DNA of 64,000 nt, taken from Dehalococcoidia bacterium (GTDB lineage Bacteria; Chloroflexota; Dehalococcoidia; UBA6926). The position numbers were made by a program, and so were the translations under genes. Below, piece by piece: positions 1-64,000 of the stretch (its first letter is position 1; every line of letters begins with the position of its first letter). The stretch covers positions 128,001 through 192,000 of the forward strand of contig CAXXET010000006.1 of assembly GCA_963666115.2 (NCBI GenBank), written 5' to 3'. The notes below the pieces were generated by a model. The model ran no database searches and had not been told where the DNA came from. It saw only the letters and a program-made list of their open reading frames with translations.

Positions 1-418
1 CCAACAGCCCGTACACGATGGACGGCACGCCCGCCAGGTTGGAGATATTCACCTCGATGAGCTGCGTCAGCCTGTTTCGCGGCGCGTACTCCTCAAGATA
101 GATCGCAGTCGCCGTCCCGATGGGGAATGTGAACAACGCCGTCAACCCGCCAACCCATAGCGTGCCGAAGAGGGCGGAGCGCAAACCTGCATCAGGCGGT
201 CGCCGTGACGGATAGGTGGACAAAAAATCCCAGTCGATCCACGGCAGCCCGTCGATGAGAACGTCGATGATAAGCGCGGCCAACGTCGCAAGCCCCACGA
301 ACGTTGACGTGAAGAACAGCGCGACCGCCGCGTTGCCAAGCAGACGCCGCCCGCGCAGGCTCCTGTGAAACTGCTCTGCGCTGACGCCCCGGACGCCGCT
401 GTTCCCTGTTGTCGCCAT
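1..418 (-). CDS. pstA: Phosphate ABC transporter permease PstA (runs off window edge)
   Basis: Hand translation from ATG at 418: MATTGNSG...AIYLEEYAPRNRLTQLIEVNISNLAGVPSIVYGLL, a PstA signature; directly downstream of pstC. Confidence 0.9.
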   Translation of the reverse strand, partial: MATTGNSGVRGVSAEQFHRSLRGRRLLGNAAVALFFTSTFVGLATLAALIIDVLIDGLPWIDWDFLSTYPSRRPPDAGLRSALFGTLWVGGLTALFTFPIGTATAIYLEEYAPRNRLTQLIEVNISNLAGVPSIVYGLL

Positions 419-430
419 GTTCAAGCGCCC

Positions 431-1384
431 CTAATACGCCTGCCGCCAGCGGCGAACCACCCAGTGGCCCAGGACATTCATGGCCAGCGTCATCACGAAC
501 AGCAGCAGGGCCACGGCGAAGATCGTGTAATAGATCGTCGTCCCCTGGGGTGTCTCGCCGAAGCCCACCTGGACGATGTAGGCCGTCATCGTCTGGATGC
601 TCTCCCGCGGGTCCAGCGTGAGACGTGGAGTCGCGCCCGCCGCGATGGTCACCAGCATCGTCTCGCCGATGGCGCGTGAAAGCCCGAGTATGATTGCCGC
701 CACGATGCCGGACAACGCCGCCGGCGTCACAACCCGCGTCGCCACCTCAAACCGTGTCGCCCCCAGCGCATACGCCGCCTCTCGCAATGAGCGCGGCACC
801 GCCAGCATCGCGTCCTCCGTCAACGATGACACAATCGGGATAATCATCACGCCCATCACCAGGCCCGCGCTCAGCGCGTTGAAGATGATCATGTCCGGGA
901 ACAGGTACTCCTGCAGCAGGGGCGTCACGAACGTCAATGCGAAGTAGCCGTACACGACCGTCGGAATGCCCGCGAGGATTTCCAGCATCGGCTTGACGAT
1001 GCGCCGGAAGCGGTCCGGCGCGTACTCGCTCAGGAAGATGGCCGTGAACAGCCCCACCGGCCCCGCCACCATGATTGCGATGGCCGCCACCAGCACGGTG
1101 CCCGCGACCAGCGGCAGCACGCCGAAGAGGGATGGCTGGAATCGCGGCGTCCAGACGGTGCCCGTCATGAACTCCCACACGGAGACATCCTGGAAGAACC
1201 GGAAGCTCTCATTCACCAGGACGAAGACAATCCCGAGTGTCGTGGCGATTGAGATAACCGTCGCTCCAAGAAGGAGCATGTGAATCGCTGTCTCGGTTCC
1301 GCGCTCTCTCCGTGAGCCGGACAGCAGGCGCTTCTCCAGGTCCTCCCGCGAAACGCGCGGCGCGGTGTATGACGCGTCAGCCAA
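431..1384 (-). CDS. pstC: Phosphate ABC transporter permease PstC
   Basis: [31 protein letters not shown] motifs. Confidence 0.95.
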
Positions 1385-1445
1385 AAAGTTAGTCCCTCCC
1401 CAATAGGGCCCCGACAGCCCCGCGCATAAGAATGCCCCACCCGGA

Positions 1446-1460
1446 TTAAGCGCGTGTTAA
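1446..1460 (-). promoter_or_regulatory. Putative Pho box upstream of pstC (two TTAA units 11 bp apart)
   Basis: TTAA at 1446 and 1457; minus strand TTAACACGCGC-TTAATCCGG, then a CATTCT -10-like hexamer 11 nt after the last TTAA, the same geometry as at pstS. Confidence 0.55.
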
Positions 1461-1486
1461 AGAACCCGCTCCCCTTTCCCACTGTC

Positions 1487-1520
1487 CCCTCTCCCTCTGG
1501 GAGAGGGCTAGGGTGAGGGT
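1487..1520. repeat. REP-like palindrome family D (CCCTCTCCC..GGGAGAGGGCTAGGGTGAGGG)
   Basis: Close copy at ~16415-16453, variants at ~19448-19481 and ~45913-45938; overlaps the arsC stop. Confidence 0.75.
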
Positions 1521-1942
1521 ATCCCCAACTCCTCCAGCAGGCTCGCCACCCGCGCCCGTATCGTGTCCCGGATCTCCCGGACCTCCCTCAACGGCCGGCC
1601 CTTTGGATCAGGAAGCCCCCAGTCCTCCGCGTCAAATATCGCCCCTGGGCACGCGTCATCAACGTTGCACCCCATCGTGATGACGCGGTCCGCCCCCTCC
1701 AGCATCTCCTCCGTCACCACCTGCGGCGTCGCGTCTGCCAGTTCCAGCCCAATCTCGCGCATCGCGTCCACCACTTGTGGGTGAACGTGCTCCGCAGGCA
1801 TCGTCCCCGCGGACATCGCCGTAGCCCTCCCCTCGGAGAGAACATTCAGCAGCGATGCTGCCATCTGGCTGCGGCCCGCGTTGTGAACGCAAACGAACAG
1901 GACCTCCGGATGCTGATTCGGGGAGCGGTGTGCCCCTGTCAT
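1508..1942 (-). CDS. arsC: Arsenate reductase, LMW-PTP (thioredoxin-dependent) family
   Basis: CVHNAGRSQMA P-loop, ITMGC..DACP, DWGLPDP. Confidence 0.85.
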   Translation of the reverse strand: MTGAHRSPNQHPEVLFVCVHNAGRSQMAASLLNVLSEGRATAMSAGTMPAEHVHPQVVDAMREIGLELADATPQVVTEEMLEGADRVITMGCNVDDACPGAIFDAEDWGLPDPKGRPLREVREIRDTIRARVASLLEELGIPSP

Positions 1943-1970
1943 CTCCTCGCCCCTTTCAACGTCGAAGCCG

Positions 1971-2963
1971 CTAGGCCCCGGTGTATGCCTTGATCAGCTT
2001 GCCCTTCTCCTCGTCATAGTCGGGGAGGGCAGTGTAGCCGACCTCCGGCACGAGCCGCGGCAGGTTGTCGAGGTAGTAATCGACAAACAGCTTGAGCTCA
2101 GGCCGCAGGCGAAGCTTGTTGACGTCCACGTAGATGAAGATCGGGCGGGCCAGCGGCGCATAGCTGCCGTCCGCGACCGTTTCATCACTCGGGGCGACGC
2201 AGCCGTTGCCCCCGTCGATCTCCACCAGCTTCAACTGGCTCGCGTTCTCCGCGTAGTAGGCGTACCCGAAGTACCCCAGGGAGTTGCGGTCCCCGGAGAT
2301 GCCGCGCACCAGCACGTTGTCGTCCGAAGACGCCACGTAATTGGAGCGGGACACACCCTCATCCCCATTTACCACGTGTGTGAAGTAGTCGAATGTCCCT
2401 GACTCCGTATCCGGCCCGTACAGGTTGAGGGGCTCGCTCGGGAATCCGGGGCGCACGTCATCCCACGAATCGACCATGCTGTCCGGCTTCCAGATTTCAC
2501 TCAGCTCAGCGACTGTCAGGCAGTCAACGAAGTCATTCTCCGTGCTGACCATCACGGCCAGCCCGTCCAGCGCCACCGTCAACTCCACGTAGTTGATCCC
2601 GTTCTCCGCAGCTATTGCCGCCTCGGAGTCCTTGATGGGGCGGGATGCATCGGAAATCTCCGTCTCCCCTACGGTGAACCGCTTGAAGCCGCCGCCCGTG
2701 CCGGAGATGCCAACGTTTACGCGAACGTCCGGGTGCTCTCGAAGAAACTCTTCGGCAACCGCCTCGGAGATCGGCGCGACCGTGCTTGAACCGTCAATCT
2801 CAATAGTGCCTGTCAGCTGCATGTCGCCGCCCGAATCGCCGCCGTCCCCGCACGCCGCGCCCCCAAGCACGACGATCAGTCCAAGAACGCCGGCAAACAT
2901 AAACCGGCGCCACGTCTTGCCTAACTGCATCTTTCCTCCCTGTCCTCGTGCAGACTTACTCAC
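1971..2963 (-). CDS. pstS: Phosphate ABC transporter substrate-binding lipoprotein PstS
   Basis: [23 protein letters not shown]; lipobox GAAC; start uncertain (GTG 2963 or ATG 2930). Confidence 0.93.
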
Positions 2964-2996
2964 CCAGTTGTCTCAACTGAGCGTAGGCAAGATGCA

Positions 2997-3033
2997 TTAA
3001 CGACAAGGCAACACGCCGTTAACACCTGATTAA
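2997..3033 (-). promoter_or_regulatory. Putative Pho box array upstream of pstS (four units, 11-bp period)
   Basis: TTAA/TTGC units at 2997, 3008, 3019 and 3030; TACGCT -10-like hexamer 11 nt after the last unit; OmpR/PhoB-type direct-repeat geometry. Confidence 0.65.
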
Positions 3034-5825
3034 GACATCGTCCCCCAGGACGCCCCCGCCTTCACGTCCACCACCAGCGGCACGTCAAGCTCCGGCATCA
3101 CCACCGGCATCACCTCGTCCACGATGGCCGCCAGCGCCTCCCGTTCATCATCCGGCGCCTCAAAAAGCAGCTCATCGTGAATCTGCAGCAGCATCAGCGT
3201 CCGCATCCCTGACTCATCCAGCCGCTCCTGCATCCTTAACATCGCCAGCTTGATGATCTCCGCCGCCGTCCCCTGCACGGGCATGTTGATCGCCATCCGC
3301 TCCGCCGCCGCGCGCGCCTGCTGGTTGGACGCCGTGATCTCCGGCAAGTAGCGCCGCCGCCCCAGCAGCGTCTGCACGTAGCCGTTCTCTCGCGCTCCGG
3401 CGATGGTTTCGTCCATGTACGTGCGAACCTTCGGGAACCGCTCGAAATACGCAGTGATGAACGCGTCCGCCTCCTTGCGGTCCATCTCAAGCCGCGTCGC
3501 CAATCCGAACCCGCCCATCCCGTACACGATGCCGAAGTTCACTGCCTTCGCAATGCGCCGGTGGTCGGATGTCACCCCGTCCGGCGCGATGCCGAGAACC
3601 TGCGACGCTGTCGAGGAGTGAATGTCCTCTCCGGCGTGAAACGCATCCTTTAATCCCGCGTCGTCGGAGAGGTGCGCCAGCACGCGCAACTCCACCTGCG
3701 AATAATCCGCTGACACCAGCGCCGACCCGTCCCCCGCGATGAACGCCTCCCGGATGCGCCGCCCAGATTCCGTTCGCACGGGGATGTTCTGGAGATTCGG
3801 GTCCTGCGACGCGATGCGCCCCGTCGCCGAGCCCGTCTGGTTGAAGCTCGTATGAATCCGCCCGGTCCCCGTGTAGACCTCCTTGGGCAGTGCGTCCACG
3901 TACGTGGAAACCAGCTTGGACAACTCGCGGTATTCCAGAATGCGCTGTACGATGTGGCTGTGCGGCTCGCCGCTCTTGACCAGCCCCTCCAGCACGGACG
4001 CATCTGTTGAATAGCCCGTCTGAGTCCGCCGCCGCGCCGGCAGCCCCAGCTTCTCAAATAAAACCTCTCCCAGTTGCTTGGGAGAATTAAGGTTGAAGAC
4101 GAGGGGCTCGTCCATGCCGGCCCCCGCGCCCGCCTCGTCGTAGATCTCCTGCGTCATCTGGTCCAGGTGTCCGTGCATCTCTCCGGACATCCGCGACAGC
4201 AGGTCTGCGTCCAGCCGCACCCCGTTGCGCTCCATGCGTGACAGCACCGGCGCGAGCGGCATCTCAAGTCCCTCAAACAACGCTTCTGCACGCTGTTCTT
4301 TAAGGGTAGGCGCCCACGACTCCATCATCCGCAACGCGTAGTCCGCGGCGGAGCACGCGTACCCCATCGCAGTCTCAGCCTCCAGGGCGTGGAACGGAAT
4401 CGCCTTCTTCCCCGTTCCCAGCAGTTCGTCGAGCGTCGGCAGCTCCTGTCCGAACTCCGAGAGGACAAGCTGTGGCAGGGCAGTGGACGGCTTGCCGAGC
4501 ATATGCGCCGCCACGGACGTATCCCAGATCGGGTTGTCGATCTCAATGCCGGCGTTGGCGAAGAGCGGCAGAACCTCCCGCGCCACGTGCGCCACAAGCG
4601 TCCGCGGCGTCCCCTCCGGCCCGTCCTCCCCCAAAAATCGCCCCAGCCGCTCCAGCATCTCCCCGCCGGCCGCAAGGGGCATCCCAAGCCCCTCTTCCAT
4701 TAACGGAACAAAAGCGGCCTCCCCGGGCGCCCACGACAACCCAATTCCCGCCGCCGTCCCTTCCATCACCTGGGACGATGTCGTTGGCGCGACGATGGCC
4801 GTATGCGGCGCGTGTGCAATCTCGCTCAATAGAACATCCAGATCCTGCGGCGTCGTGACAGTCTGGTAGGACGTGTCCACGTCCGGTATCGCGACTGCGG
4901 GCGATGGCGATTCCTCCCCCGCGTCGCCAATATCCGGTATCCGGTTGATCAGCGAGTTGAACTCCATCGCCCGGAAAAAATCGACCAGCCGTGAGCGGTC
5001 AAACCTCTCCGTCCACTGCAAATCGTCCAGCGTCACCGGCAGGTCAAGCGTCGTCACGATGCGCGTCAACTCCAGTCCCTGCATCGCCGACTCCCGCCCG
5101 TCGATCAGGCGCTGCCGCACCCGCTCCGGCTGCACGTCGTCAATCTGCTCATACAACGCGCCAACCGTGCCGTACTCCTGCAGCAGCGTCGTCGCCGTCT
5201 TTGAGCCCACCCCCGCCACGCCCGGGATATTGTCGGACGGGTCGCCCTGTAGCGCCTTTAGGTCCGGTATCTGCTCCGGCGTAAGCCCGTACCGCTCTTT
5301 CACCCCGTCGGGATCGAAGAGCGACTCATTCCGCGCGCCCCGTTGATACAGCACGCTCACCGTCGGCGAAACCAGCTGCATCGTGTCCTGGTCGCCCGTC
5401 ACGATGACGGTTCGCAGCCCTCGTTCCGTGGCGCGGTGGGAGAAATGCCCCAGCACGTCGTCCGCCTCATACCCTTGCAGCTCCAGGATGGGTATGCCGA
5501 ACGACTCCACCGCTTCCCGCACCCGCCCGTACTGGCTCCGCATCTCGTCCGGCATGTGTGGCCGCTGCGCCTTGTACTCCGCGTACATCTCGTGGCGAAA
5601 CGTCGGGCCGGACATGTCGAACGCCACCGCCGCATACGCCGGACGCATCTGCCCCAGCGCCTTCAACAGCGACGACGCCACGCCGTACACGGCGTTGATC
5701 ACCTCGCCGGTCTGCGAAACCGACATGTGCGGAATCGCGTGGAACGCCCGGTGAAACATCGCGTGGCCGTCGAAGAGCGCCACGAGACTGTCATCGATCT
5801 CGTGCCTACGGCTCCGTGGTGGCAT
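3030..5825 (-). CDS. polA: DNA polymerase I
   Basis: 5'-3' exonuclease (DGHAMFHRAFHA, YEADD); polymerase motifs DYSQVELR, KAVNFGIVYG, QIHDELLFE; likely start ATG 5825 rather than 6095. Confidence 0.95.
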   Translation of the reverse strand: MPPRSRRHEIDDSLVALFDGHAMFHRAFHAIPHMSVSQTGEVINAVYGVASSLLKALGQMRPAYAAVAFDMSGPTFRHEMYAEYKAQRPHMPDEMRSQYGRVREAVESFGIPILELQGYEADDVLGHFSHRATERGLRTVIVTGDQDTMQLVSPTVSVLYQRGARNESLFDPDGVKERYGLTPEQIPDLKALQGDPSDNIPGVAGVGSKTATTLLQEYGTVGALYEQIDDVQPERVRQRLIDGRESAMQGLELTRIVTTLDLPVTLDDLQWTERFDRSRLVDFFRAMEFNSLINRIPDIGDAGEESPSPAVAIPDVDTSYQTVTTPQDLDVLLSEIAHAPHTAIVAPTTSSQVMEGTAAGIGLSWAPGEAAFVPLMEEGLGMPLAAGGEMLERLGRFLGEDGPEGTPRTLVAHVAREVLPLFANAGIEIDNPIWDTSVAAHMLGKPSTALPQLVLSEFGQELPTLDELLGTGKKAIPFHALEAETAMGYACSAADYALRMMESWAPTLKEQRAEALFEGLEMPLAPVLSRMERNGVRLDADLLSRMSGEMHGHLDQMTQEIYDEAGAGAGMDEPLVFNLNSPKQLGEVLFEKLGLPARRRTQTGYSTDASVLEGLVKSGEPHSHIVQRILEYRELSKLVSTYVDALPKEVYTGTGRIHTSFNQTGSATGRIASQDPNLQNIPVRTESGRRIREAFIAGDGSALVSADYSQVELRVLAHLSDDAGLKDAFHAGEDIHSSTASQVLGIAPDGVTSDHRRIAKAVNFGIVYGMGGFGLATRLEMDRKEADAFITAYFERFPKVRTYMDETIAGARENGYVQTLLGRRRYLPEITASNQQARAAAERMAINMPVQGTAAEIIKLAMLRMQERLDESGMRTLMLLQIHDELLFEAPDDEREALAAIVDEVMPVVMPELDVPLVVDVKAGASWGTMS

Positions 5826-6204
5826 CCCGATCCTCCGGCAGCATCCACGCGCGCAGCGCAAGAACACGCGCCCGCGCCCGGTGAAGCTCCCCCAACGCCT
5901 CGATGATCGCGCGCGCGTCAGGCCAACCGGCCAAATCCACGTCCGTGCGGAAGGGATGTGTCGTGATGTGGAGCGGCAGCAGTTCCGCCGCCGTCTCGCT
6001 GTTCGTGGGCGCCAGGGACAGGGGATTCTCGGACAGGTGCTGGCCGAGGCTGCCGAGGCGCTCGGCAAGGCCGCGTACCCGTGACTCCGCCGCACGGAGC
6101 GCGGTCAGCGCCTCCGCATACCGTTCACGGGGCGTCCGTGTCTCGTGGCCGCCTGTCGCCACCCGTGCCGCTTCAGGCGGCGGAACTGCTCGTCGCTGCA
6201 TCAT
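5806..6204 (-). CDS. Hypothetical helical protein overlapping the polA start
   Basis: ~132-aa ORF with coiled-coil-like composition; stop overlaps the polA 5' end. Confidence 0.55.
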   Translation of the reverse strand: MMQRRAVPPPEAARVATGGHETRTPRERYAEALTALRAAESRVRGLAERLGSLGQHLSENPLSLAPTNSETAAELLPLHITTHPFRTDVDLAGWPDARAIIEALGELHRARARVLALRAWMLPEDRDATTEP

Positions 6205-6287
6205 CGTTCTCACACAAGAGTACCGTATAATCGTTGGGTAGGCGCGGAGCGGGCATCCCGGACACCATGCAGCGAGGGCGAATGCAA

Positions 6288-8105
6288 ATGACACGATGGA
6301 GCGGACGAGGACTCATGCTTGTCATCTGCCTTGTCTTGCTCGTTGCCGCAGCCGCCTGCAACGACGACGCCGCATCGACCACCACCGCGGAGCCAACCGC
6401 CGTCGGAGATGGCGCCGGCGGCCAGGGCGGAGGCGTCGCTCGCCCCACGCCGACGGTGAACCCTCCCGTCCCCACCATTCAGCCCGTCAGAAGCAATATC
6501 ATCGAAACAACGTCCATCAGCGGCAAGCCTGTTCCCAACGATGCCGTGCAGGGCGGCACACTCATCGCGTCTGTCTGGCAGTCAGAGCAAACATTCAATA
6601 CGTGGGAAGACTATGAGGGCGCGTCTTTCGTCATGATGCACCCCTTGCATAATCTTCTCCTGCAAACCCGCACCTGGGGTGATACCGATGACTTTCAGCG
6701 GCACAGGTTCCTTGAGATTTACCCGGACCTGGCCCTGGGATGGGAAATCTCCAGGGACGGTTTGACCATCACGGTCAACCTCAGGGATGACGTTTTCTGG
6801 ACGGACGGCGTCCGGTTGACGTGCGGGGACGTCGCCTGGACCTACAATACGATCCGAACGGGCGGGGGACTTATTCGCAGCCCGAGGTCCGTCTACTTCG
6901 CCTCCGTCAGGCAGGTGGAGTGCGCGGACGCTTTCACCGTCCTCTTCCTGCTCCGCGAACCGCGAGTTGCAGTCATCGATGCGCTTGCCCTTCCGCATAA
7001 CATCATTCGACCGCAGCACATTTACGCCAATGACACCGCAGCCATGCGGGATCGGCTCCCCACGGTTACCACCGGCCCGTTCGTCGTCGCCGGACAGGTG
7101 CCGGGCGAGAGCGTCACGTATAGCCGGAACAATAGCTACTGGGATCAGCCCTTCCCGTTCTTGTCGGGACTGGAGTTCGTCATCCTGGCGGAATCCGCCC
7201 TGGCGACCGGGCTCCGTTCGGGAGCCATCGACGTGGGCAAGCCGGAGGGCTATGCCAAGGAGGACGCGGAGACCCTGCAAAACGAATGTGACACCTGCCA
7301 GGTCTGGCCGCGGGCATTGGCAATGGGCCAAACGCACCACATCATCCTCAACCACACCAGGGAGCCCTGGAACAGCAGCGGCATCAAGGAGGTTATCGCC
7401 CTCGGAATTGACAACACGAAGTACATCCGGAACATCCATGGCGGCTGGCACTTGCCGCCCACCGGCTGCGGCACCTATCCCTACTCAACCTGGGCATTGC
7501 CAATAGACCGTTGCACGGACATTCCCGGCTATAGCGATTTCTCCGCAAAGTCCTCGCCTGCGGCGGACAAGGCGCATGCCAGGGAAATCCTTGCCAATCT
7601 CGGCTACTCCCCCGGCGAGCTGTCCATCTCCATCTACTTCAGTGAAGTTACTGAGGAGGATATCCCTGCAGTCATCTCCGACTTCCAGGAAATCGGCATC
7701 AACGCCGCCTCCATCGTCCTTAGCCGGCAAGACTTCCTGGCCCGCATCACCGAAGGCGACTTTGACGCTGCCGTCCATTCTGAATGGGCCATCAGCGATG
7801 CCCCGGACCTCTTGCTCCTCGGACACTTCTATACCGATGGCCGGAACAATTTCGGACGCTTCAGCAGCCCGGAACTCGATGACCTCGTCGATACCATGAG
7901 CGCCGCCCAGAACCTGGACACCCGGCGGGAACTCGCTTGGGATGCCCTGGAGTTGGCCCTCAAGGAGCAGGCAAAGATCGTTGTCTCCCACGGCGTCCTC
8001 ATGCCCGTCTTCAGTGGACGAGTGCGCGGCGTCATGCCCGGTCTCGACTACCAGGCTGAATACGGCCCCCAACTTCGGTACGATCACGCCTGGCTGGCCC
8101 AATAG
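6288..8105 (+). CDS. ABC transporter substrate-binding lipoprotein, family 5 (copy 1, most divergent)
   Basis: Lipobox AAAAC, PDLALGWEISRDG..LRDDVFWTDG, TTGPF; TATAAT at 6226; start uncertain (6267, 6282 or 6288). Confidence 0.9.
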   Translation: MTRWSGRGLMLVICLVLLVAAAACNDDAASTTTAEPTAVGDGAGGQGGGVARPTPTVNPPVPTIQPVRSNIIETTSISGKPVPNDAVQGGTLIASVWQSEQTFNTWEDYEGASFVMMHPLHNLLLQTRTWGDTDDFQRHRFLEIYPDLALGWEISRDGLTITVNLRDDVFWTDGVRLTCGDVAWTYNTIRTGGGLIRSPRSVYFASVRQVECADAFTVLFLLREPRVAVIDALALPHNIIRPQHIYANDTAAMRDRLPTVTTGPFVVAGQVPGESVTYSRNNSYWDQPFPFLSGLEFVILAESALATGLRSGAIDVGKPEGYAKEDAETLQNECDTCQVWPRALAMGQTHHIILNHTREPWNSSGIKEVIALGIDNTKYIRNIHGGWHLPPTGCGTYPYSTWALPIDRCTDIPGYSDFSAKSSPAADKAHAREILANLGYSPGELSISIYFSEVTEEDIPAVISDFQEIGINAASIVLSRQDFLARITEGDFDAAVHSEWAISDAPDLLLLGHFYTDGRNNFGRFSSPELDDLVDTMSAAQNLDTRRELAWDALELALKEQAKIVVSHGVLMPVFSGRVRGVMPGLDYQAEYGPQLRYDHAWLAQ

Positions 8106-8170
8106 GCCGCGGCGCCGGACAGCCGGAGTGAACCCGCTATTCAATTCAGTACACCCTTGCGCTGCTAGGA

Positions 8171-8198
8171 TTGACATGACTCTAGCCACTGTCATAAT
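8171..8198 (+). promoter_or_regulatory. sigma70-type promoter of SBP copy 2
   Basis: GCTAGGA-TTGACA-N16-CATAAT; same arrangement before copies 3, 4 and 5. Confidence 0.75.
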
Positions 8199-8251
8199 CA
8201 ATGCATCCAACAACTGGTAAAGCAGATGGTTTAAGGTAGGAGGAAGACCTC

Positions 8252-10105
8252 ATGAGCAGATGGACCCTGCTCCTCATCGGGCTGGTCGCAACAATCGCCT
8301 TGCTGGCGGCTGCGTGCGGCGGCACCGCTGAGGAAGAACAGGATGAAGTGGCCAACACGCCTGCGCCCACGGCAACGGCGCTGACCATTACCGCAAGCTC
8401 CCCGCAGGCCGAGCCGACGACGCCTCCGGCGGCAACCCCGGCCACAGACGAAGACCCCACGCATTCCGTCAGCGGAATCCCGCTTGATCCTGACGCGGTC
8501 TACGGCGGCACGCTCAAGCTCGCCTATCGGTCCACCAACCCGCTGAACCCCTGGGAAGAGGCGGCCGGACCGGCATTCGACGTTGGGCACCTGCTCAATA
8601 ACATGCTTATCAAGCCGCGCACGTGGGGAACCGAAGAGGACTTCAAGAACAATGCGTTCTTCGAACTGCATCCTGACCTGGCCAGCACGTGGGAACAGTC
8701 TGAGGACGGCCTGTCCTGGAGCTTCACCCTGCGCGACGGCATTGACTGGTCGGACGGAACACCCCTGTCCTGCAACGACGTGAAGTGGTCCTTTGACACA
8801 ATCAGGCTGTCAAACGACGCCGGACTCCTGCGCAGCCCGCGCAAGACCCACTACCTGGCAATTGACAGCATCCAGTGCGCGGACGACCTCACCGTGGTCT
8901 TTAACCTTCGGTGGGCGAAGCCCGCTGTCCTGGAGGTCATTGGCCAGCCGTACAACATCATCTTCCCCTCCCACGTCTACCAGACCGAGTTCCTGGAGAC
9001 CGGCAAGCTGGATTCCATGCGCGAAGAGCCCTCCAAGGCCACCACCGGCGCGTTCCAACTCGTTGACTACATCCCCGGCGAGGGCTACACCTTTGAGCGG
9101 AATGACGACTACTGGGATGCTCCGCTCCCGTACGTTGACGGCGTCGAGATGATTTTCCTCTCCCGCTCCAACATCCCGCCCGCCCTCAGGACCGGCTCGG
9201 TTCACGTGGGCGACTCCCATGGTTACACCGGCGGACAGGCCCTCACCCTCCTGAGCGAGCATGACCCCGAGATCTTTACGATTTACGATCGGGTCATCGC
9301 ATCCTCGTTCAGCCCCGCGCTGTTCCTTAACAAGGAGCGCGCGCCCTGGAATGACCCTGCGGTCAACACCGCCTTCGCGCTCGCCATTGACAACCAGAAG
9401 TACATCACCGCCGTTCAGCAGGACCTCTTTGAACTGCCCACCGGCTGCGGCTTCTACCCCACCAGTGAGTGGGCCATGCCCGCCGAGCGCTGCGCCGCCA
9501 TCCCCGGCTATGCGGACGTGTTCGGAGCGACCACTGAGGATCGCGCCGCCGCCGCCGCCGCTGATAAGGAGCGCGCCAAGAAGATCCTTGCGGACGCCGG
9601 CTACACCGGTGAGAATGCGCTCGACCTCAGCATGACTGTTTGGAACGTCATCCAGGCGGACGGCCCGCAGATCCAGTTGGACCTGCAGGAAGTCGGCGTC
9701 AACGTGGAGCTCCTGATCTTCGATTCCACCACCACCTACACCAAGTGGTCCAACGCCGACTTCGACGTGGGAGTCCACAGCTTCTGGATCGCGGGAATCG
9801 ACCCGGACGTGACGCTCTACGAGCACTTCTACACCGGCTCGGACCGCAACTACAACCGCTACAGCAATCCTGAGTTCGACAACCTGGTCAACCAGATGAG
9901 CCGGACCCTGGACAAGGAAGAGCGCAAGGAGCTTGCCTGGCAGGCCATGGAGCTCGCGCTGACTGAGGTGGGCAAGGTCGTCATTTCACACGGCTCCTAC
10001 TACCCGATGTTCAGCGCCAACCTCCGCGGCTACATGCCCGCCCCCAACTACCTCGCAGGCTACGGCCCGGTCAAGCGCTACGCCCACGTCTGGATCGACG
10101 AGTAG
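8252..10105 (+). CDS. ABC transporter substrate-binding lipoprotein, family 5 (copy 2)
   Basis: AGGAGG RBS, lipobox LAAAC, PDLASTWEQSEDG..FTLRDGIDWSDG. Confidence 0.93.
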   Translation: MSRWTLLLIGLVATIALLAAACGGTAEEEQDEVANTPAPTATALTITASSPQAEPTTPPAATPATDEDPTHSVSGIPLDPDAVYGGTLKLAYRSTNPLNPWEEAAGPAFDVGHLLNNMLIKPRTWGTEEDFKNNAFFELHPDLASTWEQSEDGLSWSFTLRDGIDWSDGTPLSCNDVKWSFDTIRLSNDAGLLRSPRKTHYLAIDSIQCADDLTVVFNLRWAKPAVLEVIGQPYNIIFPSHVYQTEFLETGKLDSMREEPSKATTGAFQLVDYIPGEGYTFERNDDYWDAPLPYVDGVEMIFLSRSNIPPALRTGSVHVGDSHGYTGGQALTLLSEHDPEIFTIYDRVIASSFSPALFLNKERAPWNDPAVNTAFALAIDNQKYITAVQQDLFELPTGCGFYPTSEWAMPAERCAAIPGYADVFGATTEDRAAAAAADKERAKKILADAGYTGENALDLSMTVWNVIQADGPQIQLDLQEVGVNVELLIFDSTTTYTKWSNADFDVGVHSFWIAGIDPDVTLYEHFYTGSDRNYNRYSNPEFDNLVNQMSRTLDKEERKELAWQAMELALTEVGKVVISHGSYYPMFSANLRGYMPAPNYLAGYGPVKRYAHVWIDE

Positions 10106-10136
10106 CGCAACGCGAATCCGGCCGGTTTCGGATAAC

Positions 10137-10178
10137 AATGCTGCCCCTGCCGCAACGGCAGGGGCAGCATTTCTTTTT
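10137..10178 (+). terminator. Rho-independent terminator after SBP copy 2
   Basis: AATGCTGCCCCTGCCG-CAA-CGGCAGGGGCAGCATT followed by TCTTTTT. Confidence 0.85.
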
Positions 10179-10200
10179 GCCATGCATAGTGTTGCTAGGG

Positions 10201-10228
10201 TTGACACTAGCTACAGTCAAGTCATAAT
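10201..10228 (+). promoter_or_regulatory. sigma70-type promoter of SBP copy 3
   Basis: GCTAGGG-TTGACA-CTAGCTACAGTCAAGT-CATAAT. Confidence 0.78.
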
Positions 10229-10265
10229 AACTCAATCACAGTTACCAATAGGGGAGGAGAAGATT

Positions 10266-12140
10266 ATGAGCAGATGGACCTTGCTTCTCATCGGCTTGGT
10301 CGCTGCCCTTGCGCTGCTTGCGGCGGCGTGCGGCACGGCTGAAGAAGATGAGGAGGACACGGGGGAAACGGAAACCCCGCCGACGGCGACAGCAACAGCT
10401 ATCGTCATCACCGGCAGCGCGGCAGATACCCCAACACCTGTGCCTGTTGACATGGACGATGATGACGACATGATGGACGATACCCGTTCCGTCAGCGGCA
10501 TCCCGCTTGACCCGGATGCCAAGTACGGCGGCACCCTCCAGATCGCCTACACGAGCCACAGCCCGAGCTTCGTGCCGTGGGAGTCCGCAGCCGGCCACTC
10601 CTTCGAAGTGGCGCAGATGCTGAACAACATGCTGATCAAGCCGAGGACGTGGGGCACCGAAGAAGACTTCAATAACTTCGTCTACTTTGAGTTGCATCCT
10701 GACCTCGCCACCAGTTGGGAACAGTCCGATGATGGACTCGCCTACACCTTCGCCCTGCGTGAGGGCGTGGACTGGTCGGACGGCGTGCCTGTCACGTGCA
10801 ACGACATCAAGTGGTCGTTTGACACCATCCGGCTTGCCCAGGACGCAGGCCTAAGCACCAGCCCGCGCAAGACGCACTACCTCGCGGTTGACGCCATCAC
10901 CTGCCCGGATGACCTGACGGTGGTCTTCAACCTCCGGTGGGCGAAGCCGGCCATGATTGAAGTCATCGGCCAGCCCTACAACGTCATCTTCCCGGCACAC
11001 ATCTACCAGACGGAATTCCTGGAGACCGGCGCATTGATGTCCTTCCAGGATGAGCCGTCCAAGGCAACAACCGGCGCCTACAAGCTGGCGAACTACATTC
11101 CCGGCGAGATTTTCGTGTTCGAGCGCAACGATGACTACTGGGACCAGCCGCTTCCGTACCTTGACGGCGTAGAGATGCGCTTCCTTGGCCCGGGTTCATC
11201 CCAGATTCCCCCGGCCCTGCGCGCAGGACGTCTGCATATCGGCAGCCCCAACGGCTACACCGGCGGACAGGCGGACACGCTCCTCGCGGAGTGCACGGAA
11301 ACGTGCCAGTTCTGGCAGAACCGCATCATCGCCTCCTCCTTCAGCCCCGCGCTCTTCATCAACAAGCAGCGCAAGGGATGGATGGAAGACCAGAGAATCC
11401 ACGAGGCATTCTCCCTGGCGATCGACAACCAGGCATACATCACCACCGTTCGCAACGACTGGTACGAGCTCCCGGTGGGCTGCGGATTCTACCCGACGTC
11501 CCCGTGGGCCATGCCCAGGGAGCGCTGCGGCCAGATCACCGGCTTTGCTGATGTCGTTCCGGAGACGCGCGAGGCGCGCGCCGCCGCCGCTGCCGCTGAC
11601 AAGGAGCGCGCGCGGGCATTGCTGGCAGAGGCCGGCTACGACGCGGACAACCCGCTCGTCGTTGACTTCACCGTCTGGTCCCCAATCCAGGGCGACGCCC
11701 CGCAGTTCATCAATGACCTTGCGGAGATCGGCGTGACCGCCGAGCCGGATGTCCAGGAGTCGGCGACTGCCTACGGCAACTGGGCGACGGCCAACTTCGA
11801 CTTCGGAGTCCACAGCTTCTGGATCGCCGGAATCGACCCGGACGTGACCCTGTACGAGCACTTCTACACGGGTTCGGACCGCAACTACAACCGCTACAGC
11901 AATCCCGAGTTCGACAATCTGGTCAACCAGATGAGCCGGACACTGGATCAGGAAGAGCGGAAGGAGTTGGCATGGGACGCGATGGAAATGGCGCTCAATG
12001 ATGTCGCCAAGATCGTCGTCTCGCACAGCTCCTACGTCATGGCCATCAACAAGGACGTTCGCGGCTTCATGCCGGCCATCAACTACCTCTCCGCCTACGG
12101 CCCGCTGAAGCGCTACCAGCACGTCTGGCTTGACGAGTAG
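10266..12140 (+). CDS. ABC transporter substrate-binding lipoprotein, family 5 (copy 3)
   Basis: GGAGGAG RBS, MSRWTLLL..LAAAC; paralog of its neighbours. Confidence 0.93.
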   Translation: MSRWTLLLIGLVAALALLAAACGTAEEDEEDTGETETPPTATATAIVITGSAADTPTPVPVDMDDDDDMMDDTRSVSGIPLDPDAKYGGTLQIAYTSHSPSFVPWESAAGHSFEVAQMLNNMLIKPRTWGTEEDFNNFVYFELHPDLATSWEQSDDGLAYTFALREGVDWSDGVPVTCNDIKWSFDTIRLAQDAGLSTSPRKTHYLAVDAITCPDDLTVVFNLRWAKPAMIEVIGQPYNVIFPAHIYQTEFLETGALMSFQDEPSKATTGAYKLANYIPGEIFVFERNDDYWDQPLPYLDGVEMRFLGPGSSQIPPALRAGRLHIGSPNGYTGGQADTLLAECTETCQFWQNRIIASSFSPALFINKQRKGWMEDQRIHEAFSLAIDNQAYITTVRNDWYELPVGCGFYPTSPWAMPRERCGQITGFADVVPETREARAAAAAADKERARALLAEAGYDADNPLVVDFTVWSPIQGDAPQFINDLAEIGVTAEPDVQESATAYGNWATANFDFGVHSFWIAGIDPDVTLYEHFYTGSDRNYNRYSNPEFDNLVNQMSRTLDQEERKELAWDAMEMALNDVAKIVVSHSSYVMAINKDVRGFMPAINYLSAYGPLKRYQHVWLDE

Positions 12141-12187
12141 CAGACTCGCCTGAGATCGGGAACGGCAGCCAGCCCGTTTCGGATACC

Positions 12188-12229
12188 AATGATGCCCCTG
12201 CCATTGCGGCAGGGGCATCATTCCTTTTT
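12188..12229 (+). terminator. Rho-independent terminator after SBP copy 3
   Basis: AATGATGCCCCTGCC-ATTGC-GGCAGGGGCATCATT followed by CCTTTTT. Confidence 0.85.
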
Positions 12230-12251
12230 GCAATACCTAGTATCGCTAGGG

Positions 12252-12279
12252 TTGACACTAGCTACAGTCAAGTCATAAT
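12252..12279 (+). promoter_or_regulatory. sigma70-type promoter of SBP copy 4
   Basis: Core identical to the copy-3 promoter: TTGACACTAGCTACAGTCAAGTCATAAT. Confidence 0.78.
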
Positions 12280-12317
12280 GACACAATTGCGGTTGACCCA
12301 TAGGGGAGGAGGAGACT

Positions 12318-14207
12318 ATGAGCAGATGGACTTTGCTTCTTGTCGGTCTGGTCGCCACGCTTGCGCTTCTTGCGGCAGCATGCGGCACAGCCCAGGAAGA
12401 TGAAGACGAGGGAGAAACAGAAACCCCGCCGACAGCGACAGCGACAGCTATCGTCATCACCGGCAGCGCGGCAAATACGGCAACTCCGGTGCCCGACACG
12501 GGCGGTGGCGATATGCCGACCCCGGGGCCTGATCCCAACGCGTCCGTCAGCGGCATCCCGCTCGATCCCGATGCCAAGTACGGCGGCGTGTTGCAGACGT
12601 CCTATACGTCCAACAGCCCCAGCTTCATCCCGTGGGAGTCCGCCGCAGGTCACTCCTTCCCCATTGCCCACTTGCTGAACAACATGCTCATCAAGCCGCG
12701 CACGTGGGGCAATGAAGAGGACTTCAGGAACCAGGTCTACTTTGAGTTGCATCCTGACCTCGCCACAGGCTGGGAGCAGTCCGAGGATGGTCGCGCCTAC
12801 ACCTTCACCCTGCGTGACGGCGTGAACTGGTCAGACGGCGTGCCGGTCACGTGCAACGACATCAAGTGGTCGTTTGACACAATCAGGCTCGCGCAGGACG
12901 CAGGCCTGAGCACCAGCCCGCGGAAGACCCACTACCTGGCAATTGACTCCATCTCGTGCCCGGATGACCTCACCGTCGTATTCAACCTTCGGTGGGCGAA
13001 GCCGGCCATGATTGAGGTCATCGGCCAGCCCTACAACGTCATCTTCCCGGCCCACATCTACCAGCAGGAGTACCTCGACACCGGCGCCTTGAAGTCCTTC
13101 AAGGAGGAACCATCCAAGGCGACCACAGGCGCATACACGCTGGGCACCTGGATTCCGGGCGAGTCCTTTGAGTTCAACCGGAACCCCAACTACTGGGATG
13201 AGCCGCTTCCGTACCTCGATGGCGTCAAGATGATCTACCTTGGCCCCGGCTCCTCGCAGTTGCCTCCTGCGTTGCGCGCAGGCCGGCTGGACGTTGGCAG
13301 CACCACCGGCTACACCGGCGGCCAGGCAGACACGCTCCTTTCGGAATGCACGGACACCTGCCAGATCTGGGACGCCCGTGTGATCGCGTCATCCTTCAGC
13401 CCCGCGCTCTTCATCAACAAGCAGCGCAAGGGATGGATGGAAGACCAGAGGATCCACGAGGCCTTTGCGCTGGCAGTGGATAACCAGAAGTACATCACGA
13501 CCGTTCGCAACGATTGGTATGAGCTCCCTGTCGGCTGCGGCTTCTACCCCACGTCCCCGTGGGCCATGCCCAGGGAGCGCTGCGGCCAGATCACCGGCTT
13601 CGCGGACGTCGTTCCTGAGACGCGTGAAGCGCGTGCCGCCGCCGCTGCCTCTGACAAGGAAAAGGCTCGCGCCCTCCTCAGGGAAGCCGGCTACACCACC
13701 GACCCGGGCTCGGACAACCAGCTTGAGGTGACGTGGACCGTGTGGGCGCCCATCCAGGGCGACGTTCCGGCCTTCTCCAGCGACCTGGAAGAGATCGGTG
13801 TCAAGGTCAACGTGGATGTACAGGAGTCCGCGACCGCCTACGGCAACTGGGCGACGCACAACTTCGACTTCGGCCTCCACAGCTTCTGGATCGCCGGAAT
13901 CGACCCGGACGTGACCCTGTACGAGCACTTCTACACTGGCTCCGACCGGAACTACAACGACTACAGGAATCCGGAGTTCGACAACTTGGTCAACACCATG
14001 AGCCGGACCTTGGATCAGGAGGAGCGGAAGCAACTCGCGTGGGACGCGATGGAGATGGCGCTGAATGACGTTGCCAAGATCGTGGTCTCGCACAGTTCCT
14101 ACGTTCCGATCGTCGGCGCGGATGTGCGCGGCTTCATGCCGGCCCTCAACTACCTCACCGGCTACGGCCCGCTCTACCGCTACGCCCACGTCTGGCTTGA
14201 TCGGTAA
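12318..14207 (+). CDS. ABC transporter substrate-binding lipoprotein, family 5 (copy 4)
   Basis: Paralog with lipobox LAAAC and SBP5 motifs. Confidence 0.93.
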   Translation: MSRWTLLLVGLVATLALLAAACGTAQEDEDEGETETPPTATATAIVITGSAANTATPVPDTGGGDMPTPGPDPNASVSGIPLDPDAKYGGVLQTSYTSNSPSFIPWESAAGHSFPIAHLLNNMLIKPRTWGNEEDFRNQVYFELHPDLATGWEQSEDGRAYTFTLRDGVNWSDGVPVTCNDIKWSFDTIRLAQDAGLSTSPRKTHYLAIDSISCPDDLTVVFNLRWAKPAMIEVIGQPYNVIFPAHIYQQEYLDTGALKSFKEEPSKATTGAYTLGTWIPGESFEFNRNPNYWDEPLPYLDGVKMIYLGPGSSQLPPALRAGRLDVGSTTGYTGGQADTLLSECTDTCQIWDARVIASSFSPALFINKQRKGWMEDQRIHEAFALAVDNQKYITTVRNDWYELPVGCGFYPTSPWAMPRERCGQITGFADVVPETREARAAAAASDKEKARALLREAGYTTDPGSDNQLEVTWTVWAPIQGDVPAFSSDLEEIGVKVNVDVQESATAYGNWATHNFDFGLHSFWIAGIDPDVTLYEHFYTGSDRNYNDYRNPEFDNLVNTMSRTLDQEERKQLAWDAMEMALNDVAKIVVSHSSYVPIVGADVRGFMPALNYLTGYGPLYRYAHVWLDR

Positions 14208-14257
14208 TCCAACCGACTGAGTCACTGTGGCGCTGACGGCAAATCCGCAGACCACAA

Positions 14258-14297
14258 GGGCGCCCCGGCGCGAAAGCGCCGGGGCGCTCCACTTTTT
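14258..14297 (+). terminator. Rho-independent terminator after SBP copy 4
   Basis: GCGCCCCGGCGC-GAAA-GCGCCGGGGCGC followed by a T tract. Confidence 0.85.
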
Positions 14298-14317
14298 GCT
14301 GCCTGGCATTGCTAGGG

Positions 14318-14345
14318 TTGACACTCAGCATCGCGGCGTCATACT
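14318..14345 (+). promoter_or_regulatory. sigma70-type promoter of SBP copy 5
   Basis: GCTAGGG-TTGACA-N16-CATACT. Confidence 0.72.
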
Positions 14346-14385
14346 GTCACAACTAGGGTTTACCTATGGGAGGAGGAGGGAGACC

Positions 14386-16269
14386 ATGAATAGGTTTACA
14401 TTGCTCCTTGTCGGCCTGATTGCCGCGCTTGCCTTGCTGGCGGCGGCGTGCGGCACGGCTGAAGAGGAAGCGGAAGATACGCCCGCGCCTGCGGAACCGA
14501 CCGCGACCGCGCTCAGCATCACGGGCAGCGCCCCGCCAACGGCAACCCCGATGACCGACATGGGCGACAGCGTTGCGCCAACGCCGGGGCCTGATCCCAA
14601 CGCATCCGTCAGCGGCATCCCGCTTGACCCGGACGCCCAGTACGGCGGCGTTTTGCAGATCTCATACACAACCAACAGTCCCAGCTTCGTTCCCTGGGAG
14701 TCGGCGGCAGGACACTCATTTGAAGTGGCTCACATGCTTAACAACATGCTGATCAAGCCGCGTACGTGGGGCGACGAAGCAGACTTTGACAACCAGGTCT
14801 ACTTTGAGTTGCACCCTGACCTCGCCACGGATTGGGAACAGTCTGACGACGGTCTGGCGTACACCTTCAATCTGCGTGACGGCGTGAACTGGTCGGATGG
14901 CGTGCCTGTCTCATGCAACGATGTCAAATGGTCGTTTGACACCATCCGGCTCGCGCAGGACGCAGGCCTGAGCACCAGCCCGCGGAAGACCCACTACCTG
15001 GCCATCGACTCCATCGCCTGCCCGGATGACCTCACCGTCGTGTTCAATCTCAGGTGGGCGAAGCCGGCCATGATTGAAGTCATCGGCCAGCCCTACAACG
15101 TCATCTTCCCCGCGCACATCTACCAGCAGGAGTACCTGGACACCGGCGCCCTGCGCTCATTCCAGGACGAACCATCCAAGGTGACCACTGGCGCCTACAC
15201 GTTGGGCCGGTGGATTCCCGGTGAGTCCTTCACCTTTGAGCGCAACGACAGCTATTGGGACGCGCCGCTGCCCTACCTTGATGGCGTTCAGATGACATTC
15301 CTTGGCCCCGGCTCCAGCCAGGTTGTGACAGCCTTGCGTGGCGACCGGCTGCATGTTGGAAGCACCACCGGCTACACTGGCGGTCAGGCGGACACGCTCA
15401 TCCAGGAATGCACGGAAGTCTGCCAGTTCTGGCAGAGCCGCGTCATTGCATCCTCCTTCAGCCCGGCGCTCTTCATCAACAAGCAGCGCAAGGGCTGGAT
15501 GGAAGACCAGAGGATCCACGAGGCCTTTGCGCTGGCAGTGGACAACCAGAAGTACATCACAACCGTGAGGAACGACTGGTATGAGCTCCCCGTCGGCTGC
15601 GGCTTCTACCCCACGTCCCCGTGGGCCATGCCGCGTGAGCGCTGCGGGCAGGTAATCGGCTTCGCCGATGTTGTTCCTGAGACGCGTGAGGCGCGCGCCG
15701 CAGCGGCTGCCGCCGACAAGGAAAAGGCTCGCGCGTTGCTGAGGGAAGCTGGCTACACCACTGATCCCGGCTCAGACAACCAGCTCCAGGTAACCTGGAC
15801 CGTCTGGGCGCCCATCCAGGGTGACATCCCGGCATTCGAGAGCGACCTTACGGAGATCGGCGTGATCGTGGAGACGGATGTGCAGGAGTCTGCGACCGCC
15901 TACGGCAACTGGGCAACGCATAACTTCGACTTCGGCCTCCACAGCTTCTGGATCGCGGGAATCGACCCGGACGTGACCCTGTACGAGCACTTCTACACCG
16001 GTTCCGACCGGAACTACAACGACTACAGGAATCCGGAGTTTGACAACCTCGTCAACCAGATGAGCCGGACCCTGGATCAGGAAGAGCGCAAGGAGCTCGC
16101 CTGGCAGGCCATGGAGATGGCGCTGAATGACGTCGCCAAGATCGTGGTCTCCCACAGTTCCTACGTCGCAGCGGTCAACAGGGATGTCCGCGGCTACATG
16201 CCCGCCCTCAACTACCTTGCCGGCTACGGCCCGGTCAAGCGCTACGCCCACGTCTGGCTTGATGAGTAA
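14386..16269 (+). CDS. ABC transporter substrate-binding lipoprotein, family 5 (copy 5)
   Basis: GGAGGAGG RBS before ATG 14386 (MNRFTLLL..LAAAC). Confidence 0.93.
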   Translation: MNRFTLLLVGLIAALALLAAACGTAEEEAEDTPAPAEPTATALSITGSAPPTATPMTDMGDSVAPTPGPDPNASVSGIPLDPDAQYGGVLQISYTTNSPSFVPWESAAGHSFEVAHMLNNMLIKPRTWGDEADFDNQVYFELHPDLATDWEQSDDGLAYTFNLRDGVNWSDGVPVSCNDVKWSFDTIRLAQDAGLSTSPRKTHYLAIDSIACPDDLTVVFNLRWAKPAMIEVIGQPYNVIFPAHIYQQEYLDTGALRSFQDEPSKVTTGAYTLGRWIPGESFTFERNDSYWDAPLPYLDGVQMTFLGPGSSQVVTALRGDRLHVGSTTGYTGGQADTLIQECTEVCQFWQSRVIASSFSPALFINKQRKGWMEDQRIHEAFALAVDNQKYITTVRNDWYELPVGCGFYPTSPWAMPRERCGQVIGFADVVPETREARAAAAAADKEKARALLREAGYTTDPGSDNQLQVTWTVWAPIQGDIPAFESDLTEIGVIVETDVQESATAYGNWATHNFDFGLHSFWIAGIDPDVTLYEHFYTGSDRNYNDYRNPEFDNLVNQMSRTLDQEERKELAWQAMEMALNDVAKIVVSHSSYVAAVNRDVRGYMPALNYLAGYGPVKRYAHVWLDE

Positions 16270-16319
16270 GCCAAACCGCTGAGCCACTGTGGCGCTGACG
16301 GCAAACCCGCAGACCACAA

Positions 16320-16359
16320 GAGGCCCTCGATGCACCCGCATCGGGGGCCTCTACTTTTT
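16320..16359 (+). terminator. Rho-independent terminator after SBP copy 5
   Basis: GAGGCCCTCGATGC-ACCC-GCATCGGGGGCCTC followed by TACTTTTT. Confidence 0.8.
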
Positions 16360-16385
16360 GCCCCCACTGTCATTCTGCCCCCACT

Positions 16386-16410
16386 GTCATTCTGAGCGCA
16401 GCGAAGAATC
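16386..16410 (+). repeat. REP-like family A (GTCATTCTGAGCGCAGCGAAGAATC)
   Basis: Exact copies at 19488, 26135 and 53691 (reverse); variant at 34817. Confidence 0.85.
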
Positions 16411-16463
16411 CATCCCCTCTCCCTCAGGGTCAGGGAGAGGGCTAGGGTGAGGGGGCGGCAAAC

Positions 16464-16561
16464 TGGCGGGAGTAGGAGGGAGTCGAACCCACCGGGGACG
16501 GCGCTGGCCGCCCCCCATCGGGGTTGAAGCCCGTGAGCCCCACCGGGAACCATCTACTCCC
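16464..16561 (-). tRNA. selC: tRNA-Sec (anticodon UCA)
   Basis: Reverse complement has an 8-bp acceptor stem GGGAGTAG/CTACTCCC, anticodon loop CTTCAAC, long variable arm, GGTTCGACTCC T-arm and GCCA end; 98 nt. Confidence 0.93.
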
Positions 16562-16584
16562 GCGCGATGCGGGACGCCGGACAC

Positions 16585-17502
16585 CTAGGAATGCTCAGCG
16601 ATGTACTTCTCTGCGAAGATCGCCGCCGTCGCCCCGTCCCCAACCGCGGATGCCACCTGGCGCGCCGACTGCGCGCGAACGTCGCCCGCCGCGAACACGC
16701 CCGGGAACTGCGTCTCCATCTTCAAATTCACGTGCAGGTGCCCCTGCTCATCAGACGGCAGCTTCCCCCGCAGGAACTGCGTATTCGGCGTCAGCCCCAC
16801 GTAGATGAAAACCCCGTCAACCTGCCGCTCATACAGCGAGTCCTGCGTCACGTCCTTCAGCAGGAGCGTATCGACGAGGCCGTTGCCCTTGATCTCCTGC
16901 ACCGTTGTATTCCACAGGAAGTCCATCTTCTCGTTGGCGAACGCCCGCTCCTGCAGGATCTTCTGCGCCCGCAGCTCATCACGTCGATGGATGATCGTCA
17001 CCTTGTTCGCGAAACGCGTCAGGTAAGCGCCCTCCTCAACGGCCGCGTCGCCGCCGCCGACCACCACGAGCTCCTTGTCGCGGAAGAACGCGCCGTCGCA
17101 CACCGCGCAGTAAGAGACGCCGCGTCCGGAGAACTCATCCTCGCCCGGCACCTCCAGCTTGTTGTGCATGGAGCCGGTCGCGATGATCAGCGTCTTGGCC
17201 CTGATCTCGCCGTCGTCCGTCTTGACGATCTTGTAATCGCCCTCGAGCTCGACGTCCTCGACCTCGGCGTACTCGACGTTCAGGCCGAACTTCTCCGCGT
17301 GGTCCATCAACTTCTGCCCGAGCTCCGGTCCAAGGATGTGCTCAAAGCCCGGGTAATTTTCCACGTCCTCAGTGACGGCAAGCTGCCCGCCCACGAGGCC
17401 GCGTTCAACCAGCAGGGTATTCATCCGGGCGCGCGTGCCGTAAAGGCCCGCAGCCGCCCCCGTCGGCCCCCCGCCAAGGATGATCAGGTCATAGGTATCC
17501 AA
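16585..17502 (-). CDS. trxB: Thioredoxin reductase
   Basis: GGGPTG, GVSYCAVCDG, VGGGDAAVEE, GVFAAGD. Confidence 0.96.
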   Translation of the reverse strand: MDTYDLIILGGGPTGAAAGLYGTRARMNTLLVERGLVGGQLAVTEDVENYPGFEHILGPELGQKLMDHAEKFGLNVEYAEVEDVELEGDYKIVKTDDGEIRAKTLIIATGSMHNKLEVPGEDEFSGRGVSYCAVCDGAFFRDKELVVVGGGDAAVEEGAYLTRFANKVTIIHRRDELRAQKILQERAFANEKMDFLWNTTVQEIKGNGLVDTLLLKDVTQDSLYERQVDGVFIYVGLTPNTQFLRGKLPSDEQGHLHVNLKMETQFPGVFAAGDVRAQSARQVASAVGDGATAAIFAEKYIAEHS

Positions 17503-17512
17503 CGCGCCGCCC

Positions 17513-17845
17513 CTAGACGGTTACGACCTTGGACAGCAGGCGGTCCTTGATCGCCTTCTTCGGCATCGCGCCGACAACCTGCGCCACCGGCTCGCCGCCT
17601 TGGAACACCATCAGCGTCGGGATGCTCATCACCTGGTACTTCAGCGCGATGTTCGGCGCCTCGTCCACGTTCAGCTTGGTGAAGCCCATGTCGGAGGAAT
17701 ACTCCTCCGCAAGCTCTTCGACGATCGGCGAGACGATCTTGCAGGGGCCGCACCAGGGCGCCCAGAAATCCACGAGCACCGGCTTCTCCGAACCCAGCAC
17801 CTCGCTCTGAAAATCGTTCTCGGTCACATCCTGCATCTTCGCCAT
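17513..17845 (-). CDS. trxA: Thioredoxin
   Basis: DFWAPWCGPC, SIPTL. Confidence 0.96.
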   Translation of the reverse strand: MAKMQDVTENDFQSEVLGSEKPVLVDFWAPWCGPCKIVSPIVEELAEEYSSDMGFTKLNVDEAPNIALKYQVMSIPTLMVFQGGEPVAQVVGAMPKKAIKDRLLSKVVTV

Positions 17846-17933
17846 CCCGGACCTTCCTTCCTGGTTCGCTACCCCTCTGTGGGTTCAGTTTACCCCGCCG
17901 CGCAACTAAAATCCGTCCCGCGCGGGCATATCA

Positions 17934-17962
17934 GTATACGAAATCTCAGCCCGCCCTGTCAT
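17934..17962 (-). promoter_or_regulatory. Putative trxA promoter
   Basis: Minus strand ATGACA-N17-TATACT. Confidence 0.55.
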
Positions 17963-18059
17963 TTTACCCCCCGCGCGGGTGTATGATTGCGGTACGGCAA
18001 GGCGTGACCGCCCGATGTGCGAGGGGCGGCGCTGAGCTTCAAGGGGAGGTAGGGAAGAC

Positions 18060-18938
18060 GTGCGTAACTTTAACTATGTCGCGCCCGCGTCGCTTGCTGA
18101 GGCCGTCCAGGCCTTTGGACAAGCCGGCGGCAAGGCGCGCGCTCTCGCAGGCGGCACCGACATCATCGACCAGATCCGCATCGGTCGCAGGACCCCGGAA
18201 CTGCTCATCGATACCAAGCGCGTGCCGGAAATGATGGTCTTTGACGATGACGGCGCGGGAGGACTCCGCATCGGCGCGGCGCTCCCGCTCTCACGCGTCC
18301 GGGACGATGACCGCGTCAAGGCCGGATTCCCGGCGCTTGCCACGGCGTCCGGGCTTGTCGGCGCAATCCAGATACAGAACCGCGCCACGCTTGGCGGCAA
18401 CGTCGGCAACGCGGCCCCCTCCGGCGACACCATACCCCCGCTGATGGTGCTGGGCAGCACCGTCGTCATCGCCGGTCCCAACGGCACGCGGGAAGAGCCT
18501 GTCGGCGACATCTTCGCAGGCCCCGGGCAGATGACGCTCGCGCCGGATGAGTGCCTGGTCGAGTTCCGCGTCCCCGCGCCCGCAGCCAACAGCTCCAGCT
18601 ACTACGTCCGGTTCATACCGCGCGCGGAGATGGACATCGCCGTCGTCGGCGTCGGCGTTTCAATGACCCTCAACGGTGGAGGACAGATCGAGGACGTCAA
18701 CATCGCCCTGGCATCCGTCGCCCCCACGCCGGTTCGGGCGACCGACGCCGAGAACGTGTTGCGCGGCGAGACGCTCACCGCCGCCCTTGCCCGCGAGGCC
18801 GGCGAACAGGCGGAGCATCACGCGTCCCCCATCTCGGACGTGCGCGGCTCAGCCGACTACCGCCGGGAGCTTACCAAGGTGCTGACGCGGCGCGCCGTCA
18901 CGGCCTGCGCCCAACAGCTCGGCGCCACCGTCAGTTAG
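18060..18938 (+). CDS. Xanthine dehydrogenase family FAD-binding subunit (CoxM-like)
   Basis: LAGGTD, QIQNRATLGGN, PISDVRGSADYRR. Confidence 0.92.
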   Translation: MRNFNYVAPASLAEAVQAFGQAGGKARALAGGTDIIDQIRIGRRTPELLIDTKRVPEMMVFDDDGAGGLRIGAALPLSRVRDDDRVKAGFPALATASGLVGAIQIQNRATLGGNVGNAAPSGDTIPPLMVLGSTVVIAGPNGTREEPVGDIFAGPGQMTLAPDECLVEFRVPAPAANSSSYYVRFIPRAEMDIAVVGVGVSMTLNGGGQIEDVNIALASVAPTPVRATDAENVLRGETLTAALAREAGEQAEHHASPISDVRGSADYRRELTKVLTRRAVTACAQQLGATVS

Positions 18939-18948
18939 GAGGACAACC

Positions 18949-19437
18949 ATGACGACAACGACAACAAACCGGCGCATCGTCCAATTCACCGTGAACGGCA
19001 ACGCCGTTGAGATCGCCATCACCCCCAGGCAGACCCTGCTTGAGGTTGTTCGAGACGAGCTTGGCCTCACCGGCGCGAAGGAGGGGTGCAGCAACGGCAA
19101 CTGCGGCTCCTGCACCATTGAGGTTGACGGCGTCACCATCAACTCCTGCTGCGCCCTCGGCGTTGAGATGGAGGGCAGGGAGGTCAACACCATCGAGGGC
19201 CTCGCCCCCGGCAATGATCTCCACCCCATCCAGCAGGCCTTCATGGAAAACGGCGGCCTCCAGTGCGGCATCTGCACCCCCGGATTCATCCTCTCCACAG
19301 ATCATCTCCTCAAGATGATTCCCAATCCCACGGAAGAGGAAATCAGGCTCCACCTGGCGGGCAACCTCTGCCGCTGCACCGGCTACGACAAGATAGTCCG
19401 CTCCGTCCAGGCCGCCGCCGCAGAAATGACCTCCTAA
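18949..19437 (+). CDS. Xanthine dehydrogenase family [2Fe-2S] subunit (CoxS-like)
   Basis: GCSNGNCGSC, QCGICTPG, GNLCRCTGY. Confidence 0.95.
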   Translation: MTTTTTNRRIVQFTVNGNAVEIAITPRQTLLEVVRDELGLTGAKEGCSNGNCGSCTIEVDGVTINSCCALGVEMEGREVNTIEGLAPGNDLHPIQQAFMENGGLQCGICTPGFILSTDHLLKMIPNPTEEEIRLHLAGNLCRCTGYDKIVRSVQAAAAEMTS

Positions 19438-19487
19438 GCGCTATTTCCCCTCCCCACTCTGTGGGGGAGGGCTAAGGTGGGCGAGGT

Positions 19488-19512
19488 GTCATTCTGAGCG
19501 CAGCGAAGAATC
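19488..19512 (+). repeat. REP-like family A copy
   Basis: Exact match to 16386-16410. Confidence 0.85.
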
Positions 19513-19540
19513 CAAAGTCACGATTGAGCAATCCAGCGCT

Positions 19541-21076
19541 ATGACCCAACCAGCCGCCACCCTCGTCCGCGGCCGCCGCGTCCTCACCCGCGCAGAGCAC
19601 GACGGCAGCTATACCCTCCTCAACGATGCCGCCGTCGCCATAGCCCCGGACGGCTCCATCATCGAGGCCGCCCCCTACGATGATCTCCGTTCCCGCCACC
19701 CCGATGCGGACGTCATCGGCAACGGCTCCCACTTCGTTCTCCCCGGCCTCGTCAACGCCCACCACCACGGGCGCGGCGTCTCCTACCTCCAACTCGGCCA
19801 GCCCGACGGCGCGCTTGAAACCTGGCTGAATCTCGCGTGGGGACGCAAGCCCATGGACTCATACCTCATGGGTCTCTACACCCTCATGCAGCAGCTCAGG
19901 TCCGGCACCACCGCCGTTATGTTCAACCAGGCCGGCCCCCTTGCCGAGGCCGAGGGCACCCTCACCGCGTTCCGTGAAGTGGGCGTCCGCACCGCATTCT
20001 CCATCGGATTCCGCTCCCAGTGCTTCCTGATCTACGGCGACGACGAGGAGTTCCTTGCCGGCCTGCCGGATGATCTCTCGCAGACCGCCCGCGCCGTCGT
20101 CGAAGCCTCCCGCGTCGACTTCGAGGACAACCTCAACCTCGTCCTTGACCTCCATGAGCGGTATCAGAAGCCGGACCCGATGGCCGTCCGTATTCTCCTC
20201 AGCCCGTCAGGCTACCACTGGGCCGATGAAAACACCCTCAGCCGCATCGTGGAAACTGCCCGCGACAACGACATGGGCATCCACACCCACGTCCTTGAAA
20301 CCGTCTACCAGCGCCTGTACGCCAACCGGACGACGGGCCAGTCCCCCGTGCAGCGCCTCGCAGACCTCGGCATGACCGGCCCCGGCGTCTCCTACGCCCA
20401 CTGCGTGTGGGTCACGGAGGACGATATCCGCATCCTCGCCGATACCGGCACGTCGGTCAGCCACAACCCCAGCTCCAACCTGCGCCTCCACAGCGGCATC
20501 GCCCCCGTCGGCGCCATGCTGGACGCCGGCGTCAACGTCGGACTCGGAACCGACAGCGTCGGCATCAACGACGATGATGACATGCTCCAGGAAATCGGCC
20601 TCAGCCAGCGACTCCACCGCGCCCCGGGCCTGGACAACCGCCGTGTCACGCCCGGCGAGTTGCTCTACATGGCGACGCTCGGCGGCGCGAAAGCCCTGAC
20701 TCTGGACGACCACATTGGCAGCCTCGAACCCGGCAAGCGCGCCGATATCGTCATGCTCAACTGGGACCGCGTCTCCTACCCGTATCTGGACAGCGAACTC
20801 GATCCCCTTGAAGTCCTCGTCTCACGCGCACGCGGACGAGACGTGCGAACCGTCCTGATCGATGGCCGCGTCGTCTACGACAACGGCGAATACCCCACCC
20901 TCAACGTCCCCGCCATCACCATGCGAATCCAGGAAGCCTTGGCAGGAGGCCCGCCCCCGGACGTCCTAAAGCGCCGCCAAGCCGCCCAGGCCCTCGACCC
21001 TCACATCCGAGCCTACTACCGAAACTGGCAACTCCCCGAAACCCCCCAATACACCCTCCGCAACGCCGCCCGATAG
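19541..21076 (+). CDS. Amidohydrolase, MTA/SAH/guanine deaminase-like
   Basis: PGLVNAHHH, HTHVLE, AHCVW, HNPSSN, GLGTD, GSLEPGKRAD. Confidence 0.88.
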   Translation: MTQPAATLVRGRRVLTRAEHDGSYTLLNDAAVAIAPDGSIIEAAPYDDLRSRHPDADVIGNGSHFVLPGLVNAHHHGRGVSYLQLGQPDGALETWLNLAWGRKPMDSYLMGLYTLMQQLRSGTTAVMFNQAGPLAEAEGTLTAFREVGVRTAFSIGFRSQCFLIYGDDEEFLAGLPDDLSQTARAVVEASRVDFEDNLNLVLDLHERYQKPDPMAVRILLSPSGYHWADENTLSRIVETARDNDMGIHTHVLETVYQRLYANRTTGQSPVQRLADLGMTGPGVSYAHCVWVTEDDIRILADTGTSVSHNPSSNLRLHSGIAPVGAMLDAGVNVGLGTDSVGINDDDDMLQEIGLSQRLHRAPGLDNRRVTPGELLYMATLGGAKALTLDDHIGSLEPGKRADIVMLNWDRVSYPYLDSELDPLEVLVSRARGRDVRTVLIDGRVVYDNGEYPTLNVPAITMRIQEALAGGPPPDVLKRRQAAQALDPHIRAYYRNWQLPETPQYTLRNAAR

Positions 21077-21080
21077 CCCC

Positions 21081-21106
21081 GTCATTCCGGCGTAGGCCGG
21101 AATCCA
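21081..21106 (+). repeat. REP-like family C (GTCATTCCGGCG-nnn-GCCGGAATCCA)
   Basis: Second copy at 26084-26109; related TTCCCGC/GCGGGAA types at ~23148, ~26046 and at the IS target. Confidence 0.8.
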
Positions 21107-21169
21107 TCGCGTGGCCCGCAGGGCCACATCCCGCACCCCTCCCCCCGAATCCCCCGCGCAGGCGGGGGC

Positions 21170-23062
21170 CTACCCCCCGGCCGTAATCGTAACCGTGTCA
21201 GCCTTGATGTACTTCCACGCGTCGCTCACCTTGACGCCGATGAACAGTTTCACGCGGTACGTCGTCCCCGCAGTCAGCCCGGTTATCTGGTGGCTCGACG
21301 CCGACTTGCTGTAGAAAACGACGTTCTGCTTGCCCGTCCAATTTGAGGGCGCCTGGCCCGTATCCTCCACCCAGCGCACTTCGTAGTACTTGAAAACCTG
21401 GTCGTCGGAAAAGTCGTAGCTCCACGTCACAGCGCCGCTCGCGGTGACGGCGAAAGTCGGCGCGGCGGGTGGGACAGGCGTGGCAGTGGGCGGAATGGGC
21501 GTGGCGGTGGGTGGAACAGGTGTCGGCGCGGGCGCCGTGCCGTCATGGATGCGCAGCATCAGCGTGTCGCCATTCTCCCACGGCTGCGACGATACGCTCC
21601 AACTCAGTGTATCCTTCGCGCTGTCCACCGTCGCGTTGGCGACGCTCAGAGACAGCGACGCCGTGCCGTCCAACCCGATGACGTCCACAACCTGCCCCGC
21701 AAGCGCATCATCCGGTGTGACCCCAAGTGTCACCGTCCCGGATTCCCACGTCATCCCACTAATCGTCGCCGCCGCGCCGTCAGCGCCTGTGAACGTGTTG
21801 GGCTTCAGCACACCGTTCGTGGCATTCGCCCCGATAGCCGTGCCAATGGTCACCGGATCAAAGAACGCCTCGTGGAGGGTGCCGGTGGGCGCGGTAACGG
21901 TCAGGAACAACTCTTCCCGCTTCTTCTCCAGGTCGGGCATTCCGTCGCAGATGATGTATATCTTTGGACGAGGGGTGAAATAGGTCTTGTACTCTCCTGC
22001 GGGCAGGGGGCGCATCGTGTCCAGAACCACCGGCCATCTCGTTCTGAACAAGGCCGCGTCCCTGCCTGTAAGTTGGACATCGTCGGCATCAGGCGGCGGG
22101 GTTGCCGGAAACCCGCTATACGCAGAATCCGTGAACGCCATCGTTCCTCCGGCCAACCCGGAGCCGAGGGTGGCATCAAAGCGTTTGTAATAGTAACCTT
22201 GGCCGCCGATCTCGACTATCCTGGCCAGCTCATACTGTGCCTCACGTGCCTGTTCGGTCTTCCTGTAAAGGCAGTCCTTGTACGCCTCGGAGCCGCCTCC
22301 TGCTGCGATTTCGCGGTCATTGGCCGCAATCTTCGCCTTTAGGGCGGATAGCGTGATGGTTGGCGTGGTCTCGGACTGACCTGACACCCCAGATGCCCCA
22401 TCGGTGGCTGCGGGCGAATCCAGCAGGAAGCTCTGCGTATCCGAGCTGCCGGATGCTCCGCCGGCCTCGGACGAAGCGGCGGGCAGCCATCGCTTGTCCC
22501 ACCGGCTGGCTATCGTATAGTAGTCCTCCCAAGGCTCATCGAAGTATAACCCTCCCAGCCGATACCGATTCGCTTGACTGGTGCTGGGCAGTTCCGGATG
22601 GGAGTTTTCGAGAAAGAGTATCGCTTCCCTGCTATCCCACTGCGTGTCCCGCCTGCCCTTCAGGGCCTCTGCCCGCGTGACGGCGCTCCCGCTCGTACTA
22701 AAGGTATCCAGACCGTCCCAAGCCACCGCCACAAGCTCGCTGCTACCACTCCCCCTCAGGTACTCCAACACCCGGAACCGGTAGTCCAGGGCGGCGACGT
22801 AGTCCGTCTCTCCTGTCTGCTGCTCCGCCACCGCAGTCACTGAGAGCAACTCCACCCGGGCGATAACATCCGCCCACGCTATCGTCTCCTCGACGGGGGC
22901 CACACCGTAGTAATCAGAGCCTGAGCCAAGCATGTCAGTCGGCGCCTGTTGAGTCGGCGCCTGTTCCGTTTGGGAGTTGCAGCCCGCCAAAACGGCCGCC
23001 AACAAAATAAGCCCCACCGCGCGTATCATCGTCTCCGCCCCATCACGCCTCGTCCATGTCAT
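21170..23062 (-). CDS. Secreted lipoprotein with Pro/Thr linker and C-terminal fibronectin type III-like domain
   Basis: Lipobox LAGC; PTATP repeats; W..YYEVRW..HQITGLTAGTTYRVKL FN3 pattern. Confidence 0.75.
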   Translation of the reverse strand: MTWTRRDGAETMIRAVGLILLAAVLAGCNSQTEQAPTQQAPTDMLGSGSDYYGVAPVEETIAWADVIARVELLSVTAVAEQQTGETDYVAALDYRFRVLEYLRGSGSSELVAVAWDGLDTFSTSGSAVTRAEALKGRRDTQWDSREAILFLENSHPELPSTSQANRYRLGGLYFDEPWEDYYTIASRWDKRWLPAASSEAGGASGSSDTQSFLLDSPAATDGASGVSGQSETTPTITLSALKAKIAANDREIAAGGGSEAYKDCLYRKTEQAREAQYELARIVEIGGQGYYYKRFDATLGSGLAGGTMAFTDSAYSGFPATPPPDADDVQLTGRDAALFRTRWPVVLDTMRPLPAGEYKTYFTPRPKIYIICDGMPDLEKKREELFLTVTAPTGTLHEAFFDPVTIGTAIGANATNGVLKPNTFTGADGAAATISGMTWESGTVTLGVTPDDALAGQVVDVIGLDGTASLSLSVANATVDSAKDTLSWSVSSQPWENGDTLMLRIHDGTAPAPTPVPPTATPIPPTATPVPPAAPTFAVTASGAVTWSYDFSDDQVFKYYEVRWVEDTGQAPSNWTGKQNVVFYSKSASSHQITGLTAGTTYRVKLFIGVKVSDAWKYIKADTVTITAGG

Positions 23063-23180
23063 CCAATCTTGCCTGTAACGCCCACGTCATGCATGGCAGC
23101 AGTTCTACCCCGCGCCCGCCCGCCTGTCAACTCGGCCGCCTCCCCTTTTCCCCGCAAAACCGGGAATCCAGCCCCCCGCT

Positions 23181-23203
23181 CACCCTGAGCCTGTCGAAGG
23201 GTG
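23181..23203 (+). repeat. REP-like family B (CACCCTGAGCCTGTCGAAGGGTG)
   Basis: Exact copies at 26005 and 27049; reverse variant at 52391 inside a CDS. Confidence 0.85.
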
Positions 23204-23266
23204 CCCCCACCTCACCCCGCCCAATGCGCTATTATCCCCTAAGCGTGCCGTATCAACAGGGGGGTA

Positions 23267-25972
23267 ATGATGCGCGGCATTGTGTGGGTCACACTGACCG
23301 TTGGCGCCCTCGCCTTTGCACTCGCCGCCCTGACCGCCTGCCGGGCCCCTGACCCCACGCCCACTCCCACCCCAGCGCCAACACCGCCACCCACCCCCAC
23401 CCCAACGCCCACGTCCACCGAGCAGCTCAACCAACAGGCAGCCTGGCTCGCCAACCCCCCGGACGCCGCCCACTGGATCGCCAGAACCGCCATCCGTCGC
23501 ATCGCCGTGGAAGATGAAACCCTGGGGCAGCAGGTTGCCGCTCTGCCATGGAGCGTCGATGGCATAACCGCAGATGAGGCCGGCGTGCTGGACGATCTCT
23601 CGTGGCTGCTACAACAAGACCCCGCCATCGCCGCAGCCGTGCTGGACTTCTCATGGATGTCCGCAACCGCGAACATCACCGCAGATGACCGCCGCGCGCT
23701 CCGCGCAGTCCGCGCCGCCGTCGACGCGGATAGCGCCCTCGGCGCAACCCTAGCCTCCTACCCATGGTTCGAAACGCCCGTCACCCCCGAAGGTGCCGAC
23801 GCACTGGAAACCCTAGCCGAACTCGTCGCCCCGGACTTCCAGTCGCAGACCGTCACCGGCATCGGCGCAATGCGGCTCCGGCCTCCATCACCCACCGAAC
23901 CCCCACACCTCGAATTCGCGCAAGAACTAGCGGAGATCAACTGGCTCCAGGACGAAATAACCGGGGTCGAACCAGAGGCGCTCAACGCCTGGGCCGAGTT
24001 GATTCAAGTCGAAGAGCCGAGCGGAGACGCGGCCCTGGAAACAGTGTGGCGCTACAACTGGACGCGTGACGACGCGACGCAAGCAGAAGTAAAGTTCATC
24101 AGTGACCTAAGCGAAGTGGCTGCATCAACCGATGATCGCAATGCAGACGCGCTCGAGACAATCATGGCGTATGGCTGGGTGAGGAACGGCATCGCTCAAT
24201 CCGAAAGCGGGTGGATACTGCGTTACCAACCCCTGCTGGAGGATGCCGGCCCGGAGGACGCGGACGCGCTGCCCCTCATCCTGGACTATGCGTGGGTGAG
24301 GGACGGGCTCCGAGCGCAAGAGGTGGGCCATTTGTCGTCGCTGCGTTCCATCTTCCGCTACAGTTCCGCTGAGAACGCTCCGGCAATCCGTACGGTCTTC
24401 GGGTACCCGTGGTTGGCGGATTCGATCACGTCGGATGAAATTGCGGTGCTGAGAGACATCGCGAGTGCGCTGTCTGCGACCGAGACCGTGGGCGCGGCCC
24501 ACGTGAACAAACTCCTTGGTTACGGATGGGTCTCAGACGACATCACCGCTGACGAGTCAGCCGGTTTCGGCCTGCTGTCAGACACTCTGCGGATGCTTGG
24601 GCGGGATTACCCGGAGGCCGCGCAGTCCGTCCTCGCGTATGAGTGGGTGCAGGATGACCTGGTGGATTCCGACCTGGTTTCGCTGCGCGCGCTCTTTTCA
24701 GTCTTTAGGCATCCTAGAGACCAGACGGGCGACTTCACTGTGGCGCTAACCGCCCGGCCATGGCTCCAGGACGGCCTTGACGAGGATGAGTTGGCCCTGC
24801 TTGGACTCTTCGATCATTCCCTGAGATCAGTCCCTGCCGGCACAATCATGCCCCCTGCGCTTGCCGCCTACCCGTGGCTGGATGGCGGCATTTCAAGTCG
24901 GGAAGAGCAGTGGCTTATCGACTTCCTGCAGGTACTGGCTGCCGGTGTTCTGCCTGACGGCTTCGACGCGGTCCAGTTCTCGGAATTGCCGTGGTTCCAG
25001 GACGGCATCGATGAATTCGAGGCATCGGCAACATCACACCTCGCGTGGGACTCCACGCTCCGAGACCCGGACATCCTCAGCAAGGAGTGGTTCCAGGACG
25101 GCCTGTCTGAGCAAGACATGGTGCTCCTGAGGGCCCTCGTCGACGCCAAGTGGCGCTCTGAACACCACTATCCGGACTTGCTGGATTCGCCCTACATAGC
25201 CAACAAAACACTCACATTGCTGCACAGGGAGTTGGAGGTCTATGTTGTCGGCTCCACGCAGTTCAAGGCCAATGACCCGACGATGGGTCTGATTGAGGAC
25301 ATTGCCCTCAAACTCGAAGAGTTCATGGCGCTGCCGTTCCCGCGAGACAACATCGTCATCTTCTACTGGCAGCCTGCCTGGAGCGAGGGGCAGACGCCCC
25401 GGTTCGGTCTCGGCCACGCCGGATTGGCATTCTTTACCTTGGCGCCCCCGCACCACAACCGCAATTACCACCTGGCCGTCTTCCATGAGATGGCTCACGC
25501 ATACTGGGGCGGCCACACCGGCGCGCCGCCTTGGTGGAATGAAGGAGCCGCCGGTTTCCTGCCGGACTACGCCCGCGATGCCCTCGGCCAGGAAACCCTG
25601 GACGAACGGCGCGCCGACCTGCTTGAGGACACGGAGCGCGAGTGCTGGAGTTGGCGCATCGCCAACATCTCTGAGTACTACCACATACAAGAGACGAACC
25701 GCCCACTCGCGGAACGCCGCAGCATCTGCATCTACGCCTTTGGCGAGCTCTTCCTCATGGAGATGTACCTCCTCCTCGGACACGACGCCGTCTCCACTGC
25801 CATGCGCCAACTCTACGTGGACGCCCGCGACTCAGACTGGCAAGACCCGATTACAGACCAAAAAATCTACGATGCCTTCCTAGCCAACACCCCCCAGGAC
25901 AAACTCGAAGACTTCCACAACCTCTTCGACGACATCCACGGCGGCGCCAAAGTCACCCTCCAGGACTCCTAA
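23267..25972 (+). CDS. Large lipoprotein: W-x-x-D-G helical repeats plus C-terminal gluzincin (HExxH) peptidase domain
   Basis: Lipobox LTAC, PT linker, ~14 [YL]xWxxDGIxxxE repeats, FHEMAH...WWNEGAA. Confidence 0.8.
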   Translation: MMRGIVWVTLTVGALAFALAALTACRAPDPTPTPTPAPTPPPTPTPTPTSTEQLNQQAAWLANPPDAAHWIARTAIRRIAVEDETLGQQVAALPWSVDGITADEAGVLDDLSWLLQQDPAIAAAVLDFSWMSATANITADDRRALRAVRAAVDADSALGATLASYPWFETPVTPEGADALETLAELVAPDFQSQTVTGIGAMRLRPPSPTEPPHLEFAQELAEINWLQDEITGVEPEALNAWAELIQVEEPSGDAALETVWRYNWTRDDATQAEVKFISDLSEVAASTDDRNADALETIMAYGWVRNGIAQSESGWILRYQPLLEDAGPEDADALPLILDYAWVRDGLRAQEVGHLSSLRSIFRYSSAENAPAIRTVFGYPWLADSITSDEIAVLRDIASALSATETVGAAHVNKLLGYGWVSDDITADESAGFGLLSDTLRMLGRDYPEAAQSVLAYEWVQDDLVDSDLVSLRALFSVFRHPRDQTGDFTVALTARPWLQDGLDEDELALLGLFDHSLRSVPAGTIMPPALAAYPWLDGGISSREEQWLIDFLQVLAAGVLPDGFDAVQFSELPWFQDGIDEFEASATSHLAWDSTLRDPDILSKEWFQDGLSEQDMVLLRALVDAKWRSEHHYPDLLDSPYIANKTLTLLHRELEVYVVGSTQFKANDPTMGLIEDIALKLEEFMALPFPRDNIVIFYWQPAWSEGQTPRFGLGHAGLAFFTLAPPHHNRNYHLAVFHEMAHAYWGGHTGAPPWWNEGAAGFLPDYARDALGQETLDERRADLLEDTERECWSWRIANISEYYHIQETNRPLAERRSICIYAFGELFLMEMYLLLGHDAVSTAMRQLYVDARDSDWQDPITDQKIYDAFLANTPQDKLEDFHNLFDDIHGGAKVTLQDS

Positions 25973-25980
25973 CCCTCCCG

Positions 25981-26160
25981 CTCACCCTAAGCACCACCCC
26001 CGTTCACCCTGAGCCTGTCGAAGGGTGAACCCCCACCCTCCCCTTTTCCCCGCAAAACCGGGAATCCAGCCCTCCCCCCCCCCGTCATTCCGGCGAAAGC
26101 CGGAATCCATCGGGCACCGTCATCCTGACGATCTGTCATTCTGAGCGCAGCGAAGAATCC
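25981..26160. repeat. Mosaic cluster of REP-like elements (B, C-related, C, A)
   Basis: Four different palindromes in ~180 bp between convergent genes. Confidence 0.8.
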
Positions 26161-26169
26161 ACCATCGCC

Positions 26170-26787
26170 CTAGGCGCCAGTGACCCACACATAAATACTG
26201 GATGCTAACAGCGTAGGCGCCAATATGCTCCATAGCAGAGCCCCCATGAATGGCCAAAAATGCCGTCGAGGCAATGCCGTCACTCTTCCTGGCAGATAAA
26301 TGTCATTCCACTCCCTGGGGCCGGACACCCATCGTCTTGCATTATTCCACATAACAAACTCTATTAGGACGGCGACTCCACCGAACAATGCAAAAAATAG
26401 TGAAAGGGCCATCATATCACCGCGGTCTGCATAACTGGAAAGGATGATCGTGACCGCAACAAAAATCCCATAGGATACAGTGAAGAGAGCCAATGGACAT
26501 ATGAACCACACGATGATAATCAATCCATATGATATCTCGGTTAGACGATTGCTTGAACGCCACCCTAGGAAATTGGCTATGAGGAAACACCATGGTAGAA
26601 AAAGGGCAATTGACGCAGCAGTGCCGCCTCCAAATGCCTTGAAGACAGGCATACCCTCCCTGTGAGCCAGCCATGCAGTGATTGCGCCCGCTGCGGGAGA
26701 CCAGATCATCCCAACTACCGCCAGGATAAGGATTGGTGAAAGGAGGAGTAGAGGCACCATGAAAAACCTTAGGAGATCAAGCAGCAT
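26170..26787 (-). CDS. Low-GC integral membrane hypothetical protein
   Basis: 5-6 hydrophobic segments; AT-richer than flanks; start likely MLLDLL at 26787. Confidence 0.65.
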   Translation of the reverse strand: MLLDLLRFFMVPLLLLSPILILAVVGMIWSPAAGAITAWLAHREGMPVFKAFGGGTAASIALFLPWCFLIANFLGWRSSNRLTEISYGLIIIVWFICPLALFTVSYGIFVAVTIILSSYADRGDMMALSLFFALFGGVAVLIEFVMWNNARRWVSGPREWNDIYLPGRVTALPRRHFWPFMGALLWSILAPTLLASSIYVWVTGA

Positions 26788-26911
26788 CACTTTGCTCCAC
26801 AATCTGGACAAGGCAGGCGATTAAGCCGAACAACGCGAGAATTGCCACAACCCACGCCGCTTTCCCAGGGAAAGCCGTCAGCGCTCTCCGACGTCCGCCG
26901 CGTTCTCGCAT
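26777..26911 (-). CDS. Putative 44-aa single-TM peptide
   Basis: MRERGGRRRALTAFPGKAAWVVAILALFGLIACLVQIVEQSDAA; stop overlaps the next gene start. Confidence 0.35.
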   Translation of the reverse strand: MRERGGRRRALTAFPGKAAWVVAILALFGLIACLVQIVEQSDAA

Positions 26912-27048
26912 CACATCCTGGGACGACCTGATCGGTGACTCCCTCGTCCCCTATGCCGACACTTGTACCCCTCCCTCCGCAGTTCTGTCAAGCACCCACC
27001 CCCCCCTCACCCCGCCACCCCCCGTTCACCCTGACACCCCCCCCCGTT

Positions 27049-27071
27049 CACCCTGAGCCTGTCGAAGGGTG
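27049..27071 (+). repeat. REP-like family B copy
   Basis: Exact match to 23181-23203. Confidence 0.85.
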
Positions 27072-27096
27072 AACCCCCACCCCCTATACTGAACCC

Positions 27097-28866
27097 ATGA
27101 CTACCACCGCGCATGGCCGCCCCTTCCGCGTCGCCCTCGCCCAAATCAACCCCACCGTCGGCGACATCGAAGGCAACACACGCCTCATCATCGACCACAT
27201 CCAACGCGCCCAGGACGCCCAGGCGGACCTCGTCGCCTTCCCGGAGCTCTGCGTCACCGGCTACCCCCCCGAAGACCTCCTCTACAAAGACTCCTTCCTC
27301 CAAGCCGCCGACGATGCCCTCCAGCAGATCATCCACGCCTCCCACAACATCACCGCCATCGTCGGCTACCCCACCCCCACCACCCCCCCGTACAACGCCG
27401 CCGCCGTCATCCACAACGGCCAACTCATCGACGTCTACCGCAAAATCTTCCTCCCCAACTACAGCGTCTTCGACGAAGAGCGCTACTTCGCCCCCGGTGA
27501 CACCTCCCCCGTCTACCACATCGGCCCCGCCCGCATCGGCGTCAACGTCTGCGAAGACATCTGGTTCGACAACGGCCCCACCAACGTCCAAAAGGCCGCC
27601 GGCGCCCAGGCCGTCATCAACATCAACGGCTCCCCCTACTACCGCGGCAAACGCGCCCTCCGCCAGGACATGCTCACCCGCCGCGCCGCCCACAACGGCG
27701 TCTTCCTCTGCTACGTCAACATGGTCGGCGGACAGGACGAACTCGTCTTCGACGGCGCGAGCATGATCCTCGACCCGCGCGGCAGCGTCCTCGCCGCAGG
27801 CAAACAATTCGACGACGACTTCATCATCGCAGACCTCCCCCTCGCCCAAGCCGACGAAGTGCCCCAAACCGCCGTAATCGACCCTAAAGACCCCTTAAAC
27901 GCCGCTTTTAAGGATTACAATGTGATTTTTGTCACCGCCATAGAAGGGAGGGCAGACCGCGATTCCCTATCTGAAACGCAGCACGCTGCCCCAATGGACC
28001 CCCTCGAAGAGGTCTATAACGCTTTGGTCAAGGGAACGCAAGATTATGTTCGAAAAAGCGGCTTCTCCCAGGCCATAATCGGCCTCTCCGGCGGCATCGA
28101 TTCCGCCCTCACCGCAGCCGTCGCAGCCGATGCCCTCGGCCCCGAAAACGTCCTCTGCGTATCCATGCCATCCCAATACACCGCAGATAGGAGCGTCACG
28201 GATGCCCGCGCCCTCTGCGACAACTTTGGCATCCCCTTTGAAATCATCCCCATCGAGGACATGGCCGCCGCCTACCGCGATGGCCTCCGGTCCCTATTCG
28301 CAGGCACGCAGGAAGGCGTCGCCGAAGAAAACCTCCAGGCCCGCGCCCGCGGCAACATCCTCATGGCAATCTCCAACAAGTTCGGCCGCATCGTCCTCGC
28401 AACCGGAAACAAGAGCGAATACGCCACCGGCTACGCCACCCTCTACGGCGATATGGCAGGCGGATTCGCCGTCATCAAGGACGTCCCAAAGACCCTCGTC
28501 TACGAACTCGCCAACTGGCGCAATGAGCAGGCCGGGCGCGACATCATCCCGCAGGAAATCATCGACCGCCCCCCCACCGCCGAACTCCGCGAAAACCAGC
28601 TCGACGAAGACTCCCTCCCGCCCTACGACGTGCTTGACCCCATCCTGGAAGCCTACGTGGAGCGCGATGTCTCCCCAAAGGACATGATCGAAAAACTCGG
28701 CTTTGACAAAGACGCCGTCCAACGAGTCACCAGACTCGTTGACATAAGCGAATACAAACGCCGCCAGGCCGCCCCCGGCGTCAAGATAACCGAACGCGCC
28801 TTCGGCAAAGACCGCCGCCTCCCAATAGTAAACCAATTCAAACCGGATAGGGAAAATCTGCAATGA
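27097..28866 (+). CDS. nadE: Glutamine-dependent NAD+ synthetase
   Basis: Nitrilase domain (FPEL, VCEDIW) plus GLSGGIDSAL, ENLQAR, TGNKSE, EYKRRQA. Confidence 0.96.
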   Translation: MTTTAHGRPFRVALAQINPTVGDIEGNTRLIIDHIQRAQDAQADLVAFPELCVTGYPPEDLLYKDSFLQAADDALQQIIHASHNITAIVGYPTPTTPPYNAAAVIHNGQLIDVYRKIFLPNYSVFDEERYFAPGDTSPVYHIGPARIGVNVCEDIWFDNGPTNVQKAAGAQAVININGSPYYRGKRALRQDMLTRRAAHNGVFLCYVNMVGGQDELVFDGASMILDPRGSVLAAGKQFDDDFIIADLPLAQADEVPQTAVIDPKDPLNAAFKDYNVIFVTAIEGRADRDSLSETQHAAPMDPLEEVYNALVKGTQDYVRKSGFSQAIIGLSGGIDSALTAAVAADALGPENVLCVSMPSQYTADRSVTDARALCDNFGIPFEIIPIEDMAAAYRDGLRSLFAGTQEGVAEENLQARARGNILMAISNKFGRIVLATGNKSEYATGYATLYGDMAGGFAVIKDVPKTLVYELANWRNEQAGRDIIPQEIIDRPPTAELRENQLDEDSLPPYDVLDPILEAYVERDVSPKDMIEKLGFDKDAVQRVTRLVDISEYKRRQAAPGVKITERAFGKDRRLPIVNQFKPDRENLQ

Positions 28867-30044
28867 CCATCTACCTGGATCATGCCGCCACGACCGCTGT
28901 TGATCCCCGCGTTATGGATGTTATGTTACCTTATTTCACCGGCCAGTACGGGAACCCCTCCAGCATCTATGGGCTCGGGCAGGACGCCGCCCGTGCTATC
29001 GACTCTGCCCGTGACCAGGTCGCCGGTGTCCTGAACGCCCGCAACGGCGACATCATCTTCACCGGCGGCGGCACCGATTCCGACAACATGGCCATCCGCG
29101 GCGCCGCATACGCCCTCCGCCGGCACGGCAGCCACGTCATCACCTCCGCCAGCGAGCACCACGCCGTCATTCATACCTGTGAGTGGCTTGAGAACAACGC
29201 CGGATTCTCCGTGACTTATCTGAAACCCGATGGCGAGGGCGTCATATCAGCCGAGCGGGTCGCCGAGGCCATCACGCCTGAAACCACCGTCGTCACCATC
29301 ATGTACGTCAACAACGAAACAGGCACCATCCAGCCCATCCCCGAAATCGCCGCCGCAATCCGCGCCGCAGAAGAAAAACACCGCCATCGCATCGTCTTTC
29401 ATACGGACGCCGTGCAGGGAGCGGGCTACCTGAGCCTCGATGTACAGGAGCTTGGCGTCGATATGCTGAGCCTCTCCGCCCACAAGTTCCACGGCCCCAA
29501 GGGCGTCGGCGTGCTCTTCCTGGACCGTGATGCGCCGTTCCAACCGCAGACCATGGGCGGCAGCCAGGAACGGAATCGACGCGCCGGCACGGAAAACACC
29601 CCCGGCATCGTTGGAACCGGCCTTGCCCTCGAGCTGGCTGAAAGCGACCGCGGCGAGACGATCCCGAACATCGCCCAGCTCGCCTCCCGCCTCGGCAACG
29701 GCATCCTTTCCACAATCCCCGATGCTCACCTCAACGGCCCTCCGCTCGGCGACCCGCGCCGCCTGCCCAACAACGTCAACATCTCCTTCAAGAACATTGA
29801 AATCGAATCCGTCCTGATCAACCTTGACATAATGGGAATCGCCGCCTCATCCGGCAGCGCCTGCACGTCCGGCTCCATCGACCCCTCGCACGTCCTCATC
29901 GCGATGGGCAAGCCGCTTGAACTGGCGCGCAATAGCCTGCGCCTCACGCTTGGACGTGACAATACCGGCGCGGACATCGACCGCGTCCTTGACGTTCTGC
30001 CGGAGACCGTCCGGCGCGTTCGCTCACTGGACAGGAGCCGTTAG
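28863..30044 (+). CDS. iscS: Cysteine desulfurase (IscS/NifS group I)
   Basis: YLDHAATT, HTDAVQ, SAHKFHGPKG, SSGSACTS; ATGA overlap with nadE. Confidence 0.92.
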   Translation: MTIYLDHAATTAVDPRVMDVMLPYFTGQYGNPSSIYGLGQDAARAIDSARDQVAGVLNARNGDIIFTGGGTDSDNMAIRGAAYALRRHGSHVITSASEHHAVIHTCEWLENNAGFSVTYLKPDGEGVISAERVAEAITPETTVVTIMYVNNETGTIQPIPEIAAAIRAAEEKHRHRIVFHTDAVQGAGYLSLDVQELGVDMLSLSAHKFHGPKGVGVLFLDRDAPFQPQTMGGSQERNRRAGTENTPGIVGTGLALELAESDRGETIPNIAQLASRLGNGILSTIPDAHLNGPPLGDPRRLPNNVNISFKNIEIESVLINLDIMGIAASSGSACTSGSIDPSHVLIAMGKPLELARNSLRLTLGRDNTGADIDRVLDVLPETVRRVRSLDRSR

Positions 30045-30111
30045 ACCGTAGGTCGGCGAGAATCCCCTTGCGCCCCCCAGTGGAGGGGTGCGCGTCAGCG
30101 CCGCGATGGTA

Positions 30112-31617
<1,506 letters not shown>

Positions 31618-31632
31618 ATTTCCTCCTCCGTT

Positions 31633-33561
31633 CTATATGTTGCGGGTGTTCCTGTTCCAGGCGCCGTACTGCACGGCGCGGAGCTGTTCAAGGCGTTCGG
31701 TAAACTGCGCTCTCATCTCATCGGTGATGGCGCGAAGCGCGTCGGCCTCCTCGCCGTCTTCTTCGGCAAGCGATGCCACGGCCTCCGCCGCCTCAAGCTC
31801 ATCCTTCTTGAGTTGGCGCTCCCACATGCGGCGCACCAGATCGCTCAGCGCCTTGCCCTGCGCCCGCCGATCAAGCTGCACAGGAATGGCGGCGCGAAGC
31901 TCGTCCGCGTCCGGGCTGACGAGGATTTCGGCGCGCGTCACCGCATCGGCGGTGGTCAGCAGCTGCCACATGTCGCGGCGCTGCGGGTCCCAGAAGAAAT
32001 GGGACGGCAGTTCCGGCAAATCAAGCCGCTGCCATGCATCGAAAATCTCGTTGTCGTGCGTGAGGACGAGCGCGAGAAGGTGCTGCTCAACCACCTCGCC
32101 ACGTGAGTCGTCTAATAGGCTAGAACTAATCTGGTCTGTGGGTTCTTCCGATGCTCTGGTCCTCGGCTGATCGACTCGCCCAAGTTGTCTCGGACGGCTA
32201 ATTCCGGGCTGTTGCCTAATGGCGGACTCTAGTCGCTGCACGTCCATGTTCAGCGTAGTAGCCAGTTGCTCGAAGAGAGCCTGCTGCTCGTATTGGTCCC
32301 GGATCTGTCGGATGATTGGAAGCAGGCGCTCAATGACTTCCTTTCTGCCTTGAGCTGAACTGGTGTCCTTGCTCTTAACTTCCGCCTGGATAAGGTAGTC
32401 AAGAATGGGCGTGGCCTCTTCGACGCGCTTGCGCCAGTCATCGGGGTCGCTGCGGATGACATCGTCCGGGTCGCGGTCAGGCGGGAGGGCGATGATGCGG
32501 AGCTTGGGCAGTTCTCGCCGCACGCCCATTGGAACGGCGGAGTTTGAAACGCGGACGACTTCACGCCGGAAGATGTCAAAGGCCCCCTCGAGGCTGCGGC
32601 GCGTGGCCTCTTCACCGGCCGTGTCGGGATCGAGGGCGAGGGCGTAGCGGCGGGCCATGGTGCGCACGAGGCTCACCTGCCTCTCCGTGAGGGCGGTGCC
32701 CATGATGGCGACGACGTTGCCGAACCCGGCCTGGTGGGCCTGCAGCGCGTCCATGTAGCCCTCGACAAGGACGACTTCGCCCCCGGCGCGGATGGCCTGC
32801 TCTGCGCGGTCAAGGGCAAAAAGAGCGCCGCTCTTGTCAAAGAGCGGCGTCTGGGGCGAGTTCAGATACTTGGGCTGTGAGTCATCGAGGGCGCGGGCGC
32901 CGAAACCGATGACGCGGCCTTTACCATCGCGAATCGGGAACATGAGCCGCTCACGGAAACGGTCATAGGAGCCCGGATTGCCGTCCGTGCTGTCGTCATC
33001 CCGTTCCCGTGCAATTACCAGGCCCGCCTGTAGCATCTGCTGCTCGGTGTGGCCCAGGTCGGAAAGGTGGTTCTTCAAGGCCTCCCAGCCCTTGGGCGCC
33101 ATGCCAAGCTGGAAATCCTTGACGGTCTCGTCGCTGATGCCGCGCTCTCGCAAGTAGCGCAGGGCCTGCTCGCCGGCGGGAGAGAAGGTCAGAATCCTGT
33201 GGAAGTAGTCGGCGGCGCCCTGGAGGGCCGTGTAAAGAGTATCGTTCTGCTTCCGCTGGGATTCGTCCTGTCTGCGGGTATCGGGAATGGTGACGCCCGC
33301 CCGCTCCGCCAACCGGGACAACGCCTCTGAGAAGGTCAGGTTGTCAGCGCGCTGGATGAACGAAAAGGCGTCGCCGCCCGTGCCGCACGCCCCGAAACAG
33401 TGCCATGTGCCGCGGTCCGGGAAGACGATGAACGACGGCGTCTTTTCGTTGTGGAACGGGCAGTTCGCCTTGAAATTGCGGCCCGCCTTTTGGAGCGGCA
33501 CGCGCGACTGGATAAGGTCAACGATGTCCGTGCGGGCCTTGACGTCATCGACGACAGTCAT
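31633..33561 (-). CDS. dnaG: DNA primase
   Basis: CPFHNEKTPSF zinc finger, KYLNSPQT, VEGYMD, DPDTAG. Confidence 0.96.
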   Translation of the reverse strand: MTVVDDVKARTDIVDLIQSRVPLQKAGRNFKANCPFHNEKTPSFIVFPDRGTWHCFGACGTGGDAFSFIQRADNLTFSEALSRLAERAGVTIPDTRRQDESQRKQNDTLYTALQGAADYFHRILTFSPAGEQALRYLRERGISDETVKDFQLGMAPKGWEALKNHLSDLGHTEQQMLQAGLVIARERDDDSTDGNPGSYDRFRERLMFPIRDGKGRVIGFGARALDDSQPKYLNSPQTPLFDKSGALFALDRAEQAIRAGGEVVLVEGYMDALQAHQAGFGNVVAIMGTALTERQVSLVRTMARRYALALDPDTAGEEATRRSLEGAFDIFRREVVRVSNSAVPMGVRRELPKLRIIALPPDRDPDDVIRSDPDDWRKRVEEATPILDYLIQAEVKSKDTSSAQGRKEVIERLLPIIRQIRDQYEQQALFEQLATTLNMDVQRLESAIRQQPGISRPRQLGRVDQPRTRASEEPTDQISSSLLDDSRGEVVEQHLLALVLTHDNEIFDAWQRLDLPELPSHFFWDPQRRDMWQLLTTADAVTRAEILVSPDADELRAAIPVQLDRRAQGKALSDLVRRMWERQLKKDELEAAEAVASLAEEDGEEADALRAITDEMRAQFTERLEQLRAVQYGAWNRNTRNI

Positions 33562-34649
33562 AGCGCCACCTCCGCCAATGGAGTGGTGGGGACGCGGCCG
33601 GCGCGCAGATCCTCGGCGGCGCGCGCCGCGAACTGGTCCGTCATGCCGGAGATATAGTCGACGGCGCGGCGCGGCGCATCGTCTTCAGGCCGCGCATAGC
33701 CCTCGGGGATCAGTTCAGGCGACTGTGTGAATGTGTCCCACAGGGTTTCGAGGATGCGGAGCGGCTCTCCGGTCTGGTCTTTGGCCGCAGTGAGATAGAC
33801 GTTGTCGAACAGGAACTCGCGGAGATCGACGATGGCGCGGAGGACGGGCTGGCTCATGGCGATGTGAGGGCGCTCGCCCTCGTCCACGTGAACGCCGTCC
33901 TGGCCGGCAACGGGCCACGACGTTTCGACAAGGTCGGCGATGATGCTGTTGAGCCGCTCGGCGTGGCGGTTGCCGAGCAGTTGGCGGACGTGGAGCGGGA
34001 TGTCCTCGGGCCGGATGACACCGGCGCGGAGAGCGTCGCCGAGATCGTGATTGACATAAGCAATCGCATCGCTAAGGCGGCAGATTTCCGCTTCAAGACT
34101 AATCCCATCATCCTCCTGCCGGATCGCGCCGAGGCCGCCGCGTCCCTTGGAGTGTTTGAGGATGCCGTCCCTGACTTCCCACGTGAGGTTCAGCCCCTCG
34201 CCGTCCTTTTCCAGGACGTCCACCACGCGAAGGCTCTGCTCGGCGTGGCGGTAGCCGCCGGGGATTCGTTCGGCGAAGAACTCTTCCCCAAGGTGGCCGA
34301 ACGGCGTGTGGCCGAGGTCATGCCCGAGCGCGATGGCTTCAGCAAGGTCTTCGTTGAGCCTGAGCGCGCGGGCGATGGAGCGGGCGATCTGGGAAACCTC
34401 AATGGTGTGCGAGAGGCGCGTCGAGAAGTGGTCGCTGAGGGGGGCGATGAAGACCTGCGTCTTGTGCTTGAGGCGGCGAAATGCCTTTGAGTGGATGATG
34501 CGGTCGCGGTCTCGCTGGAACTCCGTCCTCATGAAGGAGGGCTCTTCAGGAACGCGCCGCCCCCGCGTGTCACGGCTGAGTTGAGCAAAGGGGGAGAGCG
34601 TCTGCTCTTCCAACTGCTCGAGGTGTAGGCGAATGTGGTGATTGTTCAT
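33558..34649 (-). CDS. dgt: dGTP triphosphohydrolase
   Basis: FQRDRDRIIHSKAFRRLKHKTQVF, GHDLGHTPFGH, DYISGMTD. Confidence 0.94.
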   Translation of the reverse strand: MNNHHIRLHLEQLEEQTLSPFAQLSRDTRGRRVPEEPSFMRTEFQRDRDRIIHSKAFRRLKHKTQVFIAPLSDHFSTRLSHTIEVSQIARSIARALRLNEDLAEAIALGHDLGHTPFGHLGEEFFAERIPGGYRHAEQSLRVVDVLEKDGEGLNLTWEVRDGILKHSKGRGGLGAIRQEDDGISLEAEICRLSDAIAYVNHDLGDALRAGVIRPEDIPLHVRQLLGNRHAERLNSIIADLVETSWPVAGQDGVHVDEGERPHIAMSQPVLRAIVDLREFLFDNVYLTAAKDQTGEPLRILETLWDTFTQSPELIPEGYARPEDDAPRRAVDYISGMTDQFAARAAEDLRAGRVPTTPLAEVAL

Positions 34650-34692
34650 GTGCAGGACAAATAAAAATAGCCCCTGTCAAGGGTTCACGGAC

Positions 34693-34722
34693 AACGATAC
34701 CCATGCGTACCGATGGTGTCAA
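34693..34722 (-). promoter_or_regulatory. Putative promoter of dgt-dnaG-rpoD
   Basis: Minus strand TTGACA-N17-TATCGT. Confidence 0.6.
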
Positions 34723-34731
34723 TGAGGCGCG

Positions 34732-36201
34732 TCAGGGGCGGAGGCGGTTTTGGGGCGGGACGACGTATGGGGGGGCGGGGATGACGTGGTGGGGGGGATG
34801 CGCCCCCGCCGAACCTGTCATTCTGAGAGCAGTCGAAGAATCCCCCGCGCAGGCTGGGGCGCGGCGGGAGTCCTGGCGGAGGGTCTGGACGTGGTAGGCA
34901 AAGAAGGCTACTGCGGGGATGATGATGGAGAGCGTGGGGACCAGGGCATCGCCCAGGAAGCCTGACCCCTGGCCGAGTATCTCGCTCAGCACGGCGGCAA
35001 TGAGGGCGACGAGGGTGAAGAGCCATGTGCCGCCGAGGGCGATGAGGGCCACGTAGAGGTAGATGCGCCGGACAAGGCTGCGGGGATCGGCGTTGACGAC
35101 GCGCCACCAGAACGCGGCCCAGAGCGGCGCGCCGACGATGATCATGGTGAGGGCGACAGCAAGGACTTCGCCTTCGCCGTCTGTCGTGGTCAGCACGTCG
35201 CTATCGGTCAAGAGGGTCAGGATGGTGACGAGGAGTCCCATGAGGCCGGGGACGAGGGCGATGAGGCCGACGGCGGACATGATGTATTGGAAGGTGTGGG
35301 ACAGGGGGCGGGCGGAGTCGCGTTGTATGACAGACCAGTGGTAGGCGAGAAGGGCGAGTCCGATGAGGAGGCCGACGGCGGGGAGGATGAACTGCCGGAA
35401 GTAGATAGCGGTTGTGGCGGCATCGTCCGCGCCGACGATTTTGGCGATGACGACGTAGATGGTCGCGCTCGCGCCCCAGAGGGAGAGCAGCGCCCCGCCG
35501 ATGAAGGCGAAACCGTAGAGATAGACCTGCCGGAGGACTGATTCTTCGTCGCCGGTCACAACGGCTCGCCATTGGATTGCCCAGGCGGCGATGCCGACTA
35601 CCGCCCAGCCGGCGGCAGTACGGAGAGGGTCCTGGAAGTCTTGGGCGTCAACGAGGACGTCCGTATCAAAGACAAGGTTGTAGGCGGCATAGGCGAAACC
35701 GTAGGCGATCCAGTAGGTTCCGACGACGGCGGATGTTAGGAAGATGACGCTGAGACCGTAGACGCGCCATCGCTTGACGGTCTGGGCGCGGGAGCCGGGC
35801 TGCCCCTCCAGGTTTTCGCGCCGCCAGAGGTAGTACCAGAGACCGGCGGCGGCGATCACGCCCCCGACGTTTGCGAGCCCGTCAAAATCGCCGGCCACGT
35901 CCTGAACGACGTACAGCGCGCCGGCAAAAACATACAGGGCGGCGAGGGCCAGCGCGCCGTTGACATAAAGTTTTCGCAGCACCGACCCAGCCTCGTCGGG
36001 ATGCCGGGCGACAGCGCGGCTACCAAGGAAGTCATGTCCGAACCAGACGGGAAGGCCGACGATGATCATGGCGATCCACGTGGCCATATCGAGGGTTTCG
36101 AGACGGACGATATCGGTGGCAAGCCCGTACGCGCCCTGGAGGAGGATGGCAAAGGATACAAAGGCCGCCAGGTAAACGTATGAGCGTTGGGGGATGCTCA
36201 T
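34732..36201 (-). CDS. Polytopic membrane protein, DUF5671-like repeats
   Basis: Repeated 'IVGLPVWFGH / LRKLY / VRRIYLY' units; C-terminal tail runs through REP elements. Confidence 0.7.
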   Translation of the reverse strand: MSIPQRSYVYLAAFVSFAILLQGAYGLATDIVRLETLDMATWIAMIIVGLPVWFGHDFLGSRAVARHPDEAGSVLRKLYVNGALALAALYVFAGALYVVQDVAGDFDGLANVGGVIAAAGLWYYLWRRENLEGQPGSRAQTVKRWRVYGLSVIFLTSAVVGTYWIAYGFAYAAYNLVFDTDVLVDAQDFQDPLRTAAGWAVVGIAAWAIQWRAVVTGDEESVLRQVYLYGFAFIGGALLSLWGASATIYVVIAKIVGADDAATTAIYFRQFILPAVGLLIGLALLAYHWSVIQRDSARPLSHTFQYIMSAVGLIALVPGLMGLLVTILTLLTDSDVLTTTDGEGEVLAVALTMIIVGAPLWAAFWWRVVNADPRSLVRRIYLYVALIALGGTWLFTLVALIAAVLSEILGQGSGFLGDALVPTLSIIIPAVAFFAYHVQTLRQDSRRAPACAGDSSTALRMTGSAGAHPPHHVIPAPPYVVPPQNRLRP

Positions 36202-36731
36202 GACGATGCCTCCTGAGCAATTACCGGAGTGGGGGCGGTTTCATCATCGCAATAGTCGTCCCGGATGTGTTCGAGGTTTATTGGCCACTCTGATTCCGCT
36301 ATGCGCCAGTAGCCGTCCTGGGTGCGGTGGAGTTCGAACTCGTTCTCGAACGTGTCGCGGTTGTTCGGGAGTTCAAAGAGATCAGGCTCATCACGGTACG
36401 CAACGCCGACAGTGACGATCACGGTTTCGGAATCGACCTCTTCCACGTCACCGAGCCTGACGCGATAGCGGTCATACGAGGGGGAGGTGATTCTATCGCG
36501 CAGTTCGTCGGTGGCGCACGGGGTGTTGTTTTCCTCTGTCAGCAGCAGAAGGGCCGTGTTGGCGTCCTCTTCGATGACGGCGCGGATGTAGCGCTGGACG
36601 GCGCCCTCGGGGGTGTCCGGGGGGTAGGTGGCTTCCTCGTCGTCGATGAGGCGCGGGAGGGCGACAGCGAGGATGACGAGGATGATTACGCCGGCGACGA
36701 CACCTATGAGTATTTTGGTCGATGAGTCCAT
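36198..36731 (-). CDS. Membrane-anchored hypothetical protein (NTF2-like)
   Basis: N-terminal TM, TPEGAVQRY..A, GYWRI; ATGA overlap with the downstream gene. Confidence 0.7.
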   Translation of the reverse strand: MDSSTKILIGVVAGVIILVILAVALPRLIDDEEATYPPDTPEGAVQRYIRAVIEEDANTALLLLTEENNTPCATDELRDRITSPSYDRYRVRLGDVEEVDSETVIVTVGVAYRDEPDLFELPNNRDTFENEFELHRTQDGYWRIAESEWPINLEHIRDDYCDDETAPTPVIAQEASS

Positions 36732-36801
36732 GGGGACATTTTACATGCGGGCTTAGGGGGGTACTTGACCGATCAGTCGTTGGGCAATATATTGGCAAGC
36801 G

Positions 36802-36822
36802 ATATATCGTATTGCGCTATAT
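36802..36822. promoter_or_regulatory. Putative PadR-type operator
   Basis: ATATATCG-TATTG-CGCTATAT inverted repeat (7/8) upstream of the PadR gene. Confidence 0.55.
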
Positions 36823-36877
36823 GCCCCTCGGAGTATCGAACCGGAGCGGAATCACCTGTGTTATGGAAGGGAGTCGC

Positions 36878-37249
36878 ATGACAGAGCAACACCCAATGCC
36901 CTCGGACTTGCTTCCCCTGCCGGTCTCGCAGCTGCATATCCTGCTTGCCCTGACAACCGGGGACAAGCATGGTTACGCAATCATGAAGGAGATCGAGGCC
37001 TTTACCGGCGAGGGGGTCAGGATGGGGCCGGGCACGCTGTACGGGGCGGCCAAACAGATGTTGAAGGCGGGGTTGATCGAGGAGAGTTTCGAGCGCCCGG
37101 ACCCTGACATGGATGATGAGCGGCGACGCTATTACCGGCTGACCGACCTGGGCCGGCAGACCCTGGACGCGGAGATCGTCCGCATGGAGCGCCTTGCCCA
37201 GACTGCCAGGAAGAAGCAGATGGACGCCATGCAGCGCCGGGGCGCGTGA
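36878..37249 (+). CDS. PadR family transcriptional regulator
   Basis: HGYAIMKEI, GPGTLYG, RRRYYRLT. Confidence 0.92.
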   Translation: MTEQHPMPSDLLPLPVSQLHILLALTTGDKHGYAIMKEIEAFTGEGVRMGPGTLYGAAKQMLKAGLIEESFERPDPDMDDERRRYYRLTDLGRQTLDAEIVRMERLAQTARKKQMDAMQRRGA

Positions 37250-37250
37250 G

Positions 37251-37716
37251 ATGTTCTCCACGAGGGTGTACCGGGCGCTGCTTGCAGCCTATCCGCGCGA
37301 ATTCCGCCGAGAATACGGGGATTTGATGGTCCAGTTCTTCACAGACAGGATGCGTTACGACGGCGGGGGCCTACGCGGATTGATCCTGTGGTGGCAGTTG
37401 ATCTTCGGCTCGTCTGGCGGAATCGAACAATCCCTGCGCCGCGTTGGCGCGATCATCATGTCACCGGACGAATGGGACGGCGTAACAGTGTCAACGACGT
37501 GCGTGGACGTTGCGCGGGGCAACCCGCCGACAGGCCTCGACCAGCTGCCTGAGGAGGAACGCCGGTTTGCGCAGGAGCAGGTGGATAGCCGCGCCTGAGC
37601 AGTCGTCGGACATGCTGCTCGCCTTTGCCGTCATGCTGGCGTACACCACGTTGTTCATTGCGGCTACTGCCTGGATATTCAGGCGCAGGGACATCGGCGG
37701 GGCTGCCGGCGACTGA
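37251..37716 (+). pseudogene. Broken or chimeric ABC-permease-like gene downstream of PadR
   Basis: N-terminus YRALLAAYPREFRREYG (typical of PadR partners) stops at 37598; a permease-type C-terminus (..AWIFRRRDIGG) lies in another frame. Confidence 0.55.
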
Positions 37717-37986
37717 TTAGGGCATTTCGTCGACGTGGATCTTGACGTCGCGCTGGACGGTTAGGCCGACGAGGGCGGCGCGGAGGGGCGTTGCGCCATC
37801 GTCCGGAACGCGCACGAGCAGAGTCACGCTGACGGCCGTATCGAGGGTGACAGAGGACGTAGTCTCAATTGATGCGCCGGCGCGTTCAATGGCCGCAAGA
37901 ATATCGTCGACCAGGCCGGCACGGTCATCGGCGATGGCCGTGATGATGACGCGATTCGCGTTGGTATTGTCCTGATTGGGTGACAT
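37717..37986 (-). CDS. ACT domain protein (GcvR-like)
   Basis: VIITAIADDRAGLV..I..AGASI. Confidence 0.8.
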   Translation of the reverse strand: MSPNQDNTNANRVIITAIADDRAGLVDDILAAIERAGASIETTSSVTLDTAVSVTLLVRVPDDGATPLRAALVGLTVQRDVKIHVDEMP

Positions 37987-38016
37987 GGGGGTAGGATACG
38001 GCATGGAGGGAGGTGT

Positions 38017-38979
38017 GTGATGGCGCGGGAGATGGTGGAGACGGTAAGGGGGCCGGTGGCGGCGAGCGAGCTGGGGTTCACGCTATCGCATGAGCACGTG
38101 ATCGTCGGGTTTCCGGGGATCAAGCAAACGTATCCGGAGTTGATGGACTGGGAGGGCATCGAGTCGGGGGGTATCGCGATGCTGTCCGAGGCGCGCGCCG
38201 AGGGACTCAATACGATCATGGACGCGACGCCGTTCGAGTTGGGCCGCGACGTGGAGATGCTGCGGCGGGTATCCGAGAGGTCGGGCGTGAATATCGTCGC
38301 GTCGACGGGAACGTACGTAGACATTCCGCGGCTTATCTGGTTTACGCACCCGGACCGCATGGCGGCAGTGTACGTGCGGGAAATCACGGAGGGGATTGAG
38401 GGAACGGGAATCAAGCCCGGTATGATCAAGGTGGCGGACAACAATTATGAACTGTCCGACGCGGAGGTGATGATCCTGCGCGCGGCGTCGCGGGCATCAA
38501 ACGAGACCGACATCCCGATCACGACCCACACGCAGCCGCTGAACAAGGTTGGGGAGCCGCAGTGGCGCATCTTCGCGGAGGAGAAAGTCGACCCGGCGCG
38601 GGTGTGCATCGGGCATTCATCGGACGCGACGGATTTCGAGTACCTGGCGGACCTGGCGCGCGAGGGAGTGTTCCTGGGGATGGACGAGCTGCCGGGGCAC
38701 CAGTTGAATGAGCCGTGGCGGGAGAAAGCAGATATGGTCAAACGCCTGCTGGACGCGGGTTTCGAGCGCAATTTGATGCTGTCGCATGACTGGTCGGTAA
38801 AGAAGCATCCCGATGATTCATGGGGCGCGTCGGAGGAGAAGCATCGGCAGGTGAACCCGGACGGGTACGCGTTCGTGGGGCGTCGGTTTGTGCCGTACCT
38901 GCGTGAGCTAGGCGTGGAGGAAGAGGCTATTCGGTTGATGACGGTGGAGAATCCGCGGAGGTTTTTGGCGGGGGAGTGA
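38017..38979 (+). CDS. Phosphotriesterase-like lactonase
   Basis: TLSHEH, MIKVA, TTHT, IGHS, LSHD metal ligands. Confidence 0.9.
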   Translation: MMAREMVETVRGPVAASELGFTLSHEHVIVGFPGIKQTYPELMDWEGIESGGIAMLSEARAEGLNTIMDATPFELGRDVEMLRRVSERSGVNIVASTGTYVDIPRLIWFTHPDRMAAVYVREITEGIEGTGIKPGMIKVADNNYELSDAEVMILRAASRASNETDIPITTHTQPLNKVGEPQWRIFAEEKVDPARVCIGHSSDATDFEYLADLAREGVFLGMDELPGHQLNEPWREKADMVKRLLDAGFERNLMLSHDWSVKKHPDDSWGASEEKHRQVNPDGYAFVGRRFVPYLRELGVEEEAIRLMTVENPRRFLAGE

Positions 38980-39005
38980 GGGCGGAGCCTGGACTTACCC
39001 CGCTA

Positions 39006-40154
39006 TTAGCGCTCGGCCAGCGCGGACTGGATGATGCCTATCATTCGCGCGTTCGTTTCAGCGTCTTTGACGGCGATTCGTAATGAGCGGTCGCCAAGCT
39101 GCGGGCTCGTCGCCGCAGGATCCCGCAGGAAGAGGTTATGTCGGCGGCATCGCTCCATCAATTCGGTGGTCGTCGGGGCGTCCGGCGTCAGTTCCAGCAA
39201 GCAGAAGTTTGCGGTTCCGGAAATGACAGTAATACCGGGCAACAACCGAAGTTCGTCGGCCAGCCCCTTCCGCAGAGCCCTGGTTTCCCGGTAGCGGGCA
39301 TCATAATACATGGGGGCGTCCAGCGCCTTTACGGCTGCCAGTTGACCTGGGAGGCTGACGGCCCATGGCGCGGTGCGGCGTCTGAGCATACTCATCATTC
39401 GCGGAGGCCCGACAAGGTATCCCACGCGCAGCCCGCTCAGCGCGTAAACCTTGGACATGGACTTACACACCACCACATTGTCACTCTCAGCCGCAAATCG
39501 CTCCAAAGATTCATCAGGACCAAGATAGTCAACGTAGGCTTCATCAATCCAGAACAGTGTGTCTCGGGGAGAGCGTTCAATGAGTTGGATCATTTCGTCG
39601 CGCGGGATGTGCTGCCCAGTGGGATTGTTCGGGTTGACAAGAACGACCAGGTCGTAGCCTTCACTCAGAGTATGTTGCAGTTCGTCACGATCTACGACGA
39701 ATCTCTTGTCTGCCCTGAGTGTGAACCGATCAGTTCGGCATCCGATGACCTGTTCAAGCACGTGAGCGTATTCGCCGTATGAGGGGTCGAGAATCAGCGC
39801 TCTGCTACCAGATTGGAGCCAATGTATGAGAGCGAGAAATATGAGCTGTGACGAGCCTGCGCCCACGACGATTGATTCCTGGGATAATCCACGCCGTTCC
39901 GCAATCGTCTCAATCATTCCTTCGCTGCCTGTGGGCGGCGAGGTGCGCGCCAGCCAAGGCAGATGCTGCGCCAATGCTTCAACAACGGCGGGCGCAGGTG
40001 GGAACCAGGCGTCCAGCACGTCTGCATTGATGACGTCCGGCACCCGATCCAGCCGTTCAAAGCGATGGCCAATTGCGTCAAAGAACGCGCCTCCGTGAAA
40101 CGCGCCCCCCCGAAAGCAGGCATCCGAGTCAGTTTCTTCACTAATGCCGAGCAT
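39006..40154 (-). CDS. PLP aminotransferase class I/II (HisC/CobD-like)
   Basis: VNPNNPTG, IDEAY, SMSKVYALSGLRVGY; lower GC than flanks. Confidence 0.85.
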   Translation of the reverse strand: MLGISEETDSDACFRGGAFHGGAFFDAIGHRFERLDRVPDVINADVLDAWFPPAPAVVEALAQHLPWLARTSPPTGSEGMIETIAERRGLSQESIVVGAGSSQLIFLALIHWLQSGSRALILDPSYGEYAHVLEQVIGCRTDRFTLRADKRFVVDRDELQHTLSEGYDLVVLVNPNNPTGQHIPRDEMIQLIERSPRDTLFWIDEAYVDYLGPDESLERFAAESDNVVVCKSMSKVYALSGLRVGYLVGPPRMMSMLRRRTAPWAVSLPGQLAAVKALDAPMYYDARYRETRALRKGLADELRLLPGITVISGTANFCLLELTPDAPTTTELMERCRRHNLFLRDPAATSPQLGDRSLRIAVKDAETNARMIGIIQSALAER

Positions 40155-40225
40155 CGTACTGCCTCCGTCAATCAGTTCTCACTATTTTGCTGTTGCCATG
40201 GGAAAGCAGCACCGTCAGGCGGAGA

Positions 40226-40807
40226 TCAGTTTTCGAAGATGGCGGCGACCGGGGTGGTGAATTGGGGGAGGATGTCCTGGCCGGTTAGGGTATCGGTTTC
40301 GTGGAGGAGGACGGGGGGATTGTCGGGGCTGAAGACTTCGATGGTCTTGGTGTTCGGCCAGACGTTCCAGACCAGACGGACGCCGCTGTACAGCCACATC
40401 TGCGCCTTGTCATAGACTTCGTTGGCAGTTTGGCTGGGAGAGACAACCTCAACGGCGAGGTCGGGGACGATATCGAGAAATCCCCGGAAGTCTTCGAGTG
40501 ACGGGAGACGGCCCGCCGCGAAGAAAGCAATGTCAGGCGCGCGTACAGTATCGGGGTTTCTTTCGAGATGGATGCCGGGGTCGCCTGCGAGAACCTTGCC
40601 GATCCCGTTGGTCTTGACAAAGTTATAGAGCAATGCGCCCAGCGCCATCATGACTTCGGCATGGTTTGGATTGTTCGGCATGTCCGGGCAGAATACCCCC
40701 CTGATGAGTTCGCCTCGCCGCTCTTCCTTGCCCAGGTTGTACAATTCGTCCGCCGTCATCGGAACGGTGCCGGCGGGAGTTAGCTGGGTTTTCGTCGTTG
40801 TCGCCAT
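40226..40807 (-). CDS. Uma2 (DUF820) family PD-(D/E)xK protein
   Basis: GELIRG, VRAPDIAF, PDLAVEVVSPS, GVRLVW, GQDILPQF. Confidence 0.9.
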   Translation of the reverse strand: MATTTKTQLTPAGTVPMTADELYNLGKEERRGELIRGVFCPDMPNNPNHAEVMMALGALLYNFVKTNGIGKVLAGDPGIHLERNPDTVRAPDIAFFAAGRLPSLEDFRGFLDIVPDLAVEVVSPSQTANEVYDKAQMWLYSGVRLVWNVWPNTKTIEVFSPDNPPVLLHETDTLTGQDILPQFTTPVAAIFEN

Positions 40808-40850
40808 GTGATTCTCCGGACGATGGGGCTACCTTTCGCGGTCATTATAC

Positions 40851-40888
40851 AAGGGCGGGGCGGCGCCACCAGACGCCGCCCCGCCCTT
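40851..40888. terminator. Strong hairpin after the Mo-subunit gene
   Basis: AAGGGCGGGGCGGCG-8 nt-CGCCGCCCCGCCCTT. Confidence 0.7.
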
Positions 40889-40905
40889 CGTCTGCGGTTC
40901 TGACT

Positions 40906-43170
40906 CTAGGTTGTGCCGTTGTGCGTTGCCCAGAAGACGTTTTCCGGGTTGAGGGGTATCTGGCGGTGGCGGATGTTCGTCGCGCGGCTGACGGCGTTGC
41001 CGACTGCCGGGAGCGGCGGAATGATCGGCACCTCACCGACGCCCCTGACGCCAAGCGGGTTCTCCGGCGCGGGACCGCCGACGAAGATCGTCTCGATCAT
41101 CGGCAGGTCGAGCGCGGTGGGCATCCGGTAGTCGAGGAAGTTGGCATTCTTGAGGATGCCGTCCTCGCCCCACTCATAGTTCTCCCACAACGCCCAGCCG
41201 ACACCCTGCGCGACGGCGCCCTGCACCTGGCCCTCAACGGCCATCGGGTTGATGGCGCGGCCGGGGTCCTGGAAGGCGGTGTACCTGGCGATGGTGGCGC
41301 GGCCCGTATCGTCGTCGATCTCAACTTCGCAGATCTGGACGCCGGAACTGGTGACGGGGCGCACGCCGGTGGCGAGGCCGTTGCCGATAATCGCGCCGGT
41401 GCCGCGCCCAACGTTGTTGGCCGCAAGCTCATTAAGGCTCACGGTCTGCTCCGGGTTGTCACGAAGGGAGAACGTCCTGTCCGCGTAGTCGACGTCGGCG
41501 GCATCAGCCTGGAATCGCTCGGCGGCGAGGTCCTTGAGCTTGCCGATGAGGTCTTCGGAGGCGTTCTTGACGGCCATGCCGGTCACGTACGTGATGCGGC
41601 TGCCCCATGAGCCGTCGGTGTAGCCGACCGCGTCGGTGTCGCCGACGGTGGAGCGGACCTCTTCGACGGTGACGCCGAGCTCCTCGGCGGCGATTTGCGC
41701 CATGGACGTGCGCGTGCCAGTGAGGTCCACCGAGCCGACGATGAGGCTGAACGTCGCGTCCGCGTTGAGCTGGATGGAGGCGGTGGACGTGCCGGCGCCC
41801 TCGCGGCGCATTCCGATGGCAACACCGCGGCCCCGTCCCTCAGGCACCGGGGTCGTCCAGGACTCGTGGCTCTTGACGGTCTCAAGGATCTCCTTGAACC
41901 GCGTCACGGGGAGGGCCATGCCGTCACTCATCGGCGCGCCGTCATCCGTGATGTTGGCGATGCGGAGATCGATTGGGTCCATGTCCAGCGCCTCGGCCAA
42001 CTCGTCCATCATCGTCTCAATGGCGAAAGCGCCCTCCGGGAGACCCGGCGCGCGGTACGCCTGCGAGCGGGACTTGTTGGTGAGCACGTCGTAGCCGTCG
42101 GCCTGGAAGTTGGGCAGCTTGTAGGGGGAGAGGCCGGCGACGAGGATGTTGTTCACGTAGAGCGCGGAGCCGGGGAGGCATCCGGCATCGAGGTAGAACT
42201 TGGCCTCGAACGCAGTGACCTCGCCGTTCTTGTTGGCGCCCGCCTTGATCCAGCAGTAGGCGTCCGGCGCGGGGCCGGTGGCGCGGAAGACCTCGTCCCG
42301 GCTGAGGACGGTCTTGACGGGAGAGCCCGTCTTGAGAGCAAGCAGGGCGGTCGGAAGCTCAGGGACGGTGAATCCCTTGCCGCCGAAGCCGCCGCCGATC
42401 TCCAGGGGCACCACGGTCACCTTATTAAGGGGAATCTGCAGGAGGGCGGCGTTCTGGCTCTTGTTGGCGAAGGATGCCTGCGTGGTTGTGTAGATGGTGA
42501 CGTGGCCGCTGGCGTCAACATCGACGGTGCAGGCCTGGGGCTCGATGTAGCCCTGGTGCACCATGCCGATGCGGTATTCGCTTTCGAGGACGACATCCGC
42601 CTCTTCATAGCCCTTGGCGACGTCGCCGCGGGCGAGCGCCATATGCACGGAGAGGTTGGTCGGCTTGTCGCCGCGGCCCTCGAGGCTCCGCGTGCGGACT
42701 TCCTCGTGGATAATCGGCGCATCGTCCTTGATGGCGTCCTCGATGCCGACGACGGCCGGGAGCGGCTCATACTCCACCTTGATGAGTTCAGCGGCCTCTT
42801 CGGCGACGTGCGGGGAGGTGGCGGCGACGGCGGCGACGGGGTGGCCGTGGAAGAGGACGCGATCCGATGCCATGAGGAACTGCCGCAGGTACACGGCGTC
42901 CAGCGTGACCTCACCGCCCACCTGCTCATCGGAGTCGAGCGGGGGCAGGTCCTTGTGGGTGACGACGCCCTTGACGCCGGGATAGGCCTCCGCGGCGGAT
43001 GTGTCGATGCTCTTGATGCGCGCGTGGGCGTGCGGACTGCGGAGAATCTTGCAGTGGAGCGTGCCGGGCAGCGTGAGATCCGGCGCGTATACCGCCCGCC
43101 CCTTGACGCGCTCGACGGCGTCGACACGCGCGATAGGCTGTCCGATGGCCTTCTCAGGTGTTGCAACCAT
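40906..43170 (-). CDS. Xanthine dehydrogenase family molybdopterin-binding large subunit
   Basis: LRSPHAHARI, HQGYIEP, IGGGFGGK, AYRAPG, GQVQGA, GVRGVGE. Confidence 0.93.
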   Translation of the reverse strand: MVATPEKAIGQPIARVDAVERVKGRAVYAPDLTLPGTLHCKILRSPHAHARIKSIDTSAAEAYPGVKGVVTHKDLPPLDSDEQVGGEVTLDAVYLRQFLMASDRVLFHGHPVAAVAATSPHVAEEAAELIKVEYEPLPAVVGIEDAIKDDAPIIHEEVRTRSLEGRGDKPTNLSVHMALARGDVAKGYEEADVVLESEYRIGMVHQGYIEPQACTVDVDASGHVTIYTTTQASFANKSQNAALLQIPLNKVTVVPLEIGGGFGGKGFTVPELPTALLALKTGSPVKTVLSRDEVFRATGPAPDAYCWIKAGANKNGEVTAFEAKFYLDAGCLPGSALYVNNILVAGLSPYKLPNFQADGYDVLTNKSRSQAYRAPGLPEGAFAIETMMDELAEALDMDPIDLRIANITDDGAPMSDGMALPVTRFKEILETVKSHESWTTPVPEGRGRGVAIGMRREGAGTSTASIQLNADATFSLIVGSVDLTGTRTSMAQIAAEELGVTVEEVRSTVGDTDAVGYTDGSWGSRITYVTGMAVKNASEDLIGKLKDLAAERFQADAADVDYADRTFSLRDNPEQTVSLNELAANNVGRGTGAIIGNGLATGVRPVTSSGVQICEVEIDDDTGRATIARYTAFQDPGRAINPMAVEGQVQGAVAQGVGWALWENYEWGEDGILKNANFLDYRMPTALDLPMIETIFVGGPAPENPLGVRGVGEVPIIPPLPAVGNAVSRATNIRHRQIPLNPENVFWATHNGTT

Positions 43171-43301
43171 ATGCTTCTACCTCCATTGCGGGCGCTCATT
43201 CGGGGGCGTCCGCGTCCCTATGCCGCCGCTTGCCGATTGGAGCCTTTGCGGCGACAGGGTTAGTGTAGCGGGGCGGGCGCGCGCGGACAAGCAACACGGG
43301 G

Positions 43302-43421
43302 CTACTTATCCATATTGGCCATGTCTACGGCGGCACGGGCTATTATCTTGGCGCAGTCCACGATTTCCGCCTCGTCGATGTGGGCGTCAATCTGCGCGCC
43401 GAGGTCCGGTGTCGTTGTCAT
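43302..43421 (-). CDS. 39-aa small ORF with strong RBS (possible deletion remnant)
   Basis: AGGAGGTG then ATG: MTTTPDLGAQIDAHIDEAEIVDCAKIIARAAVDMANMDK. Confidence 0.5.
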   Translation of the reverse strand: MTTTPDLGAQIDAHIDEAEIVDCAKIIARAAVDMANMDK

Positions 43422-43481
43422 CACTCACCTCCTGCCATAGCCTGACGACACGGCAATAGTAACGCGTTGGCTACGACGATA

Positions 43482-45860
43482 CTATCTGCTAAGCATGTTC
43501 TCTATCGCGTAGTAGAGGTCATCAGTGAAGTAGCGGCGGCCCGTGTCGGGCGGGGTAAACACGAACATGTGCTCCGCAGCATATGGGGAAACAGTATAAT
43601 CTGAGCCTTGCCCAGTGGTGCTGCCGAGTTCGACGGCGTATGCCATGATGGGGTTGTGAGGAAACGGCGTACCCGTGTCCTTTTCAAATCGCAGCGCAAC
43701 CTCTTCAAACAGGTCCAACGTGGGATCGTTGCGGGGGAACTCCGTGTGGCGGATGACGTACAGGTCAACGTCGCCTGCAAGCGGGAAGGCGATGGTTCGG
43801 TGGGCGACGTGGCTCTGTCGCAGCAGGTCTCTGTACTGGGCCCCGGGATGCCGTCGGGCTTCGATCAGGCCAAACAGGGTAACGAATTCCGCCTCGCCTA
43901 TCTGAGTAGTCAGCCATTCCTCGCCGACAACGAAAGCCGGATCGTCCAATGACACACGGGCCATCAAGCCCATCATATTCGCGTCGCGAGCATCGATGTC
44001 GTCCTGGAACCAGGAGACGGAGCCGGCGCTGAAGGTGTTCTGCCTGGCGACGCCTGCGGCCTCTTCGATGAACCGCCGAAACTGGTGTGTCCATTCAATC
44101 TCATCGGCGCTGATGCCGTCCTGGGCCCAGGGGCGGCCGGGGATGGATGCCGCGAGTTCGTCGTCCTGCCCCTGGAGTGCGAGCAGGAGGTCCGCGTACT
44201 CGTCCAGCCACCGACCCTCAGTGCGACTGATGCCGTTCAGCAGCCAGGGGAGGCGGGCCACGGCCGACGCAAGGTCGTCACCATGCAGGTATTGGGTGTC
44301 CAGTATTAGGTGATGAAGATTTCTCAGGCCCAGGACGCTCTGTTCAGACGTTTCGGGGGATTCAGCGTGGGCGTTCTCAATCACGGCGGTGACCGTATCA
44401 GGCGCCAGCGGGGTGACATCGTTGACGAAGTCCAGTATTTCCCGAACGTATTCGCGCTCTATGCCGGGCATACCGTCATCAAGCCACGGAAAGGTGGTGA
44501 GCGTGGGCGGGAGGGTCACCTCGCCGCTGAATCTGGCGTCCAAGAAGCCGGCATACGTGACGAGCAATTCAGTTTCGCCCACGTCCACATCATCCTGGAG
44601 CCAGGGGCGGGCTGTTAGCGTTGAGATGAATTCGGCGGTCTGCGGGCCCTGACTCTCGAATATGATGGCAAGGTTTTTCAACGGCACGACATCCTCAATA
44701 GCGATGCCATCCCGCACCCACCCGTATGCCAAGACAGACGCCAGCACGTCAGGCTGCTCTGCGGCAAGAGATGCGACAGAATCCGCCAGATGTTGGATTG
44801 CAGGAGCTTCCCAGCGGCCGACATCGTCGGAGATCCAGTCGTAGTTGAGGAGAGTCTCCTGATAAGCGCTGGCATCGACATCCTGAATGGCCAGCAAGTC
44901 GGCGAATGCGCGGAGGGCGCGGGTTTCATCGTTATCGAGGGAATCCGCCATCCAGGGATACGTCAGCATTATCTGCAAGGCTTGGGCGTCCTCTGGGCCT
45001 GCCTCTTGAAAGAGCTGTTCAAAGTTGCGCAGGGAATCGTTATCCCCGCCGTCAATGCCGTCTGTGACCCACTGGTATGACGCGACGGTTCTCACGGCGT
45101 CCACATGGTGGTCACCCGCCTCGATGATGAGTCTGGTCAGTTGGCCGACGGCGTCCGACTCCGGGGAGGAGACGGCGTCCTGCATCCAGGGATAGTCCGC
45201 GATGAGACGGGCCATATCGATCCGTTCAGGGGAGGCGGCAGGCGAGATATCAACGCCGGGGACGCCTATCCGCATCGCGCCGATGCCGGTCACCGTGTGC
45301 GCCTGAAAGCCGGGCGCAGCAATGTGAGCGAGCTCTTCCAGGGCTGTTGCCTCATCAGCCGCTGCGCCATCGGGAATCCACTGGTATGAGGCGAGGGTCG
45401 AGCCGAGGTTGTCGTCTACGTCTGCTGCGGCGCGTATGGCGCGAAAGGCGCGGCGATCATCGGGGCTGATTGCGCCGTTGGGGCTCATCCATGGGAGGCT
45501 GAGTACGATGTCCGCAACGGCGGGGACCTCCATCAGCAGCCAAGAGAAGTCGTCAAGCGCGCCGGCTTCTTCGGCGGTGATGCCGTCGGCGACCCAGGGG
45601 AGGGCCGCAATCTCCTCCCCAACTGTGTCATCGCTGAAGCTTATGCGGCGGATTGCAGCCCAGGCGATCCAGTGGACCGTGTCCGGCGGGGATTGGAACC
45701 AGGCGAGTCGTTCGGCGGCAGTTGGCTCAGGGGTTGGGGTGGGGATGGGAGACGGGGTGACGGCGGGGGTGGGGTCAGCCTGACGGCAGGCGCCGAGCGC
45801 GACGACCACGAGGGTAAGCGCGCCCAAGGCCAGTGCGAACCGCAAAACACGGCGCATCAT
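43482..45860 (-). CDS. W-x-x-D-G repeat lipoprotein paralog lacking HExxH
   Basis: Lipobox LGAC, same repeats and TVTGIGAMR motif; ends where the paralogs carry HExxH. Confidence 0.8.
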   Translation of the reverse strand: MMRRVLRFALALGALTLVVVALGACRQADPTPAVTPSPIPTPTPEPTAAERLAWFQSPPDTVHWIAWAAIRRISFSDDTVGEEIAALPWVADGITAEEAGALDDFSWLLMEVPAVADIVLSLPWMSPNGAISPDDRRAFRAIRAAADVDDNLGSTLASYQWIPDGAAADEATALEELAHIAAPGFQAHTVTGIGAMRIGVPGVDISPAASPERIDMARLIADYPWMQDAVSSPESDAVGQLTRLIIEAGDHHVDAVRTVASYQWVTDGIDGGDNDSLRNFEQLFQEAGPEDAQALQIMLTYPWMADSLDNDETRALRAFADLLAIQDVDASAYQETLLNYDWISDDVGRWEAPAIQHLADSVASLAAEQPDVLASVLAYGWVRDGIAIEDVVPLKNLAIIFESQGPQTAEFISTLTARPWLQDDVDVGETELLVTYAGFLDARFSGEVTLPPTLTTFPWLDDGMPGIEREYVREILDFVNDVTPLAPDTVTAVIENAHAESPETSEQSVLGLRNLHHLILDTQYLHGDDLASAVARLPWLLNGISRTEGRWLDEYADLLLALQGQDDELAASIPGRPWAQDGISADEIEWTHQFRRFIEEAAGVARQNTFSAGSVSWFQDDIDARDANMMGLMARVSLDDPAFVVGEEWLTTQIGEAEFVTLFGLIEARRHPGAQYRDLLRQSHVAHRTIAFPLAGDVDLYVIRHTEFPRNDPTLDLFEEVALRFEKDTGTPFPHNPIMAYAVELGSTTGQGSDYTVSPYAAEHMFVFTPPDTGRRYFTDDLYYAIENMLSR

Positions 45861-45961
45861 TACCTCCCTGATGCTCCGGTAGGTTTAGGGGATAGTACAC
45901 CATTACGCCCTCGCTCTAACCCTCCCCCAGAGGGGGGGCGTCCCGATGGATTCCCGCTTTC

Positions 45962-47183
45962 GGAGACCTTTGCGCAACCGTGGTCTCGCCTATTTTGGGG
46001 GACGCAGGTGGCGAGAGGGCGTGTGCTCTGTCAAGAATCGATGGTGTCCGACGGGCTGTCTGGCCGGTCATGTAGGCCCGATTTCAGGGGTGTGGCGGTA
46101 TCCGGCGCTCGGATTGTGGGGTCGTGCCCGCTCAGGCCGGGGCGGGGACGAGGTGAATCATCTTCCTGAGGTTGTAGGCCATCAGCTTCAGGTACATCTC
46201 CACCCGGTTTCGGCGCAAGCCCCGGTAGCGCACGCGACTGTAGCCGTAGCTCCGTTTGAGCGTCCCAAAGACCTTCTCGACCGGGGAGCGGCGCGGCGCA
46301 ATCAGGTCATTCCGCAATTGGAGTCGCGGCGGCAACACCCGCTGATGCTTGTTGGCCCGATGCATGATCCTGTCCTTGATGCCCATCTCCTTCAGCCGCC
46401 GTCGCCGCGCTTTCGATTCGTAGGCGCGATCGCCGTACACCGCCCGCTCATCCCCGCTGATCAGTTCGTCCGCCACCTCGCTCTCATACACCACGGCCGA
46501 TGTGAATTCCGCCTGGCGCACGATGCCCGTCCCCTCGTCCACCCCCGCGTGCGCCTTGTAGCCGAAGTGCGTTCGCGATCCGCGGCCGGTGCGGCTCCAG
46601 CCCGCATCGGGGTCGGTCTCGCTCGATGCGCCAGGCCCCGCGCTCATCGGAGGGCGTCTGACCTGCGCCTCCACCAGCGTGGCATCCATCAATGTCCCCG
46701 ACTTGACGAGCAATCCCCGCTTGTCCAGCTGCGCGCCCAGCTCCTGGAAGAGCGTCTCCGCCAGGCCGCGCCGCCCCAATTCCGTGCGGAAACGGCTGAT
46801 CGTCGAGTGATCCGGCGCGTCATCCTCAAGCCCCAGCCCCACGAAGCGGCGGAAGGAGATGCGATCCGTCAGCGCCTCCTCCATCTGGGGATCCGAGGCG
46901 TTGTACCACTGCTGCAACAGGAGGATCTTCACCATCGTCAGCGGCGGATAGCTCGGCCGGCCCTCCGGCGCCGAATAGATGTCATCCACCAACCTGGCGA
47001 AGCGATCCCAATCGATCTCTGCGCCGATGCGCTCCAAGCGCGTATTCCTGCCGAGCTTCTCCGGCAGCAGCGTCTCGGCCAATGACGGCTGTCCCATCTG
47101 ACGATGCATCGCTCTCCCTCCCCTCACACCATCCGCGCTCACCCCAATTTTGGCCTGACTGGGAGAGTTATGCAAAGGTCTCC
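45962..47183 (-). mobile_element. IS5-family insertion sequence, 1222 bp, 4-bp TSD TTTC
   Basis: TIRs GGAGACCTTTGCGCAAC / GTTATGCAAAGGTCTCC; TTTC at 45958-45961 and 47184-47187. Confidence 0.9.
46132..47109 (-). CDS. IS5 family DDE transposase
   Basis: GRPSYP, LQQWYN.SD, PDHSTISRFR, MDATLV, FGYKAH, YGDRAY, RSPVEKVFG. Confidence 0.93.
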   Translation of the reverse strand: MHRQMGQPSLAETLLPEKLGRNTRLERIGAEIDWDRFARLVDDIYSAPEGRPSYPPLTMVKILLLQQWYNASDPQMEEALTDRISFRRFVGLGLEDDAPDHSTISRFRTELGRRGLAETLFQELGAQLDKRGLLVKSGTLMDATLVEAQVRRPPMSAGPGASSETDPDAGWSRTGRGSRTHFGYKAHAGVDEGTGIVRQAEFTSAVVYESEVADELISGDERAVYGDRAYESKARRRRLKEMGIKDRIMHRANKHQRVLPPRLQLRNDLIAPRRSPVEKVFGTLKRSYGYSRVRYRGLRRNRVEMYLKLMAYNLRKMIHLVPAPA

Positions 47184-47203
47184 TTTCGCGGGAAAAAGAG
47201 GCG

Positions 47204-50149
47204 TTAGGAGTTTTGGATGGTGACTTTGGCGCCGCCGTGGATGTCGTCGAAGAGGTTGTGGAAGTCTTCGAGTTTGTCCTGGGGGGTGTTGGCCAGGAAG
47301 GCATCGTAGATTCTTTGATCCGTAATCGGCTTGATCCAACCGGAGTCGCCGGCATCAACATAGAGTTGACGCATGGCGGCGGAGACGGCGTCGTGTCCCA
47401 AGCGCAGGTACATCTCCATGATGAAGAGTTCGCCAAAGGCGTAGTCGCAAATGCCGCGATCGGCTGCGCGGCCGGGATCAACCTCTCTAAGGTGATAGAG
47501 GTCGGAAATGGTATCGATTCCGCGACTCCAGCATTCGCGCCGGGTGTCTTCAATCAGGTTAGCGCGCCGTTCTTCCAAGGTTTCCTGGCCCAAGGCATCT
47601 CGCGCGTAATCGGGCAGGAATCCGGCTGCGCCTTCCGTCCACCATATCGGGGCGCGTGTGTGACCACCCCAGTACATATGACTGAATTCATGGAAGATTG
47701 CCAAATGGAAATTGGGATTGTATTTGGGCGGAGCGACCGCGACATATGACCCCATCGCAAATGCAACGTTATATTGAGGCTCTTCTCCTGCCTGCAAATT
47801 GGGTTCTATCATCACGGCAAGGGCAAACTCATGGGGGAATCGGACTCCCATAAAATGCTCCAGTTGTGTGATGATCTGTTCCATTAGGTCAAGAGTGGGA
47901 TCATCCGCCGGGAACTCCGTATGCCGGATCCCATAGAGCCTTATTTCGCCGGTCAGGGGGAGTTCGATCATTCGCTCCGCCAAGTGGTATTCGTCAAGCA
48001 AGGCGCGGAACTTATGCTCCGAGCGGGACAGGGCATCAATATACGCCATCAGGACGACACGATCACGCTCAGAACTAACCCCACGGAACCAATCCCAATT
48101 CGTGTTTTCGGGGTTACGCCACGTTTCGGACACTGCTAATCTCGCGACAAGACTTGAATCAAGATAGTCAATGTCGCTCTGGAACAACGGCAACGATCCA
48201 ATTTCTATTGCAATGCTGCGATTCTGTTCACCGCTTTCCTCCAACAGCCGACGGTATTGGTGCATCCATTCACGTTCGTCGGCGGAGATCCCGTCCAGCG
48301 CCCAGGGGCGTCTGAGAATCGATTGCGCCAAGTCTTCATTCTCGCCATCAAGTTCTCTCAGGAAAACAGCGTACTCAGCAAGCCACCACCCCTCGATCTT
48401 GACGAGACCGTCCGACAACCAGGGGAGATGGATGACGTCGTTGGCCAGCTCGCCATAGAGCCGCCTGGCGTCATTAATGGCGCCACTGAACCTCTGGAAG
48501 TTGTAGATCGCGTCCTCGAACTTCTCGTCAGAATCAAGAGCTGTTCCGTCAATGAGGGCATCGACGGTTTCAGGCGCGATCGGAGAGACGTTCTCAATGA
48601 GCCAGAAGGACTCCGCAATGTATATACGTTCACTGATTGCTATTCCATCGTCCAGCCAGGGATAGGTGATTATGCGCGGAGGCATGGTGACGCCGGGAGG
48701 GATATCCCAGCGCAGGAAGCGTTCGTACTCCGCCAAGAGCGTCTCTTCATCCTCTTCCACGCTGTCCTGAATCCAGGGGCGAGAAGTTAGCGCCACAATG
48801 AATTCACCGGTCTCATCACTGCGTTGTTCGAAGATCGGCAGGAGAGCCCTGAGCGAATCCAGGTCGGACTCCACAAGGTCATCTTGCACCCACTCATATG
48901 CGAGGACGGAATCCACGGCCTCCGGGTAATCCGGCCCAAGCAATTGCAGGGTGTCGGACAACGCGCGAATACCGGTTGCCTCGTCGGCGGTGATCGAATC
49001 GGCCAGCCACGGATAACCGAGGAGTGTCAGGACTGCCGCAGAATCATCCGCAGAACTGTTGGCCAGAATGGAACGCATTGAGGCTATGTCGGGGACTTCG
49101 CTCAACTCGAGTCCGTCCGCCACCCACGCATAGTCCAGGATAACGGGCAATGCGTCCGCGTCTTCCGGGCCGGCGTCTTCAAACAGGGATTCATAGCGCC
49201 GAATCCAACCGTATTCTGATCGGGCAATGCCGTCCTGCACCCAGTCATACGCCACGAGTGTCTTTAACGCATCTGCCTGGAGGTCGCCGGCTGATGCAGC
49301 CACTTCGCTCAGATCGCTGATGAAACCGGCCTCCGCCTGCGTCGCGTCGTCACGCGTCCAGTTGTAGCCCCACACCGTTTCCAAGGCGGCGTCTCCGCTC
49401 CGCCCTTCGACTTGAATCAACTTGCCCCAAGCGTTGAGCGCCGTCCTCTCGACCTCAGTCATATCGTCCTTGAGCCAGTCGACTTCAGCAAGCTCCCGCA
49501 GGAAGTCGATGCGCGGCGGTTCCTGCGCCGATGCCGGGCGGAGCCGCATTGCGCCGATGCCGGTCACGGTCTGGGCTTGAAAGTCCGGCGCGACGAATTC
49601 GGCGAAAGTTTCCAGCACATCGGCCTCTTCGAAAGTGACGGCTGCTTCAATCCACGAGTAGGATGCGAGCGTTGAGCCAAGGTTGCCGTCCGCGTCCGCT
49701 GCTGCGCGAACGGCTCGAAGCGCGCGGCGCTCATCCGCGGTGATGTTCGCAGTCGCGCCCATCCACGGAAATTCCAGCACGGCCGTGGCGATGGCAGGGT
49801 CTTGTTGCAGCAGCCACGAGAGATCGTCCAGCACGCCGGCCTCATCTGCGGTTATGCCATCGACGCTCCATGGCAAGCTCGCGACCTGCTGGCCGAGAGC
49901 CTCGTCTTCGACGTTGATTCGCCGGATGGCGGTTCTGGCGATCCAGTGGGCGGCGTCCGGGGGGTTGGCGAGCCAGGCTGCGTGTTGGTTGAGCTGCTCG
50001 GTGGACGTGGGGGTTGGGGTGGGGGTGGGTGGCGGCGGCGTAGGGATGGGGGTTGGCGTGGGGGCGGGCTCCTGGCAGGCGGTGAGGGCGGCGAGCGCAA
50101 GGATGAGGGCGCCAACGGCCCACCCGATCCACACAGTGCGGCGCATCAT
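47204..50149 (-). CDS. Large lipoprotein: W-x-x-D-G repeats plus gluzincin domain (981 aa)
   Basis: Start MMRRTVW at 50149; lipobox LTAC; FHEFSH...WWTEGAA; termini highly similar to the 23267 paralog. Confidence 0.82.
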   Translation of the reverse strand: MMRRTVWIGWAVGALILALAALTACQEPAPTPTPIPTPPPPTPTPTPTSTEQLNQHAAWLANPPDAAHWIARTAIRRINVEDEALGQQVASLPWSVDGITADEAGVLDDLSWLLQQDPAIATAVLEFPWMGATANITADERRALRAVRAAADADGNLGSTLASYSWIEAAVTFEEADVLETFAEFVAPDFQAQTVTGIGAMRLRPASAQEPPRIDFLRELAEVDWLKDDMTEVERTALNAWGKLIQVEGRSGDAALETVWGYNWTRDDATQAEAGFISDLSEVAASAGDLQADALKTLVAYDWVQDGIARSEYGWIRRYESLFEDAGPEDADALPVILDYAWVADGLELSEVPDIASMRSILANSSADDSAAVLTLLGYPWLADSITADEATGIRALSDTLQLLGPDYPEAVDSVLAYEWVQDDLVESDLDSLRALLPIFEQRSDETGEFIVALTSRPWIQDSVEEDEETLLAEYERFLRWDIPPGVTMPPRIITYPWLDDGIAISERIYIAESFWLIENVSPIAPETVDALIDGTALDSDEKFEDAIYNFQRFSGAINDARRLYGELANDVIHLPWLSDGLVKIEGWWLAEYAVFLRELDGENEDLAQSILRRPWALDGISADEREWMHQYRRLLEESGEQNRSIAIEIGSLPLFQSDIDYLDSSLVARLAVSETWRNPENTNWDWFRGVSSERDRVVLMAYIDALSRSEHKFRALLDEYHLAERMIELPLTGEIRLYGIRHTEFPADDPTLDLMEQIITQLEHFMGVRFPHEFALAVMIEPNLQAGEEPQYNVAFAMGSYVAVAPPKYNPNFHLAIFHEFSHMYWGGHTRAPIWWTEGAAGFLPDYARDALGQETLEERRANLIEDTRRECWSRGIDTISDLYHLREVDPGRAADRGICDYAFGELFIMEMYLRLGHDAVSAAMRQLYVDAGDSGWIKPITDQRIYDAFLANTPQDKLEDFHNLFDDIHGGAKVTIQNS

Positions 50150-50317
50150 TATCCCCCTGCTGATACGGCATGCTTTGGGGATGATAGCGCATTGGTGCGG
50201 GGGCGGGGGTATGGGGTTTGGTTGGGTGTGGGCGTATGATTGGGGAGTTGTGGTGTTGTGGCCGGCGGCGGTCAGGCGGTGCGCGGGGAATTGGTTGAGT
50301 GGTGAGTGGAGAATCTC

Positions 50318-51109
50318 GTGAGCAGGTTTGTATCGCTTCATTTGTTGGTTGGGGCGGTTTTGGTTTTGGCAGTGGGGTTCGTTGGGGGGTGTTTTGGGGG
50401 CGGCGGGAGCGGCGGGGATGGTGAGGGGGACGTGCTTGTGCCTGCGCCTTCGGCTACCGCTACTCCGGCGGCTACGATGATTCCTTTGCGGCCTGCCAGT
50501 ACTCCTACTGCTTCCGCTAGTCCCACCGGCGTGGGGAATGAGCCGACTGTGACGCCTGTTCCGGCGGGGCCGACGGCTACTGCGGAGCCTGCGGGGTGGT
50601 GGGTGGTTGCGGAGTCGACGTGGGAGGAGACGTTCCATGTTTCGGTGGAGATTTATGGGGCTTCCACCGTGACATCGGAGGGGGAGTTCCGGGCGCGGAC
50701 CCGGCTTGAGAACGTTGGGGACGAGTCGCAGGAGTATATCCGGTGGAGCCAGTTCGATCCTGCCGTTCCGACGTGGATGGCGCTGCCTGCGCCGCCCGTT
50801 TCCGATGACACTGGGGGGCGGCCTGGGCTGCGGCTGATCGCGCTCCATGCTGACGATGATGATTTCGGGTCGGTGGAGGAATTTCCCAAGACTGAGACGG
50901 GTTCGCTGGAGCCCGGGGGCGTCGTTGAGCGGGAGGTGTCCTGGGATTTGACGGTGGCGGTTTCGGGTTCGCGGGAACGGTCGCCGGCGGCGGACGGGGT
51001 GTATACGCTTCGGGTTGAGCTTTATCCGCGGGGGGGGGATCAGTATCCGGGGTTGCCGGACGTGCTTTTGGAGTTTCCGATTCGGTTGGAGAGGGGAGTG
51101 GGGGGTTAG
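50318..51109 (+). CDS. Hypothetical secreted lipoprotein, Pro/Thr linker plus beta-rich (Ig-like) domain
   Basis: Hydrophobic signal ending VGGC, PT-rich linker, LENVG..SWDL..GVYTLRVEL. Confidence 0.6.
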   Translation: MSRFVSLHLLVGAVLVLAVGFVGGCFGGGGSGGDGEGDVLVPAPSATATPAATMIPLRPASTPTASASPTGVGNEPTVTPVPAGPTATAEPAGWWVVAESTWEETFHVSVEIYGASTVTSEGEFRARTRLENVGDESQEYIRWSQFDPAVPTWMALPAPPVSDDTGGRPGLRLIALHADDDDFGSVEEFPKTETGSLEPGGVVEREVSWDLTVAVSGSRERSPAADGVYTLRVELYPRGGDQYPGLPDVLLEFPIRLERGVGG

Positions 51110-52527
51110 TCGAGGAGTTTTGTGGGGTTCATTATGTTGGCGGGGTCGAGGGCGGTTTTGATGGAGCGGATTAGGTGGACGCCGCCATCGCCGAGTTCTT
51201 TGGGCAATAGGTGCTTGAGGCGGACGCCTACGCCGTGACAGTACTCGACGGTGCCGCCCATGTTTACCGCTTCGGTGATCATGGCGTCTGCGGTTTCGCG
51301 GATGCGCTGCCAGCCGTCGGGACTGCCTGACGGGTCGGCGGCGATGATGGAGAACATCTCCGGCTCTCCCCATACGGCACATTCGACGACGCTCAGGCCG
51401 GCTTCGTCAAACATCTTGATGGCGGCGAACCGCAGGTCGAGCACCTTGGAGATGGGGACGGCGGTGTGGACGTGGGCGCTGCCTCGCCTGCCGCGGTCGC
51501 GCCAGGGGTGTCGTTGGCCTGCGGCGCGTGCTTCCTTGTAGCGGAGGCCGGAGTCGTGGCGGTCTTCCCAGAATGATTGGGCAATCTCAGGGTCCAGCGC
51601 CCGCGCGCCGTATGCGGAGACGATTTCCCAAACGGTCTGCTCCTGGATATCGAGTTCGGCGGAGCCGCCCTCCAGGCTGAGGTGGAGCTGGGAGCGGCCG
51701 GGGGCGTCGGCGATGATGGGCTGGCCGCCGGATTCGGACTCGTCCTCCTGGGCGAAATCGACCATGGCAGGAGTCAGCCCCTCGCTGAAGAGCCGCTCGA
51801 TGGCGAAAAAGCCCTGCTGAAAGCTGTCGAACTCGAGGGCATAGTGGCGTCGTTCTTCGAGTTCGGGATAGACGCGGATTGTCGCTTCGGTAATGACTCC
51901 GAAGATGCCCTCCGTGCCGATGGAGAGGCTCGTCATGTCCAGCCCGGCGGCGACGTGGGGGCGGAGGGCGCGGGTGCGGACGACCTGGCCGGTCGGGAGG
52001 ACGACCTCCAGGCCGACGACCTGGCGCCCCATGGGGCCGTATTTGGCGGCGAGGTAGCCGACGCCGTTGGTTGAGATTGCGCCGCCGACGGTTGCGACGG
52101 GTTGGCTCCAGGGATCATGACCGACGAAGTGGTTGGCGTGCCGGAGGATTTCTTCGAGGTCGCCGAGGACGACGCCGGGCTGGACGGTGGCCGTGCCGTC
52201 CTGGAGGCTGACATCGAGGATCTTGTCCATGGAGGCCATGTCCAGGACGATGCCGGGGACGGTTGTGGACGCGCCGCCCATGACGCCTGTTCCGGCTCCG
52301 TAAGGGATGACGGGGACGCGGGCTTTTGTTGCGGCTTTGAGGATTTCGGCGACGTGGGCGGTGGATTGGGGGCGGATGACGGCGAGGGGTCCTTCGACAG
52401 GCTCAGGATGAAATGAGGGGGTGGGGATGGCGTCTTCGGCGTAGTCGGCGAGGGTGGGGGGGTCAGTGAGGACGTTGTCGCGGCTGACTATTTGGGTGAT
52501 TTCTATGAGGAAGTCGTTGGTGGTCAT
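51106..52527 (-). CDS. FAD-binding oxidoreductase (GlcD/alkyl-DHAP synthase-like)
   Basis: PYGAGTG, ATVGGAIST, GTEGIFGVIT, HGVG, LDPANIMNP; ATG 52527 overlaps the purQ stop. Confidence 0.88.
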   Translation of the reverse strand: MTTNDFLIEITQIVSRDNVLTDPPTLADYAEDAIPTPSFHPEPVEGPLAVIRPQSTAHVAEILKAATKARVPVIPYGAGTGVMGGASTTVPGIVLDMASMDKILDVSLQDGTATVQPGVVLGDLEEILRHANHFVGHDPWSQPVATVGGAISTNGVGYLAAKYGPMGRQVVGLEVVLPTGQVVRTRALRPHVAAGLDMTSLSIGTEGIFGVITEATIRVYPELEERRHYALEFDSFQQGFFAIERLFSEGLTPAMVDFAQEDESESGGQPIIADAPGRSQLHLSLEGGSAELDIQEQTVWEIVSAYGARALDPEIAQSFWEDRHDSGLRYKEARAAGQRHPWRDRGRRGSAHVHTAVPISKVLDLRFAAIKMFDEAGLSVVECAVWGEPEMFSIIAADPSGSPDGWQRIRETADAMITEAVNMGGTVEYCHGVGVRLKHLLPKELGDGGVHLIRSIKTALDPANIMNPTKLLD

Positions 52528-53207
52528 GGTTTGAGGATGGAGGCGAAGATGGGGCGGCCGTCTGTGCTGCCGAGTTCGGGCTCGCAGCAGCGTTCGGGGT
52601 GGGGCATCATGCCGAGGACGTTGCGGTTTTGGTTGACGATGCCGGCGATGTTGGCGAGCGCGCCGTTGGGGTTGGCGCCAGGGGTGATTTCGCCTTCGGG
52701 GGTTGCGTAGCGGAAGATGATGCGGTTTTCGCGTTCGAGTTGGGCGATGGTGTCCGGGTCGGCGAAGTAGTTGCCGTCGCCGTGGGAGATGGGGATGTTG
52801 AGGACATCGCCCTGCTGTGAGAGCGACGTGAAGCGGCTGTCCGTGGTCTCGACGCGGAGGTTGGTCCACTGGCAGCGGTATTGGAGGTGGGCGTTGCGGA
52901 GGAGGGCGCCGGGGAGGAGTTGGGCTTCGCAGAGGACCTGGAAGCCGTTGCAGATGCCTATGACGGTCTTGCCCTCTTCGGCCATGCGGCGGATGCCGTC
53001 CATGACGGGGGAGAAGCGGGCGATTGCGCCGGGGCGGAGGTGGTCGCCGTGGGCAAAGCCGCCGGGGAGGACGGCGAGATCGTAGGCGGAGAGGTCGCTT
53101 TGGGTGTGCCAGACATAGTCCGTGGGGGTGTCAAAGACGTTGGTGAGGACGTGGTGGCAGTCTGCGTCGCTCCAGGTGCCGGGGAAGACTATGACGGCGG
53201 CTTTCAT
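52524..53207 (-). CDS. purQ: Phosphoribosylformylglycinamidine synthase glutaminase subunit
   Basis: LPGGFAHGD, GICNGFQ, NPNG, GMMPHPER. Confidence 0.96.
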   Translation of the reverse strand: MKAAVIVFPGTWSDADCHHVLTNVFDTPTDYVWHTQSDLSAYDLAVLPGGFAHGDHLRPGAIARFSPVMDGIRRMAEEGKTVIGICNGFQVLCEAQLLPGALLRNAHLQYRCQWTNLRVETTDSRFTSLSQQGDVLNIPISHGDGNYFADPDTIAQLERENRIIFRYATPEGEITPGANPNGALANIAGIVNQNRNVLGMMPHPERCCEPELGSTDGRPIFASILKP

Positions 53208-53212
53208 GGTGG

Positions 53213-53665
53213 TCAGGAGAGGAGTTGTTGGACGATGTCTGAGACGTCTTTGCCGTCTGCGCGGCCTCTCATGGCGGGCATGAGGGCGCCCATGACGCGG
53301 CCGCGGTCGGCCATGCTGCGCGCGCCGAGGTCGTCGATGATTTTGCGGGCCTCGGCTTCGATTTCGTCGCGGGAGAGGCGCTCCGGGAGGTAGGACATGA
53401 CGACGGCGAGTTCGGCTTCCTGATCGTCGAGGCCGTCTTCGCGTCCGGCCTTGCGGAACTCGTCGATGGTTTCCTTGCGCTGGCGGGCCTCGCGGGCGAG
53501 GACATCGGCGGCCTCGGTGTCGTCGAGGGCCGTGTTGGGGCCTTTGGCGATGGCGGCGTTCTGGAGGGCGCTGCGCATCATGCGGATGGCGGACAGGCGG
53601 GGGCGGTCACGGTCGCGCATGGCCTGTTTCATGTCTTGTTCAAGTTGTTCGACGATGGTGGACAT
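53213..53665 (-). CDS. GatB/YqeY domain protein
   Basis: DMKQAMR, KAGRE, YLPE, GRVMGALM..GRADG. Confidence 0.9.
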   Translation of the reverse strand: MSTIVEQLEQDMKQAMRDRDRPRLSAIRMMRSALQNAAIAKGPNTALDDTEAADVLAREARQRKETIDEFRKAGREDGLDDQEAELAVVMSYLPERLSRDEIEAEARKIIDDLGARSMADRGRVMGALMPAMRGRADGKDVSDIVQQLLS

Positions 53666-53690
53666 GGGTGAATTATGGCATAAGCGAGTA

Positions 53691-53715
53691 GATTCTTCGC
53701 TGCGCTCAGAATGAC
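53691..53715 (-). repeat. REP-like family A copy overlapping the cmk stop
   Basis: Exact reverse complement of 16386-16410. Confidence 0.85.
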
Positions 53716-54362
53716 ATTGCGAGGATGCGTTGGATTACTTGTTGGGGGGTTAGGTTGTCTGTGGGGATGAGATGGGCATCGTTGGCGGGTTTTAGGGGGG
53801 AATCGGCGCGTTCAAGGTCACGTTGGTCACGTTCCTGGAGTTCGGCGAGGACCTGGGGGTAGTCGCTGGGTTGGCCTCGTTCGAGGGTTTCGGCGTGGCG
53901 GCGTTGGGCGCGGGCTTCGGCGGATGCGTCAAGGTAGATTTTGAGGGGGGCGTCGTAGAGGACGACTGTGCCGATGTCGCGTCCGACCATGACGACGCGG
54001 CCATTTGCCCGCTCCGCCATGTTTCGCTGCATTGCGACGAGGACGCGGCGGACGCCGGAGAGGATGGCGACGCGGGATGCGGCGGCTGCGACTTCGGGGG
54101 AGGCGATCACATCGCTGATGTCCTCGCCGTTTATGGTTACGCGGGAGTCATCGACGGCGATTTCCGAGCGCTGCGCCAGGGGGACAACGGTGTCTTCGGA
54201 CCAGTCTTGCAGATTGGCTCGCAGGGCGAGCAGGCCGACGGCGCGGTAGAAGAGGCCGGTATCGACAAAAGTCCATCCGAGGGCCTGGGCGACGCCGCGC
54301 CCGACGGTGGTCTTGCCGGACGCGACGGGGCCGTCGAGGGCGATGGGGCCTGGATGTGTCAT
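53706..54362 (-). CDS. cmk: Cytidylate kinase
   Basis: IALDGPVASGKTT, DTGLFYR, GRDIGTVV, RDQRD..R..SPL. Confidence 0.94.
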   Translation of the reverse strand: MTHPGPIALDGPVASGKTTVGRGVAQALGWTFVDTGLFYRAVGLLALRANLQDWSEDTVVPLAQRSEIAVDDSRVTINGEDISDVIASPEVAAAASRVAILSGVRRVLVAMQRNMAERANGRVVMVGRDIGTVVLYDAPLKIYLDASAEARAQRRHAETLERGQPSDYPQVLAELQERDQRDLERADSPLKPANDAHLIPTDNLTPQQVIQRILAMSF

Positions 54363-54416
54363 GGATGCGCCCCCTGTGCGCGCGTGTATGGGCGCGAGTC
54401 ATGCCATAATCTAGCC

Positions 54417-54944
54417 ATGAACAACTGGGTGGACTTTGTGATTCTTGCCGCGCTTGCGGCGCCGGCCTTCGGGGGTCTGCGGGTCGGGCTGATCAAGGCT
54501 GTGACGAGCTTCGCGTCCATTATCATCGGCATCACGCTTGCCACGCTGTTCTGGCGGCAGGCGGCGGCCCTCGTCGAGGCGTTCGTGTCCGATGAGCGGC
54601 TGGCGGCATTCATTGGCTATTCGTCGATTGTCCTTGTCGTCATTATCATAGGTGTTGTCGTCGCATTCTTCCTGCGGACGCTGCTGACGATGCTGCTGCT
54701 GGGCTGGGTGGACAAGGTGGGGGGCGTGGTATTCGGGCTCGCCATCGGGAGTATTATCGTTGCGACAATGATTTTCGCGCTTGAGTCGTTCGGAGGCACA
54801 TTTGGCAAGGAGGCGCTGGCCGGGTCGGCGCTGAGCGGCTATTTCGACTTCCTCGTGCCCATCCTGCGGGAGGTCGCGGGGGATATCGACTTGCCGTCGG
54901 TCAGCCCGTCGAACGTCGTGGACCTGGTGCGCAGCGATGGATAA
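54417..54944 (+). CDS. CvpA family membrane protein
   Basis: MNNWVD..GLRVGLIK..LGWVDKVGGVVFG. Confidence 0.85.
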   Translation: MNNWVDFVILAALAAPAFGGLRVGLIKAVTSFASIIIGITLATLFWRQAAALVEAFVSDERLAAFIGYSSIVLVVIIIGVVVAFFLRTLLTMLLLGWVDKVGGVVFGLAIGSIIVATMIFALESFGGTFGKEALAGSALSGYFDFLVPILREVAGDIDLPSVSPSNVVDLVRSDG

Positions 54945-55536
54945 GAGCGCGACCAACGGCGCAGCGACGGCGGATCGGGAGACCGGGCGGCCGGGCGTGG
55001 CGCAGATTCTCAATTCCGCGGTTCTCGTGCTGAACGGCAATTTCGAGCCGCTGAACGTGACGCGGGTTCGACGCGCGCTGCTGCTGTTGATCCGGGGCAA
55101 GGCGGAGATGATCGAGAACGGGCGGGGGCACCTGCAGGCGGAGACGGCGCGGCTGGAGGTGCCGTCCGTGATCCGGTTGTCCAGCTACGTGCGGCGTCCC
55201 ATCCAGCCGCTGCGGCTTACTCGACGCGACGTGTTTTTGCGGGACGGGAACACGTGCCAGTACTGCGGGAAGCCGTCCAGGGAGTTGACGCTGGATCACG
55301 TGCTGCCGCGTCACCGGGGCGGGCAGAACACGTGGGACAACGTGGTGGCGGCGTGCGTGCGGTGCAATCACCGCAAGGCGGGGCGGACGCCACGGGAGGC
55401 GGGGATGCACCTGCTGACTGTACCCGTTGCGCCGCGCCCGAATCCGTATCACACGTTCTACCGGTTCCTGGGGGCGAATGAGAGCTGGAGGAAGTTCTTC
55501 CCGGAGCCGCGCAGAGGGTCGTCACACGGGCTATAA
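54937..55536 (+). CDS. HNH endonuclease family protein
   Basis: VLVLNGNFEPL, RDGNTCQYCG, TLDHVLPR.RGG..W.NVVAAC..CN. Confidence 0.9.
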   Translation: MDKSATNGAATADRETGRPGVAQILNSAVLVLNGNFEPLNVTRVRRALLLLIRGKAEMIENGRGHLQAETARLEVPSVIRLSSYVRRPIQPLRLTRRDVFLRDGNTCQYCGKPSRELTLDHVLPRHRGGQNTWDNVVAACVRCNHRKAGRTPREAGMHLLTVPVAPRPNPYHTFYRFLGANESWRKFFPEPRRGSSHGL

Positions 55537-55600
55537 TAGGGTAGTGATCGATTTCCAACCGACAACCCGGACAACCGTGATTCGAAGGAGCTAGACAGGC

Positions 55601-55852
55601 ATGGCGTACATCATCGCAGAGCCCTGCATCGACCTGAAAGACGCCTCATGCGTCGATGTGTGTCCCGTGGACTGCATCCACACGACGGACGAGGACAACA
55701 TGTACTACATCCACCCGGATGAGTGCATCGACTGCGCGGCCTGCGAGCCTGTTTGCCCGGTGACCGCCATCTTCGAGGAGAGCGAACTCCCTGAGGAGTG
55801 GAACAGCTTCATCGCGCTGAACCGGGATTGGCCGGGCTGGGACGCGCGGTAA
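55601..55852 (+). CDS. Ferredoxin (3Fe-4S/4Fe-4S type)
   Basis: C..(KDAS)CVDVCPVDC and CIDCAACEPVCP. Confidence 0.93.
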   Translation: MAYIIAEPCIDLKDASCVDVCPVDCIHTTDEDNMYYIHPDECIDCAACEPVCPVTAIFEESELPEEWNSFIALNRDWPGWDAR

Positions 55853-56435
55853 GGCGCCGTTTTTTCAGCAGCAGGAAGTATTCGCGATTTCCTTTCGGGC
55901 CCATAAGCGAAGACTCGCGCACGCCCAGAACCTGGAGCCCGTTTTCGATTGCCCATAGGGCCACATCGGCGATTGCGCTTGCCCGCGCGGCGGGAGATTT
56001 GACTACGCCGCCCCGGCCTACTGATTCGCGTCCGGCTTCGAACTGCGGCTTGACGAGGGCCAGGATAATGCCGCCGGGGGTGAGGGTTTCGATGATGCTG
56101 GGCAGGACGAGGCGCAGCGAGATAAAAGACACGTCCGCGACGGCGAAGCTGATTGGCTCTTCGATTTCGAGGGGATGGCGGGCGTTGCGGCGCTCCATGA
56201 CGACCACGCGGAGGTCGTTGCGCAGCGTCCACGCAAGCTGGCCGTATCCGACGTCGACCGCGTAGACGCGATCCGCGCCGCGCTTCAGCAGGCAGTCGGT
56301 GAATCCGCCGGTGGACGCCCCGACATCGAGGCAGACGAGGCCGGCAGGATCGAGGGCGAATGCGTCGAGGGCACCGGCGAGCTTGACGCCGCCTCGGCTC
56401 ACATAGTCCCCGCGCGATTGTTTTTGGCGCGACAT
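55809..56435 (-). CDS. tlyA: TlyA family rRNA 2'-O-methyltransferase (no S4 domain)
   Basis: YVSRGGVKL, LDVGASTGGFTD, DVSFISL, VKPQFE, GPKGNREY. Confidence 0.9.
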   Translation of the reverse strand: MSRQKQSRGDYVSRGGVKLAGALDAFALDPAGLVCLDVGASTGGFTDCLLKRGADRVYAVDVGYGQLAWTLRNDLRVVVMERRNARHPLEIEEPISFAVADVSFISLRLVLPSIIETLTPGGIILALVKPQFEAGRESVGRGGVVKSPAARASAIADVALWAIENGLQVLGVRESSLMGPKGNREYFLLLKKRRLTARPSPANPGSAR

Positions 56436-56487
56436 ATCGCCCCTACAGTATCATTTGCGTGCGATATGGACGGGAGGGATATGTCCG

Positions 56488-57378
56488 ATGGCAGTTCTGC
56501 GCCTGCTCCGCCCGACGCAGTGGACGAAGAACGGGCTGCTGTTCCTGGCATTCGCCTTTTCGTTGAACCTGCACTGGGACCTTGACGATACGGCGGCGGC
56601 GCTGCGGCTGCTGGCGCAGGCGGCGATTGGGGCGGTCATCTACATCGGGCTGTCCGGCGCGACGTACATCATCAATGACATCATCGACGCGGACCGGGAC
56701 AGGGCGCATCCGACCAAGCGGGAGAGGCCGATTGCCGCGGGATACGTGACGCCGACTGTTGGCGGGTTCGTGTCCGCCGCGCTGCTCGTCGCGTGCCTGG
56801 GCGGGGCGTTCGCGATGAGCCCGCTGATGGGGCTGATCGCGGCGGGGTACGTCAGCCTGACCATCGGCTATTCGGCGCTGTTGAAGAATGTTGTGATCAT
56901 CGACGTGACGGCGGTTGCGGCGGCGTACCTGATCCGCGTCATGGCGGGGGCGGCGGCCATCGACGTGCCGATCTCGCCGTGGCTGTACGTGTGCACGACG
57001 TTGGGGGCGCTCTTGATCGCGATTGGCAAGCGGCACGGCGAGGTTGGGCTGATGGAGGACGGGGCGACGGGCAGCCGGGGCACGCTGGATCATTACACCA
57101 CCCCTCTGCTGAACCGGATGATTGCGGTGGTCGCGCCAGCGGCGTTGATCGCGTATGCGCTGTACACGGTCACGGCTCCGAATCTGCCGACGCAGATGAT
57201 CTTGACGATTCCGTTCATGCTGTACGGGGTGTTTCGCTACTTGCAGCTGGTGCGGATGGGGCAGATTACGGGGGAGCCGGAGCGAGTGCTGCTGCAGGAC
57301 AGGCCGATGATGCTGGCGGTGATTGCGTGGATGATGGCGGTCATCGCTATTTTATTGGTGTTCCCGCGCCCGGGCTAG
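56488..57378 (+). CDS. UbiA family prenyltransferase (decaprenyl-phosphate phosphoribosyltransferase-like)
   Basis: LRPTQWTKN, YIINDIIDADRDRAHPTKRERPIAAG, GKRHGE. Confidence 0.88.
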   Translation: MAVLRLLRPTQWTKNGLLFLAFAFSLNLHWDLDDTAAALRLLAQAAIGAVIYIGLSGATYIINDIIDADRDRAHPTKRERPIAAGYVTPTVGGFVSAALLVACLGGAFAMSPLMGLIAAGYVSLTIGYSALLKNVVIIDVTAVAAAYLIRVMAGAAAIDVPISPWLYVCTTLGALLIAIGKRHGEVGLMEDGATGSRGTLDHYTTPLLNRMIAVVAPAALIAYALYTVTAPNLPTQMILTIPFMLYGVFRYLQLVRMGQITGEPERVLLQDRPMMLAVIAWMMAVIAILLVFPRPG

Positions 57379-57409
57379 GTTATGATGCTTTGGGGGGCAG
57401 CGGGTATTC

Positions 57410-57958
57410 ATGTCATCGTCGCCGTATCGGGTCAGCATTCTTGCGGAGGAGCCGCATCGCAAGGCGGTCACCCAGCGCTGGGTGCGTGAGGTTATCCGCC
57501 GCGCCCTGGCGGCGGAGGATGCGCCGGCGGGCGGCCGCGTTGAAGTGCTCATCGCAGGGGACGCCACCGTTTCGTCGCTGAACCGGCAGTTTCTTGCGCA
57601 GCAGGGGACGACGGACGTGCTGTCGTTTCCCGCCGAGGCGTTGGCCGGGGAAGACGATTGGCCGACGAATACGGGGGCGGCGCGCGGCGACCTCGGCATG
57701 ATCGTGCTGTCCGCGCCGCAGGCTGCCGCGCAGGCGGAGGCCAACGGTTTGAGCGTCGAAGAGGAAACGGCCCACCTGCTCGTGCATGCGATTCTTCACC
57801 TGCTTGGGCATGACCACGTGCTGAGCGAGGATGAGGAAACGATGCGGGCGCGGGAGGACGCCATCCTGATGGACGTCATCGGCAGGCCGGTTCACGGCAC
57901 GGAGCCGATGGCGTCGTCGCATTCCGACGCGCACGAGGCGGCGGGGCAGGCGCTATGA
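57410..57958 (+). CDS. ybeY: rRNA maturation endonuclease YbeY
   Basis: LNRQF, TDVLSFP, HAILHLLGHDH. Confidence 0.93.
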   Translation: MSSSPYRVSILAEEPHRKAVTQRWVREVIRRALAAEDAPAGGRVEVLIAGDATVSSLNRQFLAQQGTTDVLSFPAEALAGEDDWPTNTGAARGDLGMIVLSAPQAAAQAEANGLSVEEETAHLLVHAILHLLGHDHVLSEDEETMRAREDAILMDVIGRPVHGTEPMASSHSDAHEAAGQAL

Positions 57959-59646
57959 CAACTGAACAGGCCGCTCAGGGCCCGCACCAGGTTCTCTATC
58001 GCAAGTGGCGTCCGCAGACGCTGGAGCAGGTTGTCGGGCAGGAGCACATTACGCAGACGCTCCTGAACGCGCTGGAGCGGGACAGGGTGGGTCATGCGTA
58101 CCTGTTCACCGGGCCGCGCGGGACGGGGAAGACGAGCACGGCGCGGATACTGGCGAAGGCGATCAACTGCGAGCCGACGGGCGGGCGGGGCGAGCCGTGC
58201 AATGAGTGCGAGCCCTGCCAGCAGATCACCGACGCATCGTTCCTCGATCTCGTGGAGATCGACGGGGCGTCGAACCGGGGCATCGACGAGATTCGCGACC
58301 TGCGCGAGAAGGTGCGGTTCATGCCGGCGCGGGGGCGGAAGAAGGTGTACATCATAGATGAGGTACACATGCTTACGGCGGCGGCGTTCAACGCGCTGCT
58401 GAAGACGCTGGAGGAGCCGCCGGACCACGTGGTGTTCCTATTGGCGACGACGGAGCCGCACGCCGTTCCGCTGACCATCGCGTCGCGGTGCCAGCGGTTT
58501 GATTTCCAGCGCATCCCGGAGGAACGGGCGGCGTCGCTGCTGGGGGAGATTGCCCATGCAGAGGGGCTGAGCATGGAGGCGGAGGCGCTGAACACGGTGG
58601 TGAAGGCGTCCGGGGGCAGCCTGCGGGATGCGGAGAACCTGCTGGAGCAGCTTGCGCTGACGGCGGGCGCGGACGCGACGGCGAACGATGCGCGGCAGTT
58701 GTTCGGCATCGCGGGGTCGGGGCGGGCGCGGGAGTTGATCGCGTCGCTGCTGGGAGAGAAGGATTTGGCGGCGGGGCTGCGCGGGCTTTCGGCCCTGCAC
58801 GCGGCGGGGGTGGACATGCGGCAGATTCACCGCGAGCTGGTGAATGAGCTGCGGGCGCTGATGCTGGTGCGGGCAGGGGCGGCGGACGTGCTGGATATAT
58901 CCGATGATGAGATTGGGTCGGCGCGGGGGCTGGCGGAGAAGATCGAGCTGCCGGTGATTCGCCACGCGCTGGGGCAGATTGCGCCGTTGTCCGTGCCGAG
59001 CGGGAGCGCGCCGCTGCCGTTGGAGATGGCGTTTGCGGGCATTTCGCTGAGCGAGGCGCCGGCGCGTCAACCGCAACCCCAACAGCAGTCACAGCCACAG
59101 CAGTCACAGCCGCAGCAGCGGGCCCCCCAGTCCAAGCCTGAGCCTGCCCAGCCACGGCAGGAGCCTGCGCGGCCAAGCAGTCCGTCGCGAGCGGAACCCG
59201 AGTACCCGCGCCAGGGCGCGCGGCAATCGCCGATGGTTTCGCAGAAGCAGGGCAGCGCGGAGCCGTTTGAGATGCCGGAGGGCGACCTGACATTTGAGGT
59301 CTTGAAGGACAAGTGGCGGCAACTGGTCGACGGACTGCGCGGGGTTGGCTCGGCAGGGAATCTCGACGCATTCCTGCGCAGCGTGTCCCAGCCGCTGGCC
59401 ATCGAGAACGACAACACGATCGTGATTGGGTTCATGCACGACTTTCACAAGAACAAGATCGACGACCCGAAGTACCGCCATCTGGTCGAACAGCGCTTCG
59501 CGCACCTGCTCGGGAAGCATTACACGATTCGATGCGAGAAGATCGGGCAGGAGGAGCGCAGCGGGGGGCACCTGGTGCGGGCGGCGCAGGCGATGGGCGG
59601 GCGGGTGGTCTCGGGGCGGGACCAGGACGAGGGCGACGCGGGCTAG
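57955..59646 (+). CDS. dnaX: DNA polymerase III subunit gamma/tau
   Basis: LYRKWRP, GPRGTGKTS, IIDEVHML, NALLKTLEEPP, SRCQRF. Confidence 0.96.
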   Translation: MTTEQAAQGPHQVLYRKWRPQTLEQVVGQEHITQTLLNALERDRVGHAYLFTGPRGTGKTSTARILAKAINCEPTGGRGEPCNECEPCQQITDASFLDLVEIDGASNRGIDEIRDLREKVRFMPARGRKKVYIIDEVHMLTAAAFNALLKTLEEPPDHVVFLLATTEPHAVPLTIASRCQRFDFQRIPEERAASLLGEIAHAEGLSMEAEALNTVVKASGGSLRDAENLLEQLALTAGADATANDARQLFGIAGSGRARELIASLLGEKDLAAGLRGLSALHAAGVDMRQIHRELVNELRALMLVRAGAADVLDISDDEIGSARGLAEKIELPVIRHALGQIAPLSVPSGSAPLPLEMAFAGISLSEAPARQPQPQQQSQPQQSQPQQRAPQSKPEPAQPRQEPARPSSPSRAEPEYPRQGARQSPMVSQKQGSAEPFEMPEGDLTFEVLKDKWRQLVDGLRGVGSAGNLDAFLRSVSQPLAIENDNTIVIGFMHDFHKNKIDDPKYRHLVEQRFAHLLGKHYTIRCEKIGQEERSGGHLVRAAQAMGGRVVSGRDQDEGDAG

Positions 59647-59671
59647 GCGCGCGTCGCGGGAGGGCAGGCGG

Positions 59672-59980
59672 ATGGGGATGAACCGGAACATGATGCGCCA
59701 GATGCAGCAACTCCAGTCGAAGCTGGAGAAGGCGCAGAACGAGTTGGGGGAGATGACGGTTGAGGGGAGCGCCGGGGGCGGGGCGGTGACGGTGGTCATG
59801 GACGGGCACCAGACGATCCGCTCGGTGTCCATCGCGCCGGAGGCGGTTGACCCGGAGGACATTGAGACGCTGGAAGACCTGGTGCTCGGCGCGGCCAACG
59901 ACGCGAACAACAAGGCCAAGGATCTGGCCAGCAGCCACCTCGGCTCCATCACGGGCGGGCTGGGGCTGCCCAATTTCTAG
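59672..59980 (+). CDS. ybaB: YbaB/EbfC nucleoid-associated protein
   Basis: QMQQLQ..GSAGGGAVTV..LEDLV; between dnaX and recR. Confidence 0.92.
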   Translation: MGMNRNMMRQMQQLQSKLEKAQNELGEMTVEGSAGGGAVTVVMDGHQTIRSVSIAPEAVDPEDIETLEDLVLGAANDANNKAKDLASSHLGSITGGLGLPNF

Positions 59981-59994
59981 CGTTCGGGGCGAAC

Positions 59995-60615
59995 GTGACA
60001 TCGCAGCCTGAGCAACGGGGCGGCCAGGCGGAATCCGTAACCCGCCTGACCGAGTTGTTGAGCCGACTGCCCGGCATCGGGCCGCGCAGCGCGCAGCGGC
60101 TCGCCTACCACGTGATCCGCGCTCCCAGGGAGGAGACGCGGGAGCTGGCGGAGGCGCTGCTGGGAGTCATCGAGACGGTCACGTTCTGCTCGGTGTGCCA
60201 GAACGTGACGCAGACGGACCCGTGCGCGCGGTGCGCGCTTCCGGCGGAGGACCAGTCGATCATCTGCGTGGTGGAGGAGCCGCTGGACGTTGTCGCGATC
60301 GAGCGGAGCGGGGCGTTCAAGGGACGGTATCACGTTCTGCACGGGCTGTTGTCGCCGATGGACGGGGTGACGCCGGAGAATCTTCGCATCCGTGAACTTA
60401 TCGAGCGGCTGAGGGACAACACGGTCACGGAGGTGATCATCGCCACGAATCCGTCGATGGAAGGGGAGGTGACGGCGATGTACGTGCAGGGGCTGATCAC
60501 GCCACTGGGGGTGCGGGTGACGAGGCTGGCGCGGGGGCTGCCGTCGGGGTCGGATTTGGAGTTTGCGGACGCGGTGACGGTGGCACGGGCTTTGGAGGGT
60601 AGGCAGGAGTTTTAG
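59995..60615 (+). CDS. recR: Recombination mediator RecR
   Basis: LPGIGPRSAQRL, C4 zinc finger, YHVLHG, ATNPSMEGE. Confidence 0.96.
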   Translation: MTSQPEQRGGQAESVTRLTELLSRLPGIGPRSAQRLAYHVIRAPREETRELAEALLGVIETVTFCSVCQNVTQTDPCARCALPAEDQSIICVVEEPLDVVAIERSGAFKGRYHVLHGLLSPMDGVTPENLRIRELIERLRDNTVTEVIIATNPSMEGEVTAMYVQGLITPLGVRVTRLARGLPSGSDLEFADAVTVARALEGRQEF

Positions 60616-60806
60616 GGGGCTTGAGAACGTCAACGCTCTGCGAGCATTGTAAGCAAGTGGAGTGCGGAAGAGCGCCAAAATTCCCTGAGGACGAGATGCC
60701 ACTATGCCGCTTGACGCACTTCTGTACAATCGATACAAATGGAACTGTCCAGCGCCATTTGCGGGAGTAAGCCGAGGACGCGGAAGGAGTCTTGAGGAAG
60801 AAAGCC

Positions 60807-61097
60807 ATGCTTTTCCATGTAAGCCCCAAAATAGTCATTGAGCACGATTCCGGCAGGAAATACGAATGGATGGCATCTGTCCCAGGCACGAGCTTCCGCG
60901 TGTATGCCACCACCGAAAAGTCGGCTGAAAAGAGGCTCGTGAGGGCAATCAAGCTAGGATTGAATGCCCTCCACACTGCCGGTGGCCCTGAGGGAGTCAA
61001 GATGTATCTTGACCAACACTCCATCCCTTATCTTACCGAAGGTAATCTTGTAACCGTCAGAATTGGTCGTGGCAAGGAGTTGGAGCGTGCCCGCTAG
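60807..61097 (+). CDS. HicB-like antitoxin (divergent)
   Basis: VIEHDS..WMASVPG...YATTEKSA..L..AI matches the HicB N-terminal pattern; low GC. Confidence 0.55.
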   Translation: MLFHVSPKIVIEHDSGRKYEWMASVPGTSFRVYATTEKSAEKRLVRAIKLGLNALHTAGGPEGVKMYLDQHSIPYLTEGNLVTVRIGRGKELERAR

Positions 61098-61341
61098 GTC
61101 ATATCCAGAGAACTCTATCCGCACGGTGTTGCTCTTGATGGGATACGGCGTGGCCTATGATGATGAAATAGAAGTATTCGTTCATCCCGGCACGCCAGGC
61201 CGCATGATTCACTTTGACTTTAGAAATGGCCGAATTAGCGAGGAGGACCTGCGCGCAACCTTTGCGTCAGAGGGTATTGATTCTACGCCGTTCTTTCACT
61301 ACCTAACATCTGAGTCCCTTCTGGATAGCATAGACGACTGA
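61087..61341 (+). CDS. HicA-like small protein (degenerate)
   Basis: LLLMGY..F.HP..LRATF..EGI..F; 11-nt overlap with the upstream gene; lacks GSH. Confidence 0.45.
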   Translation: MPARSYPENSIRTVLLLMGYGVAYDDEIEVFVHPGTPGRMIHFDFRNGRISEEDLRATFASEGIDSTPFFHYLTSESLLDSIDD

Positions 61342-61562
61342 CCCCGCGCCAGTTCTGGCAGCGCGCCGCTCACTTCCATCGTTCCTCTCAGTCTGAACGT
61401 CGCCCCATTAGAGTGCGCAGCTCCTGTTGCACGCTCATTCTGCTAGGGGCAGGAATGGCGGGTGGCGGGGACATCCGGATGACAGCGGGGTGTCCGGCGG
61501 GGGTATTCTTGTCTCAGGTGGATGTTTTTGAGGCGTCGTAAGAGGGTGAGGAGGGGGTGATC

Positions 61563-62399
61563 ATGGCGGATGTTTTGTATGAGAAGAATCCCGAGCAGCA
61601 TTATGCCGTTTTCATGCTGAATCGGCCTGACCGGTTGAATGCTATCGGCGGGCGGTTGATGGCGGAGCTCTTGGAGGCGTTGGAGGATTTTTCAAATGAT
61701 CCTGAGATGCGCGTGGGGATTGTGACGGGGGCGGGCAGGGCGTTCTGCGCGGGGGCGGATATGCGCGAGGGGGCCGACCGCGACGCGGCGACGAAGGCGC
61801 TTGCCGCGCGGCGGGACGCGGGTGAGATCACGGAGGATGAGTACAAAGCGGAGGCTGCCGCGCTTGCGCCGTCCGCGCCCGTCAAGTTCGACCTGTTTTC
61901 GCCGAATCCCAAGCCGTTCATCGCGGCCATCAACGGCCTTGCAGTCGGCGGCGGGATGCACTTCGTGATGGACTGCGATATCCGGATCGCGTCGTCGGAA
62001 TCGTATCTCGGATTGCCTGAGCCGAAGAGAGGCATCGCGGCAAGCTACGGGAGCCAGTATTTGGGGCGGATGATCGCGCCCGGGGAGGCGATGTTCTACC
62101 TGCTGACGGCGGAGAACATCCCGATCGACGAGGCGCATCGGATCGGGCTGGTGCATGAAGTCGTCGAACCGGAGAAGCTCATGGGGCGAGCGGTGGAGAT
62201 TGCGGAACTCATCGCGCGGAACGCTCCGCTGGCGGTTCGCGCATCCAAGGCGATGGCGCTCTTTCAACGGCGGAACGATGAGGACGATTTGAAGGAGTAT
62301 TCCGAACCAATCAGCGCGGAGGTCATGGCGTCCGATGACGTCGTTGAGGGGCGGCGGGCATTCGTTGAGAAGCGGCCGCCGCAGTGGACCGGGTCATAG
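61563..62399 (+). CDS. Enoyl-CoA hydratase/isomerase family protein
   Basis: LNRPDRLNA, AFCAGAD, KPFIAAING.AVGGG, EGRRAFVEKRPP. Confidence 0.92.
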   Translation: MADVLYEKNPEQHYAVFMLNRPDRLNAIGGRLMAELLEALEDFSNDPEMRVGIVTGAGRAFCAGADMREGADRDAATKALAARRDAGEITEDEYKAEAAALAPSAPVKFDLFSPNPKPFIAAINGLAVGGGMHFVMDCDIRIASSESYLGLPEPKRGIAASYGSQYLGRMIAPGEAMFYLLTAENIPIDEAHRIGLVHEVVEPEKLMGRAVEIAELIARNAPLAVRASKAMALFQRRNDEDDLKEYSEPISAEVMASDDVVEGRRAFVEKRPPQWTGS

Positions 62400-62420
62400 G
62401 CGGGTCACAGGCGCGGGCAC

Positions 62421-63227
62421 ATGATCTCCGGACGGCCTCCCTCCACGCTGGCGCAGTCCACTCTCTACCGGGCGGACGCCGTCGTTCTGCGGCACAGCGA
62501 CCTGGGGGAGGCGGACCGTGTGCTGACGCTGTTCACGGCAGAGCACGGCAAGCTGCGGGCGACTGCGCGGGGGGCGCGCAAGCCGAAGAGCAGGCTGGGC
62601 GGGCACCTGGAGCCGCTGACGCGGGCATCGGTGCAGATTGCGCGGGGCAGGACGCTGGACGTGGTGACGCAGGCGCAGGCGGTGGAGGTGTTCCAGGCGG
62701 CGAGGGGGGATTTTTTGACGCTGCTGCACGGGCTGCACATGGCGGAACTGGTGGACAGGTTCACGCAGGAGCAGGAGCCGCAGGAGGAGTTATTCGCGCT
62801 GCTGCTGGAGGGGCTGCGGCGGCTGGATGCCGGGCAGCGGGCAGATTCGCTGGCGCGCGCGTTTGAGGCGCAGGTGTTGAACTGGGCGGGGTTCCAGCCT
62901 GCGCTGGACCGCTGCACATCCTGCGACGCCGACGCGGACGGGTCTCACGGGCAACTTGCGTTCAGCGCGCAGCTTGGGGGGCTGCTGTGTTCGTCGTGCG
63001 CATCGTCGCAGCCGGGGTGGACGCGCATCATCCCGCGAGAGACGGCGCGCGATTTGCAAGCATTGCAGCGGGAGGGGCTGGACGGGGCGGCGTCAGTGTC
63101 CACGGATGAGGGGGAGGCGGCGGAACTGGAGGCGCTGCTGCGATGGTATCTGCGCTATATCCTGGAGGTTCCGCTGGATACGGCGGGTGTTATCGACCGC
63201 GTTCGGGCGGCATCGGGAGGGCGCTAG
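62421..63227 (+). CDS. recO: DNA repair protein RecO
   Basis: VLR..DLGEADR.L.LFT..HGK..ARGARKPKSR, CxxC..CxxC. Confidence 0.93.
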   Translation: MISGRPPSTLAQSTLYRADAVVLRHSDLGEADRVLTLFTAEHGKLRATARGARKPKSRLGGHLEPLTRASVQIARGRTLDVVTQAQAVEVFQAARGDFLTLLHGLHMAELVDRFTQEQEPQEELFALLLEGLRRLDAGQRADSLARAFEAQVLNWAGFQPALDRCTSCDADADGSHGQLAFSAQLGGLLCSSCASSQPGWTRIIPRETARDLQALQREGLDGAASVSTDEGEAAELEALLRWYLRYILEVPLDTAGVIDRVRAASGGR

Positions 63228-63718
63228 TCCCGTTCGTTTCGGCGGCGTTCGCCGATGGTGACGGTTCCGTAGCTGAGCGATTTTATCACGCGGGCGATGA
63301 TGATTTGGACGGGGATCAGGCCGACGAGGGCGACGAGGCCCATGAGCTGGAGTTGACCGAAGGAGGGGCCTTCGGGGGGCGGCTCGGCGCCGCCCGCAGC
63401 GGCAGAGCAGCTTATGCCCAGCAGGATCAGCCCAAACATCTGGATGACGCCGACGACGAGTCTCAGCGCCTGGAGTCCCTTGATGCCCAAGTCCCTGCCG
63501 CGCCATGGGCTGAGGCGTTGAGCAGCGGGCGGCCTGAGGGCGTTTTCCTCCTGGCATTCCGGGCAGGTGTAGATTGCGGCAGTGAGGGGGTCGCCGCACG
63601 TGTTGCAGCGTCCGGCGTTGGCCTCCCGGCCGGTGATGATGACGCGGCAGGAGGGGCAGCGCGGCGTTACCTCATAGCCGCATGAGCGGCACATCCAGGT
63701 TCGTTTTTCCGTAGCCAT
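63224..63718 (-). CDS. Double zinc-ribbon membrane protein
   Basis: CRSC, CPSC, CNTC, CPEC followed by two TM segments. Confidence 0.65.
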   Translation of the reverse strand: MATEKRTWMCRSCGYEVTPRCPSCRVIITGREANAGRCNTCGDPLTAAIYTCPECQEENALRPPAAQRLSPWRGRDLGIKGLQALRLVVGVIQMFGLILLGISCSAAAGGAEPPPEGPSFGQLQLMGLVALVGLIPVQIIIARVIKSLSYGTVTIGERRRNERD

Positions 63719-63740
63719 CGGACTAAGCGGTTTGCGGCGT

Positions 63741-64000
63741 CTAGCGCGCGGCGGGCGGGAACTCCACCCAGGTTTCGGTGGTGAGGGTCTGGGCGACGAG
63801 CTTGCCCGTCTCTTCCTGTGCGATCGTGCCTTCGACGATTGCGAAGCGGCTGCCCTTGTTGACGACGTTGGCCTGCGCCGTGAGGACGCCGGGCTGGCCG
63901 GGGCGGATGAAGTTGAGCTTCATCTCGATTGTGGCGTGGAGTTCATTGGGGGCGAGGAGGCTGTCCACGGCGTGGTGGATGCAGAAGTCCATGAGGGCCA
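63741..64000 (-). CDS. PaaI family thioesterase (5' part outside window)
   Basis: LMDF..ATIEMKLNFIRP..G.L.A.A.VV.KGSR hot-dog fold pattern. Confidence 0.8.
   Translation of the reverse strand, partial: ALMDFCIHHAVDSLLAPNELHATIEMKLNFIRPGQPGVLTAQANVVNKGSRFAIVEGTIAQEETGKLVAQTLTTETWVEFPPAAR

Follow-up and report, generated by a model that had tools for sequence, protein, structure and literature searches.

An unannotated Chloroflexota protein family joins an M1-like catalytic fold to a helical repeat named in no curated library searched

Peptidases of family M1 (PF01433; clan MA, the gluzincins), among them the two-domain enzyme of Deinococcus radiodurans (6a8z), F3, LTA4H and ERAP1, have a thermolysin-like fold with a zinc site spaced HExxH-x18-E. 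The M60-like/enhancin and SslE-type metalloproteases are lipoprotein gluzincins held at the cell surface, with external polymers as their targets. Tandem helical units of ~33-39 residues that form an extended superhelix are familiar from TAL effectors, BurrH and mTERF, and artificial helical repeats of the DHR series and fibres (9k81, 5cwf, 7udj) include a designed binder of extended peptides (7udj). The proteins described here resemble each of these groups in part. They constitute an unannotated family in which a known catalytic fold is joined to a helical repeat without a name in any curated library searched.

Three paralogs, which we call A901, B792 and C981, are encoded in the window (the whole 64,000-nucleotide stretch that was analysed), part of a small marine Chloroflexota genome. 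Their features are:

23267..25972, plus strand: A901 (901 aa); signal peptide with lipobox, Pro/Thr stalk, 14-unit helical arm, M1-like domain
23267..23416, plus strand: A901 residues 1-50; signal peptide, lipobox L-T-A-C (Cys25), then Pro/Thr linker
23438..25186, plus strand: A901 residues 58-640; alpha-solenoid arm, with units 1-3 of 35-59 aa, then the TVTGIGAMR loop and 39-aa units
25187..25969, plus strand: A901 residues 641-901; thermolysin-like (M1-like) domain, modelled as strands 643-725 and helices 734-890
25484..25543, plus strand: A901 zinc motif, H740-E-M-A-H744...E759 (HExxH-x14-E, in WWNEGAAGF)
43482..45860, minus strand: B792 (792 aa); lipobox, stalk, 14-unit arm, N-terminal half of the catalytic domain only
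45951..47194, minus strand: IS5-type insertion sequence; DUF772 plus DDE_Tnp_1 transposase, 28-nt imperfect terminal inverted repeats
47204..50149, minus strand: C981 (981 aa); full architecture, 15 units
47633..47692, minus strand: C981 zinc motif, H820-E-F-S-H...E839

Common to all three are a lipobox, a Pro/Thr run, the sequence TVTGIGAMR (residues 194-202 in A901) and an arm of 13-15 helical units. The first-pass annotation had described three such paralogs with HExxH in two of them, and both points hold: every one of the three reading frames has the N-terminal elements, and HExxH...WW[NT]EG occurs in A901 and C981 and is missing from B792. The frame of C981 is open up to 51382, beyond its start at 50149, and the upstream extension, rich in Arg and Pro, runs antisense to a lipoprotein-like ORF at 50306-51109 (plus strand); the true start is 50149 (MMRRTVW...LTAC). 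A candidate fourth paralog elsewhere in the genome (C3:87820-88140) proved to be a small lipoprotein that matches through its lipobox and Pro/Thr linker only; another weak match lies at C2:28139-28264.

The N-termini point to a location outside the cytoplasm. The lipobox (LTAC or LGAC, of the pattern [LVI][ASTVI][GAS]C) is found at residue 22-25 in all three paralogs, and the genome encodes both Lgt (PF01790, 173.5 bits) and LspA (PF01252, 128 bits), each above its cut-off. On these grounds the three paralogs are predicted lipoproteins, as had been claimed for them. In A901 and C981 an N-terminal lipid, on the lipobox Cys, would anchor the protein, and the Pro/Thr linker would space it off the membrane; pLDDT is below 50 across residues 1-50 in the AlphaFold model of A901. 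A loose lipobox expression matched in 36 of 58 family clusters, and the same style of lipobox plus linker recurs in other surface proteins of the window. We dropped a reading of Tat export: the RR pair present in B792 and C981 does not occur in A901.

The C-terminal ~260 residues of A901 and C981 are most readily viewed as a divergent M1-type gluzincin. When the catalytic part was compared with known structures by VIA-align, the closest was the M1 peptidase 6a8z_A (Z 18.5, rmsd 3.0, 230 aligned), followed by puromycin-sensitive aminopeptidase (18.4), F3 (17.6) and LTA4H (17.2); eleven M1-type entries had Z of at least 15.7, above thermolysin at 12.5. Foldseek returned the same M1 entries as its best matches (E 4e-3, prob 1.0), and the nearest ESM Atlas clusters were M1/MA-like (score 0.86-0.87). 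The proposed gluzincin domain is thus borne out by the predicted structure. By sequence, none of the three paralogs drew a Pfam Peptidase_M1 row with E up to 1 allowed, and no Pfam peptidase threshold was reached. A relative with the same architecture, P0094, does pass the Peptidase_M1 cut-off (34.0 bits against 27.7) and aligns end to end with A901 (E 3e-43); homology of A901 to M1 is therefore likely, even though A901 itself falls below the threshold for membership.

As in M1, HExxH is followed by a Glu in a W-x-E-G helix and by a conserved Tyr ~83 residues past the first His. His740, Glu741, His744, Glu759, Cys793, Cys821 and Tyr823 are at least 90% conserved in 23 aligned members. HExxH-x(10-28)-[WFYLI]x(1,2)EG is found in 139 of 199 repeat-bearing proteins, 104 of which also have CxYxxG[EQD] and a second, upstream Cys. 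From these positions we predict that His740, His744 and Glu759 bind zinc, that Glu741 activates water, that Tyr823 (in C-x-Y-x-x-G-E) stabilises the transition state, and that Cys793 and Cys821 are joined in a disulfide, a bond to be expected in an extracytoplasmic protein. There are also departures from M1. The interval from HExxH to the Glu is x11-14 in 130 of the 139 relatives (x14 in A901 and C981), against x18 in M1, the Glu being a ligand by prediction; the exopeptidase motif GxMEN (regex G.MEN) occurs in none of 223 proteins examined, the three paralogs included. Moreover, the window proteins have neither the N-terminal beta-sandwich nor the C-terminal ARM-like helical domain of M1, and carry instead a lipobox, a Pro/Thr stalk and a solenoid of 14-15 units, while remaining below every Pfam threshold.

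With M60-like/enhancin and SslE-type proteins the window proteins would share surface anchoring, a lipid and an external polymer as substrate, and one repeat-bearing relative, P0113, has a genuine Peptidase_M60 domain (238 bits). The catalytic domain in the window is nonetheless unlike M60, reaching only Z 7.5-9 against M60 structures. An NCBIfam row for SslE was a trivial low-complexity match (E 0.43). B792 ends in ...YYAIENMLSR and a stop codon at the position expected for HExxH; having lost the zinc site, it cannot bind zinc and could act through its arm only.

The arm accounts for most of each protein. Its unit, of ~39 aa (35-39 aa across the family), reads Y-x-W-x-x-D-G-I-x-x-x-E, and the ~39-aa period originally reported is evident: the W-x-x-[DN]-[DGS] anchors stand 39 residues apart in nine of 13 spacings in A901, eight of 11 in B792 and eight in C981. 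The totals of 14, 14 and 15 units in A901, B792 and C981 include N-terminal units of 35 or 37 aa and one of 80 aa. With a profile built from the units of A901 and C981 only, B792 scored 143.4 bits and 200 shuffles reached at most 7.4 bits, so the repeat signal lies above chance. Units of one protein are 13-38% identical to one another and are position-specific, and the arm is acidic, its motif being rich in D and E. The most variable positions (10, 11, 13, 14, 17, 18 and 20) fall on a single face of the long helix, a pattern that any exposed helix face is expected to give and that is no proof of a binding surface.

The repeat had been judged distinct from TPR, ankyrin, HEAT and LRR, and library searches agree. 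For the three paralogs, Pfam (hmmscan, E up to 1) listed none of the named repeat families considered (TPR, HEAT, ARM, ankyrin, PPR, Sel1, LRR) except mTERF (E 0.32, 10.3 bits), and NCBIfam listed no repeat family, only low-complexity or sub-threshold rows. In 66 relatives Pfam gave no curated repeat family, with one sub-threshold mTERF row (19.8 against 23.1 bits). Above-cut-off Pfam rows in these relatives for small helical domains, namely TerS_N (51 bits), SH3DP (33.5), XPC-binding (33), Ezh2_MCSS (31.4) and DUF4351 (29.7), contained no stretch that passes alone, and we attribute them to weak repeat matches adding up rather than to homology. The arm alone gave no usable match in the ESM Atlas; sequence searches of the PDB, run with a single protein and with a 23-member profile, found nothing related (best E 0.044). 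In full-text literature searches, at the level of abstracts and listings, no paper described the repeat or the architecture.

The predicted structure of the arm is regular. In the full AlphaFold model of A901 (pLDDT 83.7, pTM 0.63), residues 50-640 are all-alpha and the thermolysin-like domain forms the end of the protein; given the pTM of 0.63, where the arm lies with respect to the catalytic cleft is uncertain. Modelled alone by AF2, the arm is an alpha-solenoid (pLDDT 87, pTM 0.82) whose units have three helices, a putative buried Trp and a D-G-I-[TS]-x-x-E helix cap. AlphaFold and Foldseek, the check suggested at the outset, thus recovered the anticipated solenoid together with the M1-like domain. 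The best matches of the arm by VIA-align were designed helical repeats at Z no higher than 10.8, below the ~13 from which helical repeats can be trusted as related in this program. These were the DHR and fibre designs 9k81, 5cwf and 7udj, with Z 10.8 (rmsd 3.6, 152 aligned) and Z 7.8; unlike the arm they are artificial, and no homology is implied.

TAL effectors, BurrH and mTERF were among the best natural matches in Foldseek, if weakly, and the 35-aa unit of most relatives is close to the TALE and PPR periods. The arm might on this basis be a nucleic-acid-binding superhelix of their kind, directed at extracellular DNA or RNA, but we consider this highly improbable. The similarity is not significant: E is 7e-3 to 0.5 for the full model and 0.09-0.8 with the arm alone, TM is 0.1-0.2 and rmsd near 20 A in both searches, none of the matches attains E 1e-3, and the VIA-align top 50 for the arm contains no TALE. 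Nor does Pfam match TALE or PPR, mTERF appearing as weak sub-threshold rows only. Further, an acidic arm is poorly suited to nucleic acid, and the three-helix units at 13-38% identity differ from TALE units, which are near-identical, as do the proteins themselves in being predicted secreted lipoproteins.

Comparison of the paralogs reveals the following sites of deletion and gene conversion:

23387..23506, plus strand: A901 side of a 5' gene-conversion tract with C981; 95% nt identity, third-position identity 0.92
24883..24884, plus strand: A901 junction of a specific 118-aa in-register deletion (YPWLD/GGIS)
25871..25969, plus strand: A901 side of a 3' gene-conversion tract with C981; 96% nt identity, third-position identity 0.94
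48290..48643, minus strand: C981 residues 503-620, the 118-aa block common to B792 and missing from A901
48994..48995, minus strand: C981 junction of a one-unit (39-aa) gap (YPWLADS/ITADE)

The 118-aa block comprises the second half of a 79-aa unit and one and a half further units. The three-way alignment upholds the earlier observation that C981 and B792 have a block that A901 does not, and also the collapsed unit in C981, visible as the YPWLADS/ITADE gap. It does not indicate a transplant: 22 of the 23 aligned members have the block and A901 alone does not, and the alignment identifies it as ancestral and lost from A901. The unit missing from C981 is absent from seven of the 23. A901 and C981 are ~95% identical in DNA at both ends, with 28-47% protein identity in the middle. 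The shuffling of repeats that the first-pass annotation proposed is consequently replaced by in-register deletions of ancestral, position-specific units and gene conversion at the gene ends, block exchange not being seen.

A library of 1.84 billion proteins contains 466 clusters (50% identity) that match the unit profile, most with a 35-aa period and most with the same catalytic motif. Source names, taken from eight members of one cluster among 20 clusters looked up, are all "hypothetical protein" from Chloroflexi/Chloroflexota. A cyanobacterial Calx-beta protein (P0160, 109-aa spacing) was probably picked up by the short profile through a repeat of different origin. In 401 genomes of the phylum, the unit profile found the genome of origin alone at E 1e-5 or better per stretch; we judge this search insensitive, since single 35-aa units score low on a 39-column profile, and the whole-protein query P0094 finds 37 of the 401. 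The repeat of the window proteins is also fused to a different gluzincin, Peptidase_M60, in P0113 and to a CAP domain in P0120.

Several of these facts would fit a protein whose primary task is adhesion, its arm binding a surrounding polymer, for example an animal host's extracellular matrix, and its peptidase being accessory and dispensable. Several genomes retain open reading frames for copies that are reduced to the arm or catalytically dead (B792, P0033, P0062). Copy number runs from zero to several within one genus, and a class-level search found the family in 16 of 21 same-genus genomes and in none of 19 from other genera. Gene-conversion mosaics and polymorphic unit number are likewise seen in many surface proteins under diversifying pressure, and near-identical pieces of A901 occur in runs labelled sponge metagenome and marine metagenome. 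Yet of 58 close family clusters 56 keep an HExxH, and the columns of the catalytic residues rank with the best conserved of the alignment, which argues that the peptidase matters; the habitat labels come from only four studies of coded runs, in which many short metagenome contigs cover A901 and none listed spans the whole gene. No RNA run was listed among those that contain A901, the runs covered being contigs. We therefore regard primary adhesion as unlikely.

The same distribution bears on a housekeeping role, in which an envelope protease would serve in the maturation or turnover of surface proteins of the cell itself (lipoproteins, S-layer) and the arm would be a rigid spacer from the membrane. 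A membrane tether, a linker and an elongated arm would suit this, as would the resemblance to rigid designed rods and fibres and an arm length that differs by whole units, with 10-20 detected by regex in members of 868-1251 aa. A family not found in five same-genus and all 19 other-genus genomes is, however, unlike housekeeping, and a spacer leaves the retention of arm-only copies unexplained; we find this account quite unlikely.

The neighbourhood offers a hint of function but no partners. Positions 6234-16269 of the window hold a tandem array of five SBP_bac_5 peptide-binding lipoproteins, and an IS5-type element, itself outside the peptidase family, splits the would-be tandem pair C981 and B792. 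A BLAST comparison of neighbours at ten related loci against the window ORFs found no conserved operon partner, only scattered shared housekeeping genes, so the proximity of the SBP cluster may be coincidence. The locus had also been put forward as an undescribed system; with neighbours that are not conserved it is no multi-gene system but a single protein family, one that lacks annotation and has a known catalytic fold.

We propose, with a probability of roughly 0.7, that A901 and C981 are M1-like metallopeptidases anchored to the membrane outside the cytoplasm, where they cut external protein for uptake and where the arm binds polypeptide substrates or holds them in position. The alpha-solenoid of 14-15 units would stand in place of the classical M1 beta-sandwich domain and serve as an elongated scaffold, its length tuned through in-register loss of whole units. 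The retained arm-only copies, the fusions to M60 and CAP and the variable helix face all point to the arm as a functional module. The resulting peptides would then be taken up by the cell.

A bolder form of this proposal, and as a whole an improbable one in our estimation, would make the W-x-x-D-G arm a modular, register-keeping solenoid for polypeptide recognition, the protein-substrate analogue of TALE, PPR and designed peptide-binding repeats. Each unit would touch a short stretch of extended chain via the variable face of its long helix, and the arm would thread or measure substrates into the M1-like active site. Gain and loss of units and gene conversion between paralogs could then re-programme specificity, and arm-only copies would be stand-alone binders.

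In uncultured marine and sponge-associated Chloroflexota, the family is a candidate cell-surface protein-degrading apparatus adjoining peptide-uptake genes, and it probably helps the cell to capture and cut external proteins. Its arm is a new natural alpha-solenoid, very regular and of well-predicted geometry, in which nature has already sampled length variation by whole units. If the arm does read peptide sequence, its interest would be wider: it would represent an evolvable peptide-binding repeat scaffold of natural origin, restricted to Chloroflexota.

Three open reading frames in the window encode clearly related proteins, which we call A901, B792 and C981 after their lengths in residues. 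The window has a G+C content of 59-68% per 2-kb bin, and the source genome is 2.07 Mb in 9 contigs, with a completeness rating of 100%. The main features are as follows.

Features of the window
6234-16269: five paralogous SBP_bac_5 lipoproteins in tandem, substrate-binding proteins of the peptide/oligopeptide type
21170-23062, minus strand: 630-aa lipoprotein with an LAGC lipobox, divergent from A901
23267-25972, plus strand: A901, 901 aa
43482-45860, minus strand: B792, 792 aa
45951-47194, minus strand: IS5-type element, 1244 bp, with DUF772 and DDE_Tnp_1 and 28-nt imperfect terminal inverted repeats
47204-50149, minus strand: C981, 981 aa

Read upstream, the C981 frame remains open as far as position 51382, yielding a spurious 1392-aa frame. 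This Arg/Pro-rich extension is the antisense of a lipoprotein-like ORF (50306-51109, plus strand), and the start assigned to C981 in the first-pass annotation is thus correct. The ORF itself is divergent from C981; its 267 residues include a VGGC resembling a lipobox and a linker rich in Pro, Thr and Ala, and match nothing in Pfam. At the N-terminus of A901, B792 and C981 alike is a signal peptide closed by a lipobox (LTAC or LGAC), and then comes a Pro/Thr linker of ~25 residues. Other surface proteins of the window share this style, including two further ORFs and the five SBP_bac_5 proteins (LLAAAC in four, AAAAC in one, each with an acidic/Pro/Thr linker). Further, both Lgt and LspA are encoded in the source genome, above Pfam cut-offs. 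The best-supported reading is that of a lipid-anchored, extracytoplasmic, M1-like zinc metallopeptidase with predicted catalytic activity.

Searches of Pfam, NCBIfam and PDB sequences returned no significant match for any of the three proteins. A transitive link of A901 to Peptidase_M1 is nevertheless provided by P0094, a protein cluster that aligns with A901 end to end over the repeats and catalytic domain (E 3e-43) and passes the Pfam Peptidase_M1 cut-off (34.0 bits vs. 27.7). In the AlphaFold2 model of A901 (pLDDT 83.7, pTM 0.63; 23-sequence alignment as input), residues 50-640 are all-alpha, and residues 643-890 form a beta-sheet plus helices. Structural alignment matches this C-terminal domain to M1 zinc peptidases; these include 6a8z_A (Z 18.5, rmsd 3.0, 230 aligned), puromycin-sensitive aminopeptidase (Z 18.4), tricorn factor F3 (Z 17.6) and LTA4H (Z 17.2), with thermolysin (Z 12.5) and M60 enzymes (Z 7.5-9) scoring lower. 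M1 entries also head the Foldseek results (E 4e-3, probability 1.0), with none reaching E 1e-3. H740, E741, H744, E759, C793, C821 and Y823 are conserved in at least 90% of a 23-member alignment. HExxH followed by [WFYLI]x(1,2)EG, mostly at a spacing of x11-14, occurs in 139 of 199 repeat-bearing proteins; 104 of these 139 also carry CxYxxG[EQD], in every case with a second Cys upstream. The catalytic domain is accordingly M1-like in fold and probably in descent. Two defining features of the M1 family are missing from it: the flanking domains and the exopeptidase motif GxMEN, found in none of 223 proteins. Where classical M1 enzymes have a beta-sandwich domain, these proteins would carry an N-terminal alpha-solenoid.

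This solenoid, or arm, is built of units anchored by W-x-x-[DN]-[DGS]-[ILV]-x-x-x-E at a 39-residue period. There are 14 units in A901, 14 in B792 and 15 in C981. Included in these counts are three shorter ones at the N-terminus, of 35, 37 and 59-64 aa, and one unit of 79-80 aa. When a profile is made from the units of A901 and C981 alone, B792 reaches 143.4 bits with it, and 200 shuffles reach 7.4 bits at most. In the model, every unit has three helices: one of 4 residues at the Trp, one of ~16 residues and one of ~10. Among 23 family members, positions 1 (Y), 3 (W), 6 (D) and 12 (E) and the hydrophobic positions 16, 19, 22, 23, 37 and 38 are conserved; the most variable positions (10, 11, 13, 14, 17, 18, 20 and 28) form one face of the long helix. 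The sole low-confidence loop within the arm (pLDDT below 50, residues 196-210) contains TVTGIGAMR (A901 residues 194-202, window 23846-23872). The motif is conserved: B792 and C981 have it too, and G200 does not vary in any of the 23 members aligned. Candidate roles are those of a hinge, a site of processing and a ligand site.

Modelled alone, the arm (residues 222-612) gives pLDDT 87.0 and pTM 0.82. Its structural alignments retrieve only de novo designed helical repeats, the best of which (Z 10.8, rmsd 3.6, 152 aligned) falls below the level trusted for helical repeats by the aligner's own guidance. A rival view would make the arm a nucleic-acid-binding superhelix; the Foldseek likeness to TAL effectors, BurrH and mTERF is weak (E 0.03-0.8, TM 0.1-0.2).

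The family is wider than the window. A word-indexed search found 58 clusters; an HExxH is present in 56 and a lipobox, by a loose regex, in 36. Precomputed Pfam domains are lacking from all save one, which has LRR families, and the sole name is "hypothetical protein [Chloroflexi bacterium]". Ten family loci come from species-representative genomes, where they sit on sequences (chromosomes or contigs) as long as 4.3 Mb; all ten are titled as Dehalococcoidia or Chloroflexota MAGs. Counting relatives at E 1e-10 or better, 16 of the 21 other genomes in the genus have the long-arm family, and 19 genomes from 18 further genera that share the family, order or class have none. With P0094 as query (E 1e-8 or better), relatives appear in 37 of 401 genomes sampled over the phylum and in 9 of 218 genera, often with 2-4 matches per positive genome. 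One is a fourth, distant, short-arm relative that lies outside the window in the source genome itself (contig C6, 242849-244747, minus strand; positions 850-2748 of locus L036). This 632-residue protein combines a lipobox and Pro/Thr linker with only some three W-x-x-D units of 35 aa; it has HEISH...WLDEG and, at its C-terminus, an additional region lacking a Pfam match.

A 39-column unit profile searched against 1.84 billion representatives matched 466 proteins at E of 1e-3 or below, 125 at 1e-10 and 13 at 1e-30. In 140 new top matches the commonest spacing is 35 aa (401 spacings, vs. 80 of 39 aa), with the consensus L-P-W-V-A-D-G-I-T-E-x-E-R-x-A-L-x-x-L-x-x-I-A-x-x-D-P-x-L-A-x-x-V-L. The 39-aa unit of the window is thus a local form of a more widespread repeat of 35 aa. 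Pfam, run on 66 of these 140 matches, named no repeat family, and found Peptidase_M1 (one above threshold, three below), two sub-threshold PPC domains, a genuine fusion with Peptidase_M60 (cluster P0113) and a fusion with a CAP domain (P0120). Names were obtainable for two of 20 clusters queried: a Chloroflexi/Chloroflexota "hypothetical protein" cluster and P0160, a cyanobacterial Calx-beta protein that we rejected as unrelated.

Identity is only 13-38% between the units of a single protein and 50-80% between same-position units of A901 and C981; judged from these sequences, the array is old and position-specific, without recent amplification. A three-way alignment contains three indels, all in unit register: A901 lacks 118 aa (junction YPWLD/GGIS), C981 lacks 39 aa (junction YPWLADS/ITADE) and B792 lacks 39 aa, its fifth unit. 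The 118-aa block is present in 22 of 23 family members and missing only from A901, and is therefore a deletion there. The unit missing from C981 is missing from 7 of 23 members in all, and that of B792 is largely missing from 9 of 23; the family is thus polymorphic for the presence of units. Such a pattern fits unequal recombination between W-x-x-D-G motifs. The first-pass annotation had proposed repeat shuffling; a transfer of blocks does not fit the pattern.

A901 and C981 are also mosaic. Alignment columns 41-80 are 95% identical in both amino acids and nucleotides (third-position identity 0.92 among identical residues), and the last 33 residues 94% and 96% (third-position identity 0.94). 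Protein identity in columns 640-880 is 28-47%, with patches in which C981 is nearer B792 (60%). The near-identical synonymous sites indicate recent gene conversion at both ends.

Between the same-strand genes C981 and B792 lies the IS5-type element, which starts 9 nt past the stop codon of C981 and leaves ~90 nt up to the start of B792; its transposase has its real start inside ORF 46132-47553 (minus strand). Three genome copies are 100%, 94% and 94% identical over the full 1244 bp. Without the element, B792 and C981 would be a tandem pair ~99 bp apart.

The remaining genes nearby are of housekeeping or unrelated kinds (PolA, NadE, sigma-70, DnaG, xanthine-dehydrogenase-type subunits, phosphotriesterase and others), and no partner gene is conserved across 10 related loci. 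A Uma2-family putative endonuclease gene lies at 40226-40807 (minus strand). In loci L021 and L024, homologues (48-49% identity; two copies in L024) follow family members closely on the downstream side. A membrane protein with three DUF5671 stretches (34732-36201, minus strand) adjoins a divergent PadR-family regulator (36722-37249, plus strand). The 630-aa lipoprotein has a borderline fn3 match (25.0 bits vs. a cut-off of 25) and two homologues (29-40% identity) upstream of the family member in L024, a locus of another genome. The presence of the SBP_bac_5 array in the same window, and of divergent lipoprotein genes beside A901 and C981, is suggestive. Some public runs with marine metagenome or sponge metagenome as their label contain near-identical pieces of A901 (word shares 0.20-0.45; several contig pieces with 0 differing letters), a lead on habitat and no more.

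The catalytic fold is already known; the repeat and the architecture are unnamed in Pfam, NCBIfam and PDB, and full-text literature searching returned no title or abstract describing them; the repeat may have distant kinship with some named family. B792 ends in YYAIENMLSR and a stop exactly at the HExxH position of A901 and C981, and so lacks the zinc site. P0033 and P0062, relatives with 46% and 44% identity to B792, end just past the arm; arm-only forms thus recur as open frames. A rival reading gives the family primarily an adhesin role; another makes it an envelope-maintenance protease with the arm as a spacer. The persistence of arm-only or dead copies, the fusion of the repeat to M60 and CAP domains and the single variable helix face lead us to argue that the arm is a module with its own function, while not specifying its ligand. 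In the M1-like peptidase favoured here, the arm would be an elongated scaffold that binds or positions a ligand, and the enzyme may have a nutritional role.
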